NCBI GenBank assembly: GCA_001790815.1 | Contig: MGDU01000023.1 | Span: 1 to 56,921 of the forward strand | Source: Candidatus Uhrbacteria bacterium RIFCSPHIGHO2_02_FULL_46_47 | GTDB lineage: Bacteria; Patescibacteriota; Patescibacteriia; GWA2-47-26 | Reading direction: 5' to 3' | DNA: 56,921 bases | In this document: positions 1 to 56,921 of the stretch, one piece after another | Layout of the letters: each line of letters starts with the position of its first letter | Position numbering within the stretch: the stretch's first letter is position 1 | Position numbers and translations under genes: made by a program | The notes under the pieces: generated by a model | Databases searched by the model: none | What the model saw: only the letters and a program-made list of their open reading frames with translations | Told to the model about the DNA's origin: nothing

Positions 1-1220
1 GGGTTTCCAGACCTTCCTCCAGGGATCCCGCGGCAAGCCGCGGGGAAATCCGCTACGCGGATTATACCTCCACCAATCAAATTATCTCCATCATAAAACA
101 CAATAGATTGCCCCAGTGCAACCGCGCGTGCTGGTTCATCAAATATCACACGGCATGCACTTTCATACACTATAGTATGAAAGTGTACATTTACAGAAGT
201 GAGGAGGGCGCGATAACGCACGCGTGCCATAAGTTTTCTGCCACTTTCAGGGTATTCTCCTATCCAATTTACATTTCGTATAGTACACTCAACCGCTCGA
301 TAATCCGGTTCATCTTTTTCATTGGCCACGACCAAGGTATTGTGCACCAAATCTTTTTCTACCACAAAATATGGCCCGTTTCCGCCGAGTTTTGTGCCTT
401 GCCGCTGGCCAATAGTAAAATGCGCAAGACCATCATGGTAGCCCAAGAGATTTCCATGCACATCCACAATAGGTCCGGATTGACGGCTCCTTGTGGCCAG
501 GTCACGGGTTGCGCCTGCGGCAGTGACCTGGCCACTTCCGCCGTACAAAAATTCCTTTAACTTAATTTTTCCCAAAAAACAAACGCCTTGGCTGTCTTTC
601 TTCCCTGCATTATGCAAGCCAAACTTTTTTGCCATCTCTCGCACTTGTGGCTTGGTATACTCACCAATGGGAAACATTATGTGCTTAAGTTGCTCCTGCG
701 TCAATTGCCACAAAAAATAACTCTGATCTTTATTCTTATCCACTGCCGCATACAATTCATACTGTGAACTGTGAACTGATGACTGTGAACTCAATTGTGC
801 ATAATGCCCAGTGGCCACATAATCATATCCAGCCGCAAGTGCTTTCGTAAGTCCAATGCCAAATTTAATTTCAGAATTGCAAAGCACATCCGGATTTGGA
901 GTCCGCCCGGCCGCGTATTCGCTGTAAAAATTTTTAAGCACGCGCTCTTTATATTCCTGTGTAACATCCCAAACTGTAAATGGAATGCCCAAATGCGCTG
1001 CCACCCGCGCCGCATCTTGCATCTCCCTAGCCCAGCACGGATCGCCTAATGACACTGAGTCTTTGTGTTGCGCCGCGGGCAATGACTCAGTGTCGGACGG
1101 TTCCCACAATTTCAAATAAACCCCGGCCACCTCGTGACCGGCTTGTTTTAGCAATGCCGCGCAAACCGAAGAATCCACCCCGCCGGACATTAAGACTAGA
1201 ATTTTCTTTGGCTTTTCCAT
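1..1220 (-). CDS. mnmA: tRNA-specific 2-thiouridylase MnmA (3' end runs off the window)
   Basis: Manual translation from ATG 1220: MEKPKKILVLMSGGVDSSV...RTPNPDVLCN...ATGHYA...KDQSYF...GQSIVFYDGDNLIGGGII. No stop before position 1, so it is missing from the ORF track. Confidence 0.95.
   Translation of the reverse strand, partial: MEKPKKILVLMSGGVDSSVCAALLKQAGHEVAGVYLKLWEPSDTESLPAAQHKDSVSLGDPCWAREMQDAARVAAHLGIPFTVWDVTQEYKERVLKNFYSEYAAGRTPNPDVLCNSEIKFGIGLTKALAAGYDYVATGHYAQLSSQSSVHSSQYELYAAVDKNKDQSYFLWQLTQEQLKHIMFPIGEYTKPQVREMAKKFGLHNAGKKDSQGVCFLGKIKLKEFLYGGSGQVTAAGATRDLATRSRQSGPIVDVHGNLLGYHDGLAHFTIGQRQGTKLGGNGPYFVVEKDLVHNTLVVANEKDEPDYRAVECTIRNVNWIGEYPESGRKLMARVRYRALLTSVNVHFHTIVYESACRVIFDEPARAVALGQSIVFYDGDNLIGGGIIRVADFPAACRGIPGGRSGN
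27..63. repeat. Two adjacent REP-like hairpins
   Basis: CCCGCGGC-AA-GCCGCGGG (27-44) and AATCCGC-TAC-GCGGATT (47-63) are perfect inverted repeats. Confidence 0.7.
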
Positions 1221-1232
1221 ATCTCAATTAAA

Positions 1233-1289
1233 TGTAGCCGCAACTCTTTAGGTTGCGCAACCAATGCCGGCTAAAGACCGGCGGCTACA
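1233..1289. repeat. GTAG-type REP doublet (family G1)
   Basis: GTAGCCGCAACTCTTTAGGTTGCG...GCCGGCTAAAGACCGGCGGCTAC. Related copy at 10261-10360. Confidence 0.8.
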
Positions 1290-1320
1290 ATTCAGTATAA
1301 TTCAAAAACGAAATTTTTGC

Positions 1321-1355
1321 AATTAAAAGAGCCGCGAGTTTGCAGTCCTCGCGGC
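1321..1355 (-). terminator. Intrinsic terminator of the 496-aa gene
   Basis: Stem GCCGCGAG/CTCGCGGC (1331-1338, 1348-1355) followed on the minus strand by TCTTTTAATT. Confidence 0.7.
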
Positions 1356-1422
1356 CTTGGAGCTTGACCCTGCTCCGGGGCTTGCCCGCCTAGGTTTTCC
1401 GAAGAAAATCTTGGCGGGGTAC

Positions 1423-2913
1423 TTACTTCTTGCCGCCCTTCTTGCGGTACGACTGGCCGAGGAGACCAGAGCCCTCGTTGGACTTCATGGCCGAGCGCTG
1501 AGCGCGGTTTTCCGCCGCCTTCTGCCCGCGCTTGCCTTCCCGCCTGGCACGCGTCATCGCGTTCTTGTGCCGCTTCCGACACCCGCCGCACACGCCCACG
1601 AGTTGATCCGGCGCGCCGCTCTCCTTGTCGAAGAGCTTGGAAACGGACGCACCGCAGTCCGCGCACCGGAGCGATCCCTTCGCGCCGTTTTTCACATGTG
1701 CTTTGCCTGCCTGCCAGGCCTCGGGCCACTTGGCCTTGATGTGCTCGATCACCTTGTAGCGCAGGTAGCCGAGCGTCTTGAACTCCGGCCCATGGAGCAG
1801 GCAGCTCTTGGCCAACGCCTTGGCCTGCTTGCGTGCCACGCTGTCGTGCTGGTGCAACTCGGAGTCCGGCGTGTCCAAATCGCTGTGCGCCGCGAGAAGG
1901 TCGTCGTAGCGACCCTTTGTGGTTCCGAGAATCGCGAAACAATCCTCCGCGCTACCGAGCTCCTCGTTTCTGAACTTTGGAATCTCGGAGAGCCGCTCGC
2001 TGGGGTTGCCCTTGACCTCCTTGGCCATGTTGCAGGCGACCGTGATGGGCTCGGCCTTCCTCGCCGGCACGCTCCCCGCCCCACCCTTGATGAGCTCGAG
2101 CTTTGGCACGGGCAAATCCGGCATCAGCTTGACCGCCGACGTGATCGGCTCCGCGATCCCGAGCTCCAGCTTCTTCGCATGGATTGCTTCTTCCATCGCG
2201 CGGATGGCGAGAACCTTGAGCGCGCGCTCGATCGCGGCCTTCTTGGTTTGGTACGCGGACTCGTCCACGAACCCGGCCGCGAAGGACTCGTTAAGGGTCT
2301 TGGCGAGCTTCATGAGCTCCTTCTTGCTCTTGCCGGCGTACTCCTCCGGCACCACCGTGGCAGGCGCAAGAGTGACCGGCCTGGTCGGCGTTTGCGCGGT
2401 CTGCTCCGCGGTCTTCTGCGCCGCCGCCTCTTCCTTCTGCCGCACGAACTTCTCGGCCAGCCGGTTGCCCAGCTCCCGCGCCTTGGGCAGGCGCTCCTGC
2501 CGCGTTTCCATCTCGCGGGCCACGCCCTGCGTCCGCTTGGAATCGGGGTTCTCCGCCGCTCTGTCATCGGCCACGCCGGCGTTGTGCAGGGTCTTGAACA
2601 GGTAGTAGAACTTGAACTCGTCGCCAAGTCCGAACTCGTACCGGCCGATCTTCAAGACCTCGCGACCGTGGCTGTGGCACAGCACGAACGGCCCCACCGT
2701 GACCATGGCATCCTGCTTGCAATTCGTATTGCCGGTTGCCGTGCAGTCCGCAATCGCGCAGCTGTACGACCCATCCGCGCCGCAGTAGAACGCAAGCTGA
2801 GTGAGCGACGGCATGCGCTGGTACAGGTAGTCGTAGGTCAGCAGGCATGCCGCGTCGCGCGCGGAAAATCTCGTCAAGGTCGCAGTCTTCGCCAGAACTT
2901 CCATCTCGGCCAT
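1423..2913 (-). CDS. GC-rich hypothetical protein with Cys/His clusters and Lys/Arg-rich C-terminus
   Basis: 496-aa ORF with GC3-rich codons, purine-rich RBS (AAAGGAAAGG), upstream promoter and downstream terminator. CxxxC/CxxH and CxxC...CxxC motifs. Confidence 0.75.
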   Translation of the reverse strand: MAEMEVLAKTATLTRFSARDAACLLTYDYLYQRMPSLTQLAFYCGADGSYSCAIADCTATGNTNCKQDAMVTVGPFVLCHSHGREVLKIGRYEFGLGDEFKFYYLFKTLHNAGVADDRAAENPDSKRTQGVAREMETRQERLPKARELGNRLAEKFVRQKEEAAAQKTAEQTAQTPTRPVTLAPATVVPEEYAGKSKKELMKLAKTLNESFAAGFVDESAYQTKKAAIERALKVLAIRAMEEAIHAKKLELGIAEPITSAVKLMPDLPVPKLELIKGGAGSVPARKAEPITVACNMAKEVKGNPSERLSEIPKFRNEELGSAEDCFAILGTTKGRYDDLLAAHSDLDTPDSELHQHDSVARKQAKALAKSCLLHGPEFKTLGYLRYKVIEHIKAKWPEAWQAGKAHVKNGAKGSLRCADCGASVSKLFDKESGAPDQLVGVCGGCRKRHKNAMTRARREGKRGQKAAENRAQRSAMKSNEGSGLLGQSYRKKGGKK

Positions 2914-2992
2914 GGCGCACCTTTCCTTTCAATTTGCCGTGAATTTTAAAGATCACACCTTGGCGCACGGCTACGCCAACAGTGAACTATAT

Positions 2993-3021
2993 AAGATACT
3001 ACAAAAACGCCCTTTTGTCAA
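2993..3021 (-). promoter_or_regulatory. Sigma70-type promoter TTGACA-N17-TATCTT
   Basis: Minus-strand -35 at 3021-3016 and -10 at 2998-2993. The -35 lies inside the hairpin GCCCTT-GACAA-AAGGGC followed by GTTTTT. Confidence 0.65.
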
Positions 3022-3055
3022 GGGCTTGTTGAGAAAATTTTCCGTATTTACGCCA

Positions 3056-3829
3056 TTATTTAATCTGTTGCTCTATCCATTTTGCCACTTCATCCATAAA
3101 TTCCGGTTCGTTCTCAAACATAGTTGTACCATGCCCAGCGTGCTGAAATTCTTTTGTTATATGCTTTGCGGGAGTCACTTGCGCAAGTTTGGCAATTGCA
3201 GAAAATGATTCGGGATCATCTGCCGATGCCGCAAGATACAATGCCTGATTAAGTTTTAACACGCGCGCTAGTGGCTCTATTTTTATCCCGCGATAATCCA
3301 GGCCGGGCGAAAGTAAAACGGCTACCGGCACTTCAGGATTTTCCATCAGATATTGCAGCGCGAGATTTGCTCCAATGGACGCGCCCACAAGAGCAATCTT
3401 ATTTTTATGCGCACTATACTTTTTAACAAGCCAATCAACTGCCGCGCGCACATCCAATATCTTCGCCTGTTGCTCAGCATCTGTAAAATTCTGATAATCC
3501 AACACTGTGAACTGTGAACCTGCCTTGCCGGCAGGCAGGCTGTTGTCTGTCGACTTTTTCACGCTCTCCCCATGCCCGCGAAAATCAATTGCTAAACTGG
3601 AAATTCCAGCCGCACGCAACTTTTCCGCAAAGGCGGCATAACTTTCTTTCGTGGCCGGCATCATGTGCAAAAGCAAGGCCTGCGGCGCGCTCTCTCCTGC
3701 ATTAACATAGGTACCAACAATCATAACACCATCAGATGTTTGAAATGTTATTTTTTCTCCTTGTGGCATAGTTTTTGCGCATCCGCCGCCAAACAACAAA
3801 ATAATGCTTAGAAAAAGTAAGTATCTCAT
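3056..3829 (-). CDS. Alpha/beta hydrolase, probable lipoprotein
   Basis: Lipobox-like GGGC signal, GASIG nucleophile elbow, DFRGHG, C-terminal GHG. Carries the repeat-derived insert LPAGKAGSQFTV. Confidence 0.85.
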   Translation of the reverse strand: MRYLLFLSIILLFGGGCAKTMPQGEKITFQTSDGVMIVGTYVNAGESAPQALLLHMMPATKESYAAFAEKLRAAGISSLAIDFRGHGESVKKSTDNSLPAGKAGSQFTVLDYQNFTDAEQQAKILDVRAAVDWLVKKYSAHKNKIALVGASIGANLALQYLMENPEVPVAVLLSPGLDYRGIKIEPLARVLKLNQALYLAASADDPESFSAIAKLAQVTPAKHITKEFQHAGHGTTMFENEPEFMDEVAKWIEQQIK

Positions 3830-5673
3830 TTTTTATCATCAAATTTCACCACCTCGCCAAGTTTGAGCGGCGTAGGTTGTCCTGACGGTTGCGGCTCGGG
3901 CTGTTGCGGCCTTTGCCCGCCTAACTTTTGCCGTTGCGGAGGGAAAGTTTGGCGGGGTTGTTGTGGCTGGAGCGGTCTTTGCTGTGGCGGCCGCTGAAAT
4001 GGTGGTCTTTGCCCTTGTGGCTGTGATGGTCTTGGCTGTGCCGCTCCACTATGTGGAGCGAGCCTCGCCCCTTCGGGGCGGGGACCAAGCTTGATAAGCA
4101 CTGGTTTTTTCTGCATTGCCTCTTGAAGCGAAATCGGTTTTATCTCTTTTATTTCCTTTTCCTCAAGGAAGGGCTGACGGGACCCCACGGAGGAGACCCG
4201 CAGGCCCGCTTCATTTCCTTCTCCTACGCGCGCCGAGACGGTGGGGCTGAAGGATTTTGGGAGCGTCTGCAGGGCCGCTGTTTTAGGCGGCCCGAAAGAG
4301 GACCCTTGTATCCGTAAGCCCCCACCGCCCTGGCGCGCATCTCCTTCCCCTTCCTCCTCCACCTCCCCCATCCCAGTCCACCGCAAAACTTTTTCTTCCA
4401 CCAGCGCGGCTGGCTGGGCATAACGTTCGCGCGATACGCGGATGATTTTGTCGCGATTAGCTTGAAATTGCGCGATAGGCGCCATTGTTGTTGCTGAAAA
4501 TGGATTTGATGTTACGCCATCAATCATCAGCTTAAGATAAATATCGTATTTTGTCAGATTAACCAAATCTTCCGGCAATAAACGCGGCGTAAATTCTTTT
4601 TCAAGAAACTCCGCGTCCTCAGCGCCAATGCGAAATATAATCATAGTTCCCACGTTTCCAAATACGGCATCGCGCACTTTTGTTGATATGTCTGTAACTA
4701 ATTGTCCAATATATTGGTGGGCGATAATAAGATTGAGACGGTATTTGCGCGCTTCCGACAAAATATTGGCAAAACTTTCTGTGGCAAAATTTTGAAATTC
4801 GTCAACATATAGATAAAAATCTCTCCGCTCGGATTCCGGCATATCAACTCGTTCCATTGCCGCAAGCTGTATTTTTGTAATCAGCATTCCTCCCAAAAGT
4901 CGCGAGGTGTCTTCACCAAGCCGTCCTTTTGAAAGATTCATTATCAAAATTTTTCCGCCATCCATAATCTCGCGCATGTTAATTGTTGACTTCACCTGCG
5001 CGACGATATTGCGGATAATTGAGGCTGACAAAAATTGCCCGACTTTATTTTGAATTGGCTGAATTGCCTCCGTGCGAAACTTCATCTCCCAGGCCTGGTA
5101 TTCATCCACCCAAAATGCTTTCACGATTGGATCGCGAATTTTCGCAATCACGCGGCGGCGGAAATTTTTGTCAACCAGCAAGCGATTAATGCCCAAAAGC
5201 GTTGAACCCGGATAATCAAGCAAGGCCAAAATGCAATTATTTAAAATATGCTCCATGCGCGCGCTCCACACATCCGGCCAAATTTTCTTAAATACCCCCA
5301 TGAGTCCTTGGGCTACTAAATGCTTGTGCAAGGGGTTTACAGCCTCAAGTACATTAAACGCAACCGGATATTCATGATCTGCCGGATTAAAATACACAAT
5401 ATCATTAATGCGATTGGACGGAATATAGTCCAATAATTTTTCACCCATATCACCGTGAGGATCTACAACCGCAACCCCATGCCCGGCATTAATATCATTT
5501 ACAATCATATTTTCAAGCACAGTAGTTTTTCCCATGCCGGTTTTTCCCAGCATATAAACATGCCGGCGCCGATCATCGGTCTTTATTCCAAATTTCCGCT
5601 GTTGATTGCGAAAATTTGTCATGGCAAAAAAATTGATTTCTTCGTCGTGATTGTGGTTGTAAGCAATGGGCAT
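3826..5673 (-). CDS. VirB4/VirD4/HerA-like ATPase (DUF87/TrwB-type), CPR-typical, with Pro/Gln-rich tail
   Basis: DDRRRH..GKTGMGKT Walker A, YVDEFQN Walker B, LSEARKYRLNLIIAHQY. Start probably 5673 (track start 5694 lies in a repeat). Confidence 0.85.
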   Translation of the reverse strand: MPIAYNHNHDEEINFFAMTNFRNQQRKFGIKTDDRRRHVYMLGKTGMGKTTVLENMIVNDINAGHGVAVVDPHGDMGEKLLDYIPSNRINDIVYFNPADHEYPVAFNVLEAVNPLHKHLVAQGLMGVFKKIWPDVWSARMEHILNNCILALLDYPGSTLLGINRLLVDKNFRRRVIAKIRDPIVKAFWVDEYQAWEMKFRTEAIQPIQNKVGQFLSASIIRNIVAQVKSTINMREIMDGGKILIMNLSKGRLGEDTSRLLGGMLITKIQLAAMERVDMPESERRDFYLYVDEFQNFATESFANILSEARKYRLNLIIAHQYIGQLVTDISTKVRDAVFGNVGTMIIFRIGAEDAEFLEKEFTPRLLPEDLVNLTKYDIYLKLMIDGVTSNPFSATTMAPIAQFQANRDKIIRVSRERYAQPAALVEEKVLRWTGMGEVEEEGEGDARQGGGGLRIQGSSFGPPKTAALQTLPKSFSPTVSARVGEGNEAGLRVSSVGSRQPFLEEKEIKEIKPISLQEAMQKKPVLIKLGPRPEGARLAPHSGAAQPRPSQPQGQRPPFQRPPQQRPLQPQQPRQTFPPQRQKLGGQRPQQPEPQPSGQPTPLKLGEVVKFDDKK

Positions 5674-5682
5674 AGGTGCAAT

Positions 5683-5781
5683 GCTGTGATGCAAATCTAC
5701 AAATCTTATGCTAATCTACGAATTGCGAATGAATTATTTGTTATTTGTAGATTGGCATGAAATTCGTACATTGGCATCATA
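5683..5781. repeat. ~97-bp AT-rich hairpin repeat, copy 1 (family H)
   Basis: Near-identical to 30060-30154 (reverse complement) and 40847-40945. 36-bp imperfect terminal inverted arms. Confidence 0.92.
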
Positions 5782-5784
5782 GTT

Positions 5785-7200
5785 TTATCCAATCGGTAAG
5801 TTCTCGGGCGTTTCCTCAGCCGGCAATTCTTTCGGCGATGGAGTATGCACGCCGCCGCCATGCCGGCCGGCTACGCCGCCCATTGGAAGTTCGCGGGGTG
5901 GCTCCGCGCGCTTACTCTCGGCTTTCTTAATAAGCGGCGCTTTTACCGCCTCCGCAATTGGGAAATGCCAAAGCGTGGCCAGCTCTTCAATATTGAGAAC
6001 ATACCCAATATGTCCTCGCCAATTACTGCGCGCTTTGTAGGCGCGGACAATTTTTCTGCGTTTCCAATTTTTGCGCTGTTCCTTAAAAAGATAATGCGCG
6101 TGCGTGCCGATTTTTTTCGTATCCGGCTTTAAGGCATTGAGATCTTCTGTATTGACCTGTTTCATGGCGCCAACCATTCCCCAGGCGACTTTTGGCCGAT
6201 TCATTATATCATGGGGCGCTACATAAATCCCCCGTATTTTTGTGTGAAATCCAATTTTTGCCGCCTTGTGCTCAATTTCCTCAATAATTTCCCTTTCCCC
6301 CGGAGTTAAATACAGCATCTTGGATGGCAATGATTCTTTGGCGTGCGCGTCATGCGCGGGATCTCCCGGCATAAACGCGTCAATTACCATCTCTCCAATA
6401 AGTCCGGGAACGCGCATTATTTTATCAAACAATGTTGTCTTATGTTCTGAAGGAATTCCGGCAAGTTTTTCAATCAAATGATAACTTTTATCCTGCCAGC
6501 TATGAGACGCGATAGGAGTAATAATAATCTGCAACCCGGCAAATTCACCTTGGCGCAGAGAACTAAATGTTTCAAGAAGCGCCGCCATTGGATCCTTAAA
6601 GGTGGCTTCCTCCGCGGTTTCATCATGAAACTCTTCATAGGTGCGAATGGGATATGCTTGTGGCTGAACCAGTTTCCATTCAGTTCCCCATAATTGCCAC
6701 TCCGGATTTGGATATTGATTGGGAAACCACTGCGCGTAATCTTCCGCTTCTCTAATTTCGGCACTTGGGTATTGCGCGTAAATAGCAGACTCAACAAGAT
6801 CGCGCGTTTTAGTTGTAGTGTAAATATAAAATTGTATGTGCCCCTCGGTGCTTACGATTTCCAAGCTGAAATAGGGCTGGGAAAACCCGGTAATGTATTT
6901 CTGTATTAAATCCGGCTTATCATGCGCGCCAGCCAGATGGGCTAAAACATTTTCCACTGCCTTAAGCGTTTGAATATTCTCAGCTGGAACATCAACTGCT
7001 AGCAGCACCCACTTATATTCCCCAGCCGCCTTAAGGGTAATATGCAGTATCCACATCCACTTAAATCCCGCAAAAATCGCGATAACCATGGGAATCCAAG
7101 CTCCATGAATAAACAAATACCACATGCCGTGCAGTGGCGACTGCGCCGCGGCCGCCAAAAGCGGGGTAAAATCAAGAGTCAGCGGGCCAATCTGGATCAT
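5785..7200 (-). CDS. Conserved CPR membrane-anchored protein, partner of the VirB4-like ATPase
   Basis: N-terminal TM segment, FSLEIVSTEGHIQFY, YPIRTY, LNIEELATLWHFP motifs. Start at 7200, 8 nt after TATACT. Confidence 0.75.
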   Translation of the reverse strand: MIQIGPLTLDFTPLLAAAAQSPLHGMWYLFIHGAWIPMVIAIFAGFKWMWILHITLKAAGEYKWVLLAVDVPAENIQTLKAVENVLAHLAGAHDKPDLIQKYITGFSQPYFSLEIVSTEGHIQFYIYTTTKTRDLVESAIYAQYPSAEIREAEDYAQWFPNQYPNPEWQLWGTEWKLVQPQAYPIRTYEEFHDETAEEATFKDPMAALLETFSSLRQGEFAGLQIIITPIASHSWQDKSYHLIEKLAGIPSEHKTTLFDKIMRVPGLIGEMVIDAFMPGDPAHDAHAKESLPSKMLYLTPGEREIIEEIEHKAAKIGFHTKIRGIYVAPHDIMNRPKVAWGMVGAMKQVNTEDLNALKPDTKKIGTHAHYLFKEQRKNWKRRKIVRAYKARSNWRGHIGYVLNIEELATLWHFPIAEAVKAPLIKKAESKRAEPPRELPMGGVAGRHGGGVHTPSPKELPAEETPENLPIG

Positions 7201-7276
7201 AGTTATCCAGTATAGCACAAAAAAGAAGCACATACAATGACGTACGCGCTTCAAAACGTTACAAAGCGGGATATCA

Positions 7277-8158
7277 CTATCTTCTTCTCAGATTATACCA
7301 GGTTACCAAAAACGGCGCGGCAATAAATATGGATGAATAAGTTCCAACCGCAATACCTACAATAAGGGCAAGCGCAAAACTTTGCAGTGACGGGCCGCCA
7401 AAAAGAAAAATCGCAAAAAGCGCGAGCGTGGTCGTAACCGATGTATTAATCGAGCGACTAATTGTTTGGTGCACCGATGCTTCAACAATTTCTTCAAAAG
7501 TACCCTTGAGTTTGCGCACGTTTTCGCGCACGCGGTCAAGCACCACAATGGTATCGGAAATTGAATATCCCAAAATGGTAAGCACTGCGGCAATAAATGG
7601 ACTCCCAACCTCCCATCCTCTAAAATGTCCAAGATACGCAAACAGCCCAAGCGGGATGAGTACGTCATGCAAAAACGCAATGATCACAATGCCGGCGTAC
7701 ACCAGCGCGGGAACCGGCCGTGACACATGCCGGAATGACCACGCAATATAAAATAAGATCATGAGGGTTACCAGAATAACTGACAAAAGCGCGCGGCGGA
7801 AAAGCTCACGGCCAACTGTGGGGCCGATGGAATCAAAACGCACTTCAGTTACTTCTCCGAATTTTTCCTTAAGCTGAAATACAAGATCTTGATGCTCACC
7901 TTCCTTGACCGGCTGAAAACGCAACACCAATGTAGAATTGTCCGCGCTCTGAATTGAAGGGGCCTCCAGATTTATGCTGGTAAATATGCCGGACACCTCT
8001 TCATTGGACGGCAGATTTTTAAATTGCACCTCTAAAAGAGATCCGCCAGTAAAATCAATACTCGGCTTAAGACCCCAAACAAAAAGTGCGATCAATGACA
8101 GCACGATAAGCGCGCCTGAGAATATAAACCAGATTTTTCTGTTTGCGATAATCTGCAT
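7277..8158 (-). CDS. secF: Protein translocase subunit SecF
   Basis: SIDFTGGS, IGPTVG, GYSISDTIVVLDRVREN, SRSINTS; six TM segments. Confidence 0.97.
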   Translation of the reverse strand: MQIIANRKIWFIFSGALIVLSLIALFVWGLKPSIDFTGGSLLEVQFKNLPSNEEVSGIFTSINLEAPSIQSADNSTLVLRFQPVKEGEHQDLVFQLKEKFGEVTEVRFDSIGPTVGRELFRRALLSVILVTLMILFYIAWSFRHVSRPVPALVYAGIVIIAFLHDVLIPLGLFAYLGHFRGWEVGSPFIAAVLTILGYSISDTIVVLDRVRENVRKLKGTFEEIVEASVHQTISRSINTSVTTTLALFAIFLFGGPSLQSFALALIVGIAVGTYSSIFIAAPFLVTWYNLRRR

Positions 8159-8159
8159 A

Positions 8160-10256
8160 TTATCTTTTTACGCGAGTGCCGTACCACCATGATCGTCTCA
8201 CATGTGGAGCTACGATACGGAGAAGTACGCGTGTTACTGTAATTGCGGAAAAAAGCGATACAATTACGCCAACCGAAAGCGTTAGTCCAAATCCTTTTAC
8301 CAAACTGGTGGAAAACCAGAATAAGATAAGCGCTCCGAAAAGCGTAGTCAAATGGCTATCGCGAATAGACGGCCAAGCCCGCTTAAATGCGTCTTCAATC
8401 GCGCTCTGTAATCCTTTTCCACTGCGCAACTCTTCTTTAAGGCGTTCAAACTGCAAAACATTGGCATCAACCGCCATCCCGATAGATAAAATAAATCCTG
8501 CAATGCCCGAAAGCGTAAGTGTCACGGGAATCAATTTAAAAAGCGCGAGTACGATTGTACTATAGATTATGAGCGCAAGCACCGCAAGAACTCCGGCAAA
8601 GCGATAATACAAAATCATGAAAATAGCTACCAGCGCAAATCCAATAAGCCCGGCTTTAAGTGATGCTTGAATCGATGCTTGCCCAAGCGTCGCACCAACT
8701 GTCTGCTGAGAAATCAAATTAATAGGTACAGGAAGCGCGCCGGCATTTAGCCGTTGCACCAAAATTTTTGCCTCTTTTACCGTAAAATTTCCGGTAATAA
8801 CTGCTTTCCCGTCAGTAATCGCGCTTTGTACGCGCGGAACAGAAATCGGCTCGCCATCAAGGAAAATCGCAACTAATTTTCCAAGATTTTTAGTAGTAAT
8901 ATCCGAAAATAATTTCTTTCCCTCATCATTAAACTCAAGACCGACTTCTGGAGTATTGGTATTTTGATCAAATTGCAACAGAGCACGCACTAAGTGTTTT
9001 CCGGAAAGTCCTGTATTTTTCCATGGCGTGGGCGGAGGCAGATAATCCGCCTCGGTCTTTTCCTTAATAAGCACGCGATTAACATTATACGCTTTAAGCG
9101 GGCGTTCCTCTATTTTATAAATGAGATGAAAACCGAATTGCGTTTCAACTACATCAGAAATCGTTCCATTTTGCATGGCAAATATAACGTCTTCAAACGG
9201 CTTAACCATCATACCCTTACCAAACCACCCCAAATCACCACTGCGCTCTGCCGCACCCGGCTCGGTAGAGTTTTCACGCGTGAGTTTTTCAAAATTATCC
9301 GGCGTGGCCTGTGCTTTTAATTCTTCGATTTTCTTGCGCGCCTCATCCTTGGAAGTATCGCGCTCGCAACGATCAGCGCCGCGGAAACAAATCAGCAGAT
9401 GCTGAGCATGCACTTCTTTACCCTTATCTTCAAATGATCTTACTTGAACAAAATTCCATCCCTCACTAGTCAAAATAGGATCAATAGTTATCTTGCCCGC
9501 GCCATTTTTATCTGCCCAAGCCCAAAGCTCTGGATAAGCGCTGGCACCCGTAATAAATCCAATGCTTCCGCCAAAATCTCTGGTCGTAATATCATCCGAA
9601 TATTTTTTAGCCAGCGCCATAAAATCAACTTCAGTTTCGGAAAGCAATGTTTTCTTCACTTCATCCACGCGCTTTTTTGCCTCCTTATTGTATTGCTCAA
9701 GATCGCGCTTTTCATCAATGGTCAGTTCGCGAGTCGGCTCGGGCGTGGATTCTTCTTTAAATTCCAAAACCGGCGTTTCTCCAATTTGCTTGATTGCGGC
9801 CTTTATATCTTTGACTCCCGCAAGCTCAACTACCACACGCCATGAATCTCCGGTTCGCGCGGTTTGCACCAACGGCTCGGCTACTCCAAACGCGTTCACT
9901 CGCCGCTCAATCACATCGCGCACGCCCTCTACTGCACTGTCACGCTCGCTTGAATCAATTTTTAATACATCCGCTTCATAAACCAAGTGCGCGCCACCCT
10001 GAAGATCAAGACCAAGTCTAAACGGCCGCTCAGGATAATGCCCCACACGCAGGGCCTGAGCTTGTCGAAGGCCCCATACATTAGTGTGCGGCACACGCTC
10101 AATCCACCCATTCACCTTATCCGCCGCCACATTCCAGGGTTTGGGATATACCAAGAGCCCAGTTAAAAGAGCGAGCAAAATAACAAAAAATAAGGCCCGG
10201 CGCACTCTCCCGCGCGGACTTGGATTAACCATCCCTTTCCACAACCTTTTAAACAT
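8160..10256 (-). CDS. secD: Protein translocase subunit SecD with inserted parvulin-type PPIase domains
   Basis: LGLDLQGG, IERRVNAFGVAEP, LNAGALPV, IGMAVDANVL. Insert with HAQHLLI...GDLGWF.KGMMVKPFE...ETQFGFHLI. Start probably 10256. Confidence 0.95.
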   Translation of the reverse strand: MFKRLWKGMVNPSPRGRVRRALFFVILLALLTGLLVYPKPWNVAADKVNGWIERVPHTNVWGLRQAQALRVGHYPERPFRLGLDLQGGAHLVYEADVLKIDSSERDSAVEGVRDVIERRVNAFGVAEPLVQTARTGDSWRVVVELAGVKDIKAAIKQIGETPVLEFKEESTPEPTRELTIDEKRDLEQYNKEAKKRVDEVKKTLLSETEVDFMALAKKYSDDITTRDFGGSIGFITGASAYPELWAWADKNGAGKITIDPILTSEGWNFVQVRSFEDKGKEVHAQHLLICFRGADRCERDTSKDEARKKIEELKAQATPDNFEKLTRENSTEPGAAERSGDLGWFGKGMMVKPFEDVIFAMQNGTISDVVETQFGFHLIYKIEERPLKAYNVNRVLIKEKTEADYLPPPTPWKNTGLSGKHLVRALLQFDQNTNTPEVGLEFNDEGKKLFSDITTKNLGKLVAIFLDGEPISVPRVQSAITDGKAVITGNFTVKEAKILVQRLNAGALPVPINLISQQTVGATLGQASIQASLKAGLIGFALVAIFMILYYRFAGVLAVLALIIYSTIVLALFKLIPVTLTLSGIAGFILSIGMAVDANVLQFERLKEELRSGKGLQSAIEDAFKRAWPSIRDSHLTTLFGALILFWFSTSLVKGFGLTLSVGVIVSLFSAITVTRVLLRIVAPHVRRSWWYGTRVKR

Positions 10257-10260
10257 AATC

Positions 10261-10360
10261 TTCAATGGTAGTCGCAGGTCTTTAGCCTGCGCAATTCGCT
10301 TCAATGGTAGTCGCAGGTCTTTAGCCTGCGCAATTCGCCGGCTGAAGACCGGCGGCTACA
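10261..10360. repeat. GTAG-type REP cluster with exact 39-bp tandem duplication (family G1)
   Basis: TTCAATGGTAGTCGCAGGTCTTTAGCCTGCGCAATTCGC at 10261-10299 and 10300-10338, then CGGCTGAAGACCGGCGGCTAC. Confidence 0.85.
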
Positions 10361-10393
10361 ATTATTGTGCCCAATATACACTACCTCTTAAAA

Positions 10394-11437
10394 TCACGCA
10401 AGCCGCCTCACAATCCCTTGCTCCGCATCTACCTCCAACCGATCACCGGTTTTTAATTGCTCCGTTGCAGTTTTAAGACCAACAACAGTTGGCACCTTTA
10501 GCTCGCGCGCCATAATTGCGGCATGGCAAGTTACACCGCCCTGATCAGTTACGATTGCTCGCACGCGTTTCAGATATGGCACGATGGTATAGCGCGTCAT
10601 AGAACATACCAGTATTGCGCCACGCGGGATGCGCTTAAAATCTTCCGCATTAAACGCCACATATGCCTTTCCCTTTACTTTTCCGGAATAAACAGTTTGA
10701 CCTTTGAATTCGCAAAACTGATCTGTAGCTTGAAAACGCAAAAATTCTTTGGCAAATATACGGTCCGCTTCACGATTCCAATATACGCGAGTCTTGCCAT
10801 TAAGAGTTAAAAGCGCACAGGTTTTCCGTTGTTTAAAATCTTTGGGAAACGTCTTTGTCAAAAGTACTGCTTGAACCTCGCTGGGTAAAAGTTTCATAGC
10901 ATCGCCCACTGGTATCCCTAGTAATGGTCCTAATCGTAAGCGATACATTGGCTCCAATTTAGCAAGTTGCCGCGCGGCATAATCCCTGTCTAAGCCAAAC
11001 CGGTAAATAAGATGTTTATTTTTCTGCACCCCCACCATCTCCGCCAATTCAGGAGTTTGGAAAACTGCACAAAATGTGCCCCATGCTTGATAAAATTTAT
11101 CAATGTTTTGCTCTAAATTTGCTCTGCTTGAGAATGTATTTTGGGTAATTGAGAGTAGATCATCTGCCGCAGATCGAATCGCTTTTCCCACTTGCTTAAC
11201 AAAATGCGGATTGAAATTTTTTTCCAAGAATATTTTTAATCCCTTAAGATCGGCAACGCCGCGGAGTGAATATTCAAATCCATTGATATAATAAAATAAG
11301 GTATTCCGAAATCGCCACCGCAAAGCTGAATTTTTTCCGCGCACATATCCCGCATTCACCAAAAATATATCAAACGGAAAAAACTCCACTTTGCGAATCA
11401 AATACCACCGCCCTACTTTTTGATATCCCATGTTCAT
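10394..11437 (-). CDS. PEP-utilizing enzyme mobile (phospho-His swivel) domain protein 1
   Basis: C-terminal ILVCSMT...IVTDQGGVTCHAAIMARELKVPTVVG...VDAEQG. No ATP-grasp domain. Confidence 0.88.
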   Translation of the reverse strand: MNMGYQKVGRWYLIRKVEFFPFDIFLVNAGYVRGKNSALRWRFRNTLFYYINGFEYSLRGVADLKGLKIFLEKNFNPHFVKQVGKAIRSAADDLLSITQNTFSSRANLEQNIDKFYQAWGTFCAVFQTPELAEMVGVQKNKHLIYRFGLDRDYAARQLAKLEPMYRLRLGPLLGIPVGDAMKLLPSEVQAVLLTKTFPKDFKQRKTCALLTLNGKTRVYWNREADRIFAKEFLRFQATDQFCEFKGQTVYSGKVKGKAYVAFNAEDFKRIPRGAILVCSMTRYTIVPYLKRVRAIVTDQGGVTCHAAIMARELKVPTVVGLKTATEQLKTGDRLEVDAEQGIVRRLA

Positions 11438-11450
11438 ACTTTACCTAGTC

Positions 11451-11479
11451 TTGACAGCGTGCTTATTTTGCTGTATTAT
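11451..11479 (+). promoter_or_regulatory. Sigma70 promoter TTGACA-N17-TATTAT
   Basis: Near-consensus hexamers with 17-bp spacer; GGAGG RBS at 11538-11542. Confidence 0.75.
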
Positions 11480-11547
11480 AGCATGTTAGTCCTGGAATTG
11501 GCAGTACAACCGAACGGCTAACGCCGTTCTTACTAGAGGAGGAAGCC

Positions 11548-12156
11548 GTGAGACAAATTTGGATTCCGCACCTGACGAAGATGTCCGTTGCCGAGGGACG
11601 CGAACGCTTCGGAGACGCGTTCGACCCCGCAGACCCGCCGCTTTCCAACAAGGCAAAGGAGGGAGCGGTACGGCTGACCGACGATCTGCAAAAGGCATTC
11701 GGATCGCCGACCATGATCTTCCACTCGCCCAAGCTCCGGTGCATGCAAACCGCCGCACCGGCGATCGAACGCTTTGGCCAGCATCACAAAGGCGGCGTGC
11801 TCGTGGTTTCGCTGAACACGCTGGCTCAGCCCGACTCCGGGGATGTGGACCCGAATCACCCCAATGCGCGGCCGGACGGATTGGTCATCTACGGCCCGCC
11901 TTCCACAGATCGGCAGTGGCTACAGTGGTTCGGGACCAGCTTCTGGACCATCCGCGCGCTTACGAGTGCGCAGGAAGGGACGATCTGGGTCTTCACTCAC
12001 CGGCCACTCGTCGCTTGCGCGCGCTGGGTGGCACAACGGAGATTCTGTCCACTCTCCAATGGAGAGACGATCGACGCCCTGGACAAGTCGCTCCTTCCGT
12101 ACTGCATCTTCAAGATCGACACGAACACGATTTGGAAGGAGGTTCCCCGAGAGTAG
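11548..12156 (+). CDS. Histidine-phosphatase-fold protein with degenerate RHG motif
   Basis: WIPH (for RHG), DPPLS, IFHSPKLRCMQTA, VFTH match the superfamily order. GTG start with SD; GC-rich. Confidence 0.65.
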   Translation: MRQIWIPHLTKMSVAEGRERFGDAFDPADPPLSNKAKEGAVRLTDDLQKAFGSPTMIFHSPKLRCMQTAAPAIERFGQHHKGGVLVVSLNTLAQPDSGDVDPNHPNARPDGLVIYGPPSTDRQWLQWFGTSFWTIRALTSAQEGTIWVFTHRPLVACARWVAQRRFCPLSNGETIDALDKSLLPYCIFKIDTNTIWKEVPRE

Positions 12157-12259
12157 TCTCACCGCACAGTTCACCTGTTTCGGCTCCGGCGTGCGCACTG
12201 CGCGCACCCGGGGCCGTATTATTTTCCCAGCACTTTCATATATGAAAGTGCTACCTGTT

Positions 12260-13291
12260 TCACAATTTCTTCACAACCCCCCTCTCCGCATCCACCTCCA
12301 CTCGATCACCATTTTTTAAAACTCTTGTCGCAAACCTCGTCCCAATTACACACGGTATCTTCATCTCGCGCGAAATAATTGCGGCATGCGAGGTAAGCCC
12401 GCCCTCATCAGTAACAATCGCGTCGGCATATTTCAGGAGTGGAACAAACTCGGGAGTCGTCATTGACGTTACAAGAATAAACCTCTCTCGCACCCTCACC
12501 CCCTTTGGATTGGAAATTATTTTCACTGATCCCCGTGCAGTACCGCGGCATGCGATTGTACCACGTAATTCGCGGACTTCCCTCACTCGCAACCTGCCAA
12601 GCTCCTTTTGAATAAACTGGTCTGCTTTCTTATCGGTTAAGATACGCTCCCCTCTTGCATCTCTATATACCACGGTTCGCTTTTGCCGTTCTTTATGCAG
12701 TTTTACTGCTTTCTGAAAATTCTTTGTCCGGAGCCCCTCTAAAAATTCCTGAGCAGTCAAGGATTTTATTGCTTCTTTAGGTACATGATATTTTCTTGCC
12801 AGTGTTTCCCAAACTTTTTCAAGTTCACTGCGAATCTCTGTCCAGGAATTTTTGAAATCCAGGCGCAGTTTGCCAACTTTCCAAAGAAAAGCGCGAGGTA
12901 GCTCATGCTCATACCCGATGATACGGGTAATCACCCGATAAGTAGTAAAAAGCCGGTATGCTCGGGCAAAATTCTCAAAAGGTACAACGAGAGACATGTT
13001 CTTCTTTGTAGCACGAGTGAGATCTTTAAGTGCGCGCCGCACGTTGCGCTGATACCGAGGAAGTTCTGCAAGAATGCAGGCCGCGGCTGTGCGATTAGAA
13101 ACTAAAACTTTTGTCTGGCGTTTCACTTCAGAAGTGAGCACATAAAAACTTGCCTCGCCATCTTCCATCAATAAAAAAGTACGACTGTAGGGTACGCCAA
13201 GCACCTCTCCAAGTTCATGAAGATCTCCATCGCACAAAAGCGAAGCATCCAAAATATACAAAGGCCTTTTCACGCTAAAAAACCAACGCAT
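12260..13291 (-). CDS. PEP-utilizing enzyme mobile domain protein 2
   Basis: ILVTSMTTPEFVPL...IVTDEGGLTSHAAIISREMKIPCVIG...VDAERG. Confidence 0.9.
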   Translation of the reverse strand: MRWFFSVKRPLYILDASLLCDGDLHELGEVLGVPYSRTFLLMEDGEASFYVLTSEVKRQTKVLVSNRTAAACILAELPRYQRNVRRALKDLTRATKKNMSLVVPFENFARAYRLFTTYRVITRIIGYEHELPRAFLWKVGKLRLDFKNSWTEIRSELEKVWETLARKYHVPKEAIKSLTAQEFLEGLRTKNFQKAVKLHKERQKRTVVYRDARGERILTDKKADQFIQKELGRLRVREVRELRGTIACRGTARGSVKIISNPKGVRVRERFILVTSMTTPEFVPLLKYADAIVTDEGGLTSHAAIISREMKIPCVIGTRFATRVLKNGDRVEVDAERGVVKKL

Positions 13292-13322
13292 AGAACTCTT
13301 TTGACTAGGAACTACGAATAGA

Positions 13323-13439
13323 TTATCTCACCTCATCCCGCTTTAAAATTTCCTCAATCACAAAACTCAGCTTCGGCTGCACAAACCTCCGCAAAAACTG
13401 ATGAATATTCTCGGTTGTGATTTCAAATCTACTCCCCAT
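13323..13439 (-). CDS. Possible 38-aa small protein
   Basis: MGSRFEITTENIHQFLRRFVQPKLSFVIEEILKRDEVR, preceded by AAGGAG. Too short for the track. Confidence 0.35.
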   Translation of the reverse strand: MGSRFEITTENIHQFLRRFVQPKLSFVIEEILKRDEVR

Positions 13440-13485
13440 ATTAAATTTTACTCCTTAACATATCTAATCCCCAAATCCTCAAACT

Positions 13486-13527
13486 AAACAAAAAGTTCCA
13501 TACTTGGAACTATGGAACTTTTTGTTT
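13486..13527. promoter_or_regulatory. Palindrome T, downstream copy (17-8-17)
   Basis: AAACAAAAAGTTCCATA-CTTGGAAC-TATGGAACTTTTTGTTT. Contains the stop of the TrpR-like gene; 36-bp core identical to 14221-14256. Confidence 0.85.
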
Positions 13528-14142
13528 GACTTTGCCAAGTTGCATTTCTTTTTCAAGTTGCTGCGGTTTGCGGGGGCTGGTACGTTCCACGCGAAATAGT
13601 GCTTCAAGATAGCGAAACACTTCGCGTTTGCCTTTCCCGGATCCACGCAAAATCTTCAGGGTCTCCAGCATTCGCTTCCGTTGACGGTTATTCGCCGCGC
13701 GCGCAATTTCCTCAAGAATACCTTGCGGCCAGAAATAAAGCGGATAGCGGCGTTTCAGGTGTGCCCAACTTCCCCACATCTCACCAGCATGAGCAGGTGG
13801 CTGCCAAAGTGGCACAGCCATGTCCTCCTTGGCAAGACCACGTGCCATAACCATCCGCAAACCTTCCCCGGCTTGCTGCAACCATAAATTCACGCGCGCG
13901 ATAGTTTGCTGACTCACCTTGAGTTCTTGCCGAATCTGTTCGTACTTTTTGCCTTTGAGTAGTTGCTTTGCGATCTGCAGCCGTTTTGCTACCATGCGCA
14001 GCTCTGGCTCTGATAGTAAATCACCAAGCACTCTGGCCGACTCCTTAAGATTTTTGACCATCACCATGGATTGACAGAGTTCGAGCAACACCCTTTGCTG
14101 TGCTTCTTTTTCAAGTTTTTGCCGGGGAGTAAATTTTGCCAT
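13510..14142 (-). CDS. TrpR-like (YerC/YecD family) DNA-binding protein with C-terminal extension
   Basis: LGDLLSEPELRMVAKRLQIAKQLLKGKKYEQIRQELKVSQQTIARVN helix-turn-helix. Confidence 0.85.
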   Translation of the reverse strand: MAKFTPRQKLEKEAQQRVLLELCQSMVMVKNLKESARVLGDLLSEPELRMVAKRLQIAKQLLKGKKYEQIRQELKVSQQTIARVNLWLQQAGEGLRMVMARGLAKEDMAVPLWQPPAHAGEMWGSWAHLKRRYPLYFWPQGILEEIARAANNRQRKRMLETLKILRGSGKGKREVFRYLEALFRVERTSPRKPQQLEKEMQLGKVKQKVP

Positions 14143-14163
14143 AAAAGAAGAGGGGGGGTAAAG

Positions 14164-14223
14164 TCACGTTATTGACGTTTTCACGTTATTGACAAGTATA
14201 CCATGCACTTCGGTTTTGAGCAA
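14164..14223 (-). promoter_or_regulatory. Promoter TTGCTC-N17-TATACT with downstream 13-bp direct repeats
   Basis: -10 at 14200-14195 and -35 at 14223-14218. TCACGTTATTGAC at 14164-14176 and 14181-14193. Confidence 0.55.
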
Positions 14224-14256
14224 AAAGTTCCATACTTGGAACTATGGAACTTTTTG
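14221..14256. promoter_or_regulatory. Palindrome T, upstream copy
   Basis: CAAAAAGTTCCATACTTGGAACTATGGAACTTTTTG, overlapping the predicted -35. Confidence 0.85.
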
Positions 14257-14302
14257 TCAAGTTTTCTTGGTGTTACCTTTTTTGCCCTGTATTTTCAGAA
14301 TA

Positions 14303-15070
14303 TTAAATGTGCTCCAACCAACGTGAGATAACACTCTTCAACTCTTCCAAATGCTCATTGGCGCGGAGGGTGTGTGGCGCTCCGGAAATGAGGTGGAGCT
14401 CTTTAGGGCCGGGCAGAGCTTCATACAGAATCTGTTGATGCTCAGGCGGTGTGGAATCATCATACTCGCCCACAATTAAAAGCACCAGCATGGTAAGTTT
14501 ATGAACTTCTGGCATCAGATCATATCTTAGCCGATCTTCCATATGCGACCATGGTAGACGTTTTACTTTTCCGGTTGATTTACTGATTTCTTCACGCCAC
14601 CCTGTTTCTTTCCATTTTCGCCACTCTTCATGCTTTTCATGCCCTTCCATACTCAACGCGCCGGACACCACCGTGGAAATCGGTGCTAGGGCTTTCACTT
14701 TTTCAGGATGTCGCTCCGCATATAATGCTATACAAAGTCCGCCTAAACTATGGCCTACAAGTACAAATGTCTCCTGATACCACGGCTGTGTACGCGCCCA
14801 GGCAATAACATCCTCCAAATCTTCATAGTAATTTGTGGTTGTGGCTAATTTATAATTTCCGTCACTTTCTCCAAAAGTATTGGTAGTATCAAAACGCACT
14901 GCGGTGTAGCCGTACTCTAAAAATGTCTCAGCCATTGCTTGTACATGTGGCTGCTCCTTAAATCCTCCCAGATCATGCATGATAATTGCCAACCCTTTGT
15001 GCGGCGTGGTTTCTTCCACAATTACCACCATTTTCTGCCCTTTGCGATTTTGAATAAATAATTTTTGCAT
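14303..15070 (-). CDS. Alpha/beta hydrolase
   Basis: GHSLGG nucleophile elbow, GEYDDSTP, GAPH. Confidence 0.9.
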   Translation of the reverse strand: MQKLFIQNRKGQKMVVIVEETTPHKGLAIIMHDLGGFKEQPHVQAMAETFLEYGYTAVRFDTTNTFGESDGNYKLATTTNYYEDLEDVIAWARTQPWYQETFVLVGHSLGGLCIALYAERHPEKVKALAPISTVVSGALSMEGHEKHEEWRKWKETGWREEISKSTGKVKRLPWSHMEDRLRYDLMPEVHKLTMLVLLIVGEYDDSTPPEHQQILYEALPGPKELHLISGAPHTLRANEHLEELKSVISRWLEHI

Positions 15071-15077
15071 ATACTTC

Positions 15078-15109
15078 TTAGTCTCCTAGTCGTGCGACTA
15101 AGAGACTAA
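15078..15109. promoter_or_regulatory. Palindrome R, copy downstream of arsR-like gene (15-2-15)
   Basis: TTAGTCTCCTAGTCG-TG-CGACTAAGAGACTAA, one mismatch. Confidence 0.8.
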
Positions 15110-15122
15110 CGCTACTCTGACT

Positions 15123-15386
15123 TTATTTTTTGAAATGTTTAAGCAACGACTGTAAAATCGGGTGCTGACGGTTGAGCGTGCACCATATCCAAAGCGAGGA
15201 CTGTTTGCGGCATATAAAATCACACTCTACTAATTTCTGAATATGCTTGGAGGTGCTTTTCAAGGATAACCCGATTCGTTTTGCAACGCGGTTTATTGGC
15301 AACGGCTCATGTTTGGCAAGTTCTTGCAAAATGCGCAACCGCCGCTCATTCGCCAACGCTTTGAGACATTTGGTCAATTCTTTCAT
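15123..15386 (-). CDS. ArsR/SmtB family transcriptional regulator
   Basis: LKALANERRLRILQEL...IAKRIGLSLKSTSKHIQKL winged HTH. Confidence 0.9.
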   Translation of the reverse strand: MKELTKCLKALANERRLRILQELAKHEPLPINRVAKRIGLSLKSTSKHIQKLVECDFICRKQSSLWIWCTLNRQHPILQSLLKHFKK

Positions 15387-15430
15387 ATGATGATGTAAAT
15401 AATACTACATTCTCGCATCCCTCATGATAA

Positions 15431-15489
15431 CATATGCCCAGCCACTCTCCTAGTCGCACGACTAGGAGAGTGGCACGACTAGGAGAGTG
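15431..15489. promoter_or_regulatory. Palindrome R (16-2-16) within a 45-bp direct repeat, plus duplicated half-site
   Basis: GCCACTCTCCTAGTCG-CA-CGACTAGGAGAGTGGC (15441-15474). 15431-15475 identical to 16235-16279; extra ACGACTAGGAGAGTG at 15475-15489. Confidence 0.88.
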
Positions 15490-15496
15490 ATAAATT

Positions 15497-16237
15497 TTAT
15501 GAGTCCCAATAAATCTGTCCAGTTCTATAAGCTTCCATATCGTCCGCCACTGTTGCAAACAGTGGCGTTGGCAAATTATTTAAATCATACCAATCCCATC
15601 CCACACATTTATCCGGCTCTAATACCTGTGGATTGCCGCTTTCCCAATCTACCGAAAGGCTGACATGCACATAGTGCTTTGGCGCATATGCTTTCATATT
15701 TAGCAAGCGTAAAAAGCGTATATTTTTTATTGCAATTCCAGTTTCTTCCTTTACTTCTCGTTTTGCGCAATCTGCGAATGATTCCATATAATCAAGATGT
15801 CCGCCAGGCCAAGCATACTCCCCATCCCCGTGCGAGCTTTTGCGCTTGCCAAGCAAAACTTTACCGTCTTTCCAAATCATCACTCCAATCCCTACCCGTG
15901 GCCGCGTATACGGATGATTGGCTGGCAATGTCGTCACTTCTAGTTCTGTAATAATCCGCTTTTCAAATTTACCACGCTCGTTTGCTTTGTGATCTTTTAT
16001 TTTTGCAATCGCCTGCGAAACCCATTTTCTATAATTGCAAATCGCATCTATTACCTCCAATACATCTGCCATTTCTTCTTGGTTTTCAGCTTCCAAAAAT
16101 TCCGCCACTTCTTCCTGCAATTTTTCCTTTAATTTCTGCTCATACTCCGCATCACTGGCAATATGCGTTACCAACACCTCACCTTTCTCCTTAATAATCT
16201 CCGGTATTTTATCCCGCACGAGTTTAGAATATTTCAT
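15497..16237 (-). CDS. Fusion of all-alpha NTP pyrophosphohydrolase (MazG/HisE-like) and Nudix hydrolase
   Basis: N: KLVRDKIPEII...KLQEEVAEF...EEMADVLEVI. C: PGGHLDYMESFADCAKREVKEETG Nudix box. Start 16237. Confidence 0.85.
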   Translation of the reverse strand: MKYSKLVRDKIPEIIKEKGEVLVTHIASDAEYEQKLKEKLQEEVAEFLEAENQEEMADVLEVIDAICNYRKWVSQAIAKIKDHKANERGKFEKRIITELEVTTLPANHPYTRPRVGIGVMIWKDGKVLLGKRKSSHGDGEYAWPGGHLDYMESFADCAKREVKEETGIAIKNIRFLRLLNMKAYAPKHYVHVSLSVDWESGNPQVLEPDKCVGWDWYDLNNLPTPLFATVADDMEAYRTGQIYWDS

Positions 16238-16279
16238 ATGCCCAGCCACTCTCCTAGTCGCACGACTAGGAGAGTGGCA
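16235..16279. promoter_or_regulatory. Palindrome R, third copy (45-bp direct repeat including the start codon)
   Basis: CATATGCCCAGCCACTCTCCTAGTCGCACGACTAGGAGAGTGGCA. Confidence 0.88.
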
Positions 16280-16326
16280 TATTTTATTTTAAAATATCGT
16301 CGCTGTGTTTCATGCTTTGATTATGG

Positions 16327-16758
16327 TTAAATGGCCATTTCAATGTATTTTAGGTTGCCCGGCATCAGGTGCAAACGCGCGGCCTCCTCTTTGGTGCACC
16401 ATTTAATCTCGGTTACTTCCGTATGCGAAGGAGTAGGGATACCGCTTACAATGCGGCATTCATAGCAAAGTACAATCACCTGAATTTTTTTATCATCCGC
16501 CCGATCCCAGGTGTTGGTATGCGCGTACGGCAACAGGCGCACGATTTCCACTTCGCATCCAATCTCCTCTTTTACTTCGCGTTTTATCGCCTCTTCCGGT
16601 GTTTCCCCAAACTCAATCCCGCCTCCGGGAAACTCCCAAATGCCAAAAGCCGCCGGAATATAATCCAGCCCGCGCTTTTGTACGAGCACGCGTCCCTGCG
16701 CGTCCTTGATAAGCGCAATCACGGCCACGATCGGTTCCTTGCAAATAACCGTTTCCAT
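16327..16758 (-). CDS. Nudix hydrolase (MutT-like)
   Basis: WEFPGGGIEFGETPEEAIKREVKEEIG. Confidence 0.92.
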   Translation of the reverse strand: METVICKEPIVAVIALIKDAQGRVLVQKRGLDYIPAAFGIWEFPGGGIEFGETPEEAIKREVKEEIGCEVEIVRLLPYAHTNTWDRADDKKIQVIVLCYECRIVSGIPTPSHTEVTEIKWCTKEEAARLHLMPGNLKYIEMAI

Positions 16759-16785
16759 AATTTATGATCTCATGCCGCGCGATTC

Positions 16786-26159: not shown

Positions 26160-26852
26160 CTATGGCAACGAGCTCTGCCAGTTCCCTTCCGTGGTGGACT
26201 CAACGCCCAGGAACCAGGTGACCTTGGAGAACCCGCGCTTGTACTCGATGAGGTCGAGTTGGCGCTGGTTGCCATCGCCGAAGAGACCGGACACATACTG
26301 CTCGCCATTCACGCAGACTACGCTGTCCAGATTGACCACCTGCTGGAGATCTATCTGGGCCTGCGGGTGTTGAGCACCGATCATGAGCTCGTGATCGATG
26401 CTGACCTCTCTGAGTCCCATGAGCCACCGCACCTGCATGGCCTGCAGACGTGTTGCTTCATGCCCGATGCAGAAGGCCACGACCGTGTCCGTAAGCACGC
26501 GATACCAGTTGTTGGACTCCCAGTCATCCCTCTTCTCAACATGCATGCGTCGAGAACCGCAGGCATTCGTCGTGTGTGCTGGGTCGACGAAGTCGTACTT
26601 ACCAGCCGCGACCATCTGCTCAATCGTCGTGATCGGCCAGATCCCGACCTTGAACTCACGGTGCTGGATCTTCTCCAGGTCGATCGTCGATGCCCAGGGC
26701 CAGCTGTGTGAGGGCGACTCAGTCTTCCACGGGTCCTCATGTCGAAGAAACCTCTTCAGAGTAATAAGCCAGTCCTCTCCCTTCTCTCCTGACAGTTTGT
26801 CGTTCAGATCACGGAGCGGTCCACGCCTATCGCAGAGCGCTACTTTGGCCAT
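26160..26852 (-). CDS. GC-rich hypothetical protein of a CPR-expanded family
   Basis: LSGEKGEDWLITLKRFLRHEDPW...QMVAAGKYD...GAQHP...FLGV. AGGAGGAGG RBS 5 nt before ATG 26852. Confidence 0.8.
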   Translation of the reverse strand: MAKVALCDRRGPLRDLNDKLSGEKGEDWLITLKRFLRHEDPWKTESPSHSWPWASTIDLEKIQHREFKVGIWPITTIEQMVAAGKYDFVDPAHTTNACGSRRMHVEKRDDWESNNWYRVLTDTVVAFCIGHEATRLQAMQVRWLMGLREVSIDHELMIGAQHPQAQIDLQQVVNLDSVVCVNGEQYVSGLFGDGNQRQLDLIEYKRGFSKVTWFLGVESTTEGNWQSSLP

Positions 26853-26929
26853 GTTGGCCTCCTCCTGTGGCAACCTTAGAGCCAGCACTATGCCGAGTCC
26901 ACTGGTCTGCCAGTTTAGGAACTGTGTTA

Positions 26930-26972
26930 ATGCTATCATATTTTTGCCAAAATGTCAAGAGTGCGCTAGAAT
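26930..26972. promoter_or_regulatory. Overlapping divergent promoters
   Basis: Minus: TTGACA (26958-26953)-N17-TAGCAT. Plus: TTGCCA (26944-26949)-N17-TAGAAT for folD. Confidence 0.6.
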
Positions 26973-26984
26973 AGCGGCATTCCT

Positions 26985-27887
26985 ATGCAAATCATAGACG
27001 GCCGTAAACTTGCCGCACGAATTCGCGCAGAAGTAAAAGAGGAGATTGCGCGCCTCGGATCGACTCCGGGGTTAGCTGTTATTTTGGTTGGCAAAGATCC
27101 GGCTTCGCATCTTTATGTTGCGCTTAAAGAAAAAGCATGCACTGAAGCTGGCATCAAATTTGAAAAATATGTGTTTTCCGGGACAGAACCAGAATCCGAA
27201 ATCATTGAAACAATCCGAAAGCTTAATGGCCGCGATGATATTCACGGGATTTTAGTTCAAGTTCCTCTGCCTGCAATCTACCATGAAGACGTTATTCTAA
27301 GCACGCTTGATCCCAGCAAAGACGTGGACGGATTTCATCAAGTCAATTTACGAGCTATTCTTGAGGGGAAACCGCGAATTATCCCCTGTGTTGCTCTTGC
27401 TATCGTAGCGCTGGTAGATGAGGCTATAAAACAAAAAGGGGACGTTTCCCTTTTTGCCCACAAAAAAGGAGACGCCCCCTTTTTGGCCGTCCTAATTGCC
27501 AATCGCATGGAGTTTGCCGCGCCGCTTGAATACCTGCTGGAGAAGCGCGGTGCACTTGTTCAAATTATCTTGCGCGCTAAAGAAGTAACCACGGATATTT
27601 CCGCACAAATTAAATCCGCTGATATTTTGATTGTTGCGCGCGGCCATGCCAATTTTGTGAGCGGCGATATGATTAAAGATGGCGCGATTGTAATTGATGT
27701 AGGAACAAACACACTACCTGACGGCAAAGTTGTCGGCGATGTGGATCAGGGCTTAGCCCTGTCCAAAAAAGGGCTAAGCCCTATGGGCGATAAACCCGGC
27801 TATATTACTCCAGTCCCCGGCGGCGTAGGCCCCATGACTGTAGCTATGCTTTTAAAAAATACTTTAGAATTAGCAAAAAATGCGTAA
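26985..27887 (+). CDS. folD: Bifunctional methylenetetrahydrofolate dehydrogenase/cyclohydrolase FolD with two repeat inserts
   Basis: MQIIDGR, GILVQVPLP, KDVDG, VIDVG, TPVPGGVGPMTVAML. Inserts KGDVSLFAHKKGDAPF (27433-27484) and QGLALSKKGLSP (27747-27782). Confidence 0.95.
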   Translation: MQIIDGRKLAARIRAEVKEEIARLGSTPGLAVILVGKDPASHLYVALKEKACTEAGIKFEKYVFSGTEPESEIIETIRKLNGRDDIHGILVQVPLPAIYHEDVILSTLDPSKDVDGFHQVNLRAILEGKPRIIPCVALAIVALVDEAIKQKGDVSLFAHKKGDAPFLAVLIANRMEFAAPLEYLLEKRGALVQIILRAKEVTTDISAQIKSADILIVARGHANFVSGDMIKDGAIVIDVGTNTLPDGKVVGDVDQGLALSKKGLSPMGDKPGYITPVPGGVGPMTVAMLLKNTLELAKNA

Positions 27888-27895
27888 CACCACCG

Positions 27896-27939
27896 GCAAC
27901 TTCCTGCAATTTCATATTGCCATGGCAGTATGAAATTGC
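27896..27939. promoter_or_regulatory. Palindrome P, downstream copy
   Basis: GCAACTTC, then GCAATTTCATA-T-TGCCATGGCA-G-TATGAAATTGC (27906-27939). Confidence 0.8.
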
Positions 27940-28496
27940 TATAGATCAAAATAATGCCGCATAACGCGCTCATACTGGCCTAGCGATTGGGCAAGAAGAA
28001 GCGACACATGGCCGTCAATTTCGTAGAATTTGCAAATGCGCTCTAGTTCTTTATCGCATGGATACGGACACACAAACACGCTTTTTTGAATCGGCCGGAA
28101 TCCGAGCGCTTTAAGATGCTGACGAAGAAATTCGCGTGATACTTTTTTGACTGTCGGCACATCAAATGCCGCTATGCGCCACACACCATCCCATCGTGCC
28201 GGTTTTTCTAATTGCATGTTCCAAAGCTCATCTCGTTCAAGCGCCGCCTTGCCCTTTGGCGCGAGCTTTGCAATAATTCTGCCTTCATGATCTTCCTTGA
28301 GTTCAATGAGTTTAAGCCGATGAAGACTTTTGAGCCGTGTGCGCACATACCAAATTTTATACTTTGCAAAACGCGCAAGCATTTTCGGAGCGCCCGGCCC
28401 GACAAATCCGGCAAGTGTAATAACTATTGCGCTCTCCGCAAGTGTTTCAAGAATTAATTTAGTAAGCTCTCTTTTATATCGCTTGCGCCTTATCAT
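27939..28496 (-). CDS. PaaX-like winged-helix regulator with Cas2-like ferredoxin-fold C-terminus (CPR family)
   Basis: WDGVWRIAAFDVP...REFLRQHLKALGFRPIQKSVFVCPYPC. Confidence 0.8.
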   Translation of the reverse strand: MIRRKRYKRELTKLILETLAESAIVITLAGFVGPGAPKMLARFAKYKIWYVRTRLKSLHRLKLIELKEDHEGRIIAKLAPKGKAALERDELWNMQLEKPARWDGVWRIAAFDVPTVKKVSREFLRQHLKALGFRPIQKSVFVCPYPCDKELERICKFYEIDGHVSLLLAQSLGQYERVMRHYFDL

Positions 28497-28527
28497 ATAA
28501 TGTCTTCAAACTACAGATACTCATACC

Positions 28528-28551
28528 GCAACTTCGCATTGCCATGGCAAT
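28528..28551. promoter_or_regulatory. Palindrome P, upstream copy
   Basis: GCAACTTC-GC-ATTGCCATGGCAAT (perfect 14-bp palindrome at 28538-28551). Confidence 0.75.
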
Positions 28552-28567
28552 TTGAATTTGGTAAACA

Positions 28568-28873
28568 CTATTGTGTGAATTCGCTTATCCAGTTCTCTAC
28601 TCCTTTAGATACACGCGTCACGGTCCATTGCTCAATAATTGGCAGCTTATAGCTGTGGAGTTTGTGAATTTGTCGTGCCGCGCGATCGGCAAGTGGGTTT
28701 TTTGTTTTACACATAACCATCCACTCCCCTGCCCGCTCAATTTTATTTCCCCATAAGTACATTGAGCGCACTGGCCACATATTTACGCAAACAATTAACT
28801 TCTCATGCAAAAGCATGCGCGTAATTTTTTCTGCTTCTTTGCGTGATCCGCATGTCGTGGTTATCAATATCAT
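28568..28873 (-). CDS. cutA: CutA divalent-cation tolerance protein
   Basis: LLHEKLIVCVN...SMYLW...HSYKLPII...W. Confidence 0.88.
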   Translation of the reverse strand: MILITTTCGSRKEAEKITRMLLHEKLIVCVNMWPVRSMYLWGNKIERAGEWMVMCKTKNPLADRAARQIHKLHSYKLPIIEQWTVTRVSKGVENWISEFTQ

Positions 28874-29991
28874 AAGATATTAAGTAATTTTTGAATAACT
28901 CCAATGGCGAGCAAAACCATGATAATCGCGCCCAGCGCGGTTTTTAATTTCTTGCGCGGCGCGTGGCGTCTATACGCGTATGCGAGCGACACCAAAACAA
29001 TCATCAGCGCGTCAAATCCACCGAAAACACTGCCGACTATATCCAGCACACGCACAAAATTCTGCGCCCCTCCAAAATACAAAATCAAAGGAACCCACAC
29101 TGCGAATAGCCACGCCGGAAAAAGTTTTAAGCGAAAATCATACTGGAAAAGTTCTTTCAAATACATAGCAATTACCAGATATGAAGTAATCACCGCAAGA
29201 AATCCAAAAAGCGCACCCAACCAAATAATAAACGGCGGCAAAGCGCCGCGCAATCCCACAAATGCTTCTTGGCTTGTTGCAGACCCGGAAATTCCCACAA
29301 CCACAAGCATAAACAGCAAGGTTATCAGCACAGAAATAAGAGTGCCGGCAATTATCGCGGCGCGAAGTGCGCGTTTTTTTCCGTGAACTATGTCCCACAT
29401 CTCCGGAATAGCCGGCGATCCGCCCAGCGCAAACAATATAACTCCGTATGGCAAAAAAATCTTCGCAATATCGCCGCCGATAAAATTAGACGGGTCAACA
29501 TTTGGTACGCCGGCAAAAAAAATAACGCCAATAACCGCGATAAGCACCCAAGTAAGATAGAATTCTATTTTTCCAAAAATTCTCAAGCCGAAAAACGTGA
29601 CAATCGCTACAAACGCGAAAAGCCATAGAGAATAGCCCATTACGCTTCCTCCGTCATATCCATTTAACAAAATCCTTAGAAATGTTCCGCCCACAATCAG
29701 GTAAGCAAGCTGGGCACCCCAAAAAGCGATAGTTTGTGAAATTGTTACAATGCTCTTGGCCGGCCTGCCTAGATAACGCTGCGCATACCCTGCCAGCCGA
29801 TGCTTTCCCGTAGTTCCGGCAACAAGCTCTCCAAAAAGCAAATTAATGAAAAGCGAAACTAATCCTAAAAGCACAATCCAGAATAATCCGACCAAAAATC
29901 CGGCCTGCGCTGAAACATAAGGCACGGCAAATATTCCCACCCCCACAATCATGCCAATCATGGCCGCAGTGGCTTGAAAAAATGCTTTCAT
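28870..29991 (-). CDS. Aromatic amino acid permease family transporter
   Basis: IVGVGIFAVPY, LPYGVILFALGG, ITSY; about 10-11 TM segments. Confidence 0.85.
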   Translation of the reverse strand: MKAFFQATAAMIGMIVGVGIFAVPYVSAQAGFLVGLFWIVLLGLVSLFINLLFGELVAGTTGKHRLAGYAQRYLGRPAKSIVTISQTIAFWGAQLAYLIVGGTFLRILLNGYDGGSVMGYSLWLFAFVAIVTFFGLRIFGKIEFYLTWVLIAVIGVIFFAGVPNVDPSNFIGGDIAKIFLPYGVILFALGGSPAIPEMWDIVHGKKRALRAAIIAGTLISVLITLLFMLVVVGISGSATSQEAFVGLRGALPPFIIWLGALFGFLAVITSYLVIAMYLKELFQYDFRLKLFPAWLFAVWVPLILYFGGAQNFVRVLDIVGSVFGGFDALMIVLVSLAYAYRRHAPRKKLKTALGAIIMVLLAIGVIQKLLNIL

Positions 29992-30059
29992 AATAGATGT
30001 GCACAATTATACCACAGATCATCCCCTTGACTCCATAATCTGCGGGATATAAGGTAGGG

Positions 30060-30154
30060 ATGATGCCAATATACGAATTTCATGCCAATCTACAAATACA
30101 AATGAATTCATTCGCAATTCGTAGATTAGCATAAGATTTGTAGATTTGCATCAC
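30060..30154. repeat. ~97-bp hairpin repeat, copy 2 (family H)
   Basis: ATGATGCCAATATACGAATTTCATGCCAATCTACAAAT...ATTCGTAGATTAGCATAAGATTTGTAGATTTGCATCAC, 4 nt before the dnaB ATG. Confidence 0.92.
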
Positions 30155-30158
30155 CTCT

Positions 30159-31529
30159 ATGCCGTCGCGTACGAATATTGAACGCATTCCTCCGCAAAAC
30201 CTTGAAGCCGAACAATCGCTTTTGGGTTCGCTTTTGATTGACCGCGACGCCATGATTAAAATCGCGGATTCAATAACGCCGGAAGATTTTTACAAAGACA
30301 GCCACCGCATGATTTTTGAGGCCATGACGGATTTGTTTCGCGAGCGCGAGCCAATTGATCTGCTTTCACTTGGCAACCGCCTTGAAGAAAAAAAACAGCT
30401 TGAAACTGTTGGCGGACGCAGTTACCTGATTGAACTTTCCAACGCGGTGCCCACCGCGGCAAATGTTCCGCACTACGCCGGCATTGTGCAAAAAAAAGCC
30501 ACTCTGCGCCGGCTTCAACGCGCCGCCGCGGAAATTACAAATCTGTCATTTGAAGAGGCCGAGGAGATTGACCATATTCTTGACAAATCCGAGCAAAAAC
30601 TTTTTGGCGTATCACAAAAATATTTGAAGCAAACTTTTGTGCCGATTCGCGATGTTTTGACCGAGGCCTTTGACCGCATTGATGAGTTGCACCGTGAAAA
30701 AGGAAAATTGCGCGGATTGCCAACCGGATTTTTTGAGCTTGATAATATTTTAGCCGGACTGCAAAAATCCGATCTGGTGATTTTGGCCGCTCGTCCATCA
30801 ATTGGAAAAACTTCGCTTGCCTTGGACATCGCTCGCAATGTCGCCACCCGACAAAAAGAACCCGTTGGTGTATTTAGTTTGGAAATGTCCAAGGAGCAAT
30901 TGGTTGATCGTTTAATCTGCGCTGAGGCCGGGGTTGATCTTTGGCGCATGCGCACCGGCCGTTTGTCGGACAAACCGGAACAAGATGATTTCCCCCGCAT
31001 TGGCCATGCTATCGGCATGCTTTCTGAAGCGCCGCTTTATATTGATGATTCGGCATCTTCTTCGATTATGGAAATTCGCACTAAAGCGCGACGATTGCAG
31101 ATGGAAAAGGGATTGAGTCTTTTAGTAATTGACTATTTACAACTTATGGAATCGCACACCAGAATTGAAAATCGCGTGCAAGAAGTTTCCGAAATAACCC
31201 GCGCGTTAAAATCTATCGCGCGCGAACTGAATATTCCGGTGCTTGCGCTTTCACAACTTTCCCGGGCAGTTGAAGCCCGCTCGCCAGCCATTCCAAAACT
31301 CGCGGATTTGCGCGAAAGCGGATCAATTGAACAAGACGCGGATGTGGTACTTTTTATCTATCGCAAAGCCATGGACAAGAGTCAGCAAAATCTTACTCCG
31401 GAAGAGCGCAATATTGCCGAAATACATATTTCCAAGCACCGCAACGGCCCAACCGGCCAAGTGCAATTATTTTTTGATGAACAAAAAGTAAGTTTCCGCA
31501 ATCTGGATAAAACGGCTACACCGTTTTAA
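30159..31529 (+). CDS. dnaB: Replicative DNA helicase
   Basis: PPQNLEAEQSLLG, AARPSIGKT, VIDYLQLM, DLRESGSIEQDAD, KHRNGPTG. No intein. Confidence 0.99.
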   Translation: MPSRTNIERIPPQNLEAEQSLLGSLLIDRDAMIKIADSITPEDFYKDSHRMIFEAMTDLFREREPIDLLSLGNRLEEKKQLETVGGRSYLIELSNAVPTAANVPHYAGIVQKKATLRRLQRAAAEITNLSFEEAEEIDHILDKSEQKLFGVSQKYLKQTFVPIRDVLTEAFDRIDELHREKGKLRGLPTGFFELDNILAGLQKSDLVILAARPSIGKTSLALDIARNVATRQKEPVGVFSLEMSKEQLVDRLICAEAGVDLWRMRTGRLSDKPEQDDFPRIGHAIGMLSEAPLYIDDSASSSIMEIRTKARRLQMEKGLSLLVIDYLQLMESHTRIENRVQEVSEITRALKSIARELNIPVLALSQLSRAVEARSPAIPKLADLRESGSIEQDADVVLFIYRKAMDKSQQNLTPEERNIAEIHISKHRNGPTGQVQLFFDEQKVSFRNLDKTATPF

Positions 31530-31532
31530 GGA

Positions 31533-31571
31533 GCAAGACCAGCAAGATAAGCGAGACCAGCAAGACCAGTA
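31533..31571 (+). repeat. Nonamer array (GCAAGACCA)n, left flank
   Basis: GCAAGACCA-GCAAGATAA-GCGAGACCA-GCAAGACCA-GTA. Confidence 0.8.
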
Positions 31572-31573
31572 CT

Positions 31574-31945
31574 ATGGCAAACATCAAAAGTTTTAAAGAA
31601 TTGGGAGTTTGGCAAAAAGCGCATGACCTCGTCTTGTTCATTTATAAAATATCACAATCATTCCCCGAAGTAGAACGCTTTGGAATTACTTCACAACTAA
31701 GAAGAGCGGCAGTTTCAATTGCGGCAAATATTGTGGAAGGATTTCACAGATATACCGTACACGATAGTTTGCATTTCTATACTATTGCTCAGGGTTCTTT
31801 AGAAGAAACTCGATATCATTGCCTTCTAGCTCATGATTTAGGTTATATAGATAACAACAATTACCAACAATTAGAAGATTTAATCACTGAGGTAAGTAAA
31901 ATGTTGACCGCATGGATACATTCACAGCGTGTATCAGCGCAATAG
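31574..31945 (+). CDS. Four helix bundle protein (23S rRNA IVS protein-like family)
   Basis: SFKELGVWQKAH...FPEVERFGITSQLRRAAVSIAANIVEG...GSLEE. AT-richer than neighbours. Confidence 0.93.
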   Translation: MANIKSFKELGVWQKAHDLVLFIYKISQSFPEVERFGITSQLRRAAVSIAANIVEGFHRYTVHDSLHFYTIAQGSLEETRYHCLLAHDLGYIDNNNYQQLEDLITEVSKMLTAWIHSQRVSAQ

Positions 31946-31982
31946 CTGGTCTTGCTGGTTTTACTGGTCTCGCTGGTCTTGC
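31945..31982 (-). repeat. Inverted nonamer array, right flank
   Basis: Reverse complement reads GCAAGACCA-GCGAGACCA-GTAAAACCA-GCAAGACCA-GC. Confidence 0.8.
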
Positions 31983-31989
31983 TAAACCT

Positions 31990-32634
31990 ATGAATTTCCC
32001 GCCGCCGATTACTCGTCTCACGCAGCATTTCCGAGGACTTCCGGGCGTTGGCCCGCGCACAGCCGCGCGTTTTGTATTTGCGCTTTTAAACAAGCCGGAT
32101 GATGAGTTGCGCGCTTTTGGCCATGCCTTAATTGATCTTAAAGATAGCATTCGCACATGCACACGTTGTTTTAATATATCGCTTCAAAATCCTTGCGCGA
32201 TTTGCGCAGATCCCAAACGCGACGCGAGCACACTTTGCATTGTCGCCCGGCCGCAAGATATTCAAGCCATTGAAGAAACACGCGAATACAGCGGCTTGTA
32301 TCACGTACTTGGCGGCGCGCTCAACATTATTGAAGGCGTGACACCGGAACAGTTGAGGATTAAAGAACTGCTAAGCCGGCTAGACAACCCCTCACCCGAC
32401 CTGCGGTCTCCCTCTCCCCCAGGGAGAGGGCAGGGTGAAGGTATTAAAGAAATCATCCTTGCCCTAAACCCCGACCTTGAAGGCGAGGCAACTTCACTCT
32501 ATTTGGCAAAATTACTCAAAGCGCGTGTGCCGCGCATTACTCGCCTTGGCCGCGGACTTCAGCAAGGCGCAGATTTGGAATACGCCGACGAAGTTACTCT
32601 TATCAACGCCCTTAAAGGGAGACGGGAAATTTAA
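31990..32634 (+). CDS. recR: Recombination mediator RecR with family A insert
   Basis: LPGVGPRTAAR, CTRCFN...CAIC zinc finger, YHVLGG, NPDLEGEAT, ADEVTL. Confidence 0.97.
   Translation: MNFPPPITRLTQHFRGLPGVGPRTAARFVFALLNKPDDELRAFGHALIDLKDSIRTCTRCFNISLQNPCAICADPKRDASTLCIVARPQDIQAIEETREYSGLYHVLGGALNIIEGVTPEQLRIKELLSRLDNPSPDLRSPSPPGRGQGEGIKEIILALNPDLEGEATSLYLAKLLKARVPRITRLGRGLQQGADLEYADEVTLINALKGRREI
32388..32441. repeat. Family A element in frame in recR
   Basis: Encodes PSPDLRSPSPPGRGQGEG. Confidence 0.9.
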
Positions 32635-32642
32635 TCCGCAGT

Positions 32643-32682
32643 CAAAAAAATGAGCGGTTCGACCGAACTTCGATCGAACCGC
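32643..32682 (-). terminator. Intrinsic terminator
   Basis: GCGGTTCGA/TCGAACCGC stem; minus-strand TCATTTTTTT tail. Confidence 0.65.
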
Positions 32683-32796
32683 GCCTCCTTTGTACTATAA
32701 TCTACTTTTGGCCGTGCCCGAGCTCCATCGCTTTGCTATGTCAGGCGGTAGCGCGCGCACTTTATCCGCAAATCCCTACGTGGCAAACAATTTTAG

Positions 32797-33768
32797 CTAC
32801 ACCAGACGCCGTGCCTTAATTTCTGTAGCCGCGACAATGCCATGAGGCGTGACAATACTATTACCATGCTCTTGCTTCTCCAGCAAGCCAAGCCTGCGAA
32901 ACTTGATCAAGGCATCGACCACGGCCTGTATGCTTATTGGCTTATAGAATCCCTCTTCGCGATTCAGCAGCTGAAAGATCTCAGAAATCGGCGGTATGGA
33001 CCGATCAACCCGACTCTGTGCCATCTGCGCCAAAATCACCAAAAGCAGGTCCAGCCGCTTACCAAGGCCATGCGGCTCCCATGACCGATTGCGCTTTTGC
33101 ACTTTTGGCACACCGGCGCACACTGGTGCTGGTAGCGACTCACGCGAAACCGGCGTAGGCGCATCTACTTCAAAATGCGACGGTACTGGCGCGGAACTCA
33201 AGCCAGACCCCTGCACGAGAAGCGCGGTGCGACTCACCATTTCCGTGATTTCGCTGTACGCAAGAACACCGCGCCTGCAAAGCGCAAGAATTTTTTCGCG
33301 CATGGAAATCCGGCTTTCAAGCCGCTCAATTTCGGCGCCAATTCCGCGCGTGATTGCAGTCCCCATGGGAATCGCGTGATTTTCCGTCACGCCGAGGCGT
33401 TCAAACAACTCCCGCTCATCGAATGAAAGCACAACGGGTAAAGGCGCTGGAGTGAGTACAGGCGGCGCAGGAATCCGCGCCGCTTGAGTTGTTGTGGGTG
33501 TTGGCGGAAAACATCGCGCAATGTCCTGCTCAATCTCACTACGCGGGCGCGCTTTGTCGCTTTCCACAAGCGTGTCGTAGTATTCGTCCTGCACCGCGAT
33601 TTCATAGCCGCCCTCGTAAAGTTCTTCGCACACAAGACTGATGAAACCAGCACGGCTTTGCGGCGGGGAACATTTCACGACGATGCTTCGGCAGGTGACC
33701 TTAAAGTCGCCTGCCATGCTCGCAACCAGCCGAGCAATGTCAACGACATTTGTTGGTTTTTCTGCCAT
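32797..33768 (-). CDS. Hypothetical protein, possible C-terminal winged helix
   Basis: 323-aa ORF with GGAGGT RBS. C-terminus VVDALIKFRRLGLLEK...VTPHG resembles a wHTH wing. Confidence 0.7.
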   Translation of the reverse strand: MAEKPTNVVDIARLVASMAGDFKVTCRSIVVKCSPPQSRAGFISLVCEELYEGGYEIAVQDEYYDTLVESDKARPRSEIEQDIARCFPPTPTTTQAARIPAPPVLTPAPLPVVLSFDERELFERLGVTENHAIPMGTAITRGIGAEIERLESRISMREKILALCRRGVLAYSEITEMVSRTALLVQGSGLSSAPVPSHFEVDAPTPVSRESLPAPVCAGVPKVQKRNRSWEPHGLGKRLDLLLVILAQMAQSRVDRSIPPISEIFQLLNREEGFYKPISIQAVVDALIKFRRLGLLEKQEHGNSIVTPHGIVAATEIKARRLV

Positions 33769-33811
33769 GGTTTACCTCCATACTTATCCTATCAAAACCG
33801 GTGAAAAACAC

Positions 33812-33836
33812 AAGACCTCCGATTTTCGGAGGTCTT
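33812..33836 (-). terminator. rplU terminator hairpin
   Basis: AAGACCTCCG-ATTTT-CGGAGGTCTT. Confidence 0.75.
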
Positions 33837-33841
33837 TATTA

Positions 33842-34162
33842 TTAGGCAACGATTTTCTCAATCTTCACCTTTGTATATTCCTGCCGGTGTCCGCGCTTTC
33901 TCTTGTAGCGCACTTTGCGCTTATACTTGATGACCATTACTTTTGGCGCGCGGCCTTGCTCCAAAATCGTGGCTTCCACCTTTGAGCCGGAAACATTTGG
34001 TGTGCCAACTTTCACTTCCCCGCCCTCATCGCCAACCAAAAAAACGCGATCAAACGCAAGCTTATCTCCAACATTGCCAGCTAGCTTTTCCACTTTAAGA
34101 GTAGTTCCATTTTTTACAATATATTGTTTTCCTCCGGTGTGGATTACTGCGATTGTAGACAT
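33842..34162 (-). CDS. rplU: 50S ribosomal protein L21
   Basis: AVIHTGGKQY...KYKRKVRYKRKRGHRQ. Confidence 0.98.
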   Translation of the reverse strand: MSTIAVIHTGGKQYIVKNGTTLKVEKLAGNVGDKLAFDRVFLVGDEGGEVKVGTPNVSGSKVEATILEQGRAPKVMVIKYKRKVRYKRKRGHRQEYTKVKIEKIVA

Positions 34163-34195
34163 AGTTGGCTATACTATCAAAGTATTAAAAAAATG

Positions 34196-34642
34196 TCAAA
34201 TCCGCGCATTATCCCCTATTTTGATATTGTATTTTTCCGTAAAATCCGCGTTGACTTCCAGTACCGCGTCAGCCGGTTCTTTTGGCGAAACCGCAATAGG
34301 AGTTTCCCCCTCAAGTGGATATGGCACATTTTCACTAATATCAACAATCTTTTCTTCCCGAATCCAAATAATATCAAGCGGAAAATGCATGCGATTCATC
34401 CAAAAAGTGTGGCGTGCGGTGCTCACCATTGGAAAATACATCCCCTGATTTTCAGGAAGAGTGGCGCGATCCGAAAGCCCTTGTTGTTGTTTTTCCGCCG
34501 TGTCAGCGATTTCCACGCGCACCTGCGCGCTTCCCACACGCATAACCACTCCTTCCGGCTTCCCCCTCATCTGCTGAACTCTCAAATACACAAACGCCAA
34601 AGCCATGAGTATAAGAAAAGCCGGAACAAGTTTTTTCTTCAT
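34196..34642 (-). CDS. DUF192 family protein
   Basis: VEIADT...GLSDR...GMYF...FWMNRMHFPLDIIWI...VLEVNA. Confidence 0.9.
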   Translation of the reverse strand: MKKKLVPAFLILMALAFVYLRVQQMRGKPEGVVMRVGSAQVRVEIADTAEKQQQGLSDRATLPENQGMYFPMVSTARHTFWMNRMHFPLDIIWIREEKIVDISENVPYPLEGETPIAVSPKEPADAVLEVNADFTEKYNIKIGDNARI

Positions 34643-34678
34643 ATCATATTCTTGTGCTATGTGATACGTGCTAAGTGA

Positions 34679-37300
34679 TTACAATTTCTCCGCTTTTTCT
34701 ACGCGCAACTGGCCTCCTTTTTCCAGCACTACAACATCGCGGCGGCTAAGTTTGGCAGTTAAAAGCAGGTTTGCCAGAGCGTCCTGCACCCGCTCTTGAA
34801 TAACGCGCCTCAGCGGCCGAGCGCCAAATTGCGGATCAAATCCCGCATGCGCAAGCTCGGCAATTGCCTCATCAGTTGCGCGAAAAGTAATTCCTTTGGC
34901 CTCCAGCTGTTTGGCGATTTTCGCGATAATCAAGCGCGCAATCTGTACAATTTCTTCTTCAGTAAGCGGCTTATATACAATCACCGCGTCAAAACGATTC
35001 AAAAATTCCGGCCTGAAATACTGTTTAAGTTCGCGTTCCAAAAGTCCTTTTTTAATTTCTTCAATCGCAGTACCCTTCTTGAGCTCTTCTTGAACATATG
35101 GTGATCCTGCGTTGGAAGTTGCGATAATAATCGCATTGGTAAAATCAATAACTCGTCCGGCGCTGTCGGTTGCGCGTCCGTCATCTAGAACTTGCAAAAA
35201 GATATTTAAAATATCCGGGTGCGCTTTTTCAAGCTCATCCAAAAGCACAAGTGAAAACGGATTTTTGCGCACCGGTTCTGTAAGCAAGCCGCCGCTTTCC
35301 CCCGGCGCTCCAATTATGCGATATACCGCGCTCTTCTCTTGGTATTCAGACATATCCAAGCGAATCATGTTTTCTTCATTGCCAAAATATACTTCCGCCA
35401 CGGTTTTTGCAGTTTCTGTTTTTCCAACACCAGTAGGGCCAAGGAACAAAAAGTTTGCGATTGGTCTTTTTTCTGTACGAAGTTCTGCGCGCGCGCGGCG
35501 AAGCGCGGCGGCAACCGCCTTCACTGCCTCGTCTTGCCCAATTATCCGCTCATGCATAATACTCTCAAGGTGCAACAATTTATCTGCCTCTTTTGCGGTA
35601 ACCGAAGTAACCGGCACATGCGATTTTTGTGAAATAATTTCCGCCACATCTTCTCCGCGCACCAGAGCTTTTTCACCGCGGTGACTGCGCGTATATTGTG
35701 CAGCTTCTTTGATAATATCAATAGCTTTTTCAGGAAGATAATGATCTTTTATATAGCGATCAGTTAGAATGACTGCTTTTTCAAGCGCGCTATAAGAGAA
35801 AAAAGTTTTGGTTTGATATTCAATCGCGCCGACCTTGGATTCCAGAATCTGAATTGTTGTGGAATGATCCGTCTCAGCAATTTCAACAATAACAAACGCA
35901 TTGCCAAGCGCGGTTCCTTCAATGCGGCTGCGATATTCCTCTGGCGTGGTTGTGGCAATCGCCAGAAAATATCCTTTGCTCAACTCGCCTGCCAGTACTT
36001 CAGCCAAATCAAGTCCGCCCGCACCACGTCCTGCGCTTGCTTCATGCACATTGGGAATAGCCAGTACAACATTTCCCGATCGTCCCACATCGTTTAAACA
36101 TGTAAGTAATCGCTGCTCTGCTTCACTTGTTGTTGCGCCGGCAATAAGCTTAGGAAGCGAAAGTGATACAAATCGGCGATCTTGAATAATTTTAGGCACT
36201 TCTTCTTCAACCATCTGCTCTGCTATCCCATTGAGAATTGTCTCTTTTCCAACACCATGCGGACCTACAAGCAATACACTTTTTCGTTCGCCTTGCAGCA
36301 CGCGGAAAATTGCCTCAAATTCCTTTTCGCGATTAACAACAAGTTCAAGATATCCGCGGCCGGCCAAAAGCGTTAAATCGTCCGAGAAACGATCCAGCCG
36401 GCGAGTCTCAAGCGCGGTCATAGCGCGATTCATAGCGCCCGTAGGCTTGCGCGAGGCCGCACCGCGAAACTTACGCCACCGCGCGCGTAATTTATCATTA
36501 ATTTCAAGCCAGCGTACCGCGTTGCGTAATTTTTCCTGATCAACCCCAAGATCAAATAAAATCTCCGTAAGTTTTTCATTTTGCAAAATTGTTTCCAAAA
36601 AAATATGGTGTGTGCCGAGCGTTTGCGCCCGCGCCGTCTGCGCATCGCGATACGCGGCAATCACTGCTTGTTTGGCAGGGTCGCCAAAGATTGGTTGCCC
36701 CTCACCCTCCCCTCTCCCTAAGGGAGAGGATGGCCGTAGGTCAGGTGAGGGCGTCTGTAACACATGCTTTAATCTTTCCTGCAACCCCTTTCCATCAACT
36801 TCAAGGCGCACGAGCAAGGACGCTACCGCGGGAGAACCTAGAAGCGCGGCCAACATATGCGCATTTCGTACTTCAGCATGTTTTAATCTGCTGGTAAATA
36901 AATACGCGTCTTTAATCCTGCGCTCACTATCTTGCGACAACGCGCGCGAAACATCAATACGTTTCCCCTCACCCCTCCCTCTCCCTAAGGGAGAGGATGT
37001 CCGCAGGGCAGGTGAGGGTCGCACATCTTCTTTCCCTTCATCACTCCGCAATACTCGCGCCACTAAATACAAATCCGCAAGCAGTGTAATTCCAAAAATA
37101 AATTTCGCTTTGCTTGGCAATAACCAATAGCTAATAGCCAATAGCCGTTCCACATTTGGCCATGTTTCAAATACAAGCGCTAAAATTCCCAACACGCCAA
37201 ACGCGGCCACCAGTATCGCCACTGCCGCACGCGCAACACGAGCTACACGCTGCGCAAAAAGTGTTGCCCGATCGATTTTTGCGCCAAAATAAAGTTCCAT
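34679..37300 (-). CDS. Membrane-anchored ClpA/B/C-family AAA+ ATPase with two family A inserts
   Basis: N-terminal TM pair, Clp-N repeats, degenerate D1, intact D2 (FLGPTGVGKTE, LLDELEKAH, FRPEFLNRFD, GARPLRR). Start 37300. Confidence 0.9.
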   Translation of the reverse strand: MELYFGAKIDRATLFAQRVARVARAAVAILVAAFGVLGILALVFETWPNVERLLAISYWLLPSKAKFIFGITLLADLYLVARVLRSDEGKEDVRPSPALRTSSPLGRGRGEGKRIDVSRALSQDSERRIKDAYLFTSRLKHAEVRNAHMLAALLGSPAVASLLVRLEVDGKGLQERLKHVLQTPSPDLRPSSPLGRGEGEGQPIFGDPAKQAVIAAYRDAQTARAQTLGTHHIFLETILQNEKLTEILFDLGVDQEKLRNAVRWLEINDKLRARWRKFRGAASRKPTGAMNRAMTALETRRLDRFSDDLTLLAGRGYLELVVNREKEFEAIFRVLQGERKSVLLVGPHGVGKETILNGIAEQMVEEEVPKIIQDRRFVSLSLPKLIAGATTSEAEQRLLTCLNDVGRSGNVVLAIPNVHEASAGRGAGGLDLAEVLAGELSKGYFLAIATTTPEEYRSRIEGTALGNAFVIVEIAETDHSTTIQILESKVGAIEYQTKTFFSYSALEKAVILTDRYIKDHYLPEKAIDIIKEAAQYTRSHRGEKALVRGEDVAEIISQKSHVPVTSVTAKEADKLLHLESIMHERIIGQDEAVKAVAAALRRARAELRTEKRPIANFLFLGPTGVGKTETAKTVAEVYFGNEENMIRLDMSEYQEKSAVYRIIGAPGESGGLLTEPVRKNPFSLVLLDELEKAHPDILNIFLQVLDDGRATDSAGRVIDFTNAIIIATSNAGSPYVQEELKKGTAIEEIKKGLLERELKQYFRPEFLNRFDAVIVYKPLTEEEIVQIARLIIAKIAKQLEAKGITFRATDEAIAELAHAGFDPQFGARPLRRVIQERVQDALANLLLTAKLSRRDVVVLEKGGQLRVEKAEKL
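36698..36751. repeat. Family A element in frame in the Clp ATPase
   Basis: Encodes PSPDLRPSSPLGRGEGEG. Confidence 0.9.
36965..37018. repeat. Family A element in frame in the Clp ATPase
   Basis: Encodes PSPALRTSSPLGRGRGEG. Confidence 0.9.
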
Positions 37301-37313
37301 ATTATCTACGCCA

Positions 37314-37393
37314 CCCCGCTTAAGATAAGAGGGGTTGGGGGAGTTATGAACCGCGCATAACCCCTCCAACCTCCCCTTACCTTAAGGGGAGGG
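37314..37393. repeat. Family B element containing the stop of the upstream gene
   Basis: CCCCGCTTAAGATAAGAGGGG...CCTCCCCTTACCTTAAGGGGAGGG; TAA at 37384-37382. Confidence 0.88.
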
Positions 37394-37747
37394 AATTTGT
37401 AACCAAATTAAATACACAATCCCAACCGGAATTAAAACCCAGATCATCAACCAAATAAGAAGCAACCCTGCCCAAATAATTAACACAATTGATCTGCCAA
37501 TAATCTGCGCGAGCCGCATGAAAAAACTAATAATACGGCCGGCGATATCATACTGGCCGTACATGGGCTTACTGATGTTTTTAATCCAAACGCTAATTCC
37601 AAGCGCATCTTGGCGTGCCGCAAGACTTCCGGAAACAGCGCGCATTTGTTTTAAAAGCCCGCGCGTGTACCACCAAACCGGGGTATAGAAAAAATCCGCA
37701 ACTACATCAAGAAGCACCGTGCGAAGGGTTTGGAGAAATGTCCCCAT
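37382..37747 (-). CDS. Conserved small membrane protein upstream of the Clp ATPase
   Basis: WWYTRG...WIKNISKPMYGQYDIAGRIISFFMR plus hydrophobic C-terminus. Confidence 0.8.
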   Translation of the reverse strand: MGTFLQTLRTVLLDVVADFFYTPVWWYTRGLLKQMRAVSGSLAARQDALGISVWIKNISKPMYGQYDIAGRIISFFMRLAQIIGRSIVLIIWAGLLLIWLMIWVLIPVGIVYLIWLQIPSP

Positions 37748-37768
37748 AGGTGTCCTATTGTACCATAG

Positions 37769-39130
37769 CTAGAGTGTGCCTTCCACTACTGCGTTTTGTA
37801 GTCCCACCATAAAATCAAGATAAAATTTCACATTGTGAATGGTAGCAAGACGAAGCGCAAGCGGTTCATTGATTTTGAAAAGATGCCGAAGATACGCGCG
37901 ACTGTGGTGCGTGCAAGTAAAACATTCACAATACGGATCAATAGGCTTAAAATCCGCGCGATATTTTTCATTGGTGATGCGCATGGTGTCGTAAAAATTG
38001 CCTCGTAACCCCCTCTCACTCCCCCTTACCCTAAGGGGGAGAAGCGGCCGGTCTCCCTCCCTTAAGGTAAGGGAGGGCTGGGGAGGGTTATGACGCCACA
38101 CATATAAATTTCCATGCCTTGCATTTCTTGTGGGCAGTACACAGTCAAACATATCAATGCCACGCCGCACGGCCTCCACAAGTTCCTCCGGTTGGCCAAG
38201 ACCCATAAGATAGCGCGGTTTATCTTCCGGTAACATCGGCGCGACCCAATCTACCACTTGGTATTTTTCTTTTTGCGGCTCACCTACTGCCACTCCGCCA
38301 ATTGCATAGCCATCAAAATCCAGCGCCACCAAATCCCGCGCTGATTGCTCACGCAAATCCTTATACACTGATCCCTGCACAATGCCAAAAACCAATGTTT
38401 TAATGCTTTCATGTTTTAATACTTTCATGCTCCTCTCCGCCCAAGAGGTTGTTCTCTCCATTGCCTCCCGCGCGCCTTCTTTTGAAATCGGGTACGGCGC
38501 GCAAACATCCAGCACCATGGCAATATCTGATCCAATCACTTTTTGAATCTCCAGCACGCGCTCAGGTGTGAACATATCTTTTCTGCCACTTATCCGATCA
38601 ATAAACTCCGCACCGTCTTTAGTTATGCGGACATCATAATCCTGACCCTCACCCTCCCCTCTCCCTCGGGGAGAGGGAAATTGATTAGACCCCCCTCTAC
38701 CCGCGGGAGAGGGTGTCCGAAGGACGGGTGAGGGGTTACGATTCTTATTTGCTAGGCTAAACACCTGATACCCACCAGAATCAGTCAAAATCGGCCCATT
38801 CCATCCCATAAACTTGTGCAATCCGCCGGCTTTTTTAATTACCTCCATTCCCGGCCGCACATAAAGATGGTAGGTGTTGGAAAGCAAAATCGGCCCGCCT
38901 CTCCCACCACCGCTCATGCCTCCACTCCGTTTCGGTTCTGTGGCACCAGCATCTCGGCGGGCAAGCGCACCAATCTCCCTCATATCTTCCGCCGCCAATG
39001 TCTTGACTGCCCCGCGCGTGGCAATGGTCATAAAAAACGGCGTGCGTACTTTCCCATGCGCAGTCCTCAACTCTCCCACCCGTGCTCGGGATTTTTTTGA
39101 CTGGTGTAATACGCGAAATGGATTCATCAT
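37769..39130 (-). CDS. tgt: tRNA-guanine transglycosylase with three inserts
   Basis: SNTYHL, LTDSGGYQVFSL, GIVQG, YLMG, DMFDCVLPTRNARHG, C.C..C...HN zinc site. Confidence 0.97.
   Translation of the reverse strand: MMNPFRVLHQSKKSRARVGELRTAHGKVRTPFFMTIATRGAVKTLAAEDMREIGALARRDAGATEPKRSGGMSGGGRGGPILLSNTYHLYVRPGMEVIKKAGGLHKFMGWNGPILTDSGGYQVFSLANKNRNPSPVLRTPSPAGRGGSNQFPSPRGRGEGEGQDYDVRITKDGAEFIDRISGRKDMFTPERVLEIQKVIGSDIAMVLDVCAPYPISKEGAREAMERTTSWAERSMKVLKHESIKTLVFGIVQGSVYKDLREQSARDLVALDFDGYAIGGVAVGEPQKEKYQVVDWVAPMLPEDKPRYLMGLGQPEELVEAVRRGIDMFDCVLPTRNARHGNLYVWRHNPPQPSLTLREGDRPLLPLRVRGSERGLRGNFYDTMRITNEKYRADFKPIDPYCECFTCTHHSRAYLRHLFKINEPLALRLATIHNVKFYLDFMVGLQNAVVEGTL
38006..38092. repeat. Family B element in frame in tgt
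   Basis: Encodes [29 protein letters not shown]. Confidence 0.9.
38646..38735. repeat. Family A doublet in frame in tgt
   Basis: Encodes PSPVLRTPSPAGRGGSNQFPSPRGRGEGEG. Confidence 0.9.
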
Positions 39131-39302
39131 AATAGATCAGTAATTATACCACAAAACAAACAAACCCTTCTGGGCTTTCCTTTTCCTTGCCGCAACCTAC
39201 AAATCTTTAATGCGGCCGCATTGCAAATATGTAGGTTTTTTAAAATAATTTTTAATCAGATGCTGACAAATCGGATCTATTGTACTACATAGGATCCTTT
39301 GT

Positions 39303-39330
39303 AAAAAACCCTGCCGAAAAGCAGGGTTTT
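39303..39330. terminator. Bidirectional-type terminator hairpin
   Basis: AAAACCCTGC-CGAAAA-GCAGGGTTTT. Confidence 0.75.
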
Positions 39331-39354
39331 ACTATCTAAACTTCGAATGAGTTA

Positions 39355-39615
39355 CTAGTCCGCTTGCATAAGCAGTGCAAGTTCTTCAGCCAATGCCTTA
39401 TCCCACGCTGCAACTTTTTCTTCGCGCATTGCTTTAAACTTTTTTGCCATTATCGCACATAATTTTTCAGCGCGATTTGGTTTTTCCTCAAGAAATCCTA
39501 TAAGCGCCGTGGCATCTTTTGGCGGAAAATAACTTATGAGCGCGGTAAGCGCCTGCTTATGCTCATCAGTCACAGGCAATAGCCCAATACGTTTTTTTAT
39601 TTCATTGTTTGCCAT
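39355..39615 (-). CDS. Hypothetical helical protein
   Basis: 86-aa ORF starting 4 nt after the upstream stop, followed by a terminator. Confidence 0.7.
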   Translation of the reverse strand: MANNEIKKRIGLLPVTDEHKQALTALISYFPPKDATALIGFLEEKPNRAEKLCAIMAKKFKAMREEKVAAWDKALAEELALLMQAD

Positions 39616-39619
39616 AATT

Positions 39620-40312
39620 TTACTTGGTGATCCTTATTTGCTCATCAACCTGACTGCGAAAATTTACTATATCATCTGGTGTCCATCTAGGCGTTTCTCC
39701 TCGCCGCACACTCATTTCCGCCCACTTCAATCCTATATCATTAAGCGTATCCGCCGCAAATATTTCTATACTCTCAAGACCACCTTTACCCTCACGGCGC
39801 ATATTGTCAGCTTTAAACCCCAGAGAAGTCCCTTTCACAGACCCTTCATCAGCCAGCGATTCATCAATGGCTTCATCTCTAGTAATTTCACCTCGCGCAA
39901 AGCGATCGGCGACTGAACCGGTTTGTGGCGAACCATAATATTTAAGCCGATGTTCTATACGAGCTTGATGGATTTGTTTCGCCTGCCATACTGCTCCGGT
40001 TTCTGCGGCAAGTCCAAACGCGTATGCTAAAAGCAAACCTTTGCCGATTTTTCTGCCGGTTGGACCAAGCATGCGCAAGCCCTTGATATTGCGCGCCAGC
40101 ATGGAACCAAGATTTTTTATCCGCTCCGTGGGCGAGGATTCGCGTTCGCGCTTCCCTTCTACTTTTTTATCCGTGCCACCCTTTGCGATTCCTTGCAGTC
40201 GCTCCTCCGATTTACGAATTTCCGCTTCCGTAGGTAGTGAAATAGGAATTTGCTCACCAGGGCGAAGCGGCTTTTGTTCAGTTACTGATGCTTTAGATAG
40301 TCTTTCTCTCAT
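39620..40312 (-). CDS. Hypothetical protein with one predicted TM segment
   Basis: 230-aa ORF; upstream TTGCAG-N17-TATGAT. Confidence 0.7.
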   Translation of the reverse strand: MRERLSKASVTEQKPLRPGEQIPISLPTEAEIRKSEERLQGIAKGGTDKKVEGKRERESSPTERIKNLGSMLARNIKGLRMLGPTGRKIGKGLLLAYAFGLAAETGAVWQAKQIHQARIEHRLKYYGSPQTGSVADRFARGEITRDEAIDESLADEGSVKGTSLGFKADNMRREGKGGLESIEIFAADTLNDIGLKWAEMSVRRGETPRWTPDDIVNFRSQVDEQIRITK

Positions 40313-40416
40313 AAAATTTCTTATGCTTTATCAATTAAAATCATACTCTCTCTATCTATAAACTGCAAGCCACGCCCTGTGGACAACACAAAAAGCCTGC
40401 TAGGACTTATCATATC

Positions 40417-40467
40417 TTATTCTCTCATTCACGCGCCTGCCTGCCTTTGGCAGGAATGAGAGAATAA
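40417..40467. repeat. Hairpin with nested CCTGCC/GGCAGG core
   Basis: TTATTCTCTCATTC...GAATGAGAGAATAA 14-bp arms. Confidence 0.65.
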
Positions 40468-40491
40468 CTCTTTGTGATGTGAGTGAGATAA

Positions 40492-40845
40492 TTATCGTGC
40501 CGCCACTACTCCGGTGGTGGCCGAGACATATTGCACATTGGTGGCGGCGACCATGCCAGACTGTTTAACCCACTCTTCAATGCGCGCGGGCGATTGCGCC
40601 TCTGCTACTTTCAAATTGAGTTTTTTATTTTCCAATTTCAAATCTTCAATACGGCGCTCTAAATCGCGAATTTTATAGCCGCGAGTAGAAATAGTAATAA
40701 CGCTAACAAGGTAAGAAAAACCCACTACCATAAGCGCGACAAGTAAAATTCCACGCCAACTTTTTTGCTTGCTCAAAAATCTGACGAATAAACTAATTCG
40801 CCGCATGGTGTGATGGACTCTTGTGAGATGAAAATGCCTAGGCAT
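40492..40845 (-). CDS. ftsL: FtsL-like cell division protein
   Basis: Follows mraZ-rsmH. Basic N-terminus, one TM, coiled coil, SPARIEEW. Confidence 0.7.
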   Translation of the reverse strand: MPRHFHLTRVHHTMRRISLFVRFLSKQKSWRGILLVALMVVGFSYLVSVITISTRGYKIRDLERRIEDLKLENKKLNLKVAEAQSPARIEEWVKQSGMVAATNVQYVSATTGVVAAR

Positions 40846-40846
40846 A

Positions 40847-40945
40847 GCTGTGATGCAAATCTACAAATCTTATGCTAATCTACGAATTGTGAATAAATTC
40901 ATTTGTATTTGTAGATTGGCATGAAATTCGTATATTGGCATCATA
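40847..40945. repeat. ~97-bp hairpin repeat, copy 3 (family H)
   Basis: Spans from the rsmH stop codon to just before the ftsL ATG. Confidence 0.92.
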
Positions 40946-41846
40946 CTTTTGCGACTACGCGAAGTTTTGCACTTCTTGCTTTTGGATTATTTTTGATTTC
41001 CTCATCGCTGGCTACAACTGGCTTCTTGGTAAGTATTTTTATTTTTGCATCTGGCCAGCTACGGAAAAACTGCTTTACAATCCTATCTTCAAGCGAATGA
41101 AATGCGATTACAGCCAATCGCCCGCCCGCTTGAAGTACTTCCACTGCTTGCGGTAGTACTTCTTGCAATGCGCCAAGTTCATCATTTACCTCTATTCTCA
41201 AAGCCTGAAATGTCTTAGTTGCAGGGTGAATCCCTCCCACCCAAGGCACTTCCTGCTTTGATTTTAATTTTTCACGATACGCCATGAGCACTGTTTCCAC
41301 TAATTGCTTAGTCATCACAATCGGTTTTTTTTTCCGTTCTGCCACGATTTTGCTTGCAATCTCACGCGCTAATTTTTCTTCTCCATATTCTTCAAGGAGC
41401 TCTGCAATCTGCCTTTGATCCCAGCCATTTACAATCTCTGCCGCACGAATGCCGCCTCTTGGATCAAACCGCATATCCAGCAGTTCATCCTTTTCAAAGC
41501 TGAATCCCCTACCTCGCTCAAGCGTTGAGGTAGAAAATCCCAGATCAAGCAAGATCCCATACACTGGTCCAAACTTTTTTTCTCTCACAATCGCCGCCAA
41601 GTTCCGAAAATTATCATTTTCCAATATCAACCGATTCCCTAATTCCTGATTCCTAATTCCTGATTCCACGATTGCTATTGCATCAGGGTCAGCATCAATA
41701 CCGAGAAGTTGTCCATTTGGAGCAATACGTTCTAGCACAGCAAAGGCATGTCCGCCATCACCTAACGTGCAATCAATGAAATTCTGATTTGGCTTTGGGT
41801 CAAAGAACTTCAGCACCTCTTCTATCATGACCGGCACGTGCGCCAT
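40941..41846 (-). CDS. rsmH: 16S rRNA m4C1402 methyltransferase RsmH
   Basis: HVPVM, DCTLGDGGHA, LLDLGFS, HPATKTFQALRIEVN, FHSLEDR, ARSAKLR. Heptamer insert ESGIRNQELG. Confidence 0.97.
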   Translation of the reverse strand: MAHVPVMIEEVLKFFDPKPNQNFIDCTLGDGGHAFAVLERIAPNGQLLGIDADPDAIAIVESGIRNQELGNRLILENDNFRNLAAIVREKKFGPVYGILLDLGFSTSTLERGRGFSFEKDELLDMRFDPRGGIRAAEIVNGWDQRQIAELLEEYGEEKLAREIASKIVAERKKKPIVMTKQLVETVLMAYREKLKSKQEVPWVGGIHPATKTFQALRIEVNDELGALQEVLPQAVEVLQAGGRLAVIAFHSLEDRIVKQFFRSWPDAKIKILTKKPVVASDEEIKNNPKARSAKLRVVAKV

Positions 41847-41847
41847 A

Positions 41848-42279
41848 CTAGATTCCAAATTCTTTTAGCTCTGATATTGTATTCCCCATATCTTCCACTT
41901 CATGCCCCTGATACTGCTCCCATTTTTCTTTATCCCAAAGCTCAAGCCGGTTACCGGTGCCAATAATCATGACTTCCTTTTTCAAACCGCCGTGCGCTTT
42001 GAGATATTCCGGAATAAGCACGCGCCCCAGCGCATCAAGCTCAACCTCCATGGCACTGCCAAAAAACAAACGCGCGATGCTTCGCGCGCTGGCTTGGCTC
42101 ATTGGCAACTTGTTTACTTTTTCTGCAAAGGCCAGCCATTCGGTCTGCGGATATACAAACACACACCCTTCCAAACCGCGTGTCAGCACTATGCTTTTTC
42201 CAAGTTCACCGCGAAGCCGCGCCGGCATAGGCAGGCGGCGCTTGGAATCCATGGTGTGTTCGTATTTACCGGCTAGCAT
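41848..42279 (-). CDS. mraZ: Division/cell-wall cluster regulator MraZ
   Basis: GKYEHTMDSKRRL, LTRGLEGCVFVYP, LDALGRVLIP, IGTGNRLELW. Confidence 0.96.
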   Translation of the reverse strand: MLAGKYEHTMDSKRRLPMPARLRGELGKSIVLTRGLEGCVFVYPQTEWLAFAEKVNKLPMSQASARSIARLFFGSAMEVELDALGRVLIPEYLKAHGGLKKEVMIIGTGNRLELWDKEKWEQYQGHEVEDMGNTISELKEFGI

Positions 42280-42309
42280 ATGCAAAAATAAGGCACTTTT
42301 GTTTTTGAT

Positions 42310-42344
42310 CACACTTATCCACACTTTTATCCACTTCTTCCCAC
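42310..42344 (-). promoter_or_regulatory. MraZ-box-like direct repeats
   Basis: Minus-strand GTGGG, GTGGA, GTGTG, GTGTG at an exact 10-bp period upstream of mraZ. Confidence 0.75.
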
Positions 42345-42484
42345 CTTTTGCTTTTTGTACCTATATTATAGCACAAATTTTCCCACTGTTCAAACCTGTC
42401 AAATCCCGCGCCTTAATTGGGCTTTTTAAACAAAAATACCAAAAATAGCACGGATTTCGTGCTACCTGTGGATAAATCTCATTT

Positions 42485-42615
42485 TCTCCCCTTAAGGTAA
42501 GGCCCGCTTCGCCCGCAAAGCGAGGCGAGGGAGGTGAAGGAGGGGTTATGCCTGCCCGCCTTGGGCGGGAATGTTCATAACTCACCCTACCCTCTCTTAC
42601 CTTAAGAGAGGGTTA
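42485..42615. repeat. Family B composite element containing the uvrC stop
   Basis: CTCCCCTTAAGGTAAGGCCCGCTTCGCCCGCAAAGCGAGGCGAGGGAGG...CCCTCTCTTACCTTAAGAGAGGG. Confidence 0.9.
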
Positions 42616-44156
42616 TTGTTTCTACTTCTCAATTTCCTATGATATGACACGGCAAATCTATGTGCCTCATCGCGCACGCGAAGAAGCAAATCCTTGTAGT
42701 TTTCTACGATTCGAGCAAGCTCCGGATTATTTTTTTCAAATATCGGACGGTCCTGTTTTCGTTTAAACCCCTTAGCAATGCCAATAATGGGAATATTAGG
42801 GAAGCTGAGCTTCCGTGAGCCACGGAAGCTCAGCTTCCGCATATCATCAATCACCTCCTGTGCCGCATTCACCTGTCCCCATCCCCCATCAATGACAAGC
42901 AAATCTGGAATTTTCCAGATTTGCGAATTATGAATCTGGAATAATGAATCATGATTTCTCAATTCCCTAATTCCTAATTCATGATTCCTAATTCGGCGAA
43001 ATCTTCTCTGTAGGATTTCGCGCATCATCGCCACATCATTGATTCCTGGTACGGTCTTGATTCTAAATTTACGATACTCGCTTTTCTTGGGCTCACCATC
43101 CTCAAATACTACCATTGACCCTACTGCTGATGTCCCACTGATGCCTGCCTTGCCGGCAGGCAGGTTAGAAATATCATATCCTTCAATACGCCCAAACACA
43201 TTTATTGCCTGAGCCGGTCGTTGGCCCTTCGACTTCGCTTCGCTTCGCTCAGGGATTAAAGTGTCACGAGTCAACACGGCAACGTCACGAATATGCTCCA
43301 GCGCAAACAATTTCCGTTTTAGGGCTTCGGCTTCTTCAAAATTTTCTAACTTTGCTTCATTTTGCATTTTTAATTTTACATTTTTAATTACTCTCGCCTT
43401 TTTACCTTCAAGCATCAAAATGACATTCCTTATATTTTTCATGTACTCCTTGCGTGTGACTGCGCCAATACAAACTCCGGGACATCTACCAATATGATAA
43501 TCAAAACAAGGACGAGGATGTAGTATGTAGGACGTAGTATGTAGTGGTTTGCAAGTTGACCACGGAAACCATTTGCGCATCAAATCCAATGCCGCGCGAA
43601 TTGCGGATGCGGAGGTGTACGGCCCAAAAATCCGCAAAAATATCTGCGGACGATTATGTGCGGCCGCATCAAATTGTCCGCGTTGGTTTTTTTGTAGTTT
43701 AAGCTCATTACCGCGAGTAAGCATCACCTTTGGCCAGTGTTCTTTGGTAATTAGCACATACAAAAATGATTTATCATCTTTCTCGCGCACATTATATCGT
43801 GGCTGATATTTTTTAATCAGGTTTGCCTCCAGTATCAATGCCTCAATCACGCTGTCTGTCACCTGATAATCAACCTGCCACACTTCATCAATCATCTCCT
43901 CAATCGTCCTACCCATTCTGCGATTCGCGCGAATCGCAGAATGACTTTTGTCAGTACCTTTCCAATAAGAAGTTACCCGCGACTTCAAATTCGTCGCTTT
44001 GCCGATATAAATCACCTTTCCCTTTTTATCCCTAAATAAATACACCCCGGATTTGGTGGGTAAACCCTCACCCTCCCCTCTCCCTAAGGGAGAGGGTGGC
44101 CGCAGGCCGGGTGAGGGGGTTCGCCGTTTAATTTTGATTATCTTTGGAATTGACAT
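42597..44156 (-). CDS. uvrC: Excinuclease UvrC (no C-terminal HhH) with at least six repeat inserts
   Basis: GVYLF...YIGKATNLKSRV GIY-YIG, Cys cluster, IEGYDISN, DLLVIDGG, RVRDEAHRFA. Confidence 0.95.
   Translation of the reverse strand: MSIPKIIKIKRRTPSPGLRPPSPLGRGEGEGLPTKSGVYLFRDKKGKVIYIGKATNLKSRVTSYWKGTDKSHSAIRANRRMGRTIEEMIDEVWQVDYQVTDSVIEALILEANLIKKYQPRYNVREKDDKSFLYVLITKEHWPKVMLTRGNELKLQKNQRGQFDAAAHNRPQIFLRIFGPYTSASAIRAALDLMRKWFPWSTCKPLHTTSYILHPRPCFDYHIGRCPGVCIGAVTRKEYMKNIRNVILMLEGKKARVIKNVKLKMQNEAKLENFEEAEALKRKLFALEHIRDVAVLTRDTLIPERSEAKSKGQRPAQAINVFGRIEGYDISNLPAGKAGISGTSAVGSMVVFEDGEPKKSEYRKFRIKTVPGINDVAMMREILQRRFRRIRNHELGIRELRNHDSLFQIHNSQIWKIPDLLVIDGGWGQVNAAQEVIDDMRKLSFRGSRKLSFPNIPIIGIAKGFKRKQDRPIFEKNNPELARIVENYKDLLLRVRDEAHRFAVSYHRKLRSRNNNPLLR
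44065..44119. repeat. Family A element in frame at the uvrC N-terminus
   Basis: Encodes PSPGLRPPSPLGRGEGEG. Confidence 0.9.
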
Positions 44157-44194
44157 AATTCAATTTGTTTTATACTATCTCAACAGGAGGAAAC

Positions 44195-44425
44195 ATGCAA
44201 AAACGGAGATCCAGCCATGATCGTAGTGTGATGCACCATGCGCAAGTCAGCTTCCTGGTCGGGAGCCACGATCACGGTGCAACCTTCCATCTCTGCGTGT
44301 ACAACCGCAACTACGACAAGAAACAACACGAGTTCCCGCCCGAATGCGTCACATGAAAGCTGAGCCCACGACAACTCAAGCAACTCATCGTCGGCCTCCA
44401 GCGCGAACTCCGCGCTAAGTGGTAA
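44195..44425 (+). pseudogene. Small GC-rich gene interrupted by an in-frame TGA (44354-44356)
   Basis: TTGACA-N17-TACTAT (44150-44178) and AGGAGG RBS. Frame continues KLSPRQLKQLIVGLQRELRAKW to TAA 44423-44425; terminator at about 44495-44530. Confidence 0.55.
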
Positions 44426-44532
44426 CTTATCACATTCACTTCATCTCCCGCGTCTAGCCGTTCCGTCCGCCCGTTCCGCGCCCCTGCTCCTTCGCCCGTC
44501 ACGTCTCGCGTGCTCCGGGCTGTTTTTTTTGT

Positions 44533-44601
44533 CCGCAGATTTTTTGATCGCTGATTGCGCTGATTGTTTTTATCTGCGTTATCAGCGTCAACTATCAGCG
44601 G
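44533..44601. repeat. CGCTGAT/ATCAGCG short-unit repeat containing the uvrA stop
   Basis: CCGCAGAT...CGCTGATTGCGCTGATT...ATCTGCG...ATCAGCG...ATCAGCGG. Confidence 0.65.
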
Positions 44602-47324
44602 GCTAGCACTCCTTTCAAATACTTCCCAGTCCATGATGTTTTTACTTTCGCCACTTCCTCCGGCGTGCCTTGAGCCATTACTTCCCCGCCTTTGTCTCCT
44701 CCTTCTGGTCCCAGATCAATCAAATAATCCGCACTTTTAATCACATCAAGATTGTGTTCAATGACCAACACCGTATTTCCTGCGGTCACGAGACGTTGCA
44801 GAACTTCAATCAACTTCCGCACATCTTCATAATGCAATCCCACAGTTGGCTCATCAAGAATATACAAAATGCGTCCGCGACGACGGCCAGCCAGTTCTGC
44901 GGCGAGTTTTACGCGTTGGGCTTCACCGCCAGACAGTGTGGTCGCGGATTGTCCCAGTTCCAAATATCCCAGTCCTACCTCGCGCATCACTTTCAAACGA
45001 TCATGGATATGTGGGATATCGCGGAAAAATTCATCAGCTTCATCAATGGTCATGGACAGCACATCAAAGATATTTTTGCCTTTGTACAATACTTCCAGCG
45101 TTTCGCGATCAAAGCGCTTGCCTTTGCACACCTCGCATTTCACATACACCGTTGGCAAAAAATGCATTTCTATGGCGATCAATCCATTGCCTTCGCAGTT
45201 TTCACATCGTCCACCACCGCGGTGCGTGGACACATTAAAACTGAATCGCCCTGCTTTGTATCCACGCATCCGCGACTCAGGAAGCGCCGCAAACAGATCG
45301 CGAATATGTGTGAACACACCTGTATACGTTGCGGGATTTGATCGCGGAGTGCGACCAATGGCCGATTGATCAACTTCAACCACACCATCAAGATATTCAA
45401 GTCCAACAATTGCTTTGTGTTTCCCCGGCACATAATGCGCCAAATTAAAACGATTAGTCAATGTTTTGTACAAGATGTCATTGACGAGTGTGCTTTTGCC
45501 TGAACCAGAAACGCCAGTGACACACACAAACCTGCGCAACGGAATTTCAAGGGTGAGATTTTTCAAATTATTCTCATGCGCGCCGATAATTTTGAGCCGT
45601 TCTTTTGAGTTAGTGCGCCGCACAGCAGGAAGTGCGATTGATTTTTGACCAGTGAGATATTGGAGAGTAAGGGATTGCACCCTCCCCTCGCCCCTCCCAT
45701 CAAGGGAGGGGAATTCCTCAATACTCCCTCTCCCCTTGTGGGAGAGGGTTGGGGTGAGGGGACCTGCCACGACCACCTCTCCTCCTTGCTTTCCCGCTCC
45801 TGGACCTAAATCCACTAAATAGTCCGCGGCGCGAATTGTATCAGGATCATGCTCCACAACAATCACCGTATTTCCAAGATCGCGCAATTCAAGAAGTGTT
45901 TTAACTAGCCGCTCATTATCCCGCTGGTGCAAGCCAATCGTTGGTTCATCAAGAACATAGAGCGTGCCGGTTAATCGTGAGCCGAGTTGTGACGCAAGCC
46001 GAATACGCTGAGCTTCTCCGCCAGAAAGCGTGCCAGCTTTGCGATCTAACGTTAAATAATCCAATCCTACATCTAGCATAAATTTCAAACGACTGGTGAT
46101 TTCACGCAGGACCGGAAAGGCGATTTCAAATTCTGTGGGGGACAGGGCTAAGCCCTTGCGGCCTCCAGGGCTTAGCCCTAAATTATTCAAAAATGTATGC
46201 GCCTCAGCAATATTCATACCAGTCACTTGCACAATATTTTTCCCACCCACATAAACGCGCAGACTTTCAGCTCGCAGGCGCGCACCTTTGCAATACAGAC
46301 ACACTTTTTCAGAAAACAGCGACTCCGTACCAAGTCCATGACACTGCGCGCACGCGCCATAAGGGCTATTAAAACTAAACAGCCGCGGTTCAATTTCCGG
46401 AAATGAAAAACCATCATCCGGACAAGAAAATTTAGAGGACATAGTGAGCTCCGCCCCATCACCCCCGCCCTCTCCCACACGGGGAGAGGATTGAGGTGAG
46501 GGTGTGCCAAGTAATACTGTCACCACTTCCTTCCCATACTTCAATCCCACCTCAATTGCTTCAGCCAAATGCGAGCGCAAAGCCTTATTTCCTTCAATTG
46601 GCCAGCCAATCGGCACACGATCCACTACCAAATCAATCGTATGTGCTTTATAACGCGCCAGCACAATACGCTCTTTGAGTTTTTTAAATTCCCCATTAAC
46701 ACGCACTTCAGCAAAACCCTCATTATACAAATCATAAAGCATTTGATGATATTCCCCTTTTCTTCCGCGTACAATTGGAGCAAGGATGGTGATAGTATCC
46801 GCACTCGTAACCCCCCTGGCCCCCCTTACCCTAAGGGGGGAATCAATTTTATCTCCCTCCCTTAAGGTAAGGGAGGGTTGGGGAGGGTTATGAAGCCGCG
46901 CGAGCACCACATTTACCATCTCCTCCACTGTCATTTTCGCAATCGGCTTGCCGCAAACAATACAATGCGGCCGGCCTACGCGCGCAAACAGCACGCGCAA
47001 ATAATCATAAATTTCCGTAATCGTTGCCACAGTTGAGCGCGGATTTGCGCTATGCGCTTTTTGATCAATGGAAATTGCTGGTGACAATCCTTCAATCTCA
47101 TCCACATCCGGCTTATCCATTTGTCCTAAAAATTGCCGCGCGTATGCTGAAAGCGATTCCACATATCTGCGCTGGCCTTCAGCAAAAATCGTATCAAAAG
47201 CTAAAGACGACTTTCCTGATCCTGAAAGCCCGGTAAACACAATCATCTTGTTGCGCGGCAACGTAAGGTCTATGTTTTTGAGATTGTGCTCTCGCGCGCC
47301 TTTGATTATTATTTTATCTTGCAT
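44595..47324 (-). CDS. uvrA: Excinuclease UvrA with four repeat inserts and a deleted insertion domain
   Basis: [20 protein letters not shown] (twice), GVSGSGKST, zinc fingers. Start MQDKIIIKG at 47324. Confidence 0.98.
45680..45761. repeat. Family A doublet in frame in uvrA
   Basis: Encodes [27 protein letters not shown]. Confidence 0.88.
46137..46179. repeat. Family K doublet in uvrA
   Basis: AGGGCTAAGCCCT...CAGGGCTTAGCCCT; encodes [14 protein letters not shown]. Confidence 0.8.
46454..46502. repeat. Family A element in frame in uvrA
   Basis: Encodes [16 protein letters not shown]. Confidence 0.85.
46808..46891. repeat. Family B element in frame in uvrA
   Basis: Encodes [28 protein letters not shown]. 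Confidence 0.9.
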
Positions 47325-47386
47325 ACTATTGACATCTATTAAACTGCGATGTATTCTAAGACCACAATTACTCGGAGGAAAGATCA

Positions 47387-47635
47387 ATGGCAAGCGACTT
47401 TCAAGTCAGAGAAGGAATCACCCCTGCTCATGTCATAGCTGTACTACGGGCTTTGAGAATGGTCAACGATAGTGTTGCTATTGCCGCGGATCGTTTCCGA
47501 GATGGCAGGACCGGTGCGATCCCACAAGAAGCACTGGAGGAAATCGCCCGTGAGGCGACACATCTCCTTCTCGGAGAACGCGCGCGCCACGCCGAAACTC
47601 CGCGCCCACCTCCTCGTCTTCGCTCGGTCGACTAG
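47387..47635 (+). CDS. Small GC-rich hypothetical protein between uvrB and uvrA
   Basis: TTGACA-N17-TATTCT (47329-47357), GGAGG at 47374-47378, 82-aa ORF. Confidence 0.7.
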
Positions 47636-47670
47636 ATTGCTCCACATCTTCTGCTCCCCGGCCCTCTGCT

Positions 47671-49863
47671 TCACGCAGTTGGCCGGTTCTTCTTTTTAAG
47701 AATTTTAATCTCATCTCTTAGCACTGCTGCTAATTCAAATTGCAGCAAATTCGCCGCTTGTTTCATTTGTTTTTCCTTTTCACGAATTAAGTCCTCCACG
47801 CCGCCGCTCTTAACCTGCAATTCCAACTCCAATGTTTTTTTCGCTAATTCATCACTTTTGCGTTTTGTAATCCCTTCCGTAATATCTTTGATCGCTTTGA
47901 TAATTGTCCGCGGGGTAATGCCATGCGCTTTGTTATACTGCATCTGCAACTTTCTCCGACGTTCAGTTTCACGAATTGCCCGCGTGATTGATCCGGTCAT
48001 TTGATCTGCATATAATACGACTTGTCCATGCACATTGCGCGCGGCTCGGCCAATGGTTTGAATTAGACTAGTCTGCGAGCGCAAAAATCCTTCTTTATCC
48101 GCGTCCATAATTGCCACCAGCGATACTTCCGGCAAATCCAAACCTTCACGCAACAAGTTTACTCCCACTAGCACATCAAACTTCCCGCGCCGAAAATCCG
48201 TCAAAATCGTAATGCGATCAAGCGTATCAACATCAGAATGCAGATAGACCGCAATCGGCGTAGAGCGGGGGCTTGTCCCCCGCTTAAGCGGCACATGAAG
48301 TGCCGCGCTACTTAATTCCTCATTCAAATAATCAGTCAAATCTTCTGCCATTTTTTTTGTAAGTGTTGTTACCATCACCCGTTCATTCTTTTTAACGCGA
48401 TCTTTAATTCGCTCCATCACATCCTCCACTTGTGACTTTCCCTCACCCTGCCCTCTCCCTGAGGGAGAGGATGTCCGAAGGACAGGTGAGGGGGTTATGG
48501 GTCTTATGATTATTTCCGGATCAACAAGTCCGGTTGGCCGAATAATTTGCTCCACCATATGCGCACCGCTATGCGTTAGCTCATATTGTGCTGGTGTCGC
48601 GCTTGTATAAATCGTTTGAGGCATGCGCTCTTCAAATTCGGCAAACTTAAGGGGACGATTATCAATCGCGCTCGGCAAGCGAAAACCATATTCAATCAGC
48701 GCTTGTTTGCGGCTACGATCGCCTTCATACATTCCCTGAATCTGCGGAAGCGTTACATGCGATTCGTCAATGACGAGGAGCCAACCCTCACCCTCCCCTC
48801 TCCCTGAGGGAGAGGGAATTTGTTTGGATACTCCCTCGCCCCTTGTGGGAGAGGGTGGCCGTAGGCCGGGTGAGGGACATCGCACAAAATAATCCAAAAG
48901 AGAACGCGGGGGTTCGCCCGGCGCGCGTCCATCAAAATGACGCGAATAATTTTCAATACCGTGACAAAATCCCACTTGCTGAATCATTTCCAAATCATAT
49001 CGTGTTCTACGCTCCAACCTTTCTGCCTCAAGCAATTTTCCAGTTTTATTAAAATACGCCAGCCGATCCTTGAGTTCAGCGCGGATGTCTTGAATTGCGC
49101 GCTTCACTTCCGGCGCTTCAGCAACAAAATGTTTAGTTGGAAAAATCCAAGCTGACTTCGCTTCTTCGCGTACTTTTCGCGATACCGGATCAATAATCAA
49201 AATTTGCTCTACGCGCTGTGCTGGCATGGAAATCCGATAAATCAAATCTTGGTTTGATGGCATGATCTCAAAAGTTTCTCCGCGTAGGCGAAATGTTCCA
49301 CGCTTAACTTCGGTTTGCGTGCGGCTGTATTGCATATCTACCAGATTTTTAAGTAAATCCGCGCGTGTGATCACTTGCCCACGCGAAAGTTTCATGGACA
49401 TTTTTTCATAAGTTTCCGGCGAGCCAATGTTATAAATGCAGGAAACCGAAGCCACGATAATTACATCCTTGCGCGCTATCAGTGCTTGCGTGGCCGCGTG
49501 GCGCAAACGATCAATTTCCTCATTGATCATGGCTTCTTTTTCAATATAAGTATCAGTGCGCGGCAAATATGCTTCCGGCTGATAATAATCGTAGTAGGAT
49601 ACGAAATATTCCACGGCGCTCCCCGGGAAAAATTCGCGATACTCATTGCAAAGCTGAGCCGCGAGCGTTTTATTGTGCGCAATAACTAAAGTAGGCCGCT
49701 GGATTTTCTCAATCACATTGGCGACCGTAAATGTTTTGCCAGAACCCGTCACCCCCAAAAGCGTTTGATGTTTATCTCCGCGTTTTAGCCCATCTACAAG
49801 TTGCGCGATTGCTTTGGGCTGATCCCCGGCCGGCTTGAATTTTGATTTGATTTTGAATCGCAT
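47671..49863 (-). CDS. uvrB: Excinuclease UvrB with three repeat inserts
   Basis: GVTGSGKT, YYDYYQPEAY, IDESH, NLLREGLDLPEVSLV, QTIGRAARN, C-terminal UVR domain. Confidence 0.99.
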   Translation of the reverse strand: MRFKIKSKFKPAGDQPKAIAQLVDGLKRGDKHQTLLGVTGSGKTFTVANVIEKIQRPTLVIAHNKTLAAQLCNEYREFFPGSAVEYFVSYYDYYQPEAYLPRTDTYIEKEAMINEEIDRLRHAATQALIARKDVIIVASVSCIYNIGSPETYEKMSMKLSRGQVITRADLLKNLVDMQYSRTQTEVKRGTFRLRGETFEIMPSNQDLIYRISMPAQRVEQILIIDPVSRKVREEAKSAWIFPTKHFVAEAPEVKRAIQDIRAELKDRLAYFNKTGKLLEAERLERRTRYDLEMIQQVGFCHGIENYSRHFDGRAPGEPPRSLLDYFVRCPSPGLRPPSPTRGEGVSKQIPSPSGRGEGEGWLLVIDESHVTLPQIQGMYEGDRSRKQALIEYGFRLPSAIDNRPLKFAEFEERMPQTIYTSATPAQYELTHSGAHMVEQIIRPTGLVDPEIIIRPITPSPVLRTSSPSGRGQGEGKSQVEDVMERIKDRVKKNERVMVTTLTKKMAEDLTDYLNEELSSAALHVPLKRGTSPRSTPIAVYLHSDVDTLDRITILTDFRRGKFDVLVGVNLLREGLDLPEVSLVAIMDADKEGFLRSQTSLIQTIGRAARNVHGQVVLYADQMTGSITRAIRETERRRKLQMQYNKAHGITPRTIIKAIKDITEGITKRKSDELAKKTLELELQVKSGGVEDLIREKEKQMKQAANLLQFELAAVLRDEIKILKKKNRPTA
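48260..48311. repeat. Family G2 REP doublet in frame in uvrB
   Basis: GTAGAGCGGGGGCTTGTCCCCCGC-TTAA-GCGGCACATGAAGTGCCGCGCTAC. Confidence 0.85.
48440..48494. repeat. Family A element in frame in uvrB
   Basis: Encodes PSPVLRTSSPSGRGQGEG. Confidence 0.9.
48785..48876. repeat. Family A doublet in frame in uvrB
   Basis: Encodes [31 protein letters not shown]. Confidence 0.9.
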
Positions 49864-49950
49864 AAAATACCGAAATCGCCCCCGGGAGTTACTCCACTAG
49901 GGGTTCAGTGAACAATCCTAATATAGCATGCTTATTCGCACTGGTCAACT

Positions 49951-50928
49951 CTACAGCAACAAGGAAGCCACGCTGAAATAAACTATCAAACTCAAAATAT
50001 CTTGCACTACTGTTGCAAATGGCCCAGCGCCAACGGCAGGATCACGCTTATAGTAGTATAAAATCCATGAGATAAGGATTGCAACCGCGCCCGCGATAAC
50101 AACATTTATCGCCATTGCAATACCAACAATTGCCGCAACTGTTACCCCGCCCTTCCCCCACACAAATCCAAATCCGGCAATAATAATACCCAACAAGAGA
50201 CCGAGCGCAATATCAACTGCCAACTCTTTTAAAAGATAGCGCGGGAGCGAAATTTTGCGTACAGCAAGAGCGCGAATAAAAAGTGTTTGGGTCTGCGTGC
50301 CAACAGCATCAGACATATACACAATAACCGGAATAAAAAATGCCAGCGCAATCTCTTGCGCTATTGCATGCTCAAAAAAACTAGCAACAAGCGTGGCAAT
50401 AAACCCTCCACCAAGCCCTAAAATCAGCCATGGGGTGCGAATGCGCAAAAGATGCGATACTTTATCGCCAAGCATTTCCAGAATATGCTTTTGTTCCACA
50501 ATCTGAATACCGCCAATTTTCAAAAGATCTTCAACATGTTCGTGGTGCAAGGTGCGCAGTATTGTGTCCGTCCCGACTATGCCTAGAAAATTCCCCTGGC
50601 GGTCAGTTACCGGCACGGCTTTAATCCCATGCTGGATCGCGGTAATCGCGGCGCGCTCGGCCGTAGCATGCGGATGCACAGCTACCAGCTTTTTAGTCAT
50701 CAGCTCAGAAAGTTTAGTTTCCGCGTGCGCGCGAAGTATTTCCTTTACCGAAATAACGCCAACTAGTTTTTTGGCTTCCAATATATAAATATACGTGATA
50801 CTTTCAAAATTATGCTTTTTATCTGTAAGATGGCTGACTACTTCACGCGCGCGCGCATCAGGCGAAAAAGTTGGAATTGCGGTAAGTAAATGTTGGTCTA
50901 CGTAACGAGTTGTGTTATTTTTATACAT
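49951..50928 (-). CDS. mgtE: MgtE-type magnesium transporter (CBS pair plus membrane domain)
   Basis: CBS repeats, RTPWLILGL, FFIPVIVYMSDAVGTQT, DPAVGAGPFATVVQD. Confidence 0.9.
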   Translation of the reverse strand: MYKNNTTRYVDQHLLTAIPTFSPDARAREVVSHLTDKKHNFESITYIYILEAKKLVGVISVKEILRAHAETKLSELMTKKLVAVHPHATAERAAITAIQHGIKAVPVTDRQGNFLGIVGTDTILRTLHHEHVEDLLKIGGIQIVEQKHILEMLGDKVSHLLRIRTPWLILGLGGGFIATLVASFFEHAIAQEIALAFFIPVIVYMSDAVGTQTQTLFIRALAVRKISLPRYLLKELAVDIALGLLLGIIIAGFGFVWGKGGVTVAAIVGIAMAINVVIAGAVAILISWILYYYKRDPAVGAGPFATVVQDILSLIVYFSVASLLL

Positions 50929-50933
50929 AGTAT

Positions 50934-50996
50934 GAGATCCTTCGGGCTACGCCCTCAGGATGACGATTTCGCTACTCAAAGCGTAGCGAAATCGTC
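50934..50996. repeat. GTCATCCTGAG..GAAGGATCTC-type element plus 14-7-14 hairpin containing a stop codon
   Basis: GAGATCCTTCGGGCTACGCCCTCAGGATGAC and GACGATTTCGCTAC-TCAAAGC-GTAGCGAAATCGTC. Confidence 0.75.
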
Positions 50997-51496
50997 ACTT
51001 TGTCAATTTCACTGCCATCTTTGGCAGAACCCTGAAAAACTTCCAGCGTGCCGGTTGAGGTTTTTGGTTTTTCAAAAATAAGTTCCGCCCGATACGGGCC
51101 GTGAATTCCAAGATCTGGTGCAGTACCAGTTACTGCAATTTTTACAAGCTCATTACCCTTGCCATCGCGCAAACGGATAACCACATTTTGCTCAAATGTC
51201 CGCTCCATTCCTTCCACCACAAGCGGACTTGTTATTAAATCATTTGGCTGCGGCGCGCGCACTGAGATATTTCCGCTTTCAGACCATATATTCACTGCTG
51301 TTTGTTCAGTATCGCCCACAGTATTATCAGGAGCCACCGGCGCGGAAATAATCAATTCTACCGGCTTGCGAACACTCAAAATATTTGCAACCACAAATCC
51401 GCCTGCAAAACCGGCAATAAGCGCGAGCAAAAACCATTTCCAAAGCCCTCTGCTTCGCTTTGGAGCGCGAAATGCATTAGAAGAATAAGCACGCAT
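50972..51496 (-). CDS. Membrane-anchored Gmad2-type immunoglobulin-like domain protein
   Basis: TM segment, then PQPNDLITSPLVVEG...FEQNVVIRL...GTLEVF...SAKDGS. Confidence 0.8.
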   Translation of the reverse strand: MRAYSSNAFRAPKRSRGLWKWFLLALIAGFAGGFVVANILSVRKPVELIISAPVAPDNTVGDTEQTAVNIWSESGNISVRAPQPNDLITSPLVVEGMERTFEQNVVIRLRDGKGNELVKIAVTGTAPDLGIHGPYRAELIFEKPKTSTGTLEVFQGSAKDGSEIDKVTISLRFE

Positions 51497-51500
51497 GGTA

Positions 51501-51932
51501 TTAATAAATACTGAAAATATTATCCAGCGCGAAAATACCCGGGTGATTCATTGCCCAGAGCGCAAGAAAAGCGATAAAATATAAAAACGCTAATTCCCAC
51601 GCGGAAAATTTCTGTCCTTTATGCGCGGACAATATCACGAGCGCCATATAAATCGCAAGCAGTAGCGCTACCGGCTTAACCATAAATCCCACCACCAGCG
51701 CTAGCCCTCCGCCAAACTCCGCAATGGCCGCCAGCGCCGCGAATAACTTTGGCGCCGGCCACTTTAACGATGCAACATATCCGGAAAATTGCCCAAAATT
51801 TTTAAATAGTTTCGGGTATCCATGTGTTAGCATTGCCAAACCCAAACCCACGCGCAAAATAAACGGCGCCCAAAGCTCAGTATCGCCAACTCCGACAACA
51901 AATAATGTTCTAATAAACTCCATAGCGCTCAC
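51501..51932 (-). CDS. DoxX family membrane protein
   Basis: LRVGLGLAMLTHGYPKL, AEFGGGLALVVG, WELAFLY. Confidence 0.88.
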   Translation of the reverse strand: MSAMEFIRTLFVVGVGDTELWAPFILRVGLGLAMLTHGYPKLFKNFGQFSGYVASLKWPAPKLFAALAAIAEFGGGLALVVGFMVKPVALLLAIYMALVILSAHKGQKFSAWELAFLYFIAFLALWAMNHPGIFALDNIFSIY

Positions 51933-53011
51933 CTCCTTTCTTTAAAGTTACTCACCCGCACTCCAATAAGGCGGATAAGCCGTTTCTTGTGGAAGTAAGG
52001 AAAAATCAGCCGCAATACTTCCCTTTTCAGTATTGTATCATCCTTACAAAACTCCGACAATGTGCGCGTGGAGGTATGAGTTTCAAAATTGTCAAACCGC
52101 ACGCGTACTGTAATGGTTCTAAAAGCGAAATGCCCCGCCTTTACTTCTTCAAATACCTCCTCTACCAGCGCAAGAATAGTTTTGGTAAGCAGGGCGTGAT
52201 CGCGCACATCATGCTCAAAGGTAGTTTCATGTCCTAGTGATTTTATTGCGTATTCCTCTTTTACCGACGACGCGTCCACTCCACAAGCAAGCCGCCCCAG
52301 ATCGCTCTCCGGATCTGAAGCAAGCCATAAGTCACGCACGGTTATAATCCCGCGTTTGGCAAGCTGTGCCTCTGTCTTTGGACCAATACCCGGCAATTTT
52401 CGCACTGCCATAGGATCTAAAAATTCTCGCACTTTTTCCAGTCGCACCACGGTCAGACCATCCGGCTTTTTAAAATCCGAGGCAATTTTGGCAATCAATT
52501 TGTTTGGGCCTATTCCAACGGAACAAGTCAGACGTTCTTGCTTTAAAATTGTCTTTTTAATCGTCCGCGCAAGTAACACTGCCTCATCCCATACTCTTTC
52601 ATGATTCATAATTCCTGATTCCTGATTCATCACTTCAATATATGCTTCATCTATGGAAGTTTGTTCAATCAATGCGGGGAAGCTGAGCTTCCGTCGCGAC
52701 GGAAGCTCAGCTTCCGCATATTGCTCGATTATTTTCATCACCCGCTCTGACACAATTCCGTACAATTTCCCATCCACCGGCAAATATGCGCACTGCGGAG
52801 ACGGACATAATTTCCAGGCCTGGGAAATTGGCAAAGCGCTCCGAATGCCGAACTTTCGCGCCGCATAACTGGCAGTGGAAACTACTCCCCTGCCGCGGCC
52901 GCCTTTGGGATCCGCACCCACCACAATAGGCCTACCTTTAAGCCCGGCGTTTTCCCGCTCCTCAATGGATGCAAAAAACGCATCCATGTCTATGTGTAAA
53001 ATAATTCTCAT
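51929..53011 (-). CDS. dinB: DNA polymerase IV with two repeat inserts
   Basis: HIDMDAFFASIE, SYAARKFGI, SIDEAY, AKIASD..KPDG, PGIG. Start 53011; the track's N-terminal extension is repeat-derived. Confidence 0.95.
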   Translation of the reverse strand: MRIILHIDMDAFFASIEERENAGLKGRPIVVGADPKGGRGRGVVSTASYAARKFGIRSALPISQAWKLCPSPQCAYLPVDGKLYGIVSERVMKIIEQYAEAELPSRRKLSFPALIEQTSIDEAYIEVMNQESGIMNHERVWDEAVLLARTIKKTILKQERLTCSVGIGPNKLIAKIASDFKKPDGLTVVRLEKVREFLDPMAVRKLPGIGPKTEAQLAKRGIITVRDLWLASDPESDLGRLACGVDASSVKEEYAIKSLGHETTFEHDVRDHALLTKTILALVEEVFEEVKAGHFAFRTITVRVRFDNFETHTSTRTLSEFCKDDTILKREVLRLIFPYFHKKRLIRLIGVRVSNFKERR

Positions 53012-53037
53012 ATCATTTATACCCAAGCGTTTATGTT

Positions 53038-53168
53038 GGCGGCTCACAGCAAACATTCTGCGGAAGCCGAGCGGGCATGGTGCCCCGCCTTGGCGGGGCG
53101 AGCGAGGCTGAGCAAAAACAGCGTCCGCCACGCTGGGGCGGACGACTGTGGTGTTTGCGTGAGTTGCC
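53038..53168. repeat. Family C element, copy 1
   Basis: GGCGGCTC.CAGCAAA...TGCGGAAGCCGAGCGGGCATGGTGCC...GAGGCTGAGCA...TTTGCG.GAGTTGCC. Confidence 0.85.
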
Positions 53169-53178
53169 AATGTAAACG

Positions 53179-56921: not shown

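Follow-up and report, generated by a model that had tools for sequence, protein, structure and literature searches.

A start-codon-adjacent hairpin repeat in a small groundwater bacterium, probably an ORF-less derivative of a GxxExxY nuclease cassette

Introduction

Small hairpin repeats are common in bacterial genomes. Their position relative to genes is usually loose, and the enzymes that mobilise them are often not known. The Correia elements of Neisseria (CREE/NEMIS) are repeats of approximately 100 bp with terminal inverted repeats, which form long hairpins, are often flanked by TA, lie near gene starts, and are co-transcribed with the neighbouring genes. Published work has discussed them as sources of promoters and of RNase III sites. 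The intervening sequences of 23S rRNA in Leptospira and Coxiella consist of a long stem around a small ORF (S23p), and versions that lack the ORF exist. Promoters of leaderless genes, a further system of relevance here, are known from Actinobacteria and Deinococcus.

A repeat that invites comparison with these systems is found in a tiny groundwater bacterium, Candidatus Uhrbacteria bacterium RIFCSPHIGHO2_02_FULL_46_47, whose genome (G000) comprises about 1.02 Mb. The window, that is, the whole stretch of DNA that was analysed, is a contig of 56,921 nucleotides that contains three copies. With a probability of roughly 0.7, we consider the repeat to be a non-autonomous, MITE-like hairpin insertion with a preference for start codons, which was derived by loss of the ORF from a cassette encoding a GxxExxY / PD-(D/E)XK nuclease.

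Three copies in the window

The three copies and the genes that follow them are located as follows.

3826..5673, minus strand: TrwB/TraG-type coupling ATPase gene (Pfam), downstream of copy 1
5683..5781, minus strand: copy 1, family-1 hairpin of the long-loop class, between the stop of a 489-aa ORF and the ATPase ATG
30027..30055, plus strand: ancestral sigma-70-type dnaB promoter TTGACT-N17-TAAGGT, kept in relatives, ending 4 nt before the inserted element
30060..30154, plus strand: copy 2, family-1 hairpin, with the ancestral dnaB promoter on its 5' side and the dnaB ATG (30159) on its 3' side
30159..31529, plus strand: dnaB (Pfam), downstream of copy 2
40492..40845, minus strand: ftsL/DivIC-like gene (Pfam), downstream of copy 3
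40847..40945, minus strand: copy 3, family-1 hairpin that fills the rsmH-ftsL junction and ends ...CATCAC, 4 nt before the ftsL ATG (40845)

The original prediction described three nearly identical copies, each with 36-nt imperfect arms of ~19-nt tandem units around a loop. Pairwise identity was 95-98% over 95-100 nt, and folding of each copy returned one long imperfect hairpin with a stem of ~36 bp (segments of 6/3/9/4/7/3 bp), a loop of ~17-22 nt, and a folding energy of -34 to -39 kcal/mol (z ~ -5), which bears out both parts of the description. Each arm is composed of two ~19-nt units of GTAGATTnGCAT. The 15-mer at the arm end had 14 matches in the window at up to 3 mismatches, compared to 1.8 expected from shuffled sequences. 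The near-identity of the copies, which extends to the loop, indicates recent copying.

The same end was also said to lie close before the ATG of the ATPase, dnaB, and ftsL genes, and two copies to begin at or just after the preceding stop codon; both statements hold. The end that faces the start codon reads ...TTTGCATCAC in all three copies, and the gap to the ATG is 4-12 nt, with the junctions CAC-agcattgcacct-ATG for copy 1 (ATPase start at 5673, minus strand), CAC-ctct-ATG for copy 2 (dnaB start at 30159, plus strand), and CAC-agct-ATG for copy 3 (ftsL start at 40845, minus strand). The 5' end of copy 3 includes the TGA stop codon of rsmH (40941-40943), and the TAA (5785-5787) of the 489-aa ORF is 3 nt from copy 1. 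Pfam matches identified the window genes as DnaB, DivIC/FtsL-like, MraW/RsmH, and the TrwB/TraG-type coupling ATPase. Copy 2 lies on the plus strand and the other two on the minus strand, so that each copy is in sense with its own downstream gene. The replication strand was ruled out as the source of this polarity: the copies occur on both strands of a window in which GC skew has a single sign, and their direction thus follows the gene.

Distribution, position, and polarity in the genome

Across the genome, family 1 comprises 16 hairpins, 5 solo arms, and 1 ORF-bearing copy, and a sister family (family 2) contributes 15 further hairpins. The 16 full copies of family 1 are non-coding, measure 81-99 bp, and share a terminal inverted repeat, TGATGCCAAT...ATTTGCATCA, which continues through the 36-nt arms. 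Family 2 is also palindromic, and its copies precede groES, groEL, fusA, rplA, and rpsM, among other genes.

Tabulating all copies by orientation and distance to the ATG, a check suggested with the original prediction, revealed a non-random arrangement. At 36 of the 37 loci of both families, a start codon in the same direction follows the end of the 3' arm at a distance of 4-16 nt, an outcome for which random intergenic placement would give 6.8% (P ~3e-41). Elements occupy the last few nucleotides before the start codon. The most frequent gap is 7 nt, and half of the family-1 loci (11/22) have the form GCAT-N7-ATG; the distance in family 2 varies by 3-9 nt. The A-type arm points toward the adjacent ATG in 15/16 family-1 and 15/15 family-2 hairpins, and every one of the five solo arms faces an ATG. 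Starts of the form ATGC are modestly enriched downstream of elements (~50% vs 23% genome-wide). Because orientation is not random, a MITE with a bias for translation starts is supported.

The near-symmetry of the element makes such strict polarity hard to explain by selection. One candidate cause, the lack of AUG in the 3' arm, was unsupported, as the gene-adjacent solo arms are of the B type, which contains AUG. The orientation of the solo arms and the 7-nt mode hint that the gene-adjacent arm may have a function of its own.

A more conventional explanation is a MITE driven by a transposase, either an IS630/Tc1-mariner-like enzyme with a TA target or a RAYT that mobilises REP/REPIN sequences, in which case proximity to starts would merely reflect the shortage of space in a compact genome. 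The terminal inverted repeats of at least 11 nt, the TA that flanks many copies (in family 2, 11/15 on the left and 10/15 on the right), and three Y1_Tnp genes in the genome all suit this explanation. However, G000 has no match to the DDE_3 transposase domain (PF13358), and no family words were found within 1.5 kb of any of the three Y1_Tnp genes. Targeting of TA would also give random orientation. Convergent gene gaps, which are safe and account for 17% of intergenic bases, hold 0/37 copies, and where divergent genes leave 60-200 nt between them, the element is still found no further than 16 nt from one ATG. Passive tolerance therefore appears insufficient as an explanation, and we regard an ordinary transposase-driven MITE as very improbable.

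Clean target-site duplications were looked for, as originally proposed, and none were found. The TA present at about half of the copies is palindromic and could equally extend the inverted repeat, and no longer duplication was found. The sequence ATGCC was rejected as a target-site duplication because it is part of the inverted repeat.

Empty sites in relatives

The copies are lineage-specific insertions. Empty orthologous sites were identified in genomes of the same family for 4/4 loci tested (dnaB, rsmH-ftsL, ATPase, and smc), and thus for all three copies in the window, where a search for such sites had been advised. In G004, G005, G003, and G002, dnaB is preceded by a -10 box, 9-13 nt, and then the ATG, with the element absent. 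Without the element, rsmH and ftsL are separated by 8 nt in G004 and by 17 nt in G002, and the ATPase junction in G003 is 7 nt. At smc, the site is empty in G003, G004, and G005, with TACAAT and 9 nt before the ATG in G003; G000 and G016:C102, a contig belonging to a close relative, have the element at this site. An example of an empty-site sequence is ...TAAGGTnnnnnnnnATGCC.... In Logan, the contigs of four metagenomes that contain G000 break at the repeat, and among those listed there was no empty-site joint and hence no sign of a presence/absence polymorphism. The idea of an ancient conservation across families at smc was dropped, as G016:C102 is a mis-binned contig; its SMC is 85% identical, compared to 62% for that encoded by G016's own smc.

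The sites of insertion are of two kinds, namely the stop-start gap between neighbouring genes and the interval between the -10 box and the ATG of a leaderless-type promoter. Genome-wide, strong promoters in G000 have their -10 box 8-9 nt before the ATG, and no Shine-Dalgarno enrichment was detected. Both dnaB and smc retain the ancestral sigma-70 promoter, now directly 5' of the element. In non-tandem contexts, promoters of the form TTGACA-N17-TAnnnT end 4-12 nt before the element.

Promoter or RNA element

These upstream promoters bear on the possibility that the repeat is itself a compact promoter module, in which the 3' arm with its two GTAGATTnGCAT units would start near-leaderless mRNAs and the hairpin would represent two promoters placed back to back. 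The short and often fixed distance between arm and ATG in family 1, the consistent direction of the solo arms, the genes that family-2 copies precede, and the leaderless-style geometry of the genome are all in keeping with this possibility. In a consensus scan, the B-type arm was scored as TTGGCA-N17-CATCAT, with a TG upstream. That promoter-like arm, however, is directed away from the gene in full hairpins and was the only one called; the gene-adjacent A arm ends in CATCAC, fails the -10 T criterion, and was not called where it faces dnaB. Intact canonical promoters are located directly 5' of the element at dnaB, smc, and at least 6 other loci, and the orthologues in relatives use those promoters or 7-8-nt operon junctions without any element. 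Neither the absence of the element at dnaB, ftsL, ATPase, and smc of relatives nor the spacing of 4-16 nt shows the conservation expected of a sigma-70 promoter. The variable distance in family 2, the near-identity of copies even in the loop, and the existence of an ORF-bearing form also count against a promoter. Single arms as promoter modules were our first reading; it was downgraded because the second family is palindromic, canonical promoters are present upstream, and the sites of relatives are empty, and we now consider it unlikely.

As promoters or upstream genes lead into the element, the hairpin must be transcribed together with the downstream gene. This is also the starting point for a second functional explanation, a selected cis-acting RNA in which the co-transcribed hairpin would serve as an RNase III site or as a clamp between stop and start codons, giving a 5' end near the AUG or a hand-over of ribosomes without a Shine-Dalgarno sequence. 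In its favour, the stop codon is brought close to the start codon by the base of the stem, the genome has an rnc gene and makes no use of Shine-Dalgarno sequences, and in G005 the same junctions contain other repeats, either hairpin or tandem. The comparison of the smc copy between G000 and the mis-binned contig points the other way, as the differences in the arms, inspected by eye, break pairs and none is compensatory. In young copies of both families, the fold of the sense RNA is weaker than that of the antisense RNA by ~10 kcal/mol, and the longest perfect helix of the sense RNA is 9 bp. As a general rule, the weaker sense RNA fails in older copies and applies to 12/16 hairpins of family 1 and 8/15 of family 2. 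A search of Rfam with the hairpin matched no family and returned only sub-threshold likeness to miRNA hairpins, and a search for RNA runs containing the dnaB stretch found none. Considering also that relatives do without the element, selection for an RNA function appears quite unlikely.

An ORF-bearing form with a nuclease gene

One copy of family 1 contains a gene. At positions 12123-12586 of contig C17 in G000, a 131-aa ORF takes the position of the loop and is enclosed by arms with 88-90% identity to those of the hairpin, and the loop-proximal parts of the arms have the same polarity. The ORF matches TIGR04256 GxxExxY (1e-21) and PF13366 PDDEXK_3 (7e-23). Its place in the PD-(D/E)XK family also invites comparison with homing-endonuclease-type cassettes, in which the nuclease would cleave empty sites. 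Judging from these sequences, the cassette is likely the parent element of the hairpin. To our knowledge, no GxxExxY protein has a demonstrated transposition or cleavage activity. A literature search on GxxExxY yielded no relevant paper and no published function, no solved structure related by sequence to the protein was found, and a literature search on leaderless Patescibacteria and CPR MITEs retrieved nothing relevant.

Similar cassettes occur in other CPR MAGs, where homologous nuclease genes are enclosed by inverted arms of 46-52 nt. A cassette from Magasanikbacteria contains the same words (TATGATGCGAAT...GTAGATTAGCATCAT) and adjoins the ATG of pth. Three of 4 further cassettes adjoin the next ATG (dnaE, a kinase, and recR), and in the fourth (L089) the ATG is ~26 nt away. 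In metagenomes, an ATG lay within 16 nt of the arm at 63 of 105 loci, and a gap of 7 nt was among the commonest spacings, as in G000. Five metagenome contigs contain two same-strand arm matches ~465 nt apart; in L195, the one of the five that was read, the arms flank a GxxExxY ORF.

Proposed origin and significance

Non-random orientation, empty sites in relatives, and an ORF-bearing form together support the proposal, made in the original prediction, of a MITE that preferentially targets translation starts. The polarity of the element is that of the cassette ORF and that of the downstream host gene. For an insertion derived from the nuclease cassette, mobilisation or copying of the arms would be performed in trans by the nuclease from ORF-bearing copies. 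The start-proximal site and the sense polarity may result from the mechanism of insertion, or from a need of the cassette for read-through transcription. Once inserted, the element would be co-transcribed as a 5' leader or an intercistronic hairpin. The host presumably tolerates this because its genome uses neither Shine-Dalgarno sequences nor long leaders.

A broader and more speculative proposal is that array-armed GxxExxY cassettes and their ORF-less hairpins constitute an unrecognised class of CPR mobile elements that targets the nucleotides before start codons in sense. Insertion could then be tolerated or even useful, as the hairpin would be cut (for example, by RNase III) or bypassed to restore a 5' end or a ribosome hand-over by the AUG in a leaderless genome that lacks Shine-Dalgarno sequences. 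We hold this extension to be doubtful at present, although it would, if true, provide the first function for the large uncharacterised GxxExxY / PDDEXK_3 family.

What distinguishes these repeats is the sharp rule of position (4-16 nt, in sense), which applies to two families in G000, to related CPR cassettes, and to ~60% of the arm copies in metagenomes, together with the tie to a specific protein family, GxxExxY / PD-(D/E)XK. They also draw attention to the gene layout of ultra-small bacteria, in which a -10 box shortly before the ATG and no ribosome-binding site leave an interval that the element exploits. If the link to the nuclease holds, it offers a testable model for a new selfish element that targets start codons, and a warning to annotators that motifs of this kind, conserved upstream of genes, may represent insertions instead of regulatory DNA.

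Comparison with known systems

Correia elements and other bacterial MITEs are close in form: they are non-coding repeats of ~100 bp, have terminal inverted repeats, fold into long hairpins, often have TA on their flanks, lie near gene starts, and are co-transcribed. There is, however, no sequence similarity, and the arms described here are arrays of 19-nt words. In contrast to Correia elements, these repeats almost always have the direction of the downstream gene and end within 16 nt of the ATG, and the related full-length form encodes a PD-(D/E)XK nuclease instead of a transposase.

The intervening sequences of 23S rRNA share the inverted arms that enclose a small ORF, the ORF-less hairpins, and the location inside a host transcript. 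Unlike them, the present element lies outside rRNA and its cargo protein is a different one; for this element, RNase III excision is hypothetical. REP/REPIN sequences with RAYT resemble it as dispersed hairpin doublets with GTAG/CTAC words, in a genome that also has Y1 transposase genes. Its units, however, do not form palindromic REPs by themselves, family words do not flank any RAYT gene, and the elements are found at the 5' ends of genes, whereas REPs are typically at 3' ends. The host has the same geometry as the leaderless promoters of Actinobacteria and Deinococcus, in which Shine-Dalgarno sequences are lacking and only 8-9 nt separate the -10 box from the ATG; the element is an insertion downstream of such promoters, placed in the very interval that this geometry leaves, and is itself unlikely to be one.

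Hairpin copies in the window

The hairpin repeat is real, and three copies of it stand in front of start codons in the window:

5683-5781, minus strand: copy 1, before a TrwB/TraG-type ATPase gene
30060-30154, plus strand: copy 2, before dnaB
40847-40945, minus strand: copy 3, before ftsL

The copies had been described as nearly identical, and they share 95-98% identity over 95-100 nt. A 15-mer from the arm end, allowing up to 3 mismatches, matches the window 14 times, against 1.8 expected. The long imperfect hairpin was also recovered: each copy forms a single fold with stem segments of 6/3/9/4/7/3 bp and a folding energy of -34 to -39 kcal/mol (z ~ -5). All three copies are in sense orientation to the downstream gene, and the same end (...TTTGCATCAC) points toward the start codon, at a distance of 4 nt for dnaB, 4 nt for ftsL, and 12 nt for the ATPase gene; the identities of these genes agree with Pfam matches. 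Two copies adjoin the preceding stop, as originally noted: the rsmH stop falls within the 5' end of copy 3, and copy 1 lies 3 nt from the stop of the ORF upstream of it. GC skew has a single sign over the whole window, yet copy 2 runs in the opposite orientation to copies 1 and 3, so that polarity tracks the gene rather than the replication fork.

Families and placement in the genome

The genome (G000; 1.02 Mb, 27 contigs, 47% GC), of which the window is contig C23, was surveyed by BLAST and by iterated nhmmer searches with an arm model. Family 1, to which the window copies belong, comprises 16 full hairpins (81-99 bp) with long, mid, or short loops, five solo arms, and one arm pair 380 bp apart. 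The same arm model found a sister family (family 2): 15 hairpins, 87-109 nt long, that have the ends TGATACGAATC...GATTCGTATCA and include 3 identical copies. Family 2 precedes groES, groEL, fusA, rplA, rpsM, topA, a thioredoxin gene, and others, in sense orientation, 3-12 nt from the ATG and mostly at operon junctions.

Examples of family-2 copies in G000 (8 more were found)
Contig C25: 2942-3029
Contig C25: 19949-20036
Contig C21: 33722-33809
Contig C5: 26632-26719
Contig C5: 27006-27092
Contig C20: 42675-42770
Contig C9: 21962-22057

A bias for start codons holds throughout the genome. When downstream ORFs of at least 50 codons in the same reading direction were considered, the 3' arm end was found 4-16 nt before a co-directional start in 36 of 37 loci, with a modal spacing of GCAT-N7-ATG. 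Elements placed at random within intergenic DNA, in both position and orientation, would qualify in 6.8% of cases (P ~ 3e-41), and convergent gaps, which make up 17% of intergenic bases, contain none of the 37 copies. Nine family-1 hairpins and an ORF-bearing copy on contig C17 fill stop-to-start junctions of tandem genes; the remaining hairpins mostly occupy divergent regions, where they abut one ATG and the other gene start is 30-190 nt away. Orientation is also non-random: of the two inverted halves of the family-1 hairpin, the A-type arm is the one nearer the ATG in 15 of 16 hairpins, as is the corresponding arm in all 15 family-2 hairpins. Three short-loop family-1 copies (C10 34269, C10 43593, and C5 32976) have their loop segment flipped with respect to the arms when set against the other copies, which suggests flip-flop recombination between inverted arms.

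Empty sites in relatives

At all four loci compared, the orthologous site lacks the element in genomes of the same family as G000, which marks the copies as insertions.

Filled and empty sites
dnaB: G000, element between -10 box and ATG; G002, G003, G004, and G005, TTGACG-N17-TAAGGT, 9-13 nt, ATG, without element
rsmH-ftsL: G000, filled; gap of 8 nt in G004 and 17 nt in G002
ATPase junction: G000, filled; gap of 7 nt in G003
smc: G000, filled (C13 6817-6897); G003, TACAAT, 9 nt, ATG; G004 and G005 likewise empty

G000 has kept this dnaB promoter as TTGACT-N17-TAAGGT (30027-30055); after it come aggg, the element itself (95 nt), ctct, and the ATG. At smc the element is also present, with 80% identity to G000, on a 2.5-kb contig (G016:C102, L047) that had been assigned to a genome from another family. 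The SMC N-terminus encoded there is 85% identical to that of G000, compared with 62% for the SMC of G016 itself, so this contig is probably mis-binned from a closer relative of G000. This dates the young long-loop copies as recent, and at least one short-loop copy is older than a speciation.

Other repeats are found at two of these positions in G005, a genome of a related genus. Its rsmH-ftsL spacer (L037, ~1395-1450) carries a tandem 9-mer array of six or seven CCTGATTTA units, and its ATPase junction (L040, ~3355-3450) a different hairpin of ~95 nt built from TTATTAAG-type words. The ftsL and ATPase junctions are thus repeated landing sites, with different repeats accumulating there in different lineages.

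Promoters, leaders, and RNA-level function

Gene starts in G000 look leaderless in their geometry. For strong TTGACA-N16-18-TAnnnT matches, an in-frame start lies 8-9 nt past the -10 box; ~40 starts fall 6-12 nt past the box, compared with ~11 in an out-of-frame control. T precedes 73% of ATG starts, and the frequency of Shine-Dalgarno motifs upstream of starts (12.5%) shows no enrichment over a control window (11.5%). In at least 8 of 12 non-tandem contexts, the 5' end of the element lies 4-12 nt beyond the end of a canonical promoter. The element thus fills the interval in which the transcript would begin, and can be expected to form a leader of that transcript.

Individual arms may themselves have promoter activity, especially the five solo arms, which are all B-type and aimed at an ATG:

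C18 47763, solo arm
C22 61845, solo arm
C20 50419, solo arm
C2 28631, solo arm
C22 63749, solo arm

The B-type arm (30060-30103, minus strand, and the solo arms) reads TTGGCA-N17-CATCAT with TG upstream of it, which resembles a sigma-70 promoter fairly well, and the solo arms may be exapted promoters. In full hairpins the B-type arm points away from the adjacent gene; a consensus scan of the dnaB region picked out only the outward B arm as promoter-like, not the A arm facing dnaB, and the spacing from arm to ATG differs by several nt between loci. Given also the upstream promoters and the empty sites, we argue that promoter activity is not the defining trait of the hairpins.

A role of the hairpin in RNA processing or coupling is conceivable but unsupported. 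Hairpins of both families have folding energies of -16 to -40 kcal/mol, and the genome encodes rnc. Sense RNA from young copies folds less stably than antisense RNA, by ~10 kcal/mol; no compensatory changes distinguish the smc copies of G000 and G016:C102; and no Rfam family matched the hairpin.

A nuclease cassette as probable parent form

The C17 copy (12123-12586), which fills the gap from the ruvC stop to the following ATG, consists of two arms around a 131-aa ORF where the loop would be. The ORF matches TIGR04256 GxxExxY (1e-21) and PF13366 PDDEXK_3 (7e-23). Alignment of the hairpin to the two ends of the cassette gives 88% (5' side) and ~90% (3' side) identity in the same polarity, through the loop-proximal segments ACAAATACAAAT (5' side) and CATTCGCAATTCG (3' side); the hairpin thus corresponds to the cassette minus ~396 bp. 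Two further GxxExxY/PDDEXK_3 cassettes in G000 (C11 22850-23520 and C9 14430-15100) have arm words that differ from family 1 (GCTGATA/ATCAGCG and CTACTAA/TTAGTAG), and the end of the C11 cassette directly adjoins the start codon of an ATP-synthase-epsilon-like gene.

As to other mobilisers, no DDE_3 transposase was found in G000, and no family words near its three Y1_Tnp genes. TA flanks many copies, without demonstrable duplication. ATGC starts are ~2 times as frequent next to elements as the genome average, and ATGC also matches the terminal word of the element, ATGC(C/A)AAT, which may hint at a recognised sequence.

Other CPR genomes and metagenomes

The C17 protein has 223 relatives in public genomes, and at 5 of 8 CPR loci examined the ORF lies between inverted arms of 46-52 nt. 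A Magasanikbacteria cassette has the same words (TATGATGCGAAT...GTAGATTAGCATCAT) directly followed by the ATG of pth, a gene that carries a solo arm in G000. Of four further cassettes, three stop no more than 7 nt short of an ATG, in these cases that of dnaE, of a kinase gene, and of recR; the fourth is 26 nt from its ATG. A degenerate 31-nt arm pattern matched >105 metagenome contigs, with an ATG within 16 nt of the arm in 63 of 105 (chance estimated at ~25%) and 7 nt among the commonest gaps. On five metagenome contigs two arms are ~465 nt apart. In the one read (L195 2150-2830; Ga0100387_10035941), family-1-type arms flank an apparently truncated GxxExxY ORF of 88 aa, and an extra hairpin-like repeat block separates this ORF from the efp start; the layout looks nested or composite.

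The original reading as a MITE with a bias for start codons is upheld by start-codon placement, sense orientation, and empty sites. No description of such elements was found in the literature searched. To that reading the present analysis adds a putative link to GxxExxY nuclease cassettes, the exact insertion interval (from -10 box to ATG, or from stop to next start), a sister family, and the observation that this rule also holds in other CPR lineages.

Follow-up and report, generated by a model that had tools for sequence, protein, structure and literature searches.

In phage lambda, the OL and OR operator clusters recognised by CI enclose the cI-rex region and interact by looping, and mycobacteriophages carry stoperators, which are repressor sites within or between genes that stop elongation. 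The operator at the 3' end of lacI also participates in looping (O3/O1). The lac operator overlaps the lacI coding sequence and, according to the passage of PMC13584721 that cites Abo et al. 2000, LacI bound there raises trans-translation of LacI. In the Firmicutes, the gene for HisR (YerC) is itself preceded by a palindromic operator in about half of the genomes, and the HisR motif is the 20-bp cacTTTA-N6-TAAAgtg (PMC9413887).

We analysed a stretch of 56,921 nucleotides (the window) of an uncultured member of the Candidate Phyla Radiation (CPR) from groundwater. Almost none of the CPR bacteria have been cultured, a few growing only in co-culture with a host, and for this reason gene regulation in the CPR is, to our knowledge, almost unstudied. 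We consider it probable, based on the sequence comparisons described below, that a regulator of the YerC/TrpR family has as its cognate operators the two palindromes that enclose its gene in this window. Our literature search turned up no publication dealing with TrpR-like regulators of the CPR or with a bracketed operator layout, and the two-site layout around the regulator gene appears to be undescribed.

The 36-mer CAAAAAGTTCCATACTTGGAACTATGGAACTTTTTG occurs exactly twice in the window, at positions 13489–13524 and 14221–14256, with both copies in the same orientation on the plus strand and 732 bp apart from start to start. An exact repeat of this length is not expected by chance (0 expected, 100 shuffles), and no third copy was found in the 57-kb window even when 3 mismatches were allowed. 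An earlier examination of this DNA (the sequence-only reading) had described two identical 36-bp palindromes about 730 bp apart, and the repeat is as described, with the identity running one base further to 37 bp. The term palindrome applies to the outer arms, which are perfect over 14 bp, but not to the 8-bp centre CTTGGAAC, which is asymmetric and renders the site imperfect. The three GTTCCA/TGGAAC units noted in that reading are likewise real, but GTTCCA proved to be specific to the clade of the window, the family-wide unit being A[C/G]T / ATA[C/G]T. The copies were annotated without strand. The 3' copy (13489–13524) spans the TAG stop codon of the regulator gene at 13510–13512 and encodes the last five residues (KQKVP), as had been claimed. 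The 5' copy (14221–14256), which reads CAAAAAGTTCCATAGTTCCAAGTATGGAACTTTTTG in the orientation of the gene, lies 79–114 nt before the ATG (14142), with its centre 96 nt before the start codon; it matches the family motif defined below at 16/16 positions, and its position is kept in the close relatives L003, L042, L045, L046 and L048.

The gene enclosed by the two copies (13510–14142, minus strand) encodes a protein of 210 aa, and its earlier designation as TrpR-like is borne out by profile and structure searches. Pfam PF01371 (Trp_repressor) matched residues 20–101 with an E-value of 1.7e-13 and 50.9 bits over profile positions 4–86 of 88, above the cut-off of 27 bits. The NCBIfam model TIGR02531 (YerC/YecD) scored 49.8 bits over profile positions 3–87 of 88, above its curated cut-off of 42.2 bits, placing the protein in that family, and the TrpR equivalog TIGR01321 scored 24 bits against a cut-off of 67.25. 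In the AF2 model the N-terminal domain has a pLDDT of 84–93, and the top Foldseek matches were the YerC/HisR-type structures 3KOR, 3FRW and 3G1C, with a target-normalised TM-score (TMt) of 0.73–0.84, followed by E. coli TrpR; by both methods the regulator has the all-helical helix-turn-helix (HTH) fold of TrpR. Its architecture consists of an N-terminal YerC/YecD-type TrpR-like HTH (residues ~12–105) and a conserved helical C-terminal extension (~125–190) that carries a KRRYPLYFWPQ motif, so that at 210 aa it belongs to a long-form subfamily rather than to the single-domain YerC form of ~100 aa. The extension had no Pfam match, and no Foldseek match was obtained outside the N-terminal domain; a phmmer search of 1.8 billion representatives found the C-terminal domain only in proteins of the same architecture.

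A putative promoter for the regulator gene was assigned by consensus match. The candidate extended -10 element TGgTATACT (14195–14203, minus strand, thus reading from 14203 to 14195) follows the 5' copy at a distance of 20 nt, and the first two bases of that copy are shared with a TTGACA at 14260–14255. Given this overlap and the spacing to the extended -10, the 5' site covers the predicted -35 region and DNA upstream of the -35, in agreement with the earlier claim that one copy lies over the -35. TG-n-TATAAT-like boxes are present at an equal distance in L003, L042, L045, L046, L048 and L007. With the 5' copy placed over the -35 region of the promoter from which it is expressed, the regulator gene would be autoregulated, most likely by repression.

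To determine whether paired sites are a property of the family, as the sequence-only reading had proposed to check, we compared homologous loci, and the outcome was clearly positive: a layout in which the flanking palindromes co-vary with the protein is present in about three dozen related genomes. The sites share the motif AST-N3-ATAST-N4-ASTAT-N3-AST, with units spaced 8 bp apart. At least 14 of the 16 motif positions were matched upstream of the gene at 30/40 loci, downstream at 29/38, and on both sides at 26/36, and at least 12 of 16 were matched on both sides at 34/36; matching palindromes therefore flank the gene on both sides at 26–34 of 36 loci from many Patescibacteria lineages, some of the MAG record titles in the locus set being taxonomically implausible. 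A search of JGI metagenomes for close relatives found only 3 loci. The 30 upstream matches fall within 300 nt of the gene, where the background rate would be 0.005 per 280 nt, and thus have the footprint of an autoregulatory operator, and the rest of the same loci (213,681 nt) contained 4 motif matches, all of them perfect extra sites. Across the family the centre of the 5' site has a median position of -52 from the start codon. Information content reaches 1.25–2.0 bits at positions -13, -11 and -7 to -3, and symmetry is 0.75–1.0 at positions 3 to 15. Five short YerC/HisR-type relatives lacking the C-terminal extension (L037–L041, 103–124 aa) have a single upstream palindrome, and the 3' partner site is absent from all five; a HisR-type site is found in three or four of them, for example CACTTTAGTTAAGTAAAGTG in L040, and not in L038.

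The two copies at a locus resemble each other more than they resemble the copies of other genomes. At positions that vary within the family, identity between the 5' and 3' copies is 0.79–0.94 within a genome compared with 0.33–0.46 between genomes, and when the 3' site is compared with the whole of its locus, the 5' site is the best match in nearly all cases. Site subtype varies in step with two hypervariable residues that begin the recognition helix (S-x-x-TIARVN), residues that by alignment we take to be the equivalents of Ile79 and Ala80 of E. coli TrpR. The residues QQ are paired with the site AGT TCC ATAGT TCCA in 7/7 loci, and the pairs SS, PQ, F/YS and NN/TN each go with one site subtype, a correspondence confounded by phylogeny, as relatedness among the proteins goes along with relatedness among their sites. 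Two MAGs encode two paralogs apiece, every paralog having its own pair of sites, and a QQ-type site is present on the contig of a PQ paralog. Agreement at the asymmetric centre, which a symmetric dimer would not read directly, could come from gene conversion between the copies. As the sole cause of copy identity gene conversion is unlikely, because the whole 24-bp core, centre included, is retained throughout the QQ clade, even where the proteins are only 71% identical; this conservation suggests that purifying selection acts across the entire core. The cooperative TrpR-type binding envisaged by the sequence-only reading is consistent with the 8-bp periodicity of the units, which fits TrpR-type binding by several dimers, with contact between this regulator and the site being the presumed part of that claim.

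The window also contains a third site of the motif family, ACTTTCATACACTATAGTATGAAAGT, at 159–184 (no strand assigned). It is of a different subtype and has one mismatch to the pattern, 0.48 such matches being expected in the window. This site is nearly identical to those flanking the 64%-identical homolog in L005, and a second paralog, located outside the window, is its probable reader. Bracketing is not confined to the TrpR-like gene, since the layout occurs at three unrelated regulator genes in the window, the other two being PaaX-like and ArsR-like. The ArsR-like gene has a third copy of its palindrome upstream of the adjacent NUDIX gene. The 4 PaaX-like homologs retrieved gave one informative locus, L052, which is bracketed; L053 ends at a contig edge.

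The likely roles of the 3' copy are those of a roadblock, a looping partner or an operator of the downstream gene. The stop codon of the regulator lies inside or touches the extended 3' site at 24/38 homologous loci, and the centre of the site has a median position of about +16 nt from this stop. Measured toward both neighbours, the median distance of the site is 17 nt to the stop compared with 94 nt to the next start. The site falls in the first half of the downstream spacer at 24/25 loci (p = 1.5e-6), and at 14/15 of the loci whose spacer is at least 100 nt; the 5' site has no comparable bias toward the stop of the preceding gene (12/27). It is conceivable, but on balance doubtful, that the 3' copy is solely an operator or promoter element of the next unit, ancestrally an APH-like kinase gene, and plays no role in expression of the regulator; bracketing would then be a by-product of the co-directional packing of CPR genes, in the order operator, regulator, operator, target. 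Downstream genes are indeed mostly co-directional with the regulator, and within the QQ clade L003 and L045 have a site ahead of the APH-like kinase gene. The L045 ortholog is intact and directly downstream of the regulator gene, and that of L003 has its own site copy 15 nt before the ATG. In the window the kinase persists as an N-terminal remnant, a 38-codon ORF (13326–13439, minus strand) with 68% identity over 37 aa to the N-terminus of L003:282-1331; the ATG of the remnant lies 49 nt downstream of the end and 68 nt downstream of the centre of the 3' site. L003 and L021 have additional site copies at other gene boundaries of the same cluster. Such an explanation sits poorly, however, with the anchoring of the site on the regulator stop rather than on the next start at loci with long spacers, and with the downstream genes being unrelated among phyla (gyrA, uvrD, tyrS/trpS, smpB, scpB, dinB, peptidases and others). 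A common downstream target across phyla was rejected after a Pfam search of 28 downstream proteins revealed no shared family, and this diversity means that no common regulon or ligand can be named. Also difficult to reconcile with an exclusive downstream function are L025, where the predicted downstream ORF is convergent, though without a Pfam match, the PaaX-like regulator of the window, where the analogous 3' palindrome sits between convergent genes, and the lack of a second site at the short homologs.

Two further explanations were considered. The palindromes could insulate the gene by acting as intrinsic terminators in both directions, or as hairpins affecting RNA stability, and would then be identical through duplication and not bound by the regulator, which we regard as improbable. 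As RNA, the window copies fold into a hairpin of -21 kcal/mol, with z about -7 and a U5 tract behind it on both strands, a terminator scan flags both copies on both strands, and the copies are placed after the upstream hydrolase gene and after the regulator gene. Part of the function of the site in the window clade could therefore be exerted at the RNA level. The stem is A+T-rich (4 GC pairs of 15), however, and a T-run follows the core in only 19/74 family sites, many others ending in AGTAAA or AGTATT; we rejected termination as a general function on this ground. What is conserved is a set of specific bases at a fixed 8-bp spacing rather than stem strength. Arm mismatches over 68 sites (GT 26, AC 36, other 111) show no excess of G-U wobble on either strand, and the sites consequently behave as DNA sites and not as RNA stems, so that the RNA-structure explanation was also rejected. 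In addition, many 5' copies are so close to the start codon (14–40 nt) that termination there would switch the gene off, and site subtype follows the recognition-helix residues. An Rfam scan of the window found tRNA alone. The sequence-only reading had alternatively suggested that the copies are the recombination ends of a gene cassette. This, or the related possibility that they are MITE/REP/RPE-like palindromic elements that captured a gene, we judge to be very improbable. In its favour, the window copies are identical and in direct orientation, downstream synteny between the window and L045 is broken at the 3' copy, and solo copies within coding regions, which are unusual for operators, occur in L003, in-frame within a 33-aa insertion of a phosphoribosyltransferase (PRTase) gene, and at 159–184 of the window, inside the mnmA-like coding region. 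Against it, only two copies of the window's subtype are present in its 57 kb, and the orientation of the asymmetric centre is mixed among loci (21 direct, 11 inverted). The regulator gene has as neighbours a hydrolase, NUDIX proteins, PEP-utilizer-domain proteins and the APH remnant; by Pfam and inspection of the neighbours no recombinase or transposase lies in or adjoins the gene, and the C-terminal domain matches no catalytic family. A scan of viral contigs found no relatives. Larger-scale synteny is retained in relatives with respect to the upstream hydrolase and the downstream SecD, secD still following the locus at a distance of a few kb in L003 and the same hydrolase still adjoining it in L045. 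Empty alleles, with one palindrome instead of two, which the earlier reading had proposed to look for, were not found in a limited population search: all 23 contigs with an identical neighbouring hydrolase (23/23) have the occupied arrangement, these strain contigs being ~100% identical and so carrying no information on polymorphism.

We therefore return to the two palindromes as operators of the intervening regulator. The regulator would recognise a symmetric site of 26–40 bp in which the A[C/G]T unit recurs four times at 8-bp intervals, probably binding as more than one dimer, with the 3' copy serving as a second operator on the gene's own stop codon. The better supported of two roles for this second operator is that the bound protein would block or gate transcription leaving the regulator gene; in the window clade this would control the downstream APH-like kinase and phosphoribosyltransferase genes, the kinase gene being a probable conserved target in view of the sites ahead of it in L003, L045 and, as a remnant, the window, and RNA polymerase stalled before the stop codon could give rise to non-stop transcripts, as reported for LacI. 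The less supported role is that the 3' copy may pair with the 5' copy through oligomers formed by the C-terminal extension, looping the ~730-bp gene. Operator looping between the two copies is possible, and it gains indirect support from the occurrence of the second site only with the long, C-terminally extended protein. More tentatively, the locus may exemplify a general design of Patescibacteria in which transcription factor genes are bracketed by their cognate operators. In such a design the protein bound at the 3' operator might stall polymerase before the stop, with the non-stop transcripts being cleared by trans-translation as a negative feedback acting after initiation, or alternatively the 3' operator might loop with the promoter copy through a family-specific C-terminal domain. 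Either way the gene would be insulated from read-through in long co-directional arrays, and two recognition-helix residues would set orthogonal specificities, allowing paralogs to coexist with private site pairs.

For a regulator family of many CPR lineages, these data define a DNA motif and identify its probable reader. They also provide a simple candidate code of two specificity residues, open to testing in E. coli, and a conserved arrangement of two sites around the gene of the regulator, anchored on the stop codon of that gene. Should the 3' site be a roadblock or looping partner, the layout would afford autonomous single-gene control in streamlined genomes, where co-directional gene arrays are long and classical terminators few; if it is only a downstream operator, it would still offer a handle for the reconstruction of CPR regulons.

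In comparison with known systems, the locus is like REP/RAYT in that a gene is flanked by a palindrome that its product, here putatively, recognises, and in that solo copies occur, occasionally inside genes. RAYTs, however, are homologs of HUH/Y1 transposases, and dispersed REP copies number from tens to hundreds, whereas the gene product here is an HTH regulator without a detected catalytic motif and the site is present 2–4 times per locus. Lambda CI and the stoperators serve phage immunity, with several sites per cluster or dozens of asymmetric sites; the regulator examined here is in contrast a chromosomal single-gene module with two symmetric sites, for which the viral-contig scan found no phage context. 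HisR is the closest sequence family, as seen from the TIGR02531 score and the YerC/HisR-type top PDB matches, but it is a protein of ~100 aa with a conserved 'TA' at the two specificity positions that are hypervariable in the present family. Unlike HisR, the regulator has a C-terminal extension, a putative 3' operator and a site of 26–40 bp with another sequence; the window site does not conform to the HisR-regulon operator, and no his genes adjoin the regulator locus. With E. coli TrpR, which binds its trp, aroH and trpR operators as tandem dimers, the regulator shares its fold (Foldseek 1TRO, 1TRR), a T-I-A-R-V-N-like recognition helix and a site at its own promoter, TrpR being autoregulated. 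The operators of both are symmetric and contain ACT/AGT triplets with an 8-bp periodicity, the TrpR consensus being TGTAcTnGTnnACnAgTACA (PMC9413887). Unlike TrpR, the units here are nested (ACT..ACT..AGT..AGT) rather than interleaved, the protein has an extra C-terminal domain of ~100 aa and a putative second operator on its own stop codon, and no trp genes are found near the locus. The likeness to lacI lies in the overlap of the repressor's binding site with the end of its own coding sequence, and roadblocking of the LacI type serves as an analogy for what this family may do. The lac site belongs to the downstream promoter region, with no matching site at the lacI promoter, whereas here two equivalent sites bracket the gene for a regulator of another protein family, in a layout conserved across the superphylum.

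Within its 56,921 bp, the window contains just two exact copies of the 36-mer CAAAAAGTTCCATACTTGGAACTATGGAACTTTTTG (13489–13524 and 14221–14256), both on the + strand and in the same orientation. The identity between the copies reaches 37 bp; no match was found in 100 shuffles, and no third copy was found in the window when up to 3 mismatches were allowed. The two copies enclose an ORF encoding a TrpR-like regulator of 210 aa (13510..14142, minus strand). The 3' copy (13489–13524) includes the TAG stop codon of this gene and encodes KQKVP*, and the 5' copy (14221–14256) lies upstream of the ATG, its proximal end 79 nt away. TTGACA, the putative −35 element, overlaps the distal edge of the 5' copy and a putative extended −10 element (TGgTATACT) is found 20 nt past its proximal edge, indicating that the 5' copy covers the −35 region. 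TGnTATAAT-like boxes in relatives are found at the same distance from the 5' site. These positions confirm the sequence-only reading of two identical, like-oriented palindromes around the gene, one over the predicted −35 and the other over the stop codon; the term palindrome applies to the 14-bp perfect outer arms, but not to the asymmetric 8-bp centre. A 13-nt direct repeat (GTCAATAACGTGA) is present twice with a 17-nt period at 14163–14192 (minus strand), in the presumed 5' leader between the −10 element and the start codon.

The regulator matches almost the entire Pfam Trp_repressor model (1.7e-13) and passes the NCBIfam model TIGR02531 (YerC/YecD), scoring 49.8 bits where 42.2 are required; for the TrpR equivalog it stays below the cut-off (24 versus 67.25). 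The N-terminal domain was confidently predicted (pLDDT 84–93) in an AlphaFold2 model based on 32 homologs. The best PDB matches of this domain were the YerC-type structures 3KOR, 3FRW, and 3G1C, with E. coli TrpR next. Residues 125–190, approximately, form a helical C-terminal extension of moderate model confidence, and the extension contains a conserved KRRYPLYFWPQ..NNRQR motif. No match to the extension was found in Pfam or structure databases, and among the 1.8 billion representative proteins searched it recurred solely in those of the same architecture. The nearest named relatives belong to Candidatus Uhrbacteria and to other Parcubacteria, and the neighbouring genes (SecA, SecDF, NUDIX proteins, a hydrolase, and PEP-utilizer-domain proteins) fit a Patescibacteria genome.

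Related loci were obtained from a screen of GTDB with a single genome for each species (39 loci), from JGI metagenomes (3 loci), and from exact look-ups (4 close relatives). Nearly all the GTDB loci are from the Candidate Phyla Radiation (CPR), including Uhr-, Doudna-, Moran-, Sungii-, Curtiss-, Gottesman-, Berkel-, and Nealson- lineages, WWE3, and Saccharibacteria; some TPA records among them are titled Gammaproteobacteria, labels that were not trusted. At nearly all loci encoding the long form of the protein, with the C-terminal extension, the regulator gene lies between two matching palindromes, and over the approximately 8 kb of each locus the sequence closest to the 3' site is, with few exceptions, the 5' site. 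Alignment by centre revealed a shared motif, A[C/G]T-N3-ATA[C/G]T-N4-A[G/C]TAT-N3-A[G/C]T, commonly lengthened to approximately 40 bp by GACA...TGTC. Its four A-S-T triplets have a regular 8-bp spacing, and its information content is 1.25–2.0 bits at positions −13, −11, and −7 to −3. Matches of at least 14/16 were found upstream of the regulator gene at 30/40 loci, downstream at 29/38, and on both sides at 26/36 (34 loci at a threshold of at least 12/16); the remaining 213,681 nt of the same loci contained 4 matches of at least 14/16, each a perfect extra site. The long-form YerC/TrpR-family regulator is thereby characterized by a new 26–40 bp motif and by conserved bracketing of its own gene.

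The subtype of the site tracks two hypervariable residues within the otherwise invariant S-x-x-T-I-A-R-V-N recognition helix. Proteins with QQ, the clade of the window, are found with AGT TCC ATAGT TCCA/C (7 loci), SS with ACT TCG ATACT TCCC, PQ with ACT ATG/TCC ATACT TCCC, F/YS with ACT ACC AYRCT ACAG, and NN/TN with ACT CYC ATACT CTCT; HisR-type YerC proteins have TA at these positions. We take the two residues to be the counterparts of Ile79 and Ala80 in E. coli TrpR, both known specificity determinants. The family-variable positions of the site (−10 to −8, the centre, and +8 to +10) are 0.71–0.94 identical between the copies of one genome and 0.33–0.46 identical between genomes, so the flanking palindromes of homologs do co-vary, a point the sequence-only reading had raised. 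Both copies are altered in concert at L047, a locus whose NN-type regulator has 79% protein identity to that of the window. In two MAGs, two paralogs coexist and each has a site pair of its own; the contig of the PQ paralog also carries a QQ-type site. Because relatedness of protein and of site are both inherited, the correlation between them is not independent of phylogeny.

Drift plus gene conversion could also keep the two copies of a genome identical, but the entire 24-bp core, including its centre, is conserved within the QQ clade down to 71% protein identity, which argues for selection on the whole site. The palindromes had also been proposed as the recombination ends of a gene cassette. 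The orientation of the centre is mixed (21 direct versus 11 inverted), with a flipped 5' centre being the sole difference of two related loci (L003 and L042) from the window. No recombinase was found near the TrpR-like gene and no relatives of the locus were found among viral sequences. Synteny is retained, with the hydrolase upstream in the related locus L045 and secD a few kb downstream in L003. Empty alleles with a single palindrome did not appear among contigs with an identical hydrolase, all of which have the occupied arrangement. Sequence comparison thus leaves the cassette proposal unsupported and supports a role as operators. A terminator hairpin would account for the predicted fold of the site in the window's clade (−21 kcal/mol, with U5 after it on either strand), and a terminator scan flagged this site. 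Across the family, the arms have a complementarity of 0.75–1.0 over positions 3–15, with none in the central 4 nt; arm mismatches lack a wobble bias (G-T 26, A-C 36, other 111), a T-run is found at just 19/74 sites, and the start codon is only 14–40 nt from many 5' copies. From these features we concluded that the conserved function would be exerted at the DNA level, and termination may be an add-on within the window's clade. We consider it likely that the two palindromes are cognate operators of the enclosed YerC/TrpR-family regulator.

The 3' copy also serves as a putative downstream operator in the window's clade. It is followed by a 38-codon ORF (13326–13439, minus strand), which is what is left of an APH-like kinase gene. 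Only 37 codons survive from the 5' end of that gene, and their product has 68% identity to the N-terminal part of the 350-aa APH-like kinase of L003. Where the rest of the gene would be, there is now one of a pair of PEP-utilizer-domain paralogs (12260..13291 and 10394..11437) that have a 74%-identical stretch in common. An intact APH-like ortholog lies directly downstream of the regulator in L045, where the regulator is 85% identical; in L003 the ortholog is 3.7 kb off and has its own site copy 15 nt before its ATG. L003 contains four site copies within a phosphoribosyltransferase (PRTase) gene cluster. A perfect operator copy (L003 5738–5763) is in-frame (KKFHSSKYGTFF) inside a 33-aa insertion of one of four paralogous PRTase genes, an odd place for an operator, and one reminiscent of palindromic elements inserted in-frame. 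These arrangements hint at a small local regulon, and a link to nucleotide salvage is speculative.

A PaaX-like regulator gene of the window (27939..28496, minus strand; PaaX_M 1.8e-20) has an upstream palindrome, CAAATTCAAATTGCCATGGCAATGCGAAGTTGC, at 28528–28560 and a related 3' palindrome, GCAATTTCATACTGCCATGGCAATATGAAATTGC, at 27906–27939, which abuts the stop codon and sits where two genes converge, with the end of FolD at 27887. In another metagenome, a homolog with 63% identity (L052) lies between copies of a palindrome of its own that differs from those of the window. Three copies of GCCACTCTCCTAGTCG-CA-CGACTAGGAGAGTGGC, at 15078–15109, 15441–15474, and 16245–16278, separate a NUDIX gene (15497..16249), the adjacent ArsR/SmtB-type regulator gene (15123..15386), and a hydrolase gene, and are probably the operator set of the ArsR-like protein; a 45-nt exact repeat (15431–15475 and 16235–16279) takes in the CATATG start-codon context. 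An unbiased scan of approximately 0.34 Mb for matched palindrome pairs recovered the TrpR-like, PaaX-like, and ArsR-type genes, the only other recoveries being one 78-aa ORF and pairs of GC-rich dispersed hairpin repeats. The 78-aa ORF, from a different CPR genome, lies within an exact 24-nt palindrome pair (CGAACAATAAGATTTTACTGTTCG; L018 1213–1236 and 1660–1683) and has no Pfam match.

A third TrpR-family-type site in the window, of a different subtype, is found at 159–184 in an mnmA-like coding region (..HFHTIVYES..), and a core-less palindrome with the same arms (GCACTTTCATA/TATGAAAGTGC) is found at 12228–12253 between two convergent genes; these suggest a second paralog elsewhere in the genome. 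G+C-rich nested hairpin repeats (CCCTCACCC..CCCTCTCCC-N3-GGGAGAGGG..GGGTGAGGG) are present in at least 12 copies within 24233–56873 (e.g. 24245–24265, 36694–36751, 38645–38734, 44060–44117, and 48435–48876), along with a second family (..CCCCTTA-N-TAAGGGG..), and similar elements are found in L003 and L047. The hairpin repeats, some of which fall within long predicted ORFs, look like REP-type intergenic elements. An A+T-rich repeat of approximately 100 nt with internal palindromes (GATGCAAATCTACAAATCTTATGCTAATCTACGAATTGCGAATGAATTC...) is present three times at 91–96% identity (5678–5786; 30052–30163, inverted; 40841–40950); it had no Rfam match at the gathering threshold and could be a MITE or small RNA.

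A median of approximately 16 nt separates the centre of the 3' site from the final base of the regulator stop codon. This codon lies within the 26-bp core at 17/38 loci and within or abutting the 40-bp site at 24/38 loci. The site was found in the first half of the spacer at 24/25 loci with a co-directional downstream gene (p = 1.5e-6) and at 14/15 loci whose spacer is 100 nt or longer, the median distance being 17 nt from the regulator stop versus 94 nt from the start of the downstream gene. The 5' copy exhibited no attraction to the stop of the preceding gene (12/27 loci), and the genes downstream of the 3' site are unrelated from phylum to phylum. Short YerC/HisR-type relatives, which are without the extension (103–124 aa, n = 5), have one upstream palindrome and no 3' partner at the 5 loci. 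Three or four of these five single sites are HisR-like: that of L040 (CACTTTAGTTAAGTAAAGTG) fits the published HisR consensus cacTTTA-N6-TAAAgtg (PMC9413887), those of L039 and L041 have the same TTTA..TAAA pattern, that of L037 is different, and the palindrome of L038, which is weak and distant, departs from the consensus. The position counts and the short relatives indicate that the 3' site is anchored to the 3' end of the regulator gene and co-occurs with the C-terminal extension.

Any specific role for the 3' copy is proposed more tentatively than its identity as a cognate operator. Two mechanisms would be consistent with the anchoring and the co-occurrence: the bound regulator would act as a roadblock that stalls RNA polymerase at the end of its own gene, or the 5' and 3' copies would pair via the C-terminal domain to form a loop. 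We consider each possible but somewhat doubtful. According to PMC13584721, citing Abo et al. 2000, the trans-translation of LacI increases when LacI binds to the lac operator, which overlaps the coding sequence of lacI. The lacI/lac operator arrangement, in which a repressor site likewise overlaps the coding sequence of the repressor's gene, provides a precedent for the roadblock.

Follow-up and report, generated by a model that had tools for sequence, protein, structure and literature searches.

Three small regulator genes of an Uhrbacteria-like CPR genome lie between two copies of their predicted palindromic operators

Introduction

The genome of an Uhrbacteria-like CPR bacterium encodes three small DNA-binding regulators whose genes each lie between two copies of a palindromic site of their own, to which the encoded protein is predicted to bind. 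For a TrpR/YerC-like, an ArsR and a PaaX/Cas2-like gene (palindromes T, R and P, respectively), one copy lies upstream of the gene and the second at or just past its stop codon. The question raised by this locus is which role the second copy plays. No description of a regulator bracketed by its own operators was found in the literature searched. Coordinates refer to the window, i.e. the whole stretch of 56.9 kb that was analyzed.

Results

Bracketed regulators in the window

All three sets of gene and palindrome described in the initial annotation are present. Among approximately 30 window proteins scanned, the Pfam-recognizable HTH regulators are all bracketed (3/3), and a scan of all window genes revealed palindromic repeats shared between both flanks only for these regulators and for the NUDIX gene between R3 and R2. 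Non-palindromic flank sharing of 13-26 nt occurs in three other ORFs of the window, one of which, positioned over tRNA-Ser, is probably spurious. The T and R sets comprise:

13325-13441, minus strand: 38-aa ORF with a strong ribosome-binding site (AAGGAG), located 45 nt downstream of T1
13486-13527: T1, 3' copy of T, 42 nt including A/T arms, overlapping the TrpR-like stop and the five codons before it
13510-14142, minus strand: TrpR/YerC-like regulator, 210 aa, TrpR-fold N-domain (aa 20-101) and conserved all-helical C-terminal extension (Pfam/NCBIfam, AF2, Foldseek)
14166-14195: tandem direct repeat, CACGTTATTGAC twice, between T2 and the TrpR-like ATG, read from the sequence
14221-14257: T2, 5' copy of T, identical to T1 over 37 nt, 79 nt upstream of the TrpR-like ATG
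14303-15070, minus strand: alpha/beta hydrolase gene, between R1 and T2
15078-15109: R1, 13 nt past the ArsR stop (15123), ending 7 nt before the alpha/beta-hydrolase ATG (15070)
15123-15386, minus strand: ArsR/SmtB-family regulator, 87 aa (NF033788, 2.3e-15)
15441-15489: R2, perfect 34-nt palindrome (15441-15474) and an extra half-site (15476-15489), 55 nt upstream of the ArsR ATG
15497-16237, minus strand: MazG-like/NUDIX hydrolase gene, between R3 and R2
16245-16278: R3, third copy of R, same sequence as R2, with 7 nt from its end to the MazG/NUDIX ATG (16237)

The T repeat (CAAAAAGTTCCATACTTGGAACTATGGAACTTTTTGT) is exact over 37 nt and occurs exactly twice in the window (13489-13525 and 14221-14257), against a chance expectation of none. 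Its 14-nt arms around an asymmetric 8-nt center make it an imperfect palindrome, and the two copies are direct repeats. The copy at 13489-13525 overlaps the TrpR-like stop codon (13510-13512), and the RNA hairpin of T1 on the gene strand has a free energy of -23 kcal/mol (z -7.4). T2 is directly preceded on the gene strand by TTGACA, the last two bases of which are the first two of the repeat. The regulator, for which 53 homologs were found, matches the Trp_repressor/YerC-YecD N-domain (E 1.7e-13), followed by a helical extension of ~110 aa. The 38-aa ORF is homologous to the N-terminus of a 350-aa gene following a solo T site in locus L004 (2282-3334; 68% identity) and was also called in L125-127.

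The ArsR gene is flanked by R (TCTCCTAGTCG-NN-CGACTAGGAGA); the sequence TCTCCTAGTCGnnCGACTAGGAGA is found at 15078-15109 and 15441-15474. R2 lies just downstream of a promoter-like TGGACA-16-TAAAAT and shares a 45-nt duplication with R3. In the initial annotation, each palindrome was noted only near its own gene, which does not hold for R, since its third copy (R3), overlooked there, is located ahead of the MazG/NUDIX gene. The synteny of NUDIX and ArsR genes was seen again in L128 and L132, and the alpha/beta hydrolase gene is likely an ArsR-gated target. The ArsR protein has no obvious extra oligomerization domain.

The P set is located at higher coordinates in the window:

27906-27939: P1, 34-nt palindrome, 17-nt arms with 1 mismatch, abutting the PaaX-like stop
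27939-28496, minus strand: PaaX_M/Cas2-like regulator, 185 aa, winged-helix N-domain and Cas2-like PaaX_M domain
28533-28556: P2, 5' site TTCGCATTGCCATGGCAATTTGAA with perfect core ATTGCCATGGCAAT (28538-28551); the site lies 12 nt past the cutA stop and 36 nt ahead of the PaaX-like ATG

The regulator matches PaaX_M (1.8e-20) and its AF2 model (pLDDT 90) is closest to E. coli PaaX (8A39). Its gene is flanked by P (ATTGCCATGGCA). P1 fills most of a 51-nt spacer to the stop of the convergent folD gene (27887), and this arrangement is the same in the 74% homologs L003 and L045. P2 does not form a significant RNA hairpin (z 0.08), so that it is taken to be a DNA site and not a structure. Within the window alone the P core is modestly significant (3 matches at <=2 mismatches versus 0.64 expected); this palindrome is established by the comparative data. 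The initial annotation had assigned the regulators to three unrelated folds, but since the ArsR protein and the N-domain of the PaaX-like protein are both winged helices, the folds are not three unrelated ones.

Recurrence of the bracket in other genomes

T and P genes were scored as paired if an exact 13-mer or longer was shared between their 5' and 3' flanks. Among long-form TrpR-like genes from many CPR phyla, 21/27 share at least 13 nt, compared to 9/321 other genes of the same loci (Fisher p 1.4e-21) and to 7/197 size-matched controls (p 1.7e-18). For PaaX_M-like genes, pairs were detected in 36/70 versus 5/137 neighbors (p 1.1e-15), and in 44/70 versus 6/137 when a shared palindromic 8-mer was added as a criterion. 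The window ArsR gene and all six other ArsR-like loci examined (L038, L042, L043, L128, L129 and L132) have a site 7-25 nt past the stop and another one upstream, the latter preceding a two-gene operon in L043. Hence, the recurrence of the architecture that had been proposed from the window is borne out, and paired flanks are far commoner in these families than in random genes.

The core of each palindrome is family-specific and conserved across phyla: CATACT-N4-AGTATG for T, TAGTCG-NN-CGACTA for R and, for P, an 8-bp palindrome that is most often GCGATCGC or GCTATAGC. Other P cores include ACGATCGT, CCTATAGG, GCGGCCGC and that of the window, GCCATGGC. The outer arms vary with the protein lineage, so that the co-variation of site and protein raised in the initial annotation was indeed observed. 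Pairs occur only with long-form TrpR-like proteins, which possess the conserved helical C-terminal extension, and in 0/4 short-form YerC/YecD genes; this fits a bridging or oligomerization role of the extension.

The position of the 3' site is tied to the stop codon of the regulator. Its center lies at a median of 7.5 nt (T) or 35 nt (P) past the stop, with half-lengths of 16-20 nt. The 3' copy was found ahead of co-directional genes, convergent genes and terminators: P pairs are followed by a co-directional gene in 16 cases and by a convergent one in 10, and in L038 and L128 the R site is placed between the stop and a canonical terminator, the next gene being convergent. No helical phasing of the spacing between 5' and 3' sites was seen, a test that is uninformative for loops >500 bp.

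Discussion

The enrichment of shared flanks, the family-specific cores and the outer arms changing with the lineage suggest that the palindromes are the cognate operators of the regulators they flank, with binding predicted for the encoded protein. For the second copy, we favor, at a probability of roughly 45%, that the two operators combine upstream autoregulation with a cooperative loop between the 5' and 3' sites and a 3' roadblock gating the next gene. Each family of palindromes would serve as DNA operator for the small regulator between its copies. Its upstream copy, which overlaps the promoter or the 5' leader, would confer ordinary negative autoregulation. The downstream copy would be a second, near-identical operator set against the stop, the conserved trait being its adjacency to the 3' end of the regulator gene regardless of what follows. 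Both copies may be bound together by a dimer-of-dimers bridge closing a loop of 0.35-0.75 kb around the gene. An occupied 3' copy would act as a roadblock stopping RNA polymerase that leaves the gene or enters from a convergent neighbor, and would consequently also gate the next gene if this is co-directional. In the T family, a roadblock over the stop codon might yield stop-less mRNA and feedback by trans-translation, as at LacI O3, where the roadblock truncates lacI mRNA and the product is SsrA-tagged (PMC3711431). Trans-translation rescues blocked transcription-translation complexes (PMC13584721). Stop-less mRNA is not expected in the P family because its 3' site usually lies +15 to +55 past the stop. 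Both the loop and the roadblock are plausible candidate mechanisms.

It is possible, albeit rather unlikely, that the 3' palindrome is the operator of the next gene, promoter-proximal or in its leader, and unrelated to the regulator gene. CPR genes being co-directional with tiny spacers, a regulator just upstream of its target would then appear bracketed as a by-product of a plain local regulon. This explanation, which is absent from the initial annotation, fits the T family well and the window R sites in part, and it explains both about as well as the loop and the roadblock do. Exactly 7 nt separate the end of R1 from the hydrolase ATG and that of R3 from the NUDIX ATG, and a scan placed a promoter-like -10 box before R2 and R3, while before R1 only a weak one was read by eye. 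In the T family, the downstream gene is co-directional in 21/21 pairs and the distance from the 3' site to its start (median 62 nt) mirrors that from the 5' site to the start of the regulator itself (median 60). The 3' sites of T and R could be operators of the next gene since extra sites lie ahead of further genes: T sites occur in four consecutive intergenic regions of L004 and in three of L021, and in L132 NUDIX is preceded by an R site, as with R3 in the window. The T site before the 'FEIT...' ORF is kept in the window and in L004, although the regulator gene of L004 is elsewhere. On the other hand, a convergent neighbor or a terminator directly follows the 3' site in 10/26 P pairs and in 2/6 other R loci, and P1 lies in a convergent spacer in the window as in L003 and L045. 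These contexts indicate a 3' site independent of any downstream target, and they were counted in favor of the loop and roadblock. Moreover, orthologous T regulators are followed by genes with no functional relation to one another (PRTase, UvrD-like helicase, GpsA, SmpB, ScpB, glycosyltransferase, subtilase and others), and 3' sites of the P family are nearer to the regulator stop (median 34-56 nt) than to the next start (~100 nt), unlike the 5' sites (~40 nt).

That the regulator and one palindrome copy form a unit moving between palindrome copies, through homologous recombination of the 30-70-nt repeats or through an Xer- or integron-like site-specific recombinase that acts on hairpin-forming sites, is improbable; by both routes, the gene would end up between direct repeats. 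The two copies are mostly direct (18:3 for T, 26:10 for P) and often identical over 30-70 nt, asymmetric centers and flanks included. The window has the order hydrolase-T-[TrpR-like-T]-FEIT ORF and L004 hydrolase-T-FEIT ORF, exactly like an occupied and an empty site; in L004 the TrpR-like gene is found at a distance of 3.7 kb, where two other T sites enclose it. In L057 and L072, P sites form arrays of three, the last two of which are separated by little coding sequence or none, and the genomic context differs among homologs in all three families. Integron attC cassettes and Acinetobacter pdif modules likewise hold a gene between direct-orientation imperfect palindromes, with the 3' repeat just past the stop, and are able to relocate. 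The CPR brackets differ from them in that they form no long array, show no population polymorphism and carry repeats specific to the encoded protein family, not to a recombinase. An unsystematic look at the flanking ORFs examined revealed no integrase/Xer gene. In 23 same-species contigs read, no presence/absence or inversion polymorphism was seen; of three representatives compared base by base, two are identical to the window, and the third, although divergent elsewhere, agrees with it in gene order and in the sequence of the T and R sites. Each contig carries a single copy of these genes, paralogs within one MAG carry different palindromes (L007/L009, L008/L010), and identity drops roughly with taxonomic distance, as in vertical descent. 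The family-specific cores argue for recognition by the encoded protein and against a common recombinase. The TrpR-like proteins of the window and L004 share only 72% identity, yet their 24-nt T cores match at 100%, a sign of selection and not of recent duplication. Thus, the selfish cassette considered in the initial annotation retains one relocation of a TrpR-like gene between T sites, but neither polymorphism nor, by AF2 model and Foldseek, a recombinase-like or nuclease-like fold in the TrpR-like extension. Mobility of the bracketed genes is weakly supported, and the initial interpretation as a whole partly supported.

Very improbable is an action of the palindromes in the transcript, as bidirectional intrinsic terminators, mRNA-stabilizing stem-loops or RBS-sequestering stems that are alike only through duplication: hairpins of high stability are formed by T1, T2 and R1-R3 (-21 to -35 kcal/mol, z -4.3 to -7.4), in the window and in some relatives T is built like a bidirectional terminator, with A-run and T-run, the outer arms stay complementary across lineages through compensatory changes and a GGAG lies in the right arm of R, 13 nt before an ATG, but P2 keeps its 14-nt core without a significant hairpin, AT-rich palindromes (mean GC 0.26-0.35) are poor intrinsic terminators, the terminator after the R site in L038 and L128 is a canonical GC-rich one, no Rfam family matched, and structure alone does not account for protein-family-specific cores conserved across phyla.

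Precedents exist for the parts of the favored arrangement of two operators, loop and roadblock. The CI gene of phage lambda is located between its own operator clusters OR and OL, and long-range cooperative binding through an octamer loop tunes its autoregulation. There, the loop spans 2.4 kb and serves a phage switch, with an outward lytic promoter under the control of each cluster, whereas a CPR unit consists of one small chromosomal gene and a single site at either end. The lac repressor of E. coli (O3/O1/O2) binds at the 3' end of the gene that encodes it, occupancy is increased by looping between operators, and the truncated message with its tagged product results in autoregulation (PMC3711431). 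By contrast, the promoter of lacI itself lacks an operator, O3 and O1 mainly serve the next operon, and the arrangement is a one-off, while the CPR bracket is symmetric (5' and 3'), occurs in three families and dozens of genomes and in some cases lacks a downstream gene. C.Kpn2I, a small HTH protein, represses its own gene as a roadblock to elongation, from a site located downstream of the promoter (PMC6237814); its context is restriction-modification, and the likeness to the CPR bracket lies in the roadblock action.

The protein families themselves have well-known relatives. TrpR/HisR (YerC) proteins share the fold of the TrpR-like protein (Foldseek matches 3KOR, 3FRW and 1TRO); they bind palindromic 20-bp operators and are frequently autoregulated, and their GNACT half-site is resembled by CATACT-N4-AGTATG (PMC9413887). 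The CPR long form differs by an extra conserved helical domain of ~100 aa, by the added 3' site and by a different core, embedded in a 30-40-bp palindrome; the short-form YerC/YecD loci sampled lack pairs, and no his/trp genes are near the CPR TrpR-like gene. PaaX, the repressor of the phenylacetate catabolon, also combines a winged helix with a Cas2-like middle domain, but the CPR protein lacks the PaaX C-terminal domain, has different operators and scores 20.9 bits against TIGR02277 (cut-off 264.6), and no paa genes accompany it.

The functions that we infer for the 3' copy, from protein binding and looping to the roadblock and the stop-less mRNA, would be exerted at sites that exist, are family-specific and co-vary with the protein lineage, in a bracket that is conserved and strongly enriched. 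As this bracket recurs among relatives in dozens of other genomes, it represents a real, conserved wiring of self-regulated genes.

The regulator genes and their palindromes

Within the window, three small regulator genes are each enclosed by a palindrome pair of their own, an arrangement proposed by the initial annotation and confirmed here for all three. The encoded proteins belong to the TrpR/YerC, ArsR and PaaX_M superfamilies. Judging by the names that homologues carry, the window stems from a CPR bacterium close to Candidatus Uhrbacteria.

Regulator genes and palindromes of the families T (TrpR/YerC-like), R (ArsR) and P (PaaX_M/Cas2-like)
13489-13525: T1, exact 37-nt repeat, covers the last codons and the stop of the TrpR-like gene
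13510-14142, minus strand: TrpR/YerC-like regulator, 210 aa (Pfam/NCBIfam profiles, AF2 and Foldseek)
14221-14257: T2, exact 37-nt repeat, 79 nt upstream of the TrpR-like ATG
15078-15109: R1, past the ArsR stop, 7 nt before a hydrolase ATG
15123-15386, minus strand: ArsR/SmtB regulator, 87 aa (NF033788, 56.2 bits; cut-off 55)
15441-15474, with a half-site at 15476-15489: R2, upstream of ArsR
16245-16278: R3, 7 nt before the NUDIX/MazG ATG
27906-27939: P1, 34-nt palindrome abutting the PaaX-like stop
27939-28496, minus strand: PaaX-like regulator, 185 aa, winged helix and PaaX_M (Cas2-like) domain (PaaX_M, 73 bits)
28533-28556: P2, upstream of the PaaX-like gene, a shorter site whose 14-nt core is perfect

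A scan of every gene of the window detected flank-shared palindromes only at the three regulators and at the NUDIX gene between R3 and R2. No further HTH regulator recognisable by Pfam was found among roughly 30 window proteins scanned, mostly small ones. The earlier statement that each palindrome family occurs only near its own gene has to be revised, since R is present in three copies, not two, and R3 lies ahead of the NUDIX/MazG gene. The only Rfam match in the window was a tRNA, and the palindromes matched no RNA family.

The TrpR-like protein contains a Trp_repressor domain scoring above the curated cut-offs of PF01371 (50.9 bits; cut-off 27) and TIGR02531 (49.8 bits; cut-off 42.2). Its AF2 model matched 3KOR, 3FRW and 1TRO in Foldseek, the matches being confined to the N-domain. 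For the conserved helical extension formed by the C-terminal ~110 residues (aa 102-210), which was modelled with low confidence (pLDDT about 60), Foldseek gave no structural match, and the identification of this extension as a nuclease or recombinase found no support from AF2/Foldseek. While members of the TrpR/YerC-YecD (HisR) family consist of the TrpR fold only (about 90-110 aa) and have operators ahead of his/trp biosynthesis or transport genes, the window protein is about twice as long, and no his or trp genes were seen beside T sites, neither in the window nor among the downstream genes of the listed homologue loci. The protein represents a distinct long-form subfamily and is, by its context, neither HisR nor TrpR.

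Two copies of the exact 37-nt T repeat exist in the window, which are recognisable as direct repeats because the 8-nt centre is asymmetric. Both fit the intrinsic-terminator pattern (GC-rich stem followed by a U-tract) in a scan, and T2 is preceded by TTGACA. Between T2 and the start codon lies a tandem direct repeat (two copies of CACGTTATTGAC, 14166-14195), which may belong to the promoter or represent a second regulatory element. Downstream of T1, a 38-aa ORF with a strong RBS (FEIT ORF, 13325-13441) shows a 68% match to the N-terminus of a 350-aa gene located behind a solo T site (2282-3334) in L004, the closest genome locus, which stems from an Uhrbacteria MAG. Beyond this match the rest of the L004 gene differs, and the window has a PEP-utilizers domain protein instead. 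The ORF is a split or remnant gene in the variable region between the hydrolase gene and secD.

The R palindrome has the structure TCTCCTAGTCG-NN-CGACTAGGAGA. In the window, arsR is accompanied by genes for NUDIX and alpha/beta hydrolases. TAAAAT boxes are situated directly ahead of R2 and R3, and the regions 15430-15474 and 16234-16278 are identical over 45 nt including TGGGCATATG, which carries the NUDIX start codon. The promoter/operator has been duplicated, with a 3-codon mini-ORF left ahead of arsR.

The AF2 model of the PaaX-like protein is of high confidence (pLDDT 90), and its best Foldseek match, 8A39, is aligned in its first part only (TM relative to target 0.33). Unlike PaaX repressors, which comprise an N-terminal wHTH, a Cas2-like middle domain and PaaX_C, the window protein has PaaX_M as the only PaaX domain found. 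Equivalog status was ruled out by TIGR02277 (20.9 against a cut-off of 264.6). P1 takes up most of the 51-nt spacer to the convergent folD gene and leaves no space for another element. In P2 the core is retained without a significant hairpin (z 0.08).

Recurrence in other genomes

An alignment of 31 homologues (A1) was used to retrieve 34 T loci from GTDB species genomes of Uhrbacteria, other Parcubacteria, Kerfeld-, Doudna-, Moran-, Sungii-, Nealson-, Curtiss- and Gottesmanbacteria and Saccharibacteria. Flanks were scored as paired if an exact 13-mer or longer was common to the 5' and 3' sides. Pairs were present at 21 of the 27 long-form genes (169-223 aa) for which both flanks could be compared, as against to 9/321 other genes of the same loci (p 1.4e-21) and 7/197 size-matched controls (p 1.7e-18). 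After extension, the T element comprises 20-53 nt and is 85-100% identical between the flanks; it is a palindrome with the core CATACT-N4-AGTATG and complementary outer arms that are lineage-specific. None of four short-form YerC/YecD genes (108-112 aa) had a flank-shared element. A control-gene outlier is a 79-aa GIY-YIG gene in the homologue locus L021 (8884-9123), which lies between 42-nt direct repeats (AGGTTCTGCGCCCGAGGCGCATCCGCCTTTGGCGGAGAATCC).

The PaaX_M-like proteins form a large family of 2,846 clusters at 50% identity. A metagenome scan with a query alignment of 15 sequences yielded 80 loci with 70 usable genes, 36 of which shared at least 13 nt between their flanks, compared to 5/137 controls (p 1.1e-15); with a shared palindromic 8-mer as additional criterion, the values were 44/70 and 6/137. 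Across the family, the P sites are 30-45 bp long and have a palindromic core of 8 bp, the commonest versions being GCGATCGC and GCTATAGC; other cores include ACGATCGT, CCTATAGG and GCGGCCGC, and that of the window is GCCATGGC. Related sites go along with related proteins. The close relatives retrieved one by one are in agreement: P sites were found at both ends in L001 and at the 5' end in L002, whose locus is cut at the 3' end, while L003 and L045 possess a 3' P site as in the window, likewise next to a convergent folD. Triple arrays of P-type sites occur in L057 (211/916/1190), L072 (865/1496/1868) and L051 (696/1263/~1940). The stretch between their second and third sites (270-370 nt) contains little or no convincing ORF and might represent a decayed cassette or the gene of a small RNA.

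For R, homologues with 51-71% identity (L038, L042, L043, L128, L129 and L132) carried a cognate palindrome 7-25 nt past the stop in 6/6 loci, together with one or two upstream sites each. The upstream site of L043 is placed ahead of a two-gene operon, and in L129, from marine sediment, another sequence is common to both ends of the ArsR-like gene. The flank comparison, which had been proposed beforehand, thus bears out the bracket: given the enrichment in T and P and the R sites in all six loci, palindrome pairs are clearly more frequent here than for random genes.

Assignment of the palindromes as predicted operators

The palindromes were identified as the predicted cognate DNA operators of the encoded proteins. 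This assignment is based on cores that are family-specific and conserved across phyla, on arms that co-vary with the protein lineage, on the retention of the P2 core in a site without a hairpin, and on the presence in T of a GNACT-type half-site, a feature of TrpR operators (PMC9413887). Moreover, the 24-nt T core is 100% identical between the window and L004, although the TrpR-like proteins are only 72% identical. The upstream copy, whose half-length is 17-19 nt, has a median position of -53 (T) or -41 (P) relative to the start and therefore lies over the likely promoter or leader. From this position we infer that it would serve ordinary autorepression.

Function of the 3' copy

The centre of the 3' site is found at a median of +7.5 nt (T), +35 (P) and about +25 (R) past the stop, and in T the site therefore covers the stop codon. 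The two sites of a bracket are separated by 330-370 bp in R, 540-740 bp in T and 610-975 bp in P. In operator number and spacing, the brackets resemble repressors of the LacI, GalR and lambda CI type, which use auxiliary operators and looping; at least two cognate operators lie within looping distance of the regulated promoter. A Rayleigh test on the site distances for helical phasing (periods of 9.8-11.5 bp) detected no signal, a result that carries no information at distances of 0.5-1 kb. In our reading, the property of the 3' copy that is independent of context is its attachment to the regulator's own 3' end, and its general role is therefore expected to relate to the regulator gene.

The favoured explanation, to which we assign a probability of about 0.45, is that the 3' site works by looping and as a roadblock. 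Cooperative binding of the 5' and 3' sites would create a loop of 0.35-0.75 kb, the 3' spacer being the nearest non-coding DNA for a second site in these compact genomes, and the bound 3' site would act as a transcription roadblock at the end of the regulator gene. In T, the polymerase would be stalled by protein bound over the stop codon before this codon is transcribed. A model for this case is LacI at O3, which causes truncated mRNA and SsrA tagging (PMC3711431); further parallels for roadblock and rescue are PMC13584721 and C.Kpn2I (PMC6237814). In the T family, the extra helical domain goes along with the presence of pairs, a correlation compatible with a bridging domain. The models are of monomers; the extra domains of the T and P proteins are compatible with bridging of two operators, which proves nothing. 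In two homologue loci, smpB, the gene for the tmRNA partner, directly follows the 3' T operator (L012 1825-2298; L013 6602-7048); given the idea of stop-less mRNA this is notable, and it may be a coincidence.

The 3' palindrome might instead be the operator of the next gene, as in a plain regulon of adjacent genes. This suits the T family and the R sites of the window well: the gene downstream of T is co-directional in 21/21 loci, the 3' site is about as far from the next start (median 62 nt) as the 5' site is from the regulator start (60 nt), and more sites precede further downstream genes (four T sites in L004, three in L021, R3 in the window, an extra R site in L132). However, the genes following T are functionally unrelated among the loci, the P sites have convergent neighbours in ten cases besides 16 co-directional ones, and in L038 and L128 a separate canonical terminator and then a convergent gene follow the 3' R site. 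Regulon adjacency is the main alternative, somewhat less probable than looping and roadblock. A roadblock at the 3' site would also gate the following gene, where present, and so accommodates the T and R data.

Another explanation, raised by the initial annotation as minimal selfish cassettes, is that the gene moves together with one palindrome copy between copies. The repeats are long and identical and biased towards direct orientation (18:3 in T, 26:10 in P). One relocation of the TrpR-like gene speaks for it: the order hydrolase-T-[TrpR-like-T]-FEIT ORF of the window corresponds to hydrolase-T-FEIT ORF in L004, where the regulator lies 3.7 kb away between other T sites, within a variable region that has hydrolase and secD as its borders in both genomes. 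On the other hand, 23 same-species contigs, found via the exact hydrolase protein, revealed no polymorphism, with neither an empty site nor a flipped centre; of three compared in full, two are identical to the window, and the third diverges elsewhere but keeps the gene order and has T and R sites identical to those of the window. Moreover, the genes are single-copy, paralogues within one MAG have distinct sites, the cores are specific to each protein family, and no recombinase gene was seen in the flanking ORFs inspected. Integron cassettes and Xer (dif-like) modules have a tyrosine recombinase, cassette arrays and presence/absence polymorphism, while the brackets have at most 3-4 sites per locus; by the features tested, they are not such cassettes. 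Mobility as the function of the pairs is thus improbable, and the L004 relocation is sufficiently accounted for by an occasional event of homologous recombination between copies of the operator. That the palindromes are RNA hairpins or terminators is very improbable in spite of the strong folding of T and R, as P2 lacks a strong fold, the palindromes are AT-rich (GC 0.26-0.35 across families, the A/T runs belonging to the palindromes, so that T-run counts past the 3' sites run low), separate terminators stand behind some of the R sites, and a structural explanation alone leaves the family specificity unaccounted for.

Looping and roadblock may be combined with the other observations into a broader, speculative and on the whole unlikely picture, in which the bracket would be a self-contained module and a rule for the few transcription factors of CPR bacteria. 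The regulator would loop its own gene and block the polymerase at its own stop, in the TrpR-like family with stop-less mRNA and tmRNA feedback; the gene would be insulated from long co-directional transcription, and the gene-plus-operator unit would hop between its own operator sites, because the two operators are long direct repeats.

Other repeats and genes

GC-rich palindromes of the AGGGCTAAGCCCT type lie within the coding sequences of secA, folD ('KGLSPMG') and a 932-aa gene (21276-21311, 27748-27782 and 46144-46179) and look like in-frame palindromic insertions. A second dispersed family (ACCCTCTCTTA...TAAGAGAGGGT and TCCCCTCTCCC...GGGAGAGGGGA) has some copies within murC and others between genes; L001 and L043 contain similar elements (CCTCCCCTTA..TAAGGGGAGG).

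Copies of the second dispersed palindrome family
23385-23411, 24234-24265, 24404-24428, 24468-24494, 38655-38679, 42589-42613, 44064-44097, 48794-48818

Two near-perfect palindromes of 39-42 nt (GGAAGCTGAGCTTCCGT...ACGGAAGCTCAGCTTCC; 42800-42838 and 52676-52717) are located 10 kb apart, within large ORFs or at their margins. A 26-nt direct repeat (GGCACCATGCCCGCTCGGCTTCCGCA) on both sides of the tRNA-Ser(gga) region (53179-53583) could be an att-like duplication. Palindromes with the arms CTTTCATA/TATGAAAG were detected at 156-187 and, in a convergent spacer, at 12229-12252. Both resemble T-type sites. The former differs only slightly from the T-type operator of the L006 homologue and falls within an MnmA-like coding region; neither was counted as an operator. 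The stretch 26100-26940 is GC-richer (0.51) and has long overlapping ORFs on both strands; its 259-aa ORF gave no Pfam match and is unrelated to the gene downstream of the P gene in L001, with which it was compared. A gene for a 23S rRNA intervening-sequence protein (bAvd-like, 31574-31945) adjoins recR.

Significance

Autoregulatory operators, auxiliary operators with looping, 3' roadblocks and rearrangement-promoting repeats are known ingredients. A family-wide, phylum-spanning bracketing of a regulator gene by its own operators at both ends was not found described in the open-access literature (PMC, bioRxiv). The bracket recurs in three regulator families and covers every recognisable regulator of the window. 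CPR/Patescibacteria are for the most part uncultured and have few regulators, which is why their gene regulation has hardly been studied. The analysis provides operator motifs of high confidence for three regulator families that are widespread and uncharacterised, and a simple design rule, a regulator gene with an operator at each end; from the motifs, regulon prediction in CPR genomes is now possible. Should the 3' site serve as a roadblock or loop anchor, this would reveal how single genes are insulated and autoregulated in compact co-directional genomes with few terminators, and what has been a curiosity of LacI at O3 would become a general principle.

Follow-up and report, generated by a model that had tools for sequence, protein, structure and literature searches.

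The locus described here lies within a window of 56,921 nt (the whole stretch of DNA that was analysed) and is best read as an autoregulated repressor unit of the ArsR/SmtB type with three operators, two of which share 45 nt through a young, non-reciprocal copying event, a reading to which we assign a probability of about 55%. All genes of the unit are on the minus strand, in the order operator A, Nudix fusion, operator B, arsR, operator C and alpha/beta hydrolase (Table 1), and, as far as comparison of sequences can indicate, the palindrome most likely is the operator controlling the Nudix fusion, arsR itself and the hydrolase. An exact 45-nt direct repeat, CATATGCCCAGCCACTCTCCTAGTCGCACGACTAGGAGAGTGGCA, is found on either side of the Nudix-fusion gene, and a perfect 16-2-16 palindrome is contained within each copy. 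The 22-nt palindrome core, with up to 3 mismatches allowed, was recovered in three places (6 strand matches) versus 0.00 expected from 100 shuffles, in agreement with the three copies of the original prediction, the third one being weaker. The last three bases of the 45-mer on the minus (coding) strand are ATG. In copy A, this ATG (at 16237) is, exactly as predicted, the start codon of the 246-aa Nudix fusion (MKYSKLVRD...), and in copy B (15433), it opens only the three-codon stub ATG-TTA-TCA-TGA (15422–15433), again precisely as had been claimed. The half-site duplication reported at copy B was also found and is a 17-nt tandem duplication.

Table 1. Features of the arsR locus, in window coordinates, listed in the direction of transcription (., no strand assigned)
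Feature	Position	Strand	Basis or remark
Nudix hydrolase (MutT-like), 143 aa, upstream neighbour	16327..16758	-	Pfam NUDIX, 85 bits; NCBIfam MutT-like matches under cut-off
Promoter-like ATGAAA-16-TAAAAT	16286..16313	-	Consensus scan only, 9/12; not functional evidence
45-nt repeat copy A	16235..16279	-	Minus-strand reading: TGC + palindrome + TGGGCAT + ATG
Palindrome A, perfect 16-2-16, GCCACTCTCCTAGTCG CA CGACTAGGAGAGTGGC	16245..16278	.	Proposed ArsR operator
Nudix fusion, 246 aa	15497..16237	-	Pfam NUDIX
Promoter-like TGGACA-16-TAAAAT	15494..15521	-	Consensus scan, 10/12
Extra half-site, 17-nt tandem duplicate of CACTCTCCTAGTCGTGC (minus strand)	15476..15492	.	Not present in Hainich relative
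45-nt repeat copy B, upstream of arsR	15431..15475	-	Sequence comparison
Palindrome B, perfect 16-2-16	15441..15474	.	Proposed autoregulatory operator
Extended -10-like TGTTATCAT	15424..15432	-	Aligned orthologous leaders; inference
arsR-like gene, 87 aa, winged helix-turn-helix, ArsR/SmtB family	15123..15386	-	NF033788, AF2, Foldseek
Palindrome C, 15-2-15, one arm mismatch, TTAGTCTCCTAGTCG TG CGACTAAGAGACTAA	15078..15109	.	Kept but flipped in L040/L041
Alpha/beta-fold hydrolase, 255 aa, proposed third target	14303..15070	-	Pfam Hydrolase_4 / Abhydrolase_1

The palindromes occupy positions typical of regulatory sites of this family, the operators of which, repeats of the 12-2-12 type, coincide with the transcription start or lie close to it (PMC8790569). 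The n-2-n symmetry fits this description, as originally suggested, and at the sequence level the sites are 16-2-16 and 15-2-15 repeats with a 2-nt centre, located beside -10-like hexamers and gene starts. TAAAAT hexamers are found just upstream of sites A and B: the first ends 7 nt from palindrome A, which itself follows the stop codon of the 143-aa Nudix gene by 48 nt, and the second belongs to a promoter-like site that lies inside and just beyond the 3′ end of the Nudix fusion (stop codon at 15497–15499), directly upstream of the site B half-site. Site B additionally abuts TGTTATCAT, the TG of which is formed by the final two bases of the 45-mer. In arsR orthologues, the same position is taken by TGnTATGAT or TGATATAGT, and the extended -10 of the orthologous leaders follows the palindrome by ~13 nt. 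Palindrome C is located downstream of the arsR-like gene, 7 nt before the hydrolase ATG. The promoter calls are consensus matches only, with 5 found versus 3.0 expected.

The 87-aa protein scores above the cut-offs of the NCBIfam ArsR/SmtB model NF033788 (56.2 bits versus 55) and of Pfam HTH_20 (35.0 versus 27) and HTH_24 (38.2 versus 21.9), and marginally under that of HTH_5 (arsR; 21.3 versus 22). Its AF2 model (pLDDT 94.7) has the topology a1-a2-a3-a4-b1-b2-a5, and Foldseek matched this model best to HlyU, NolR, CadC, SmtB (TM ~0.8 for these four) and CzrA, and further to ArsR and SqrR (TM 0.74–0.83 overall), so that, on the modelled structure, the product is a genuine winged-helix protein of the ArsR/SmtB fold. 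A dN of 0.03 indicates very strong purifying selection. No canonical metal site, neither the alpha3N CxC nor the alpha5 DxHx10Hx2E motif, was found in an alignment of 20 members, in which Cys55 and Cys69 never vary, 17 of the 19 sequences that extend over the column have Cys7, and His75 and His84 are at least 90% conserved. This pattern resembles that of the non-metal members of the family, and the combination of the missing metal sites with the invariant Cys55/Cys69 suggests that the switch might be of a thiol/redox or an unusual metal type.

Comparison with relatives points to the palindromes as the sites of this protein. Homologues of the gene are typically bracketed by palindromes that are specific to the locus and co-vary with the protein, and it is on these grounds that the palindrome is most likely the operator of the ArsR-like protein. 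When 130 nt on either side of the gene were compared, 19 of the 30 homologue loci shared an identical word of at least 14 nt between the upstream and downstream flanks, versus only 4.9% of the cross-locus pairs. Half-site identity follows protein identity (Mantel r 0.665, p <= 0.0002; r 0.457 once the close clade is removed), a statistic that is inflated by co-inheritance of the gene with its flanks. The recognition helix SxKSTSKHxQ is invariant in the 20 subfamily members, the sites of which all keep AGTCG-YR-CGACT. A second arsR in this genome, on contig C3, is a paralogue (arsR-2) 72% identical to the one in the window and is bracketed likewise, by palindromes at C3:12107–12132 and C3:12500–12525. 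The palindrome type differs between the wHTH paralogues, each having its own, and the centre is always CA/TG, whichever the orientation. The spacings between the bracketing copies (318–395 nt) showed no regular period, that is, no helical phasing. The bracket layout and the co-variation lend indirect support to the proposal that the palindrome is bound by the ArsR-like protein.

If so, the 87-aa winged-helix protein would bind each palindrome as a dimer, with the recognition helix reading the invariant core AGTCG-CA-CGACT. Given that sites A and B lie beside -10-like elements and site C immediately precedes the hydrolase gene, the bound protein would either block initiation or act as a roadblock to read-through, and expression of the Nudix fusion, arsR and the hydrolase would be kept low until a signal frees the protein.

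The age of the arrangement can be judged from L040/L041 (Hainich groundwater), the only locus with a close arsR orthologue. The Hainich contig ends inside the Nudix fusion, and the comparison covers sites B and C. The gene order there, Nudix fusion, palindrome, arsR, palindrome, is that of the window, even though synonymous sites are saturated (pS 0.65–0.73), and both Hainich palindromes persist despite this divergence. The Hainich site B consists of one palindrome only, lacks the duplicated half-site and has a flank that is unlike that in the window and resembles the leader of the C3 paralogue arsR-2 (GGTGG.GTGTG.TATGAT). The Hainich versions of palindromes B and C are exact reverse complements of those in the window. 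Because the same order is present in a saturated relative and the flank of site B differs, the gene order is old and the 45-nt identity is young, which together point to copying between two pre-existing sites. Most likely, the identity arose when a short tract of site A was copied by gene conversion or template switching, which would have carried the palindrome, the 7-nt leader and the ATG onto site B and was accompanied by a slippage duplication of 17 nt. The ATG is needed at site A and meaningless at site B, and we infer the direction of copying from this functional ATG at A together with a weak flank alignment.

The original prediction had viewed the two 45-mers as the scar left by insertion of the Nudix-fusion gene at a single operator and had called for relatives with arsR directly behind a single 45-mer. 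The Hainich relative, saturated in synonymous sites, already has the same order, with the Nudix fusion in place at this close locus, so that the claim of a freshly inserted cassette was not borne out. What survives of the cassette idea is the exchange of neighbouring genes with breakpoints at the palindrome, leader and ATG: at site C, these three elements are common to the window and L041 and are followed by unrelated genes, and the L041 gene (gene X) was not found in the genome studied here. More generally, neighbour genes differ between relatives, with homology stopping at the palindrome, leader and ATG. Thus, the loci of arsR-2 orthologues variously contain genes for a 459-aa methyltransferase-like, a PPOX-like, a 215-aa and a DnaJ protein, as well as a 376-aa gene between the palindrome and arsR, and in L076 the order is palindrome, arsR, palindrome, gene, palindrome.

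The label of a pyrophosphatase-Nudix gene also held in part. The C-terminal Nudix domain of the fusion is well supported (PF00293, 70.2 bits versus a cut-off of 21.1) and is ~70% identical to stand-alone Nudix proteins of CPR bacteria; no NCBIfam equivalog was matched at its cut-off. The N-terminal ~105 aa form an all-alpha domain that is weakly PRA-PH/MazG-like and falls below the cut-off of the MazG/PRA-PH model PF01503 (14.4 bits versus 21.3, E 0.05), and a PDB sequence search with this domain gave no match. The pyrophosphatase label is accordingly a weak one, based on this slight similarity and on the homologous domains of P0021 and P0026, the other full-length fusion homologues, in which the domain order is reversed (Nudix, then MazG-like). 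The genes for these two homologues have unrelated neighbours and no palindrome. A foreign origin of the Nudix fusion was considered from its composition (GC 42% versus 46.6% for the genome) and rejected, as its neighbours range from 40 to 51%.

The distribution of the palindrome beyond the locus does not fit the operator reading throughout. The host is an ultra-small groundwater bacterium with a genome of 1.02 Mb, in which there are 6 palindrome copies, 5 at gene boundaries and 1 in frame in an ORF. The copy at C25:28533–28558 lies in frame within a PEP-enzyme gene and encodes SPSRTTRR, and an in-frame copy in murC of a relative encodes HSPSRTTRRV. A single murC position carries a different 30-nt palindrome in each of three genera, and none outside the family; a related palindrome is in frame in uvrC. 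In such in-gene copies, the palindromic symmetry is kept and the encoded peptide changes. Some copies are located away from promoters, between convergent genes, and in G054 a copy follows arsR and precedes a terminator and a convergent gene. Furthermore, one relative with a 100%-complete genome has the palindrome and no ArsR-like gene, which likewise counts against the operator reading. Arrays combining palindromes of two or three types are found repeatedly. A scan of a genome collection with a degenerate core showed that, outside the CPR, the matches are mostly chance palindromes of high GC content, from Actinomycetota and similar groups.

These observations would be expected if the palindrome were a selfish, self-spreading element with the wHTH protein as its partner and regulation at this locus incidental, a scenario that we regard as unlikely but as one to be taken seriously. 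It would accommodate the solo in-frame copies, the different palindromes at the murC position, the composite arrays, the genome that lacks the regulator, and the presence of only 6 copies here for a palindrome type that is shared across classes. However, the protein has no catalytic domain, the copy number is low, all three copies in the locus are placed precisely at gene starts beside -10-like elements, and the strong purifying selection is that expected of a working regulator; moreover, spreading of this kind is compatible with the operator reading. It is in the same measure doubtful, albeit conceivable, that the ArsR-like protein and the palindrome constitute a protein-partnered element in which each site, as a block of palindrome, short leader and ATG like that of the 45-mer, is copied whole, is inverted in place and marks the point at which neighbouring genes are swapped. 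If true, CPR bacteria would have a system of gene slots that is delimited by operators and needs no integrase, with solo copies that also colonise essential genes in frame.

We consider it rather improbable that the palindromes are recombination sites, with genes like the Nudix fusion entering, leaving or being replaced between them and the 45-mers as the two junctions, for example, of a single crossover of a circle carrying the gene and one 45-mer, or, alternatively, that a foreign allele was substituted with the palindromes serving as homology. Exactly one gene lies between perfect direct repeats, the gene content beside the palindromes varies at the arsR-2 orthologue loci, unrelated genes follow site C in the window and L041, the reverse complementation of B and C between two relatives amounts to a local rearrangement, and identical 31-nt palindromes are present in another organism from the same samples. 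Nevertheless, the Nudix fusion already precedes arsR in a relative saturated in dS, and therefore its arrival cannot explain a 45-mer that is still perfect. No recombinase is listed in the gene table of the locus, and the one tyrosine recombinase of the genome (PF00589) is encoded on contig C1; no deletion or circle joints were seen among k=31 contigs, which cannot resolve the 45-nt repeat; the read depth of the Nudix fusion equals that of its flanks, and its GC content is within the local range. Finally, the repeat is 5′ of the gene and includes the ATG, unlike in known cassettes.

It is very unlikely that the palindromes act as mRNA hairpins, in termination, processing or stabilisation, independently of the ArsR-like protein. 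They would form stable hairpins if transcribed (-30.5 for palindrome A, -44 and -21 kcal/mol; z -4.9 to -6.7), copy A scores as an intrinsic terminator on the plus strand, and some copies are at 3′ ends between convergent genes, but all genes of the locus are on the minus strand, where the stem has no U-tract, and no Rfam family was matched, apart from a chance miRNA match (E 0.94). Hairpins would also leave unexplained the paralogue-specific palindrome types and the constant CA/TG centre in either orientation. An assembly duplication, which the original prediction had named as a possible undoing, or a chimera can practically be dismissed: short repeats can mislead assemblers, and the k=31 unitigs of Logan are interrupted at the 45-mer, but five contigs from other samples and assemblers (ENA and JGI) match the region with 100% identity, among them k=141 contigs that extend across the whole repeat, the stretch is present in at least 9 DNA runs from 6 studies, and the 45-mer unitig is deeper than its flanks in 4 of 4 runs, by a factor of about two in X6 and X7 and by less in X1 and X5, with the Nudix fusion at single-copy depth. 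Among the RNA runs searched for the stretch, none contains it.

Of the known systems, the autorepressors of the ArsR/SmtB family (SmtB-smtA, ZiaR, CzrA and AzuR, and the non-metal HlyU, NolR and PagR) share with the unit described here the fold, the sequence family and an n-2-n palindrome next to the promoter, or to the start of transcription, of the regulator gene and adjacent genes. Promoters of these systems are known to carry either one repeat or two, in keeping with the additional half-site seen here. The unit differs in having longer, perfect arms (16-2-16), in the recurrence of its site on both sides of the regulator gene and again in front of a third gene, in an invariant Cys55/Cys69 pair with no alpha3N or alpha5 metal site, and in further copies inside coding sequences and in regulator-less genomes. 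REP/REPIN sequences with their RAYTs (TnpA-REP; REPtrons) similarly comprise a gene bracketed by cognate palindromes, paralogue-specific palindrome types and dispersed solo copies. However, the RAYT is a Y1 HUH transposase, whereas the bracketed gene here encodes a non-catalytic 87-aa wHTH protein, and there are only 6 copies, some in frame within genes. Separate RAYT-like Y1_Tnp genes are present in the genome on C10, C25 and C27, that on C10 being flanked by its own GGAAGCTGAGCTTCC-type palindromes. In integrons, too, palindromic sites punctuate single genes in one orientation, and the content of the slots varies between relatives, but attC sites are imperfect palindromes of the form R''/L''-L'/R' with extrahelical bases and lie 3′ of the ORF, whereas those here are perfect and without extrahelical bases; there is no GTTRRRY core, no GTT in the 45-mer, and the repeat is 5′ of the ORF and includes the start codon. 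An integron was rejected, as neither an integron integrase nor a core site was found. The solo copies of this and sister palindromes that are inserted in frame in conserved genes (murC, uvrC and the PEP-utilising enzyme) and translated resemble Rickettsia palindromic elements, which are in-frame insertions in protein genes but are 100–150 nt long compared to ~30 nt here; the palindromes here have a dedicated DNA-binding protein partner and keep their symmetry while the peptide changes.

In the literature that was searched, the wider layout, with paralogue-specific bracketing palindromes that also occur in frame in essential genes, was not found described, and if the wider pattern holds, it would represent a way to organise or spread regulatory sites that is new to that literature. 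CPR bacteria (Patescibacteria) have tiny genomes, and their gene regulation is almost unstudied. The locus offers a concrete candidate for a regulator–operator pair in this group, comprising a site of 34 nt and three targets, as well as a recognition helix and a pair of cysteines that are both invariant. How such sites evolve can be followed here too: an operator was apparently copied, along with the leader and start codon, onto the operator next to it, palindromes flip between relatives, and adjoining genes are exchanged.

All genes of the locus are encoded on the minus strand and are interspersed with three palindromes, A, B and C. An exact 45-nt direct repeat, which on the minus strand reads TGC, palindrome, TGGGCAT and ATG, brackets the gene for a 246-aa Nudix fusion, and each copy holds the perfect 16-2-16 palindrome GCCACTCTCCTAGTCG-CA-CGACTAGGAGAGTGGC. 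The ATG of the copy at A is the start codon of the fusion (MKYSKLVRD...); that of the copy at B opens only ATG-TTA-TCA-TGA and is accompanied by an extra half-site, the product of a 17-nt tandem duplication. Palindrome C is of the 15-2-15 form with one arm mismatch. The 22-nt palindrome core, with at most three mismatches, occurs at three places in the window and in none of 100 shuffles. The three palindromes, the repeats, the start codon, the three-codon stub and the duplicated half-site are all present exactly as originally predicted.

Features of the locus and other palindromes in the window
Feature	Position	Strand	Placement
Nudix-143	16327-16758	minus	first in gene order, before palindrome A
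45-nt repeat, copy at A	16235-16279
Palindrome A	16245-16278
Nudix fusion, 246 aa	15497-16237	minus	between palindrome A and half-site + palindrome B
Extra half-site	15476-15492
45-nt repeat, copy at B	15431-15475
Palindrome B	15441-15474
arsR-like gene, 87 aa (arsR-1)	15123-15386	minus	between palindromes B and C
Palindrome C	15078-15109
Alpha/beta hydrolase	14303-15070	minus	last in gene order, after palindrome C
TrpR-like gene	13510-14142	minus	between its own palindromes
TrpR-bracketing palindromes	13486-13527, 14221-14256
Tandem direct repeat	14164-14193		between TrpR-like start and upstream palindrome
murC palindrome	23680-23709	minus	in frame
uvrC palindrome	43914-43943	minus	in frame
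Long palindrome family	42800-42838, 52676-52717

An assembly duplication is ruled out, as five ENA and JGI contigs, including megahit k=141 assemblies with a word length exceeding the repeat, are 100% identical to the window over the full length of the region, and 98% of the words of the stretch occur in nine or more DNA runs, which come from six studies. Among the k=31 unitigs of Logan, the 45-mer forms a separate node, and its depth exceeds that of the adjoining sequence in each of the four runs, roughly two-fold for X6 and X7 and by less for X1 and X5; the intervening gene has single-copy depth. More than 20 indexed contigs encode the exact fusion protein; none of the RNA runs searched contains the stretch. 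In one JGI contig (3300025323), an 89-nt deletion (~14501-14589; L038:4571) splits the hydrolase gene into two ORFs, so that this population may not need the enzyme. In an index of 5.8 billion proteins, the MazG-like and Nudix fusion is confined to the clade of the window; the two other full-length fusion relatives (L077 and L078) have the reverse domain order, Nudix then MazG-like, and are thus independent fusions.

By predicted fold, sequence and site form, the locus is a putative ArsR/SmtB autorepressor unit. The 87-aa product scores 56.2 bits against the NCBIfam ArsR/SmtB model (cut-off 55), and its predicted fold, a1-a2-a3-a4-b1-b2-a5 (pLDDT 94.7), is nearest to the solved structures of HlyU, NolR, CadC, SmtB, CzrA, PagR and SqrR (TM ~0.8), with NolR, PagR and HlyU being nearest by sequence. 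An alignment of 20 subfamily members shows full conservation of the recognition helix, S41-x-K-S-T-S-K-H-x-Q50, of Cys55 and of Cys69, and near-complete conservation of Cys7, His75 and His84; neither of the canonical metal motifs, alpha3N or alpha5, was found. Compared to described members of the family, the palindrome arms are long and perfect, the site flanks the regulator gene on either side and recurs at a third target, the canonical sensing sites are missing, and site copies are dispersed and in frame.

The 1.02-Mb genome (27 contigs) contains three further palindrome copies, two of which bracket arsR-2, a 72%-identical paralogue on contig C3; the third lies within an ORF on C25. The palindrome-arsR-palindrome layout recurs in all arsR-2 orthologues found in metagenomes. 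Among 30 homologue loci drawn from 61 related genomes, 19 carry the same word of 14-30 nt within 130 nt upstream and 130 nt downstream of the gene, compared to only 4.9% of cross-locus pairs. The palindrome varies by locus and tracks the protein: TISxH recognition helices pair with ATTCTnACATTCTG palindromes, STSKH and ATSKH helices with ...TTCGC palindromes, and STSKHIQKL with AGTCG-CA-CGACT (Mantel r 0.665, p <= 0.0002, partly reflecting co-inheritance; r 0.457 without the close clade). Furthermore, palindromes B and C are retained in a relative from Hainich groundwater despite saturated synonymous sites. The bracket layout, the co-variation and this retention make a good, if indirect, case for the palindrome as the binding site of the ArsR-like protein, supporting the n-2-n operator originally predicted and consistent with the 12-2-12 operators that the family has at the transcription start or close to it (PMC8790569). 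At every locus the centre is CA or TG, in either orientation.

In a consensus scan, a TAAAAT hexamer resembling a −10 element lies 7 nt ahead of palindrome A and another immediately ahead of the B half-site. In the leaders of arsR orthologues, an extended −10 (TGnTATGAT or TGATATAGT) follows the palindrome at a distance of ~13 nt, where the window reads TGTTATCAT. Palindrome C and its counterparts end 7-30 nt before the ATG of the next gene, so that the promoter of that gene would precede or overlap the site, unless transcription reads through from arsR. At all three sites the repressor would act by occlusion or as a roadblock and would be released by a signal, perhaps thiol or redox, given the invariant cysteines and the neighbours in related loci, namely, Nudix, msrA, FMN reductase, PPOX-like and TspO genes. 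At C3:12527-12556, downstream of arsR-2, an ATG 7 nt past the palindrome opens a 9-codon mini-ORF, its stop overlapping the start of a 459-aa methyltransferase-like gene; it is comparable to the 3-codon stub after palindrome B, and both are possibly leader peptides or coincidence.

The original prediction also took the 45-mers as the duplication left by insertion of the Nudix fusion at the operator, with relatives expected to carry arsR directly behind a single 45-mer. Arguing against this, the sole close orthologue of arsR-1 (97% aa), that of the Hainich relative (contigs L040/L041), has the same order of Nudix fusion, palindrome, arsR and palindrome. The two are deeply diverged (arsR: pS 0.65, protein identity 96.6%; fusion: pS 0.73, protein identity 62%); the Hainich contig ends inside the fusion gene, and the comparison covers sites B and C. 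Hainich site B is a single palindrome without the half-site duplication, and the flank after it, AGGTGGTGTGATATGAT..., is like the leader of the C3 paralogue, GGTGGAGGTGTGGTATGAT..., and unlike that of the window, TGGGCATATG. Thus, the gene order is old and the 45-nt identity, which runs 11 nt past the selected palindrome, is young. The simplest account would be a short non-reciprocal copy between the two neighbouring homologous sites, accompanied by the 17-nt slippage, with A the likely donor, since its ATG is functional. Likeness to the Hainich sequence resumes directly past the 45-mer (9/12 positions versus 5/10 inside), which hints, if weakly, at such copying.

What stands of the cassette idea is that neighbouring genes vary and are exchanged at the palindrome, leader and ATG. 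For instance, arsR-2 is followed in relatives by the 459-aa methyltransferase-like, a PPOX-like, a 215-aa or a DnaJ gene; in one relative a 376-aa gene sits between the upstream palindrome and arsR, and in another the order is palindrome-arsR-palindrome-gene-palindrome. At site C (15060-15109 versus L041:400-480), conservation extends over the palindrome, the leader (AAGT.TATATG) and the ATG although dS is saturated; beyond the ATG, the window encodes the hydrolase and L041 an unrelated protein that was not found in the genome of the window organism. In addition, B and C are exact in-place reverse complements between the window and L040/L041, swapping the CA/TG centre and the arm mismatch and leaving arsR orientation unchanged. 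Given the variable neighbours, the common site C followed by unrelated genes and these flips, the palindromic sites appear to behave as local rearrangement and exchange points. An integron-like mechanism finds no counterpart here: no integrase was found near the locus, only one tyrosine recombinase is encoded genome-wide, and no attC features were found at the sites.

Alternatively, and less probably, the palindrome may be a protein-partnered spreading element, a reading compatible with copies that are no simple operators (in frame, in a genome lacking the regulator and between convergent genes) and with the three RAYT-like genes for Y1 transposases, of which one has flanking palindromes of its own. 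The C25 copy encodes SPSRTTRR in a PEP-utilising-enzyme N-domain gene, and murC of Parcubacteria GW2011_GWA2_47_26 also contains this palindrome in frame (HSPSRTTRRV). At the same position, the murC of the window carries a different 30-nt n-2-n palindrome, CATTCCAACATTCT CA AGAATGTGAGAATG (HSNILKNVRM); across the three genera of the family with such a palindrome here, the other two being of the ArsR type and the CATCCTTACAAACT type, symmetry is retained as the peptide varies. The segment is missing from relatives outside the family, which have in its place ~30 aa absent from the three genomes. The uvrC palindrome, CATTCTGCGATTCG CG CGAATCGCAGAATG (HSAIRANRRM), is of a sister type with ~8 genomic copies, cognate to another wHTH paralogue bracketed at C6:26104 and C6:26453. 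One family member, 100% complete, has the palindrome fused to the sister type, and no ArsR-like gene was found in its genome.

Several further arrangements were observed. At C25:28460-28561, CCTCCCCTTA-type, CGTTCTGCGATTCG-type and ArsR-type palindromes follow one another, all in frame; the second type, ACGATA and the ArsR type are also joined in an Uhrbacteria genome (L055/L115), and a similar pairing, absent from the genome of the window, occurs as loose ends from another organism of the same metagenomes. The uvrC N-terminus also has proline/glycine-rich repeat-encoded residues. A long palindrome family, GGAAGCTGAGCTTCCGT...ACGGAAGCTCAGCTTCC (~15 copies), has two members within C10:2976-3566 that flank a RAYT-like Y1_Tnp gene (C10:3033-3272), which looks like a REPtron; two further Y1_Tnp matches are on C25 and C27. 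The TrpR-like gene shares the bracket layout of arsR despite a different fold, its 20-2-20 palindromes being AAACAAAAAGTTCCATACTT GG AACTATGGAACTTTTTGTTT, one of which overlaps the stop codon; the nearby tandem repeat is TCACGTTATTGAC in two copies (spacing 17).

A literature search for such palindromes in CPR/Patescibacteria yielded no description. Overall, the observation behind the original prediction is confirmed and its operator reading gains support, in contrast to that of recent insertion. We estimate at about one in five the probability that the locus represents an operator-delimited gene-slot system or a protein-partnered palindrome.

Follow-up and report, generated by a model that had tools for sequence, protein, structure and literature searches.

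Among the described systems that come closest to the locus considered here, the first is PaaX, an autoregulated repressor composed of a winged helix-turn-helix (wHTH) at the N-terminus, a motif for dimerisation, and, at the C-terminus, a domain to which the inducer phenylacetyl-CoA binds, with an operator that is an inverted repeat of about 39 bp, TGATTC-N27-GAATCA (PMC9493321). PaaX proteins (E. coli W, 8A39; Jannaschia, 3L09; domains PaaX_N, PaaX_M, and PaaX_C) have in common with the protein of this report a winged helix followed by a Cas2-like domain, and the span of their operator is similar to that of the 32–48-bp palindromes described below. The second is Cas2, the CRISPR adaptation protein, in particular that of type II systems (5ZYF, 6JHZ, 5XVN), which shares its ferredoxin-like fold and a sequence signature with the C-terminal domain of our protein. 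Cas2 sits as a dimer on duplex DNA, beside repeats that are partly palindromic. In addition, the ArsR/SmtB and TrpR types of regulators follow the classical logic of a dimer bound to a dyad-symmetric operator at its own gene, which is also the logic proposed here. To our knowledge, the classical small wHTH and HTH repressors have that operator at the promoter only, and the textbook picture does not include a second, conserved operator that touches or covers the stop codon, even where the neighbouring genes converge. Finally, REP/RAYT and other partnerships of palindromes and proteins likewise bring together, in one genome, families of intergenic palindromes and a family of proteins by which these may be recognised.

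The locus belongs to Candidatus Uhrbacteria bacterium RIFCSPHIGHO2_02_FULL_46_47, an ultra-small bacterium from groundwater, whose genome assembly amounts to 1.02 Mb in 27 contigs with 46.7% GC, and for which open reading frames (ORFs) were taken from crude calls. The whole stretch of DNA that was analysed around it, 56.9 kb long, is hereafter called the window. The gene under study, which we call the mini-PaaX gene, was recognised from the ORF list and Pfam, and encodes 185 amino acids (aa) on the minus strand (27939..28496). Upstream, on the same strand, is cutA (28568–28873; Pfam CutA1), the stop codon of which is separated from the ATG of the mini-PaaX gene by a spacer of 71 bp, and downstream is folD (26985–27887), which is convergent with the mini-PaaX gene. 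An Rfam search over 25500–29500 returned no credible RNA family, and the sequencing runs that contain the sequence of the locus are DNA runs only.

The first-pass annotation of this DNA had described the protein as a wHTH joined to a ferredoxin-like domain that is often mislabelled Cas2, and this architecture was borne out. PaaX_M, i.e., the Pfam family of the central Cas2-like domain of PaaX, is matched at 1.8e-20 by residues 100–174 (27975..28199, minus strand), the ferredoxin-fold part of the protein. An AlphaFold model built on the alignment of the paralogs has a mean pLDDT of 78, going from 54–80 in the N-terminal half to 86–94 in the C-terminal domain, and begins with helices and a wing formed by a beta-hairpin, after which comes a fold of the order beta-alpha-beta-beta-alpha-beta. 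When Foldseek was run with this model, the best match was E. coli PaaX (8A39; E 2.2e-5 over 141 columns), ranks 2 and 4–13 were occupied by Cas2 chains, and winged helices of the MarR/PadR type were matched as well. The N-terminal half, approximately residues 1–95 (28212..28496, minus strand), is a putative winged helix on the basis of the AlphaFold secondary structure and of a weak match between the paralog profile and both the wHTH region of PaaX and wHTH chains of the AspA/FapR type. In the model, the recognition helix extends over residues ~38–60 and the beta-hairpin wing over residues ~64–78.

Over the Cas2-like domain, the paralog profile gives a better match to true Cas2 chains of type II than to PaaX, and its pattern FD(V/I)P..R..R...GF..Q.SV(W/F) aligns with FD(L/M)P...RK.L...GF.M.Q.SVY of type II Cas2. 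D112, the Asp of the FDxP motif, aligns with its counterpart in FD(L/M)P of Cas2, which we take to be the metal-binding residue. Scores against the Cas2 families are just below, and that against the PaaX equivalog far below, the respective cut-offs: 19.7 against 23.8 for the Pfam family CRISPR_Cas2, 19.4 against 24.5 for the NCBIfam Cas2 model TIGR01573, and 20.9 bits against 264.55 for the NCBIfam PaaX equivalog TIGR02277. No Pfam match was found to the sensor domain PaaX_C, and the protein ends at residue 185, whereas PaaX, which has this domain, extends to about 305–316 aa. Genome-wide, Cas1 is absent (the control search matched in 7 of 14 genomes), no CRISPR array or regularly spaced repeat was found in the scan, and a PaaA/PaaC-type gene, the sole paa family searched, is absent as well, with matches in the control genomes. 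Because PaaX_C, Cas1, an array, and PaaA/PaaC are lacking and the scores stay below the cut-offs, the protein is not an orthologue of PaaX, nor is it the Cas2 of a CRISPR system, and the name “mini-PaaX” is used for it here. It differs from Cas2 in being fused to a winged helix and in having repeats that bracket the gene and not spacers, while it differs from PaaX in its neighbours, cutA and folD, in the invariance of its FDxP and QxS residues, and in being multi-copy, with ten copies per 1-Mb genome and a site of its own on both sides of each copy.

Public data place mini-PaaX in a large family of 2,846 clusters at 50% identity with E ≤1e-3, or 1,223 with E ≤1e-10, whose members mostly have 180–200 aa; close homologues are few, and only four clusters of them were found. 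Within the class, the family is present in 33 of the 121 genomes sampled, with up to 11 copies in each. An alignment of 145 representatives, which have only ~31–65% identity to the query, displays a strongly variable N-terminal, DNA-binding half and a much more conserved Cas2-like domain, in which W102, D103, W106, R107, F111, D112, P114, R121, Q137, S139, P144, and C147 are near-invariant (95–100%), with F111 at 95%, D112 at 100%, P114 at 95%, R121 at 99%, Q137 at 97%, and S139 at 100%. The invariant polar residues hint that this domain may do more than dimerise. In the literature searched, we found no description of the mini-PaaX family, nor of regulator genes having an operator on both sides.

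With regard to the DNA, the first-pass annotation had noted matching palindromes at the two flanks of the gene, and both were recovered as dyads. The downstream one, GCAATTTCATATTGCCATGGCAGTATGAAATTGC (27906..27939, strandless), is nearly perfect as a dyad, with a length of 34 bp, its centre at 27922|27923, and matches in 16 of the 17 arm pairs; it starts 19 bp past the folD stop, and its final base is also the final base of the mini-PaaX stop codon, meaning that the element that had been described as abutting the stop overlaps it by one base. The upstream one, CAACTTCGCATTGCCATGGCAATTTGAATTTG (28529..28560, strandless), is a 32-bp imperfect dyad (13/16 arm pairs) with the core ATTGCCATGGCAAT, centred at 28544|28545; it sits in the spacer between cutA and the mini-PaaX gene, its centre being 48 bp before the ATG, with the cutA stop about 12 bp away. 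They are considered here as putative operator 1 (upstream) and as putative operator 2 or a 3′ boundary (downstream).

The two palindromes are ~80% identical in an ungapped alignment and have the core ATTGCCATGGCA(A)T in common. In the window, exact ATTGCCATGGCA occurs at 27916 and 28538 only, and with one mismatch allowed there are four matches, all at the two palindromes, versus 0.78 expected. TTGCCATGGCAA, searched genome-wide with at most one mismatch, has nine further sites, all of them within long ORFs and without palindromic arms, and a regulon for TTGCCATGGCAA was not found among these intragenic, armless near-matches in the source genome. The extended palindrome is, in other words, private to the two flanks of the mini-PaaX gene in a genome of 1.02 Mb. 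A flank test took the 250 bp on either side of each of 956 crude ORF-genes and scored the strongest direct repeat, without gaps, that the two sides share; the mini-PaaX gene reached 18.5, where the median was 8 and the 95th percentile 13.

A box, GCAACTTC, had been reported in the first-pass annotation as a further element shared by the flanks. It is indeed present at both (27896 and 28528), but it does not stand as an independent element and was rejected as a separate motif, being the outer arm of the upstream palindrome and occurring on its own at chance frequency (four matches versus 2.5 expected). Downstream, it recurs as a tandem copy (27896..27903, plus strand), 10 bp or one turn of the helix farther out than the corresponding arm of the palindrome, GCAATTTC (27906–27913). 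This copy is not conserved in G004, a genome of another genus of the same family, and its significance is uncertain. A 10-bp phased array of GCAAT/ATTGC pentamers in the downstream palindrome was dropped; it is not conserved in G004 either.

Both palindromes come soon after stop codons (12 bp after that of cutA, 19 bp after that of folD, and at the stop of the gene itself), as would befit RNA or DNA hairpins that are independent of the protein, namely unconventional bidirectional terminators or 3′ stabilising stem-loops serving cutA, folD, and the gene itself, with an incidental association to the gene. The downstream palindrome folds well as RNA (−20.3 kcal/mol, z −4.2 on the folD sense strand, where the mismatch turns into a G-U pair; z −2.1 on the gene’s strand), and the mirrored compensatory changes reported below are those expected of a stem. 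However, neither palindrome has a T-tract, the terminator scan calls neither, and the upstream RNA has no advantage in folding over its shuffled versions (z 0.14), even though the core of this site is kept between genera; an intrinsic (Rho-independent) terminator was rejected on account of the missing T run, the negative scan, and this z value. Moreover, conservation peaks at the centre, where the loop would be, and the middle 4 bp form a palindrome in every case. A loop-less dyad with such a centre is what a symmetric dimer on duplex DNA would call for, whereas a hairpin loop has no such need. The sequences are also paralog-specific, common to both flanks, and covary with the protein, and the bracket is associated specifically with genes of DNA-binding proteins. 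With these points on both sides, we hold it very unlikely that the palindromes are hairpins of this kind.

The conservation of the locus was examined in relatives. G004 has an orthologue with 74% identity at the same position, convergent with folD, and in the order glyA-folD, the gene, and then a permease gene, without cutA. Upstream of it is a 48-bp perfect dyad, CATCATAGCTAATTCGTATTGCCATGGCAATACGAATTAGCTATGATG, and downstream AATTCAAATTGCCATGGCAATACGAATT (read on the gene’s strand) lies over the two stop codons. The core ATTGCCATGGCAAT is identical in G004 and in the source genome, the blocks A(A/C/T)TTC/GAA(A/G/T)T are kept, and when the upstream spacers of the two are aligned, the palindrome is the only conserved block, the remainder having diverged. 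From the four copies, the half-site reads A(A/C/T)TTC-NN-ATTGCCA up to the dyad, i.e., two blocks that are conserved, spaced by roughly one turn of the helix, and parted by a free dinucleotide. In homologues with 63–65% identity, another dyad is found, CCGAC(A/T)T...GCGATCGC. Across loci, the identity of the sites is on average 61% for pairs of proteins with at least 45% identity, versus 38% for pairs below 30%, and the correlation between protein and site similarity over all loci is weak and significant (Mantel r 0.12, p ~0.02). Two other genomes, G001 and G002, are not syntenic at the locus.

The comparison of the flanks of the paralogs generalised the observation. The source genome has ten paralogs, with 21–64% identity and no near-identical copies among them, nine of which were testable, the tenth being cut by a contig end. 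All nine have a repeat pair of their own, placed before and after the gene, and both copies contain a palindrome at their centre; paralogs without flanking palindromes, which would have spoken against the first-pass annotation, were not observed among them. The cores are CACGATCGTG (in four paralogs), GCGATCGC, CTCGATCGCG, CGTACG, (A/G)CGGCCGC, and TGCCATGGCA. As direct repeats, eight of these pairs score 16.5–40.5 (the lowest being 16.5 for C17p and 18.5 for C23p), again with 13 as the 95th percentile, and in the ninth the pair is inverted. Outside this genome, 29 homologous loci with usable flanks were collected, 25 of them from other genomes of the class, two from the search of relatives, and two, distant ones and the only loci obtained with the single protein, from Saccharibacteria, and they were compared with a control in which the upstream flank of one locus was paired with the downstream flank of another. 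A palindrome pair scoring above the 99th percentile of the mismatched-flank control was found at 21 of the 29, with a median of 25 versus 9 in the control. The palindrome bracket is a trait of the mini-PaaX family. The downstream copy is often at or over the stop codon, with centres 12–36 nt past the stop in about ten loci. In contrast to REP/RAYT, there is no HUH/Y1 transposase, the dyads are loop-less, paralog-specific, and paired around their own gene, and these palindromes are not dispersed in hundreds of copies.

Direct repeats of 30–48 bp exactly at the gene borders in many loci, the downstream one often overlapping the stop, are also what a mobile cassette would display, the gene being the cargo and the two repeats either a target duplication or recombination sites. 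The content of the position varies in a way that suits this explanation, as G005, a genome of the same family, has a response-regulator gene here and G004 lacks cutA; moreover, a perfect palindrome copy stands alone in G004, within a 507-aa ORF. On the opposite side, the gene has the same position in two genera, the paralogs are deeply diverged, and no transposase or integrase is found among the immediate neighbours of the ten copies. In G005, which lacks the mini-PaaX gene, there is no solo palindrome between folD and cutA, a test that is uninformative at such divergence, and the contigs of four metagenome runs have no joints that skip the gene, although contigs drop rare variants. There is no sign of current mobility, and a cassette of this type appears to us highly improbable.

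The shape of the palindromes deserves attention. Of 54 strong ones, 47 lack a loop altogether, and every centre takes the form C-N4-G, where N4 is itself palindromic: CGATCG in 19 cases, CGGCCG in 10, CCATGG and CTATAG in 6 each, and CCTAGG, CAATTG, and CAGCTG in 2 each. Some are perfect over 36–48 bp, which exceeds the need of simple half-site recognition. When the two copies of a pair differ, the differences tend to be mirrored in the two arms: 25 are both-sided versus 9.9 expected (P < 2e-4) and 14 are compensatory versus 1.5 expected (P < 2e-4), with 8 compensatory versus about 1 expected when only the inner 12–14 positions are taken (P < 2e-4). In the locus L067, for instance, two neighbouring positions are swapped on both arms. 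Such mirrored changes are not predicted by independent recognition of half-sites; they are predicted by selection for self-complementarity or by arm-to-arm conversion.

These features bring in an explanation in which palindrome, gene, and palindrome form a self-contained element. Here, the winged helices would position the dimer on the palindrome, or on a cruciform made by it, and the Cas2-like domain would nick, cut, or help to recombine DNA at the C-N4-G dyad, in the service of maintenance, addiction, or movement of the element and not of ordinary gene regulation. It agrees with Cas2-type residues that are near-invariant across the 145 representatives while the DNA-binding half varies, with a domain profile nearer to type II Cas2 than to PaaX, with loop-less palindromes, often perfect over 36–48 bp, whose arms change in mirrored pairs, with the privacy of the mini-PaaX gene’s sites, and with single loci such as L065, where the two copies are in inverted orientation, and L042, where they have common arms and swapped centres (CGATCG versus CCATGG). 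Nevertheless, regulators of the ArsR and TrpR types have the bracket without any nuclease-like domain, which makes the Cas2 domain unneeded for the layout. The paralogs are old, without near-identical copies, the locus is syntenic across genera, four metagenome assemblies have no deletion or empty-site joints, and neither Cas1 nor another integrase partner is present. Furthermore, in Cas2 itself the Asp is conserved although adaptation does not need Cas2 catalysis. We consider an element of this sort unlikely, and we give still a little less credence to the proposal that mini-PaaX genes and their palindromes are autonomous units, in which the Cas2-fold domain would act on DNA with specificity for sequence or structure and would cut, nick, or resolve the cruciform-prone palindrome at the C-N4-G dyad.

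The evidence from other regulators comes from the flank test in the source genome. The further high scorers are mostly small DNA-binding regulators, each of them enclosed by two copies of its own palindrome, and they include six bracketed genes of the ArsR/MarR-like kind (one in the window, at 15123–15386) and two Trp-repressor-like ones (one in the window, at 13510–14142). Since three unrelated DNA-binding folds have the same layout, we argue that the bracketing sequence is the binding site of the bracketed protein, and that the layout is independent of the Cas2-like domain.

We consider it reasonably probable that mini-PaaX is a small dimeric regulator of the PaaX type, and that both flanking palindromes are its own putative binding sites. 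The protein would be a PaaX-type repressor cut down to a winged helix and a Cas2-like dimerisation domain, devoid of the ligand-sensing C-terminal domain. The dimer would be held together via the Cas2-like domain, as in PaaX, and its two winged helices, or those of two dimers, would read the bipartite half-site A(A/C/T)TTC-NN-ATTGCCA in each half of the dyad. A dimer bound upstream may limit the transcription that comes from, or runs past, cutA into the gene, resulting in negative autoregulation. At that site, a consensus scan for sigma-70-like promoters found none on the gene’s strand, and manual placements of −35 and −10 boxes were unconvincing; as no promoter could be placed there, the overlap of operator and promoter is only putative. 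The downstream site would act as a second operator facing the convergent folD. It would either be a roadblock or insulator that shields the gene from read-through and from transcription arriving out of folD, ending the latter, or join the upstream site in a repression loop of ~620 bp. Binding and repression have indirect support, from palindromes that are private, conserved, and covarying with the protein, and, like the position of the promoter and the role of the downstream site, they are inferred.

That the downstream sites serve the next gene is countered by their position. The next called gene is convergent for the mini-PaaX gene and for the paralogs C10a and C22b, with which C10b (a doubtful ORF) and C17p (where a tRNA comes first) agree; at least three downstream sites are between convergent genes and are therefore not promoters of the next gene. 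As a regulator, mini-PaaX would control little beyond itself and perhaps its neighbours, because no site exists outside its own flanks in the source genome. What seems unusual is the truncated form of PaaX together with the two-sided layout of operators, since a repressor with operators is of an already known kind.

Regulators are believed to be very scarce in the candidate phyla (Patescibacteria), whose genomes measure ~1 Mb. The source genome has ten copies of a single uncharacterised DNA-binding family, and each member comes with a putative cognate site that can be read computationally on both sides of its gene, which makes the family a protein-to-DNA-site dictionary of dozens of pairs that can be used to study how the specificity of winged helices evolves. 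The conserved putative operator at the 3′ end offers a testable case of a roadblock, loop anchor, or insulator in gene-dense genomes. Should the Cas2-like domain turn out to be catalytic, the family would have a bearing on how the CRISPR adaptation module arose. Similarly, if the reading as autonomous units were true, mini-PaaX proteins would be free-living relatives of a CRISPR adaptation protein with a “repeat-insert-repeat” unit of their own, and this would explain both the mirrored evolution of the arms and the retention of the site on both sides of the gene.

Four features are not explained by the reading as a regulator: the mirrored changes of the arms, the perfect dyads of 36–48 bp, the invariant Cas2-type residues, and the apparent restriction of the target to the gene itself. 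They leave a low probability to a reading in which the domain acts on the DNA. Long palindromes are abundant in this genome, with 121 having arms of at least 12 versus 29 in a Markov shuffle. Lastly, some paralog palindromes also adjoin other genes, the C22a type occurring ten times and the C10a/C20p type six times, which looks regulon-like.

Palindromes enclose genes in the window other than that of the 185-aa mini-PaaX protein, which joins a wHTH to a Cas2-like domain. A Trp-repressor-like gene (13510-14142, minus strand) lies between two copies of its own palindrome, CAAAAAGTTCCATACTTGGAACTATGGAACTTTTTGT, while an ArsR/MarR-like gene (15123-15386, minus strand) and a Nudix gene (15497-16249, minus strand) are each enclosed by two own copies of a palindrome type, ...CTCCTAGTCGCACGACTAGGAG..., that is common to both. 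Elsewhere in the source genome, the 44-bp palindrome CAAACGGCTCAATAATTTGCGATCGCAAATAGTTGAGCCGTTTG, of the type flanking the mini-PaaX paralog C22a, occurs in four copies at positions 770-3787 of contig C3, three of them spaced by 898 bp, and these copies bracket a gene for a 280-aa protein and two identical genes for 158-aa proteins. This segment of C3 is a palindrome-delimited, tandemly duplicated array.

At locus L042 of a mini-PaaX homologue, on the Saccharibacteria MAG contig CAYUHA010000011.1, the flanking palindromes have the same arms, and their centers differ by a mirrored change (TTGCGATCGCAA upstream versus TTGCCATGGCAA downstream). At locus L065 (G076:C7) of another homologue, the palindromes have an asymmetric center, GCGACCGC, and each copy is the exact reverse complement of the other. 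In G004, a genome from another genus of the same family, the palindrome of the window's mini-PaaX gene has a third copy, perfect over 32 bp (CAAATTCGTATTGCCATGGCAATACGAATTTG), at L076:1518-1553 (G004 contig C5, about 76917-76952). This copy has no mini-PaaX gene beside it and sits within an uninterrupted 507-aa ORF, which lacks a homologue in the source genome.

Several more families of long perfect palindromes, with no obvious partner protein, are found throughout the source genome. One example is GGAAGCTCAGCTTCC-N-GGAAGCTGAGCTTCC, perfect over up to 50 bp, and others are CATTCTGCGATTCCGCGGAATCGCAGAATG, ATTTCACGATTGCGCAATCGTGAAAT, and CGAATATACGAATTCGTATATTCG; in the same genome, GCGCGC and GCGGCCGC occur at 8.9 and 9.2 times expectation, respectively.

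An inverted repeat, AGGGCTTAGCCCT...AGGGCTAAGCCCT, also lies in frame within folD (27751-27783) and codes for roughly QGLALSKKGLSPMG, at which position the G004 orthologue has a different, shorter stretch; the repeat resembles a palindromic insertion that keeps the reading frame of this housekeeping gene. Finally, the 1.1-kb gap between the end of glyA (25866) and the start of folD (26985) is occupied by a GC-rich island (26050-26950; 56-59% GC versus ~45% around it), which contains several overlapping open frames and a 259-aa ORF (26160-26939, minus strand) with no Pfam match. Because the corresponding gap in G004 is only 53 bp, the island counts as an insertion when compared with that genus.
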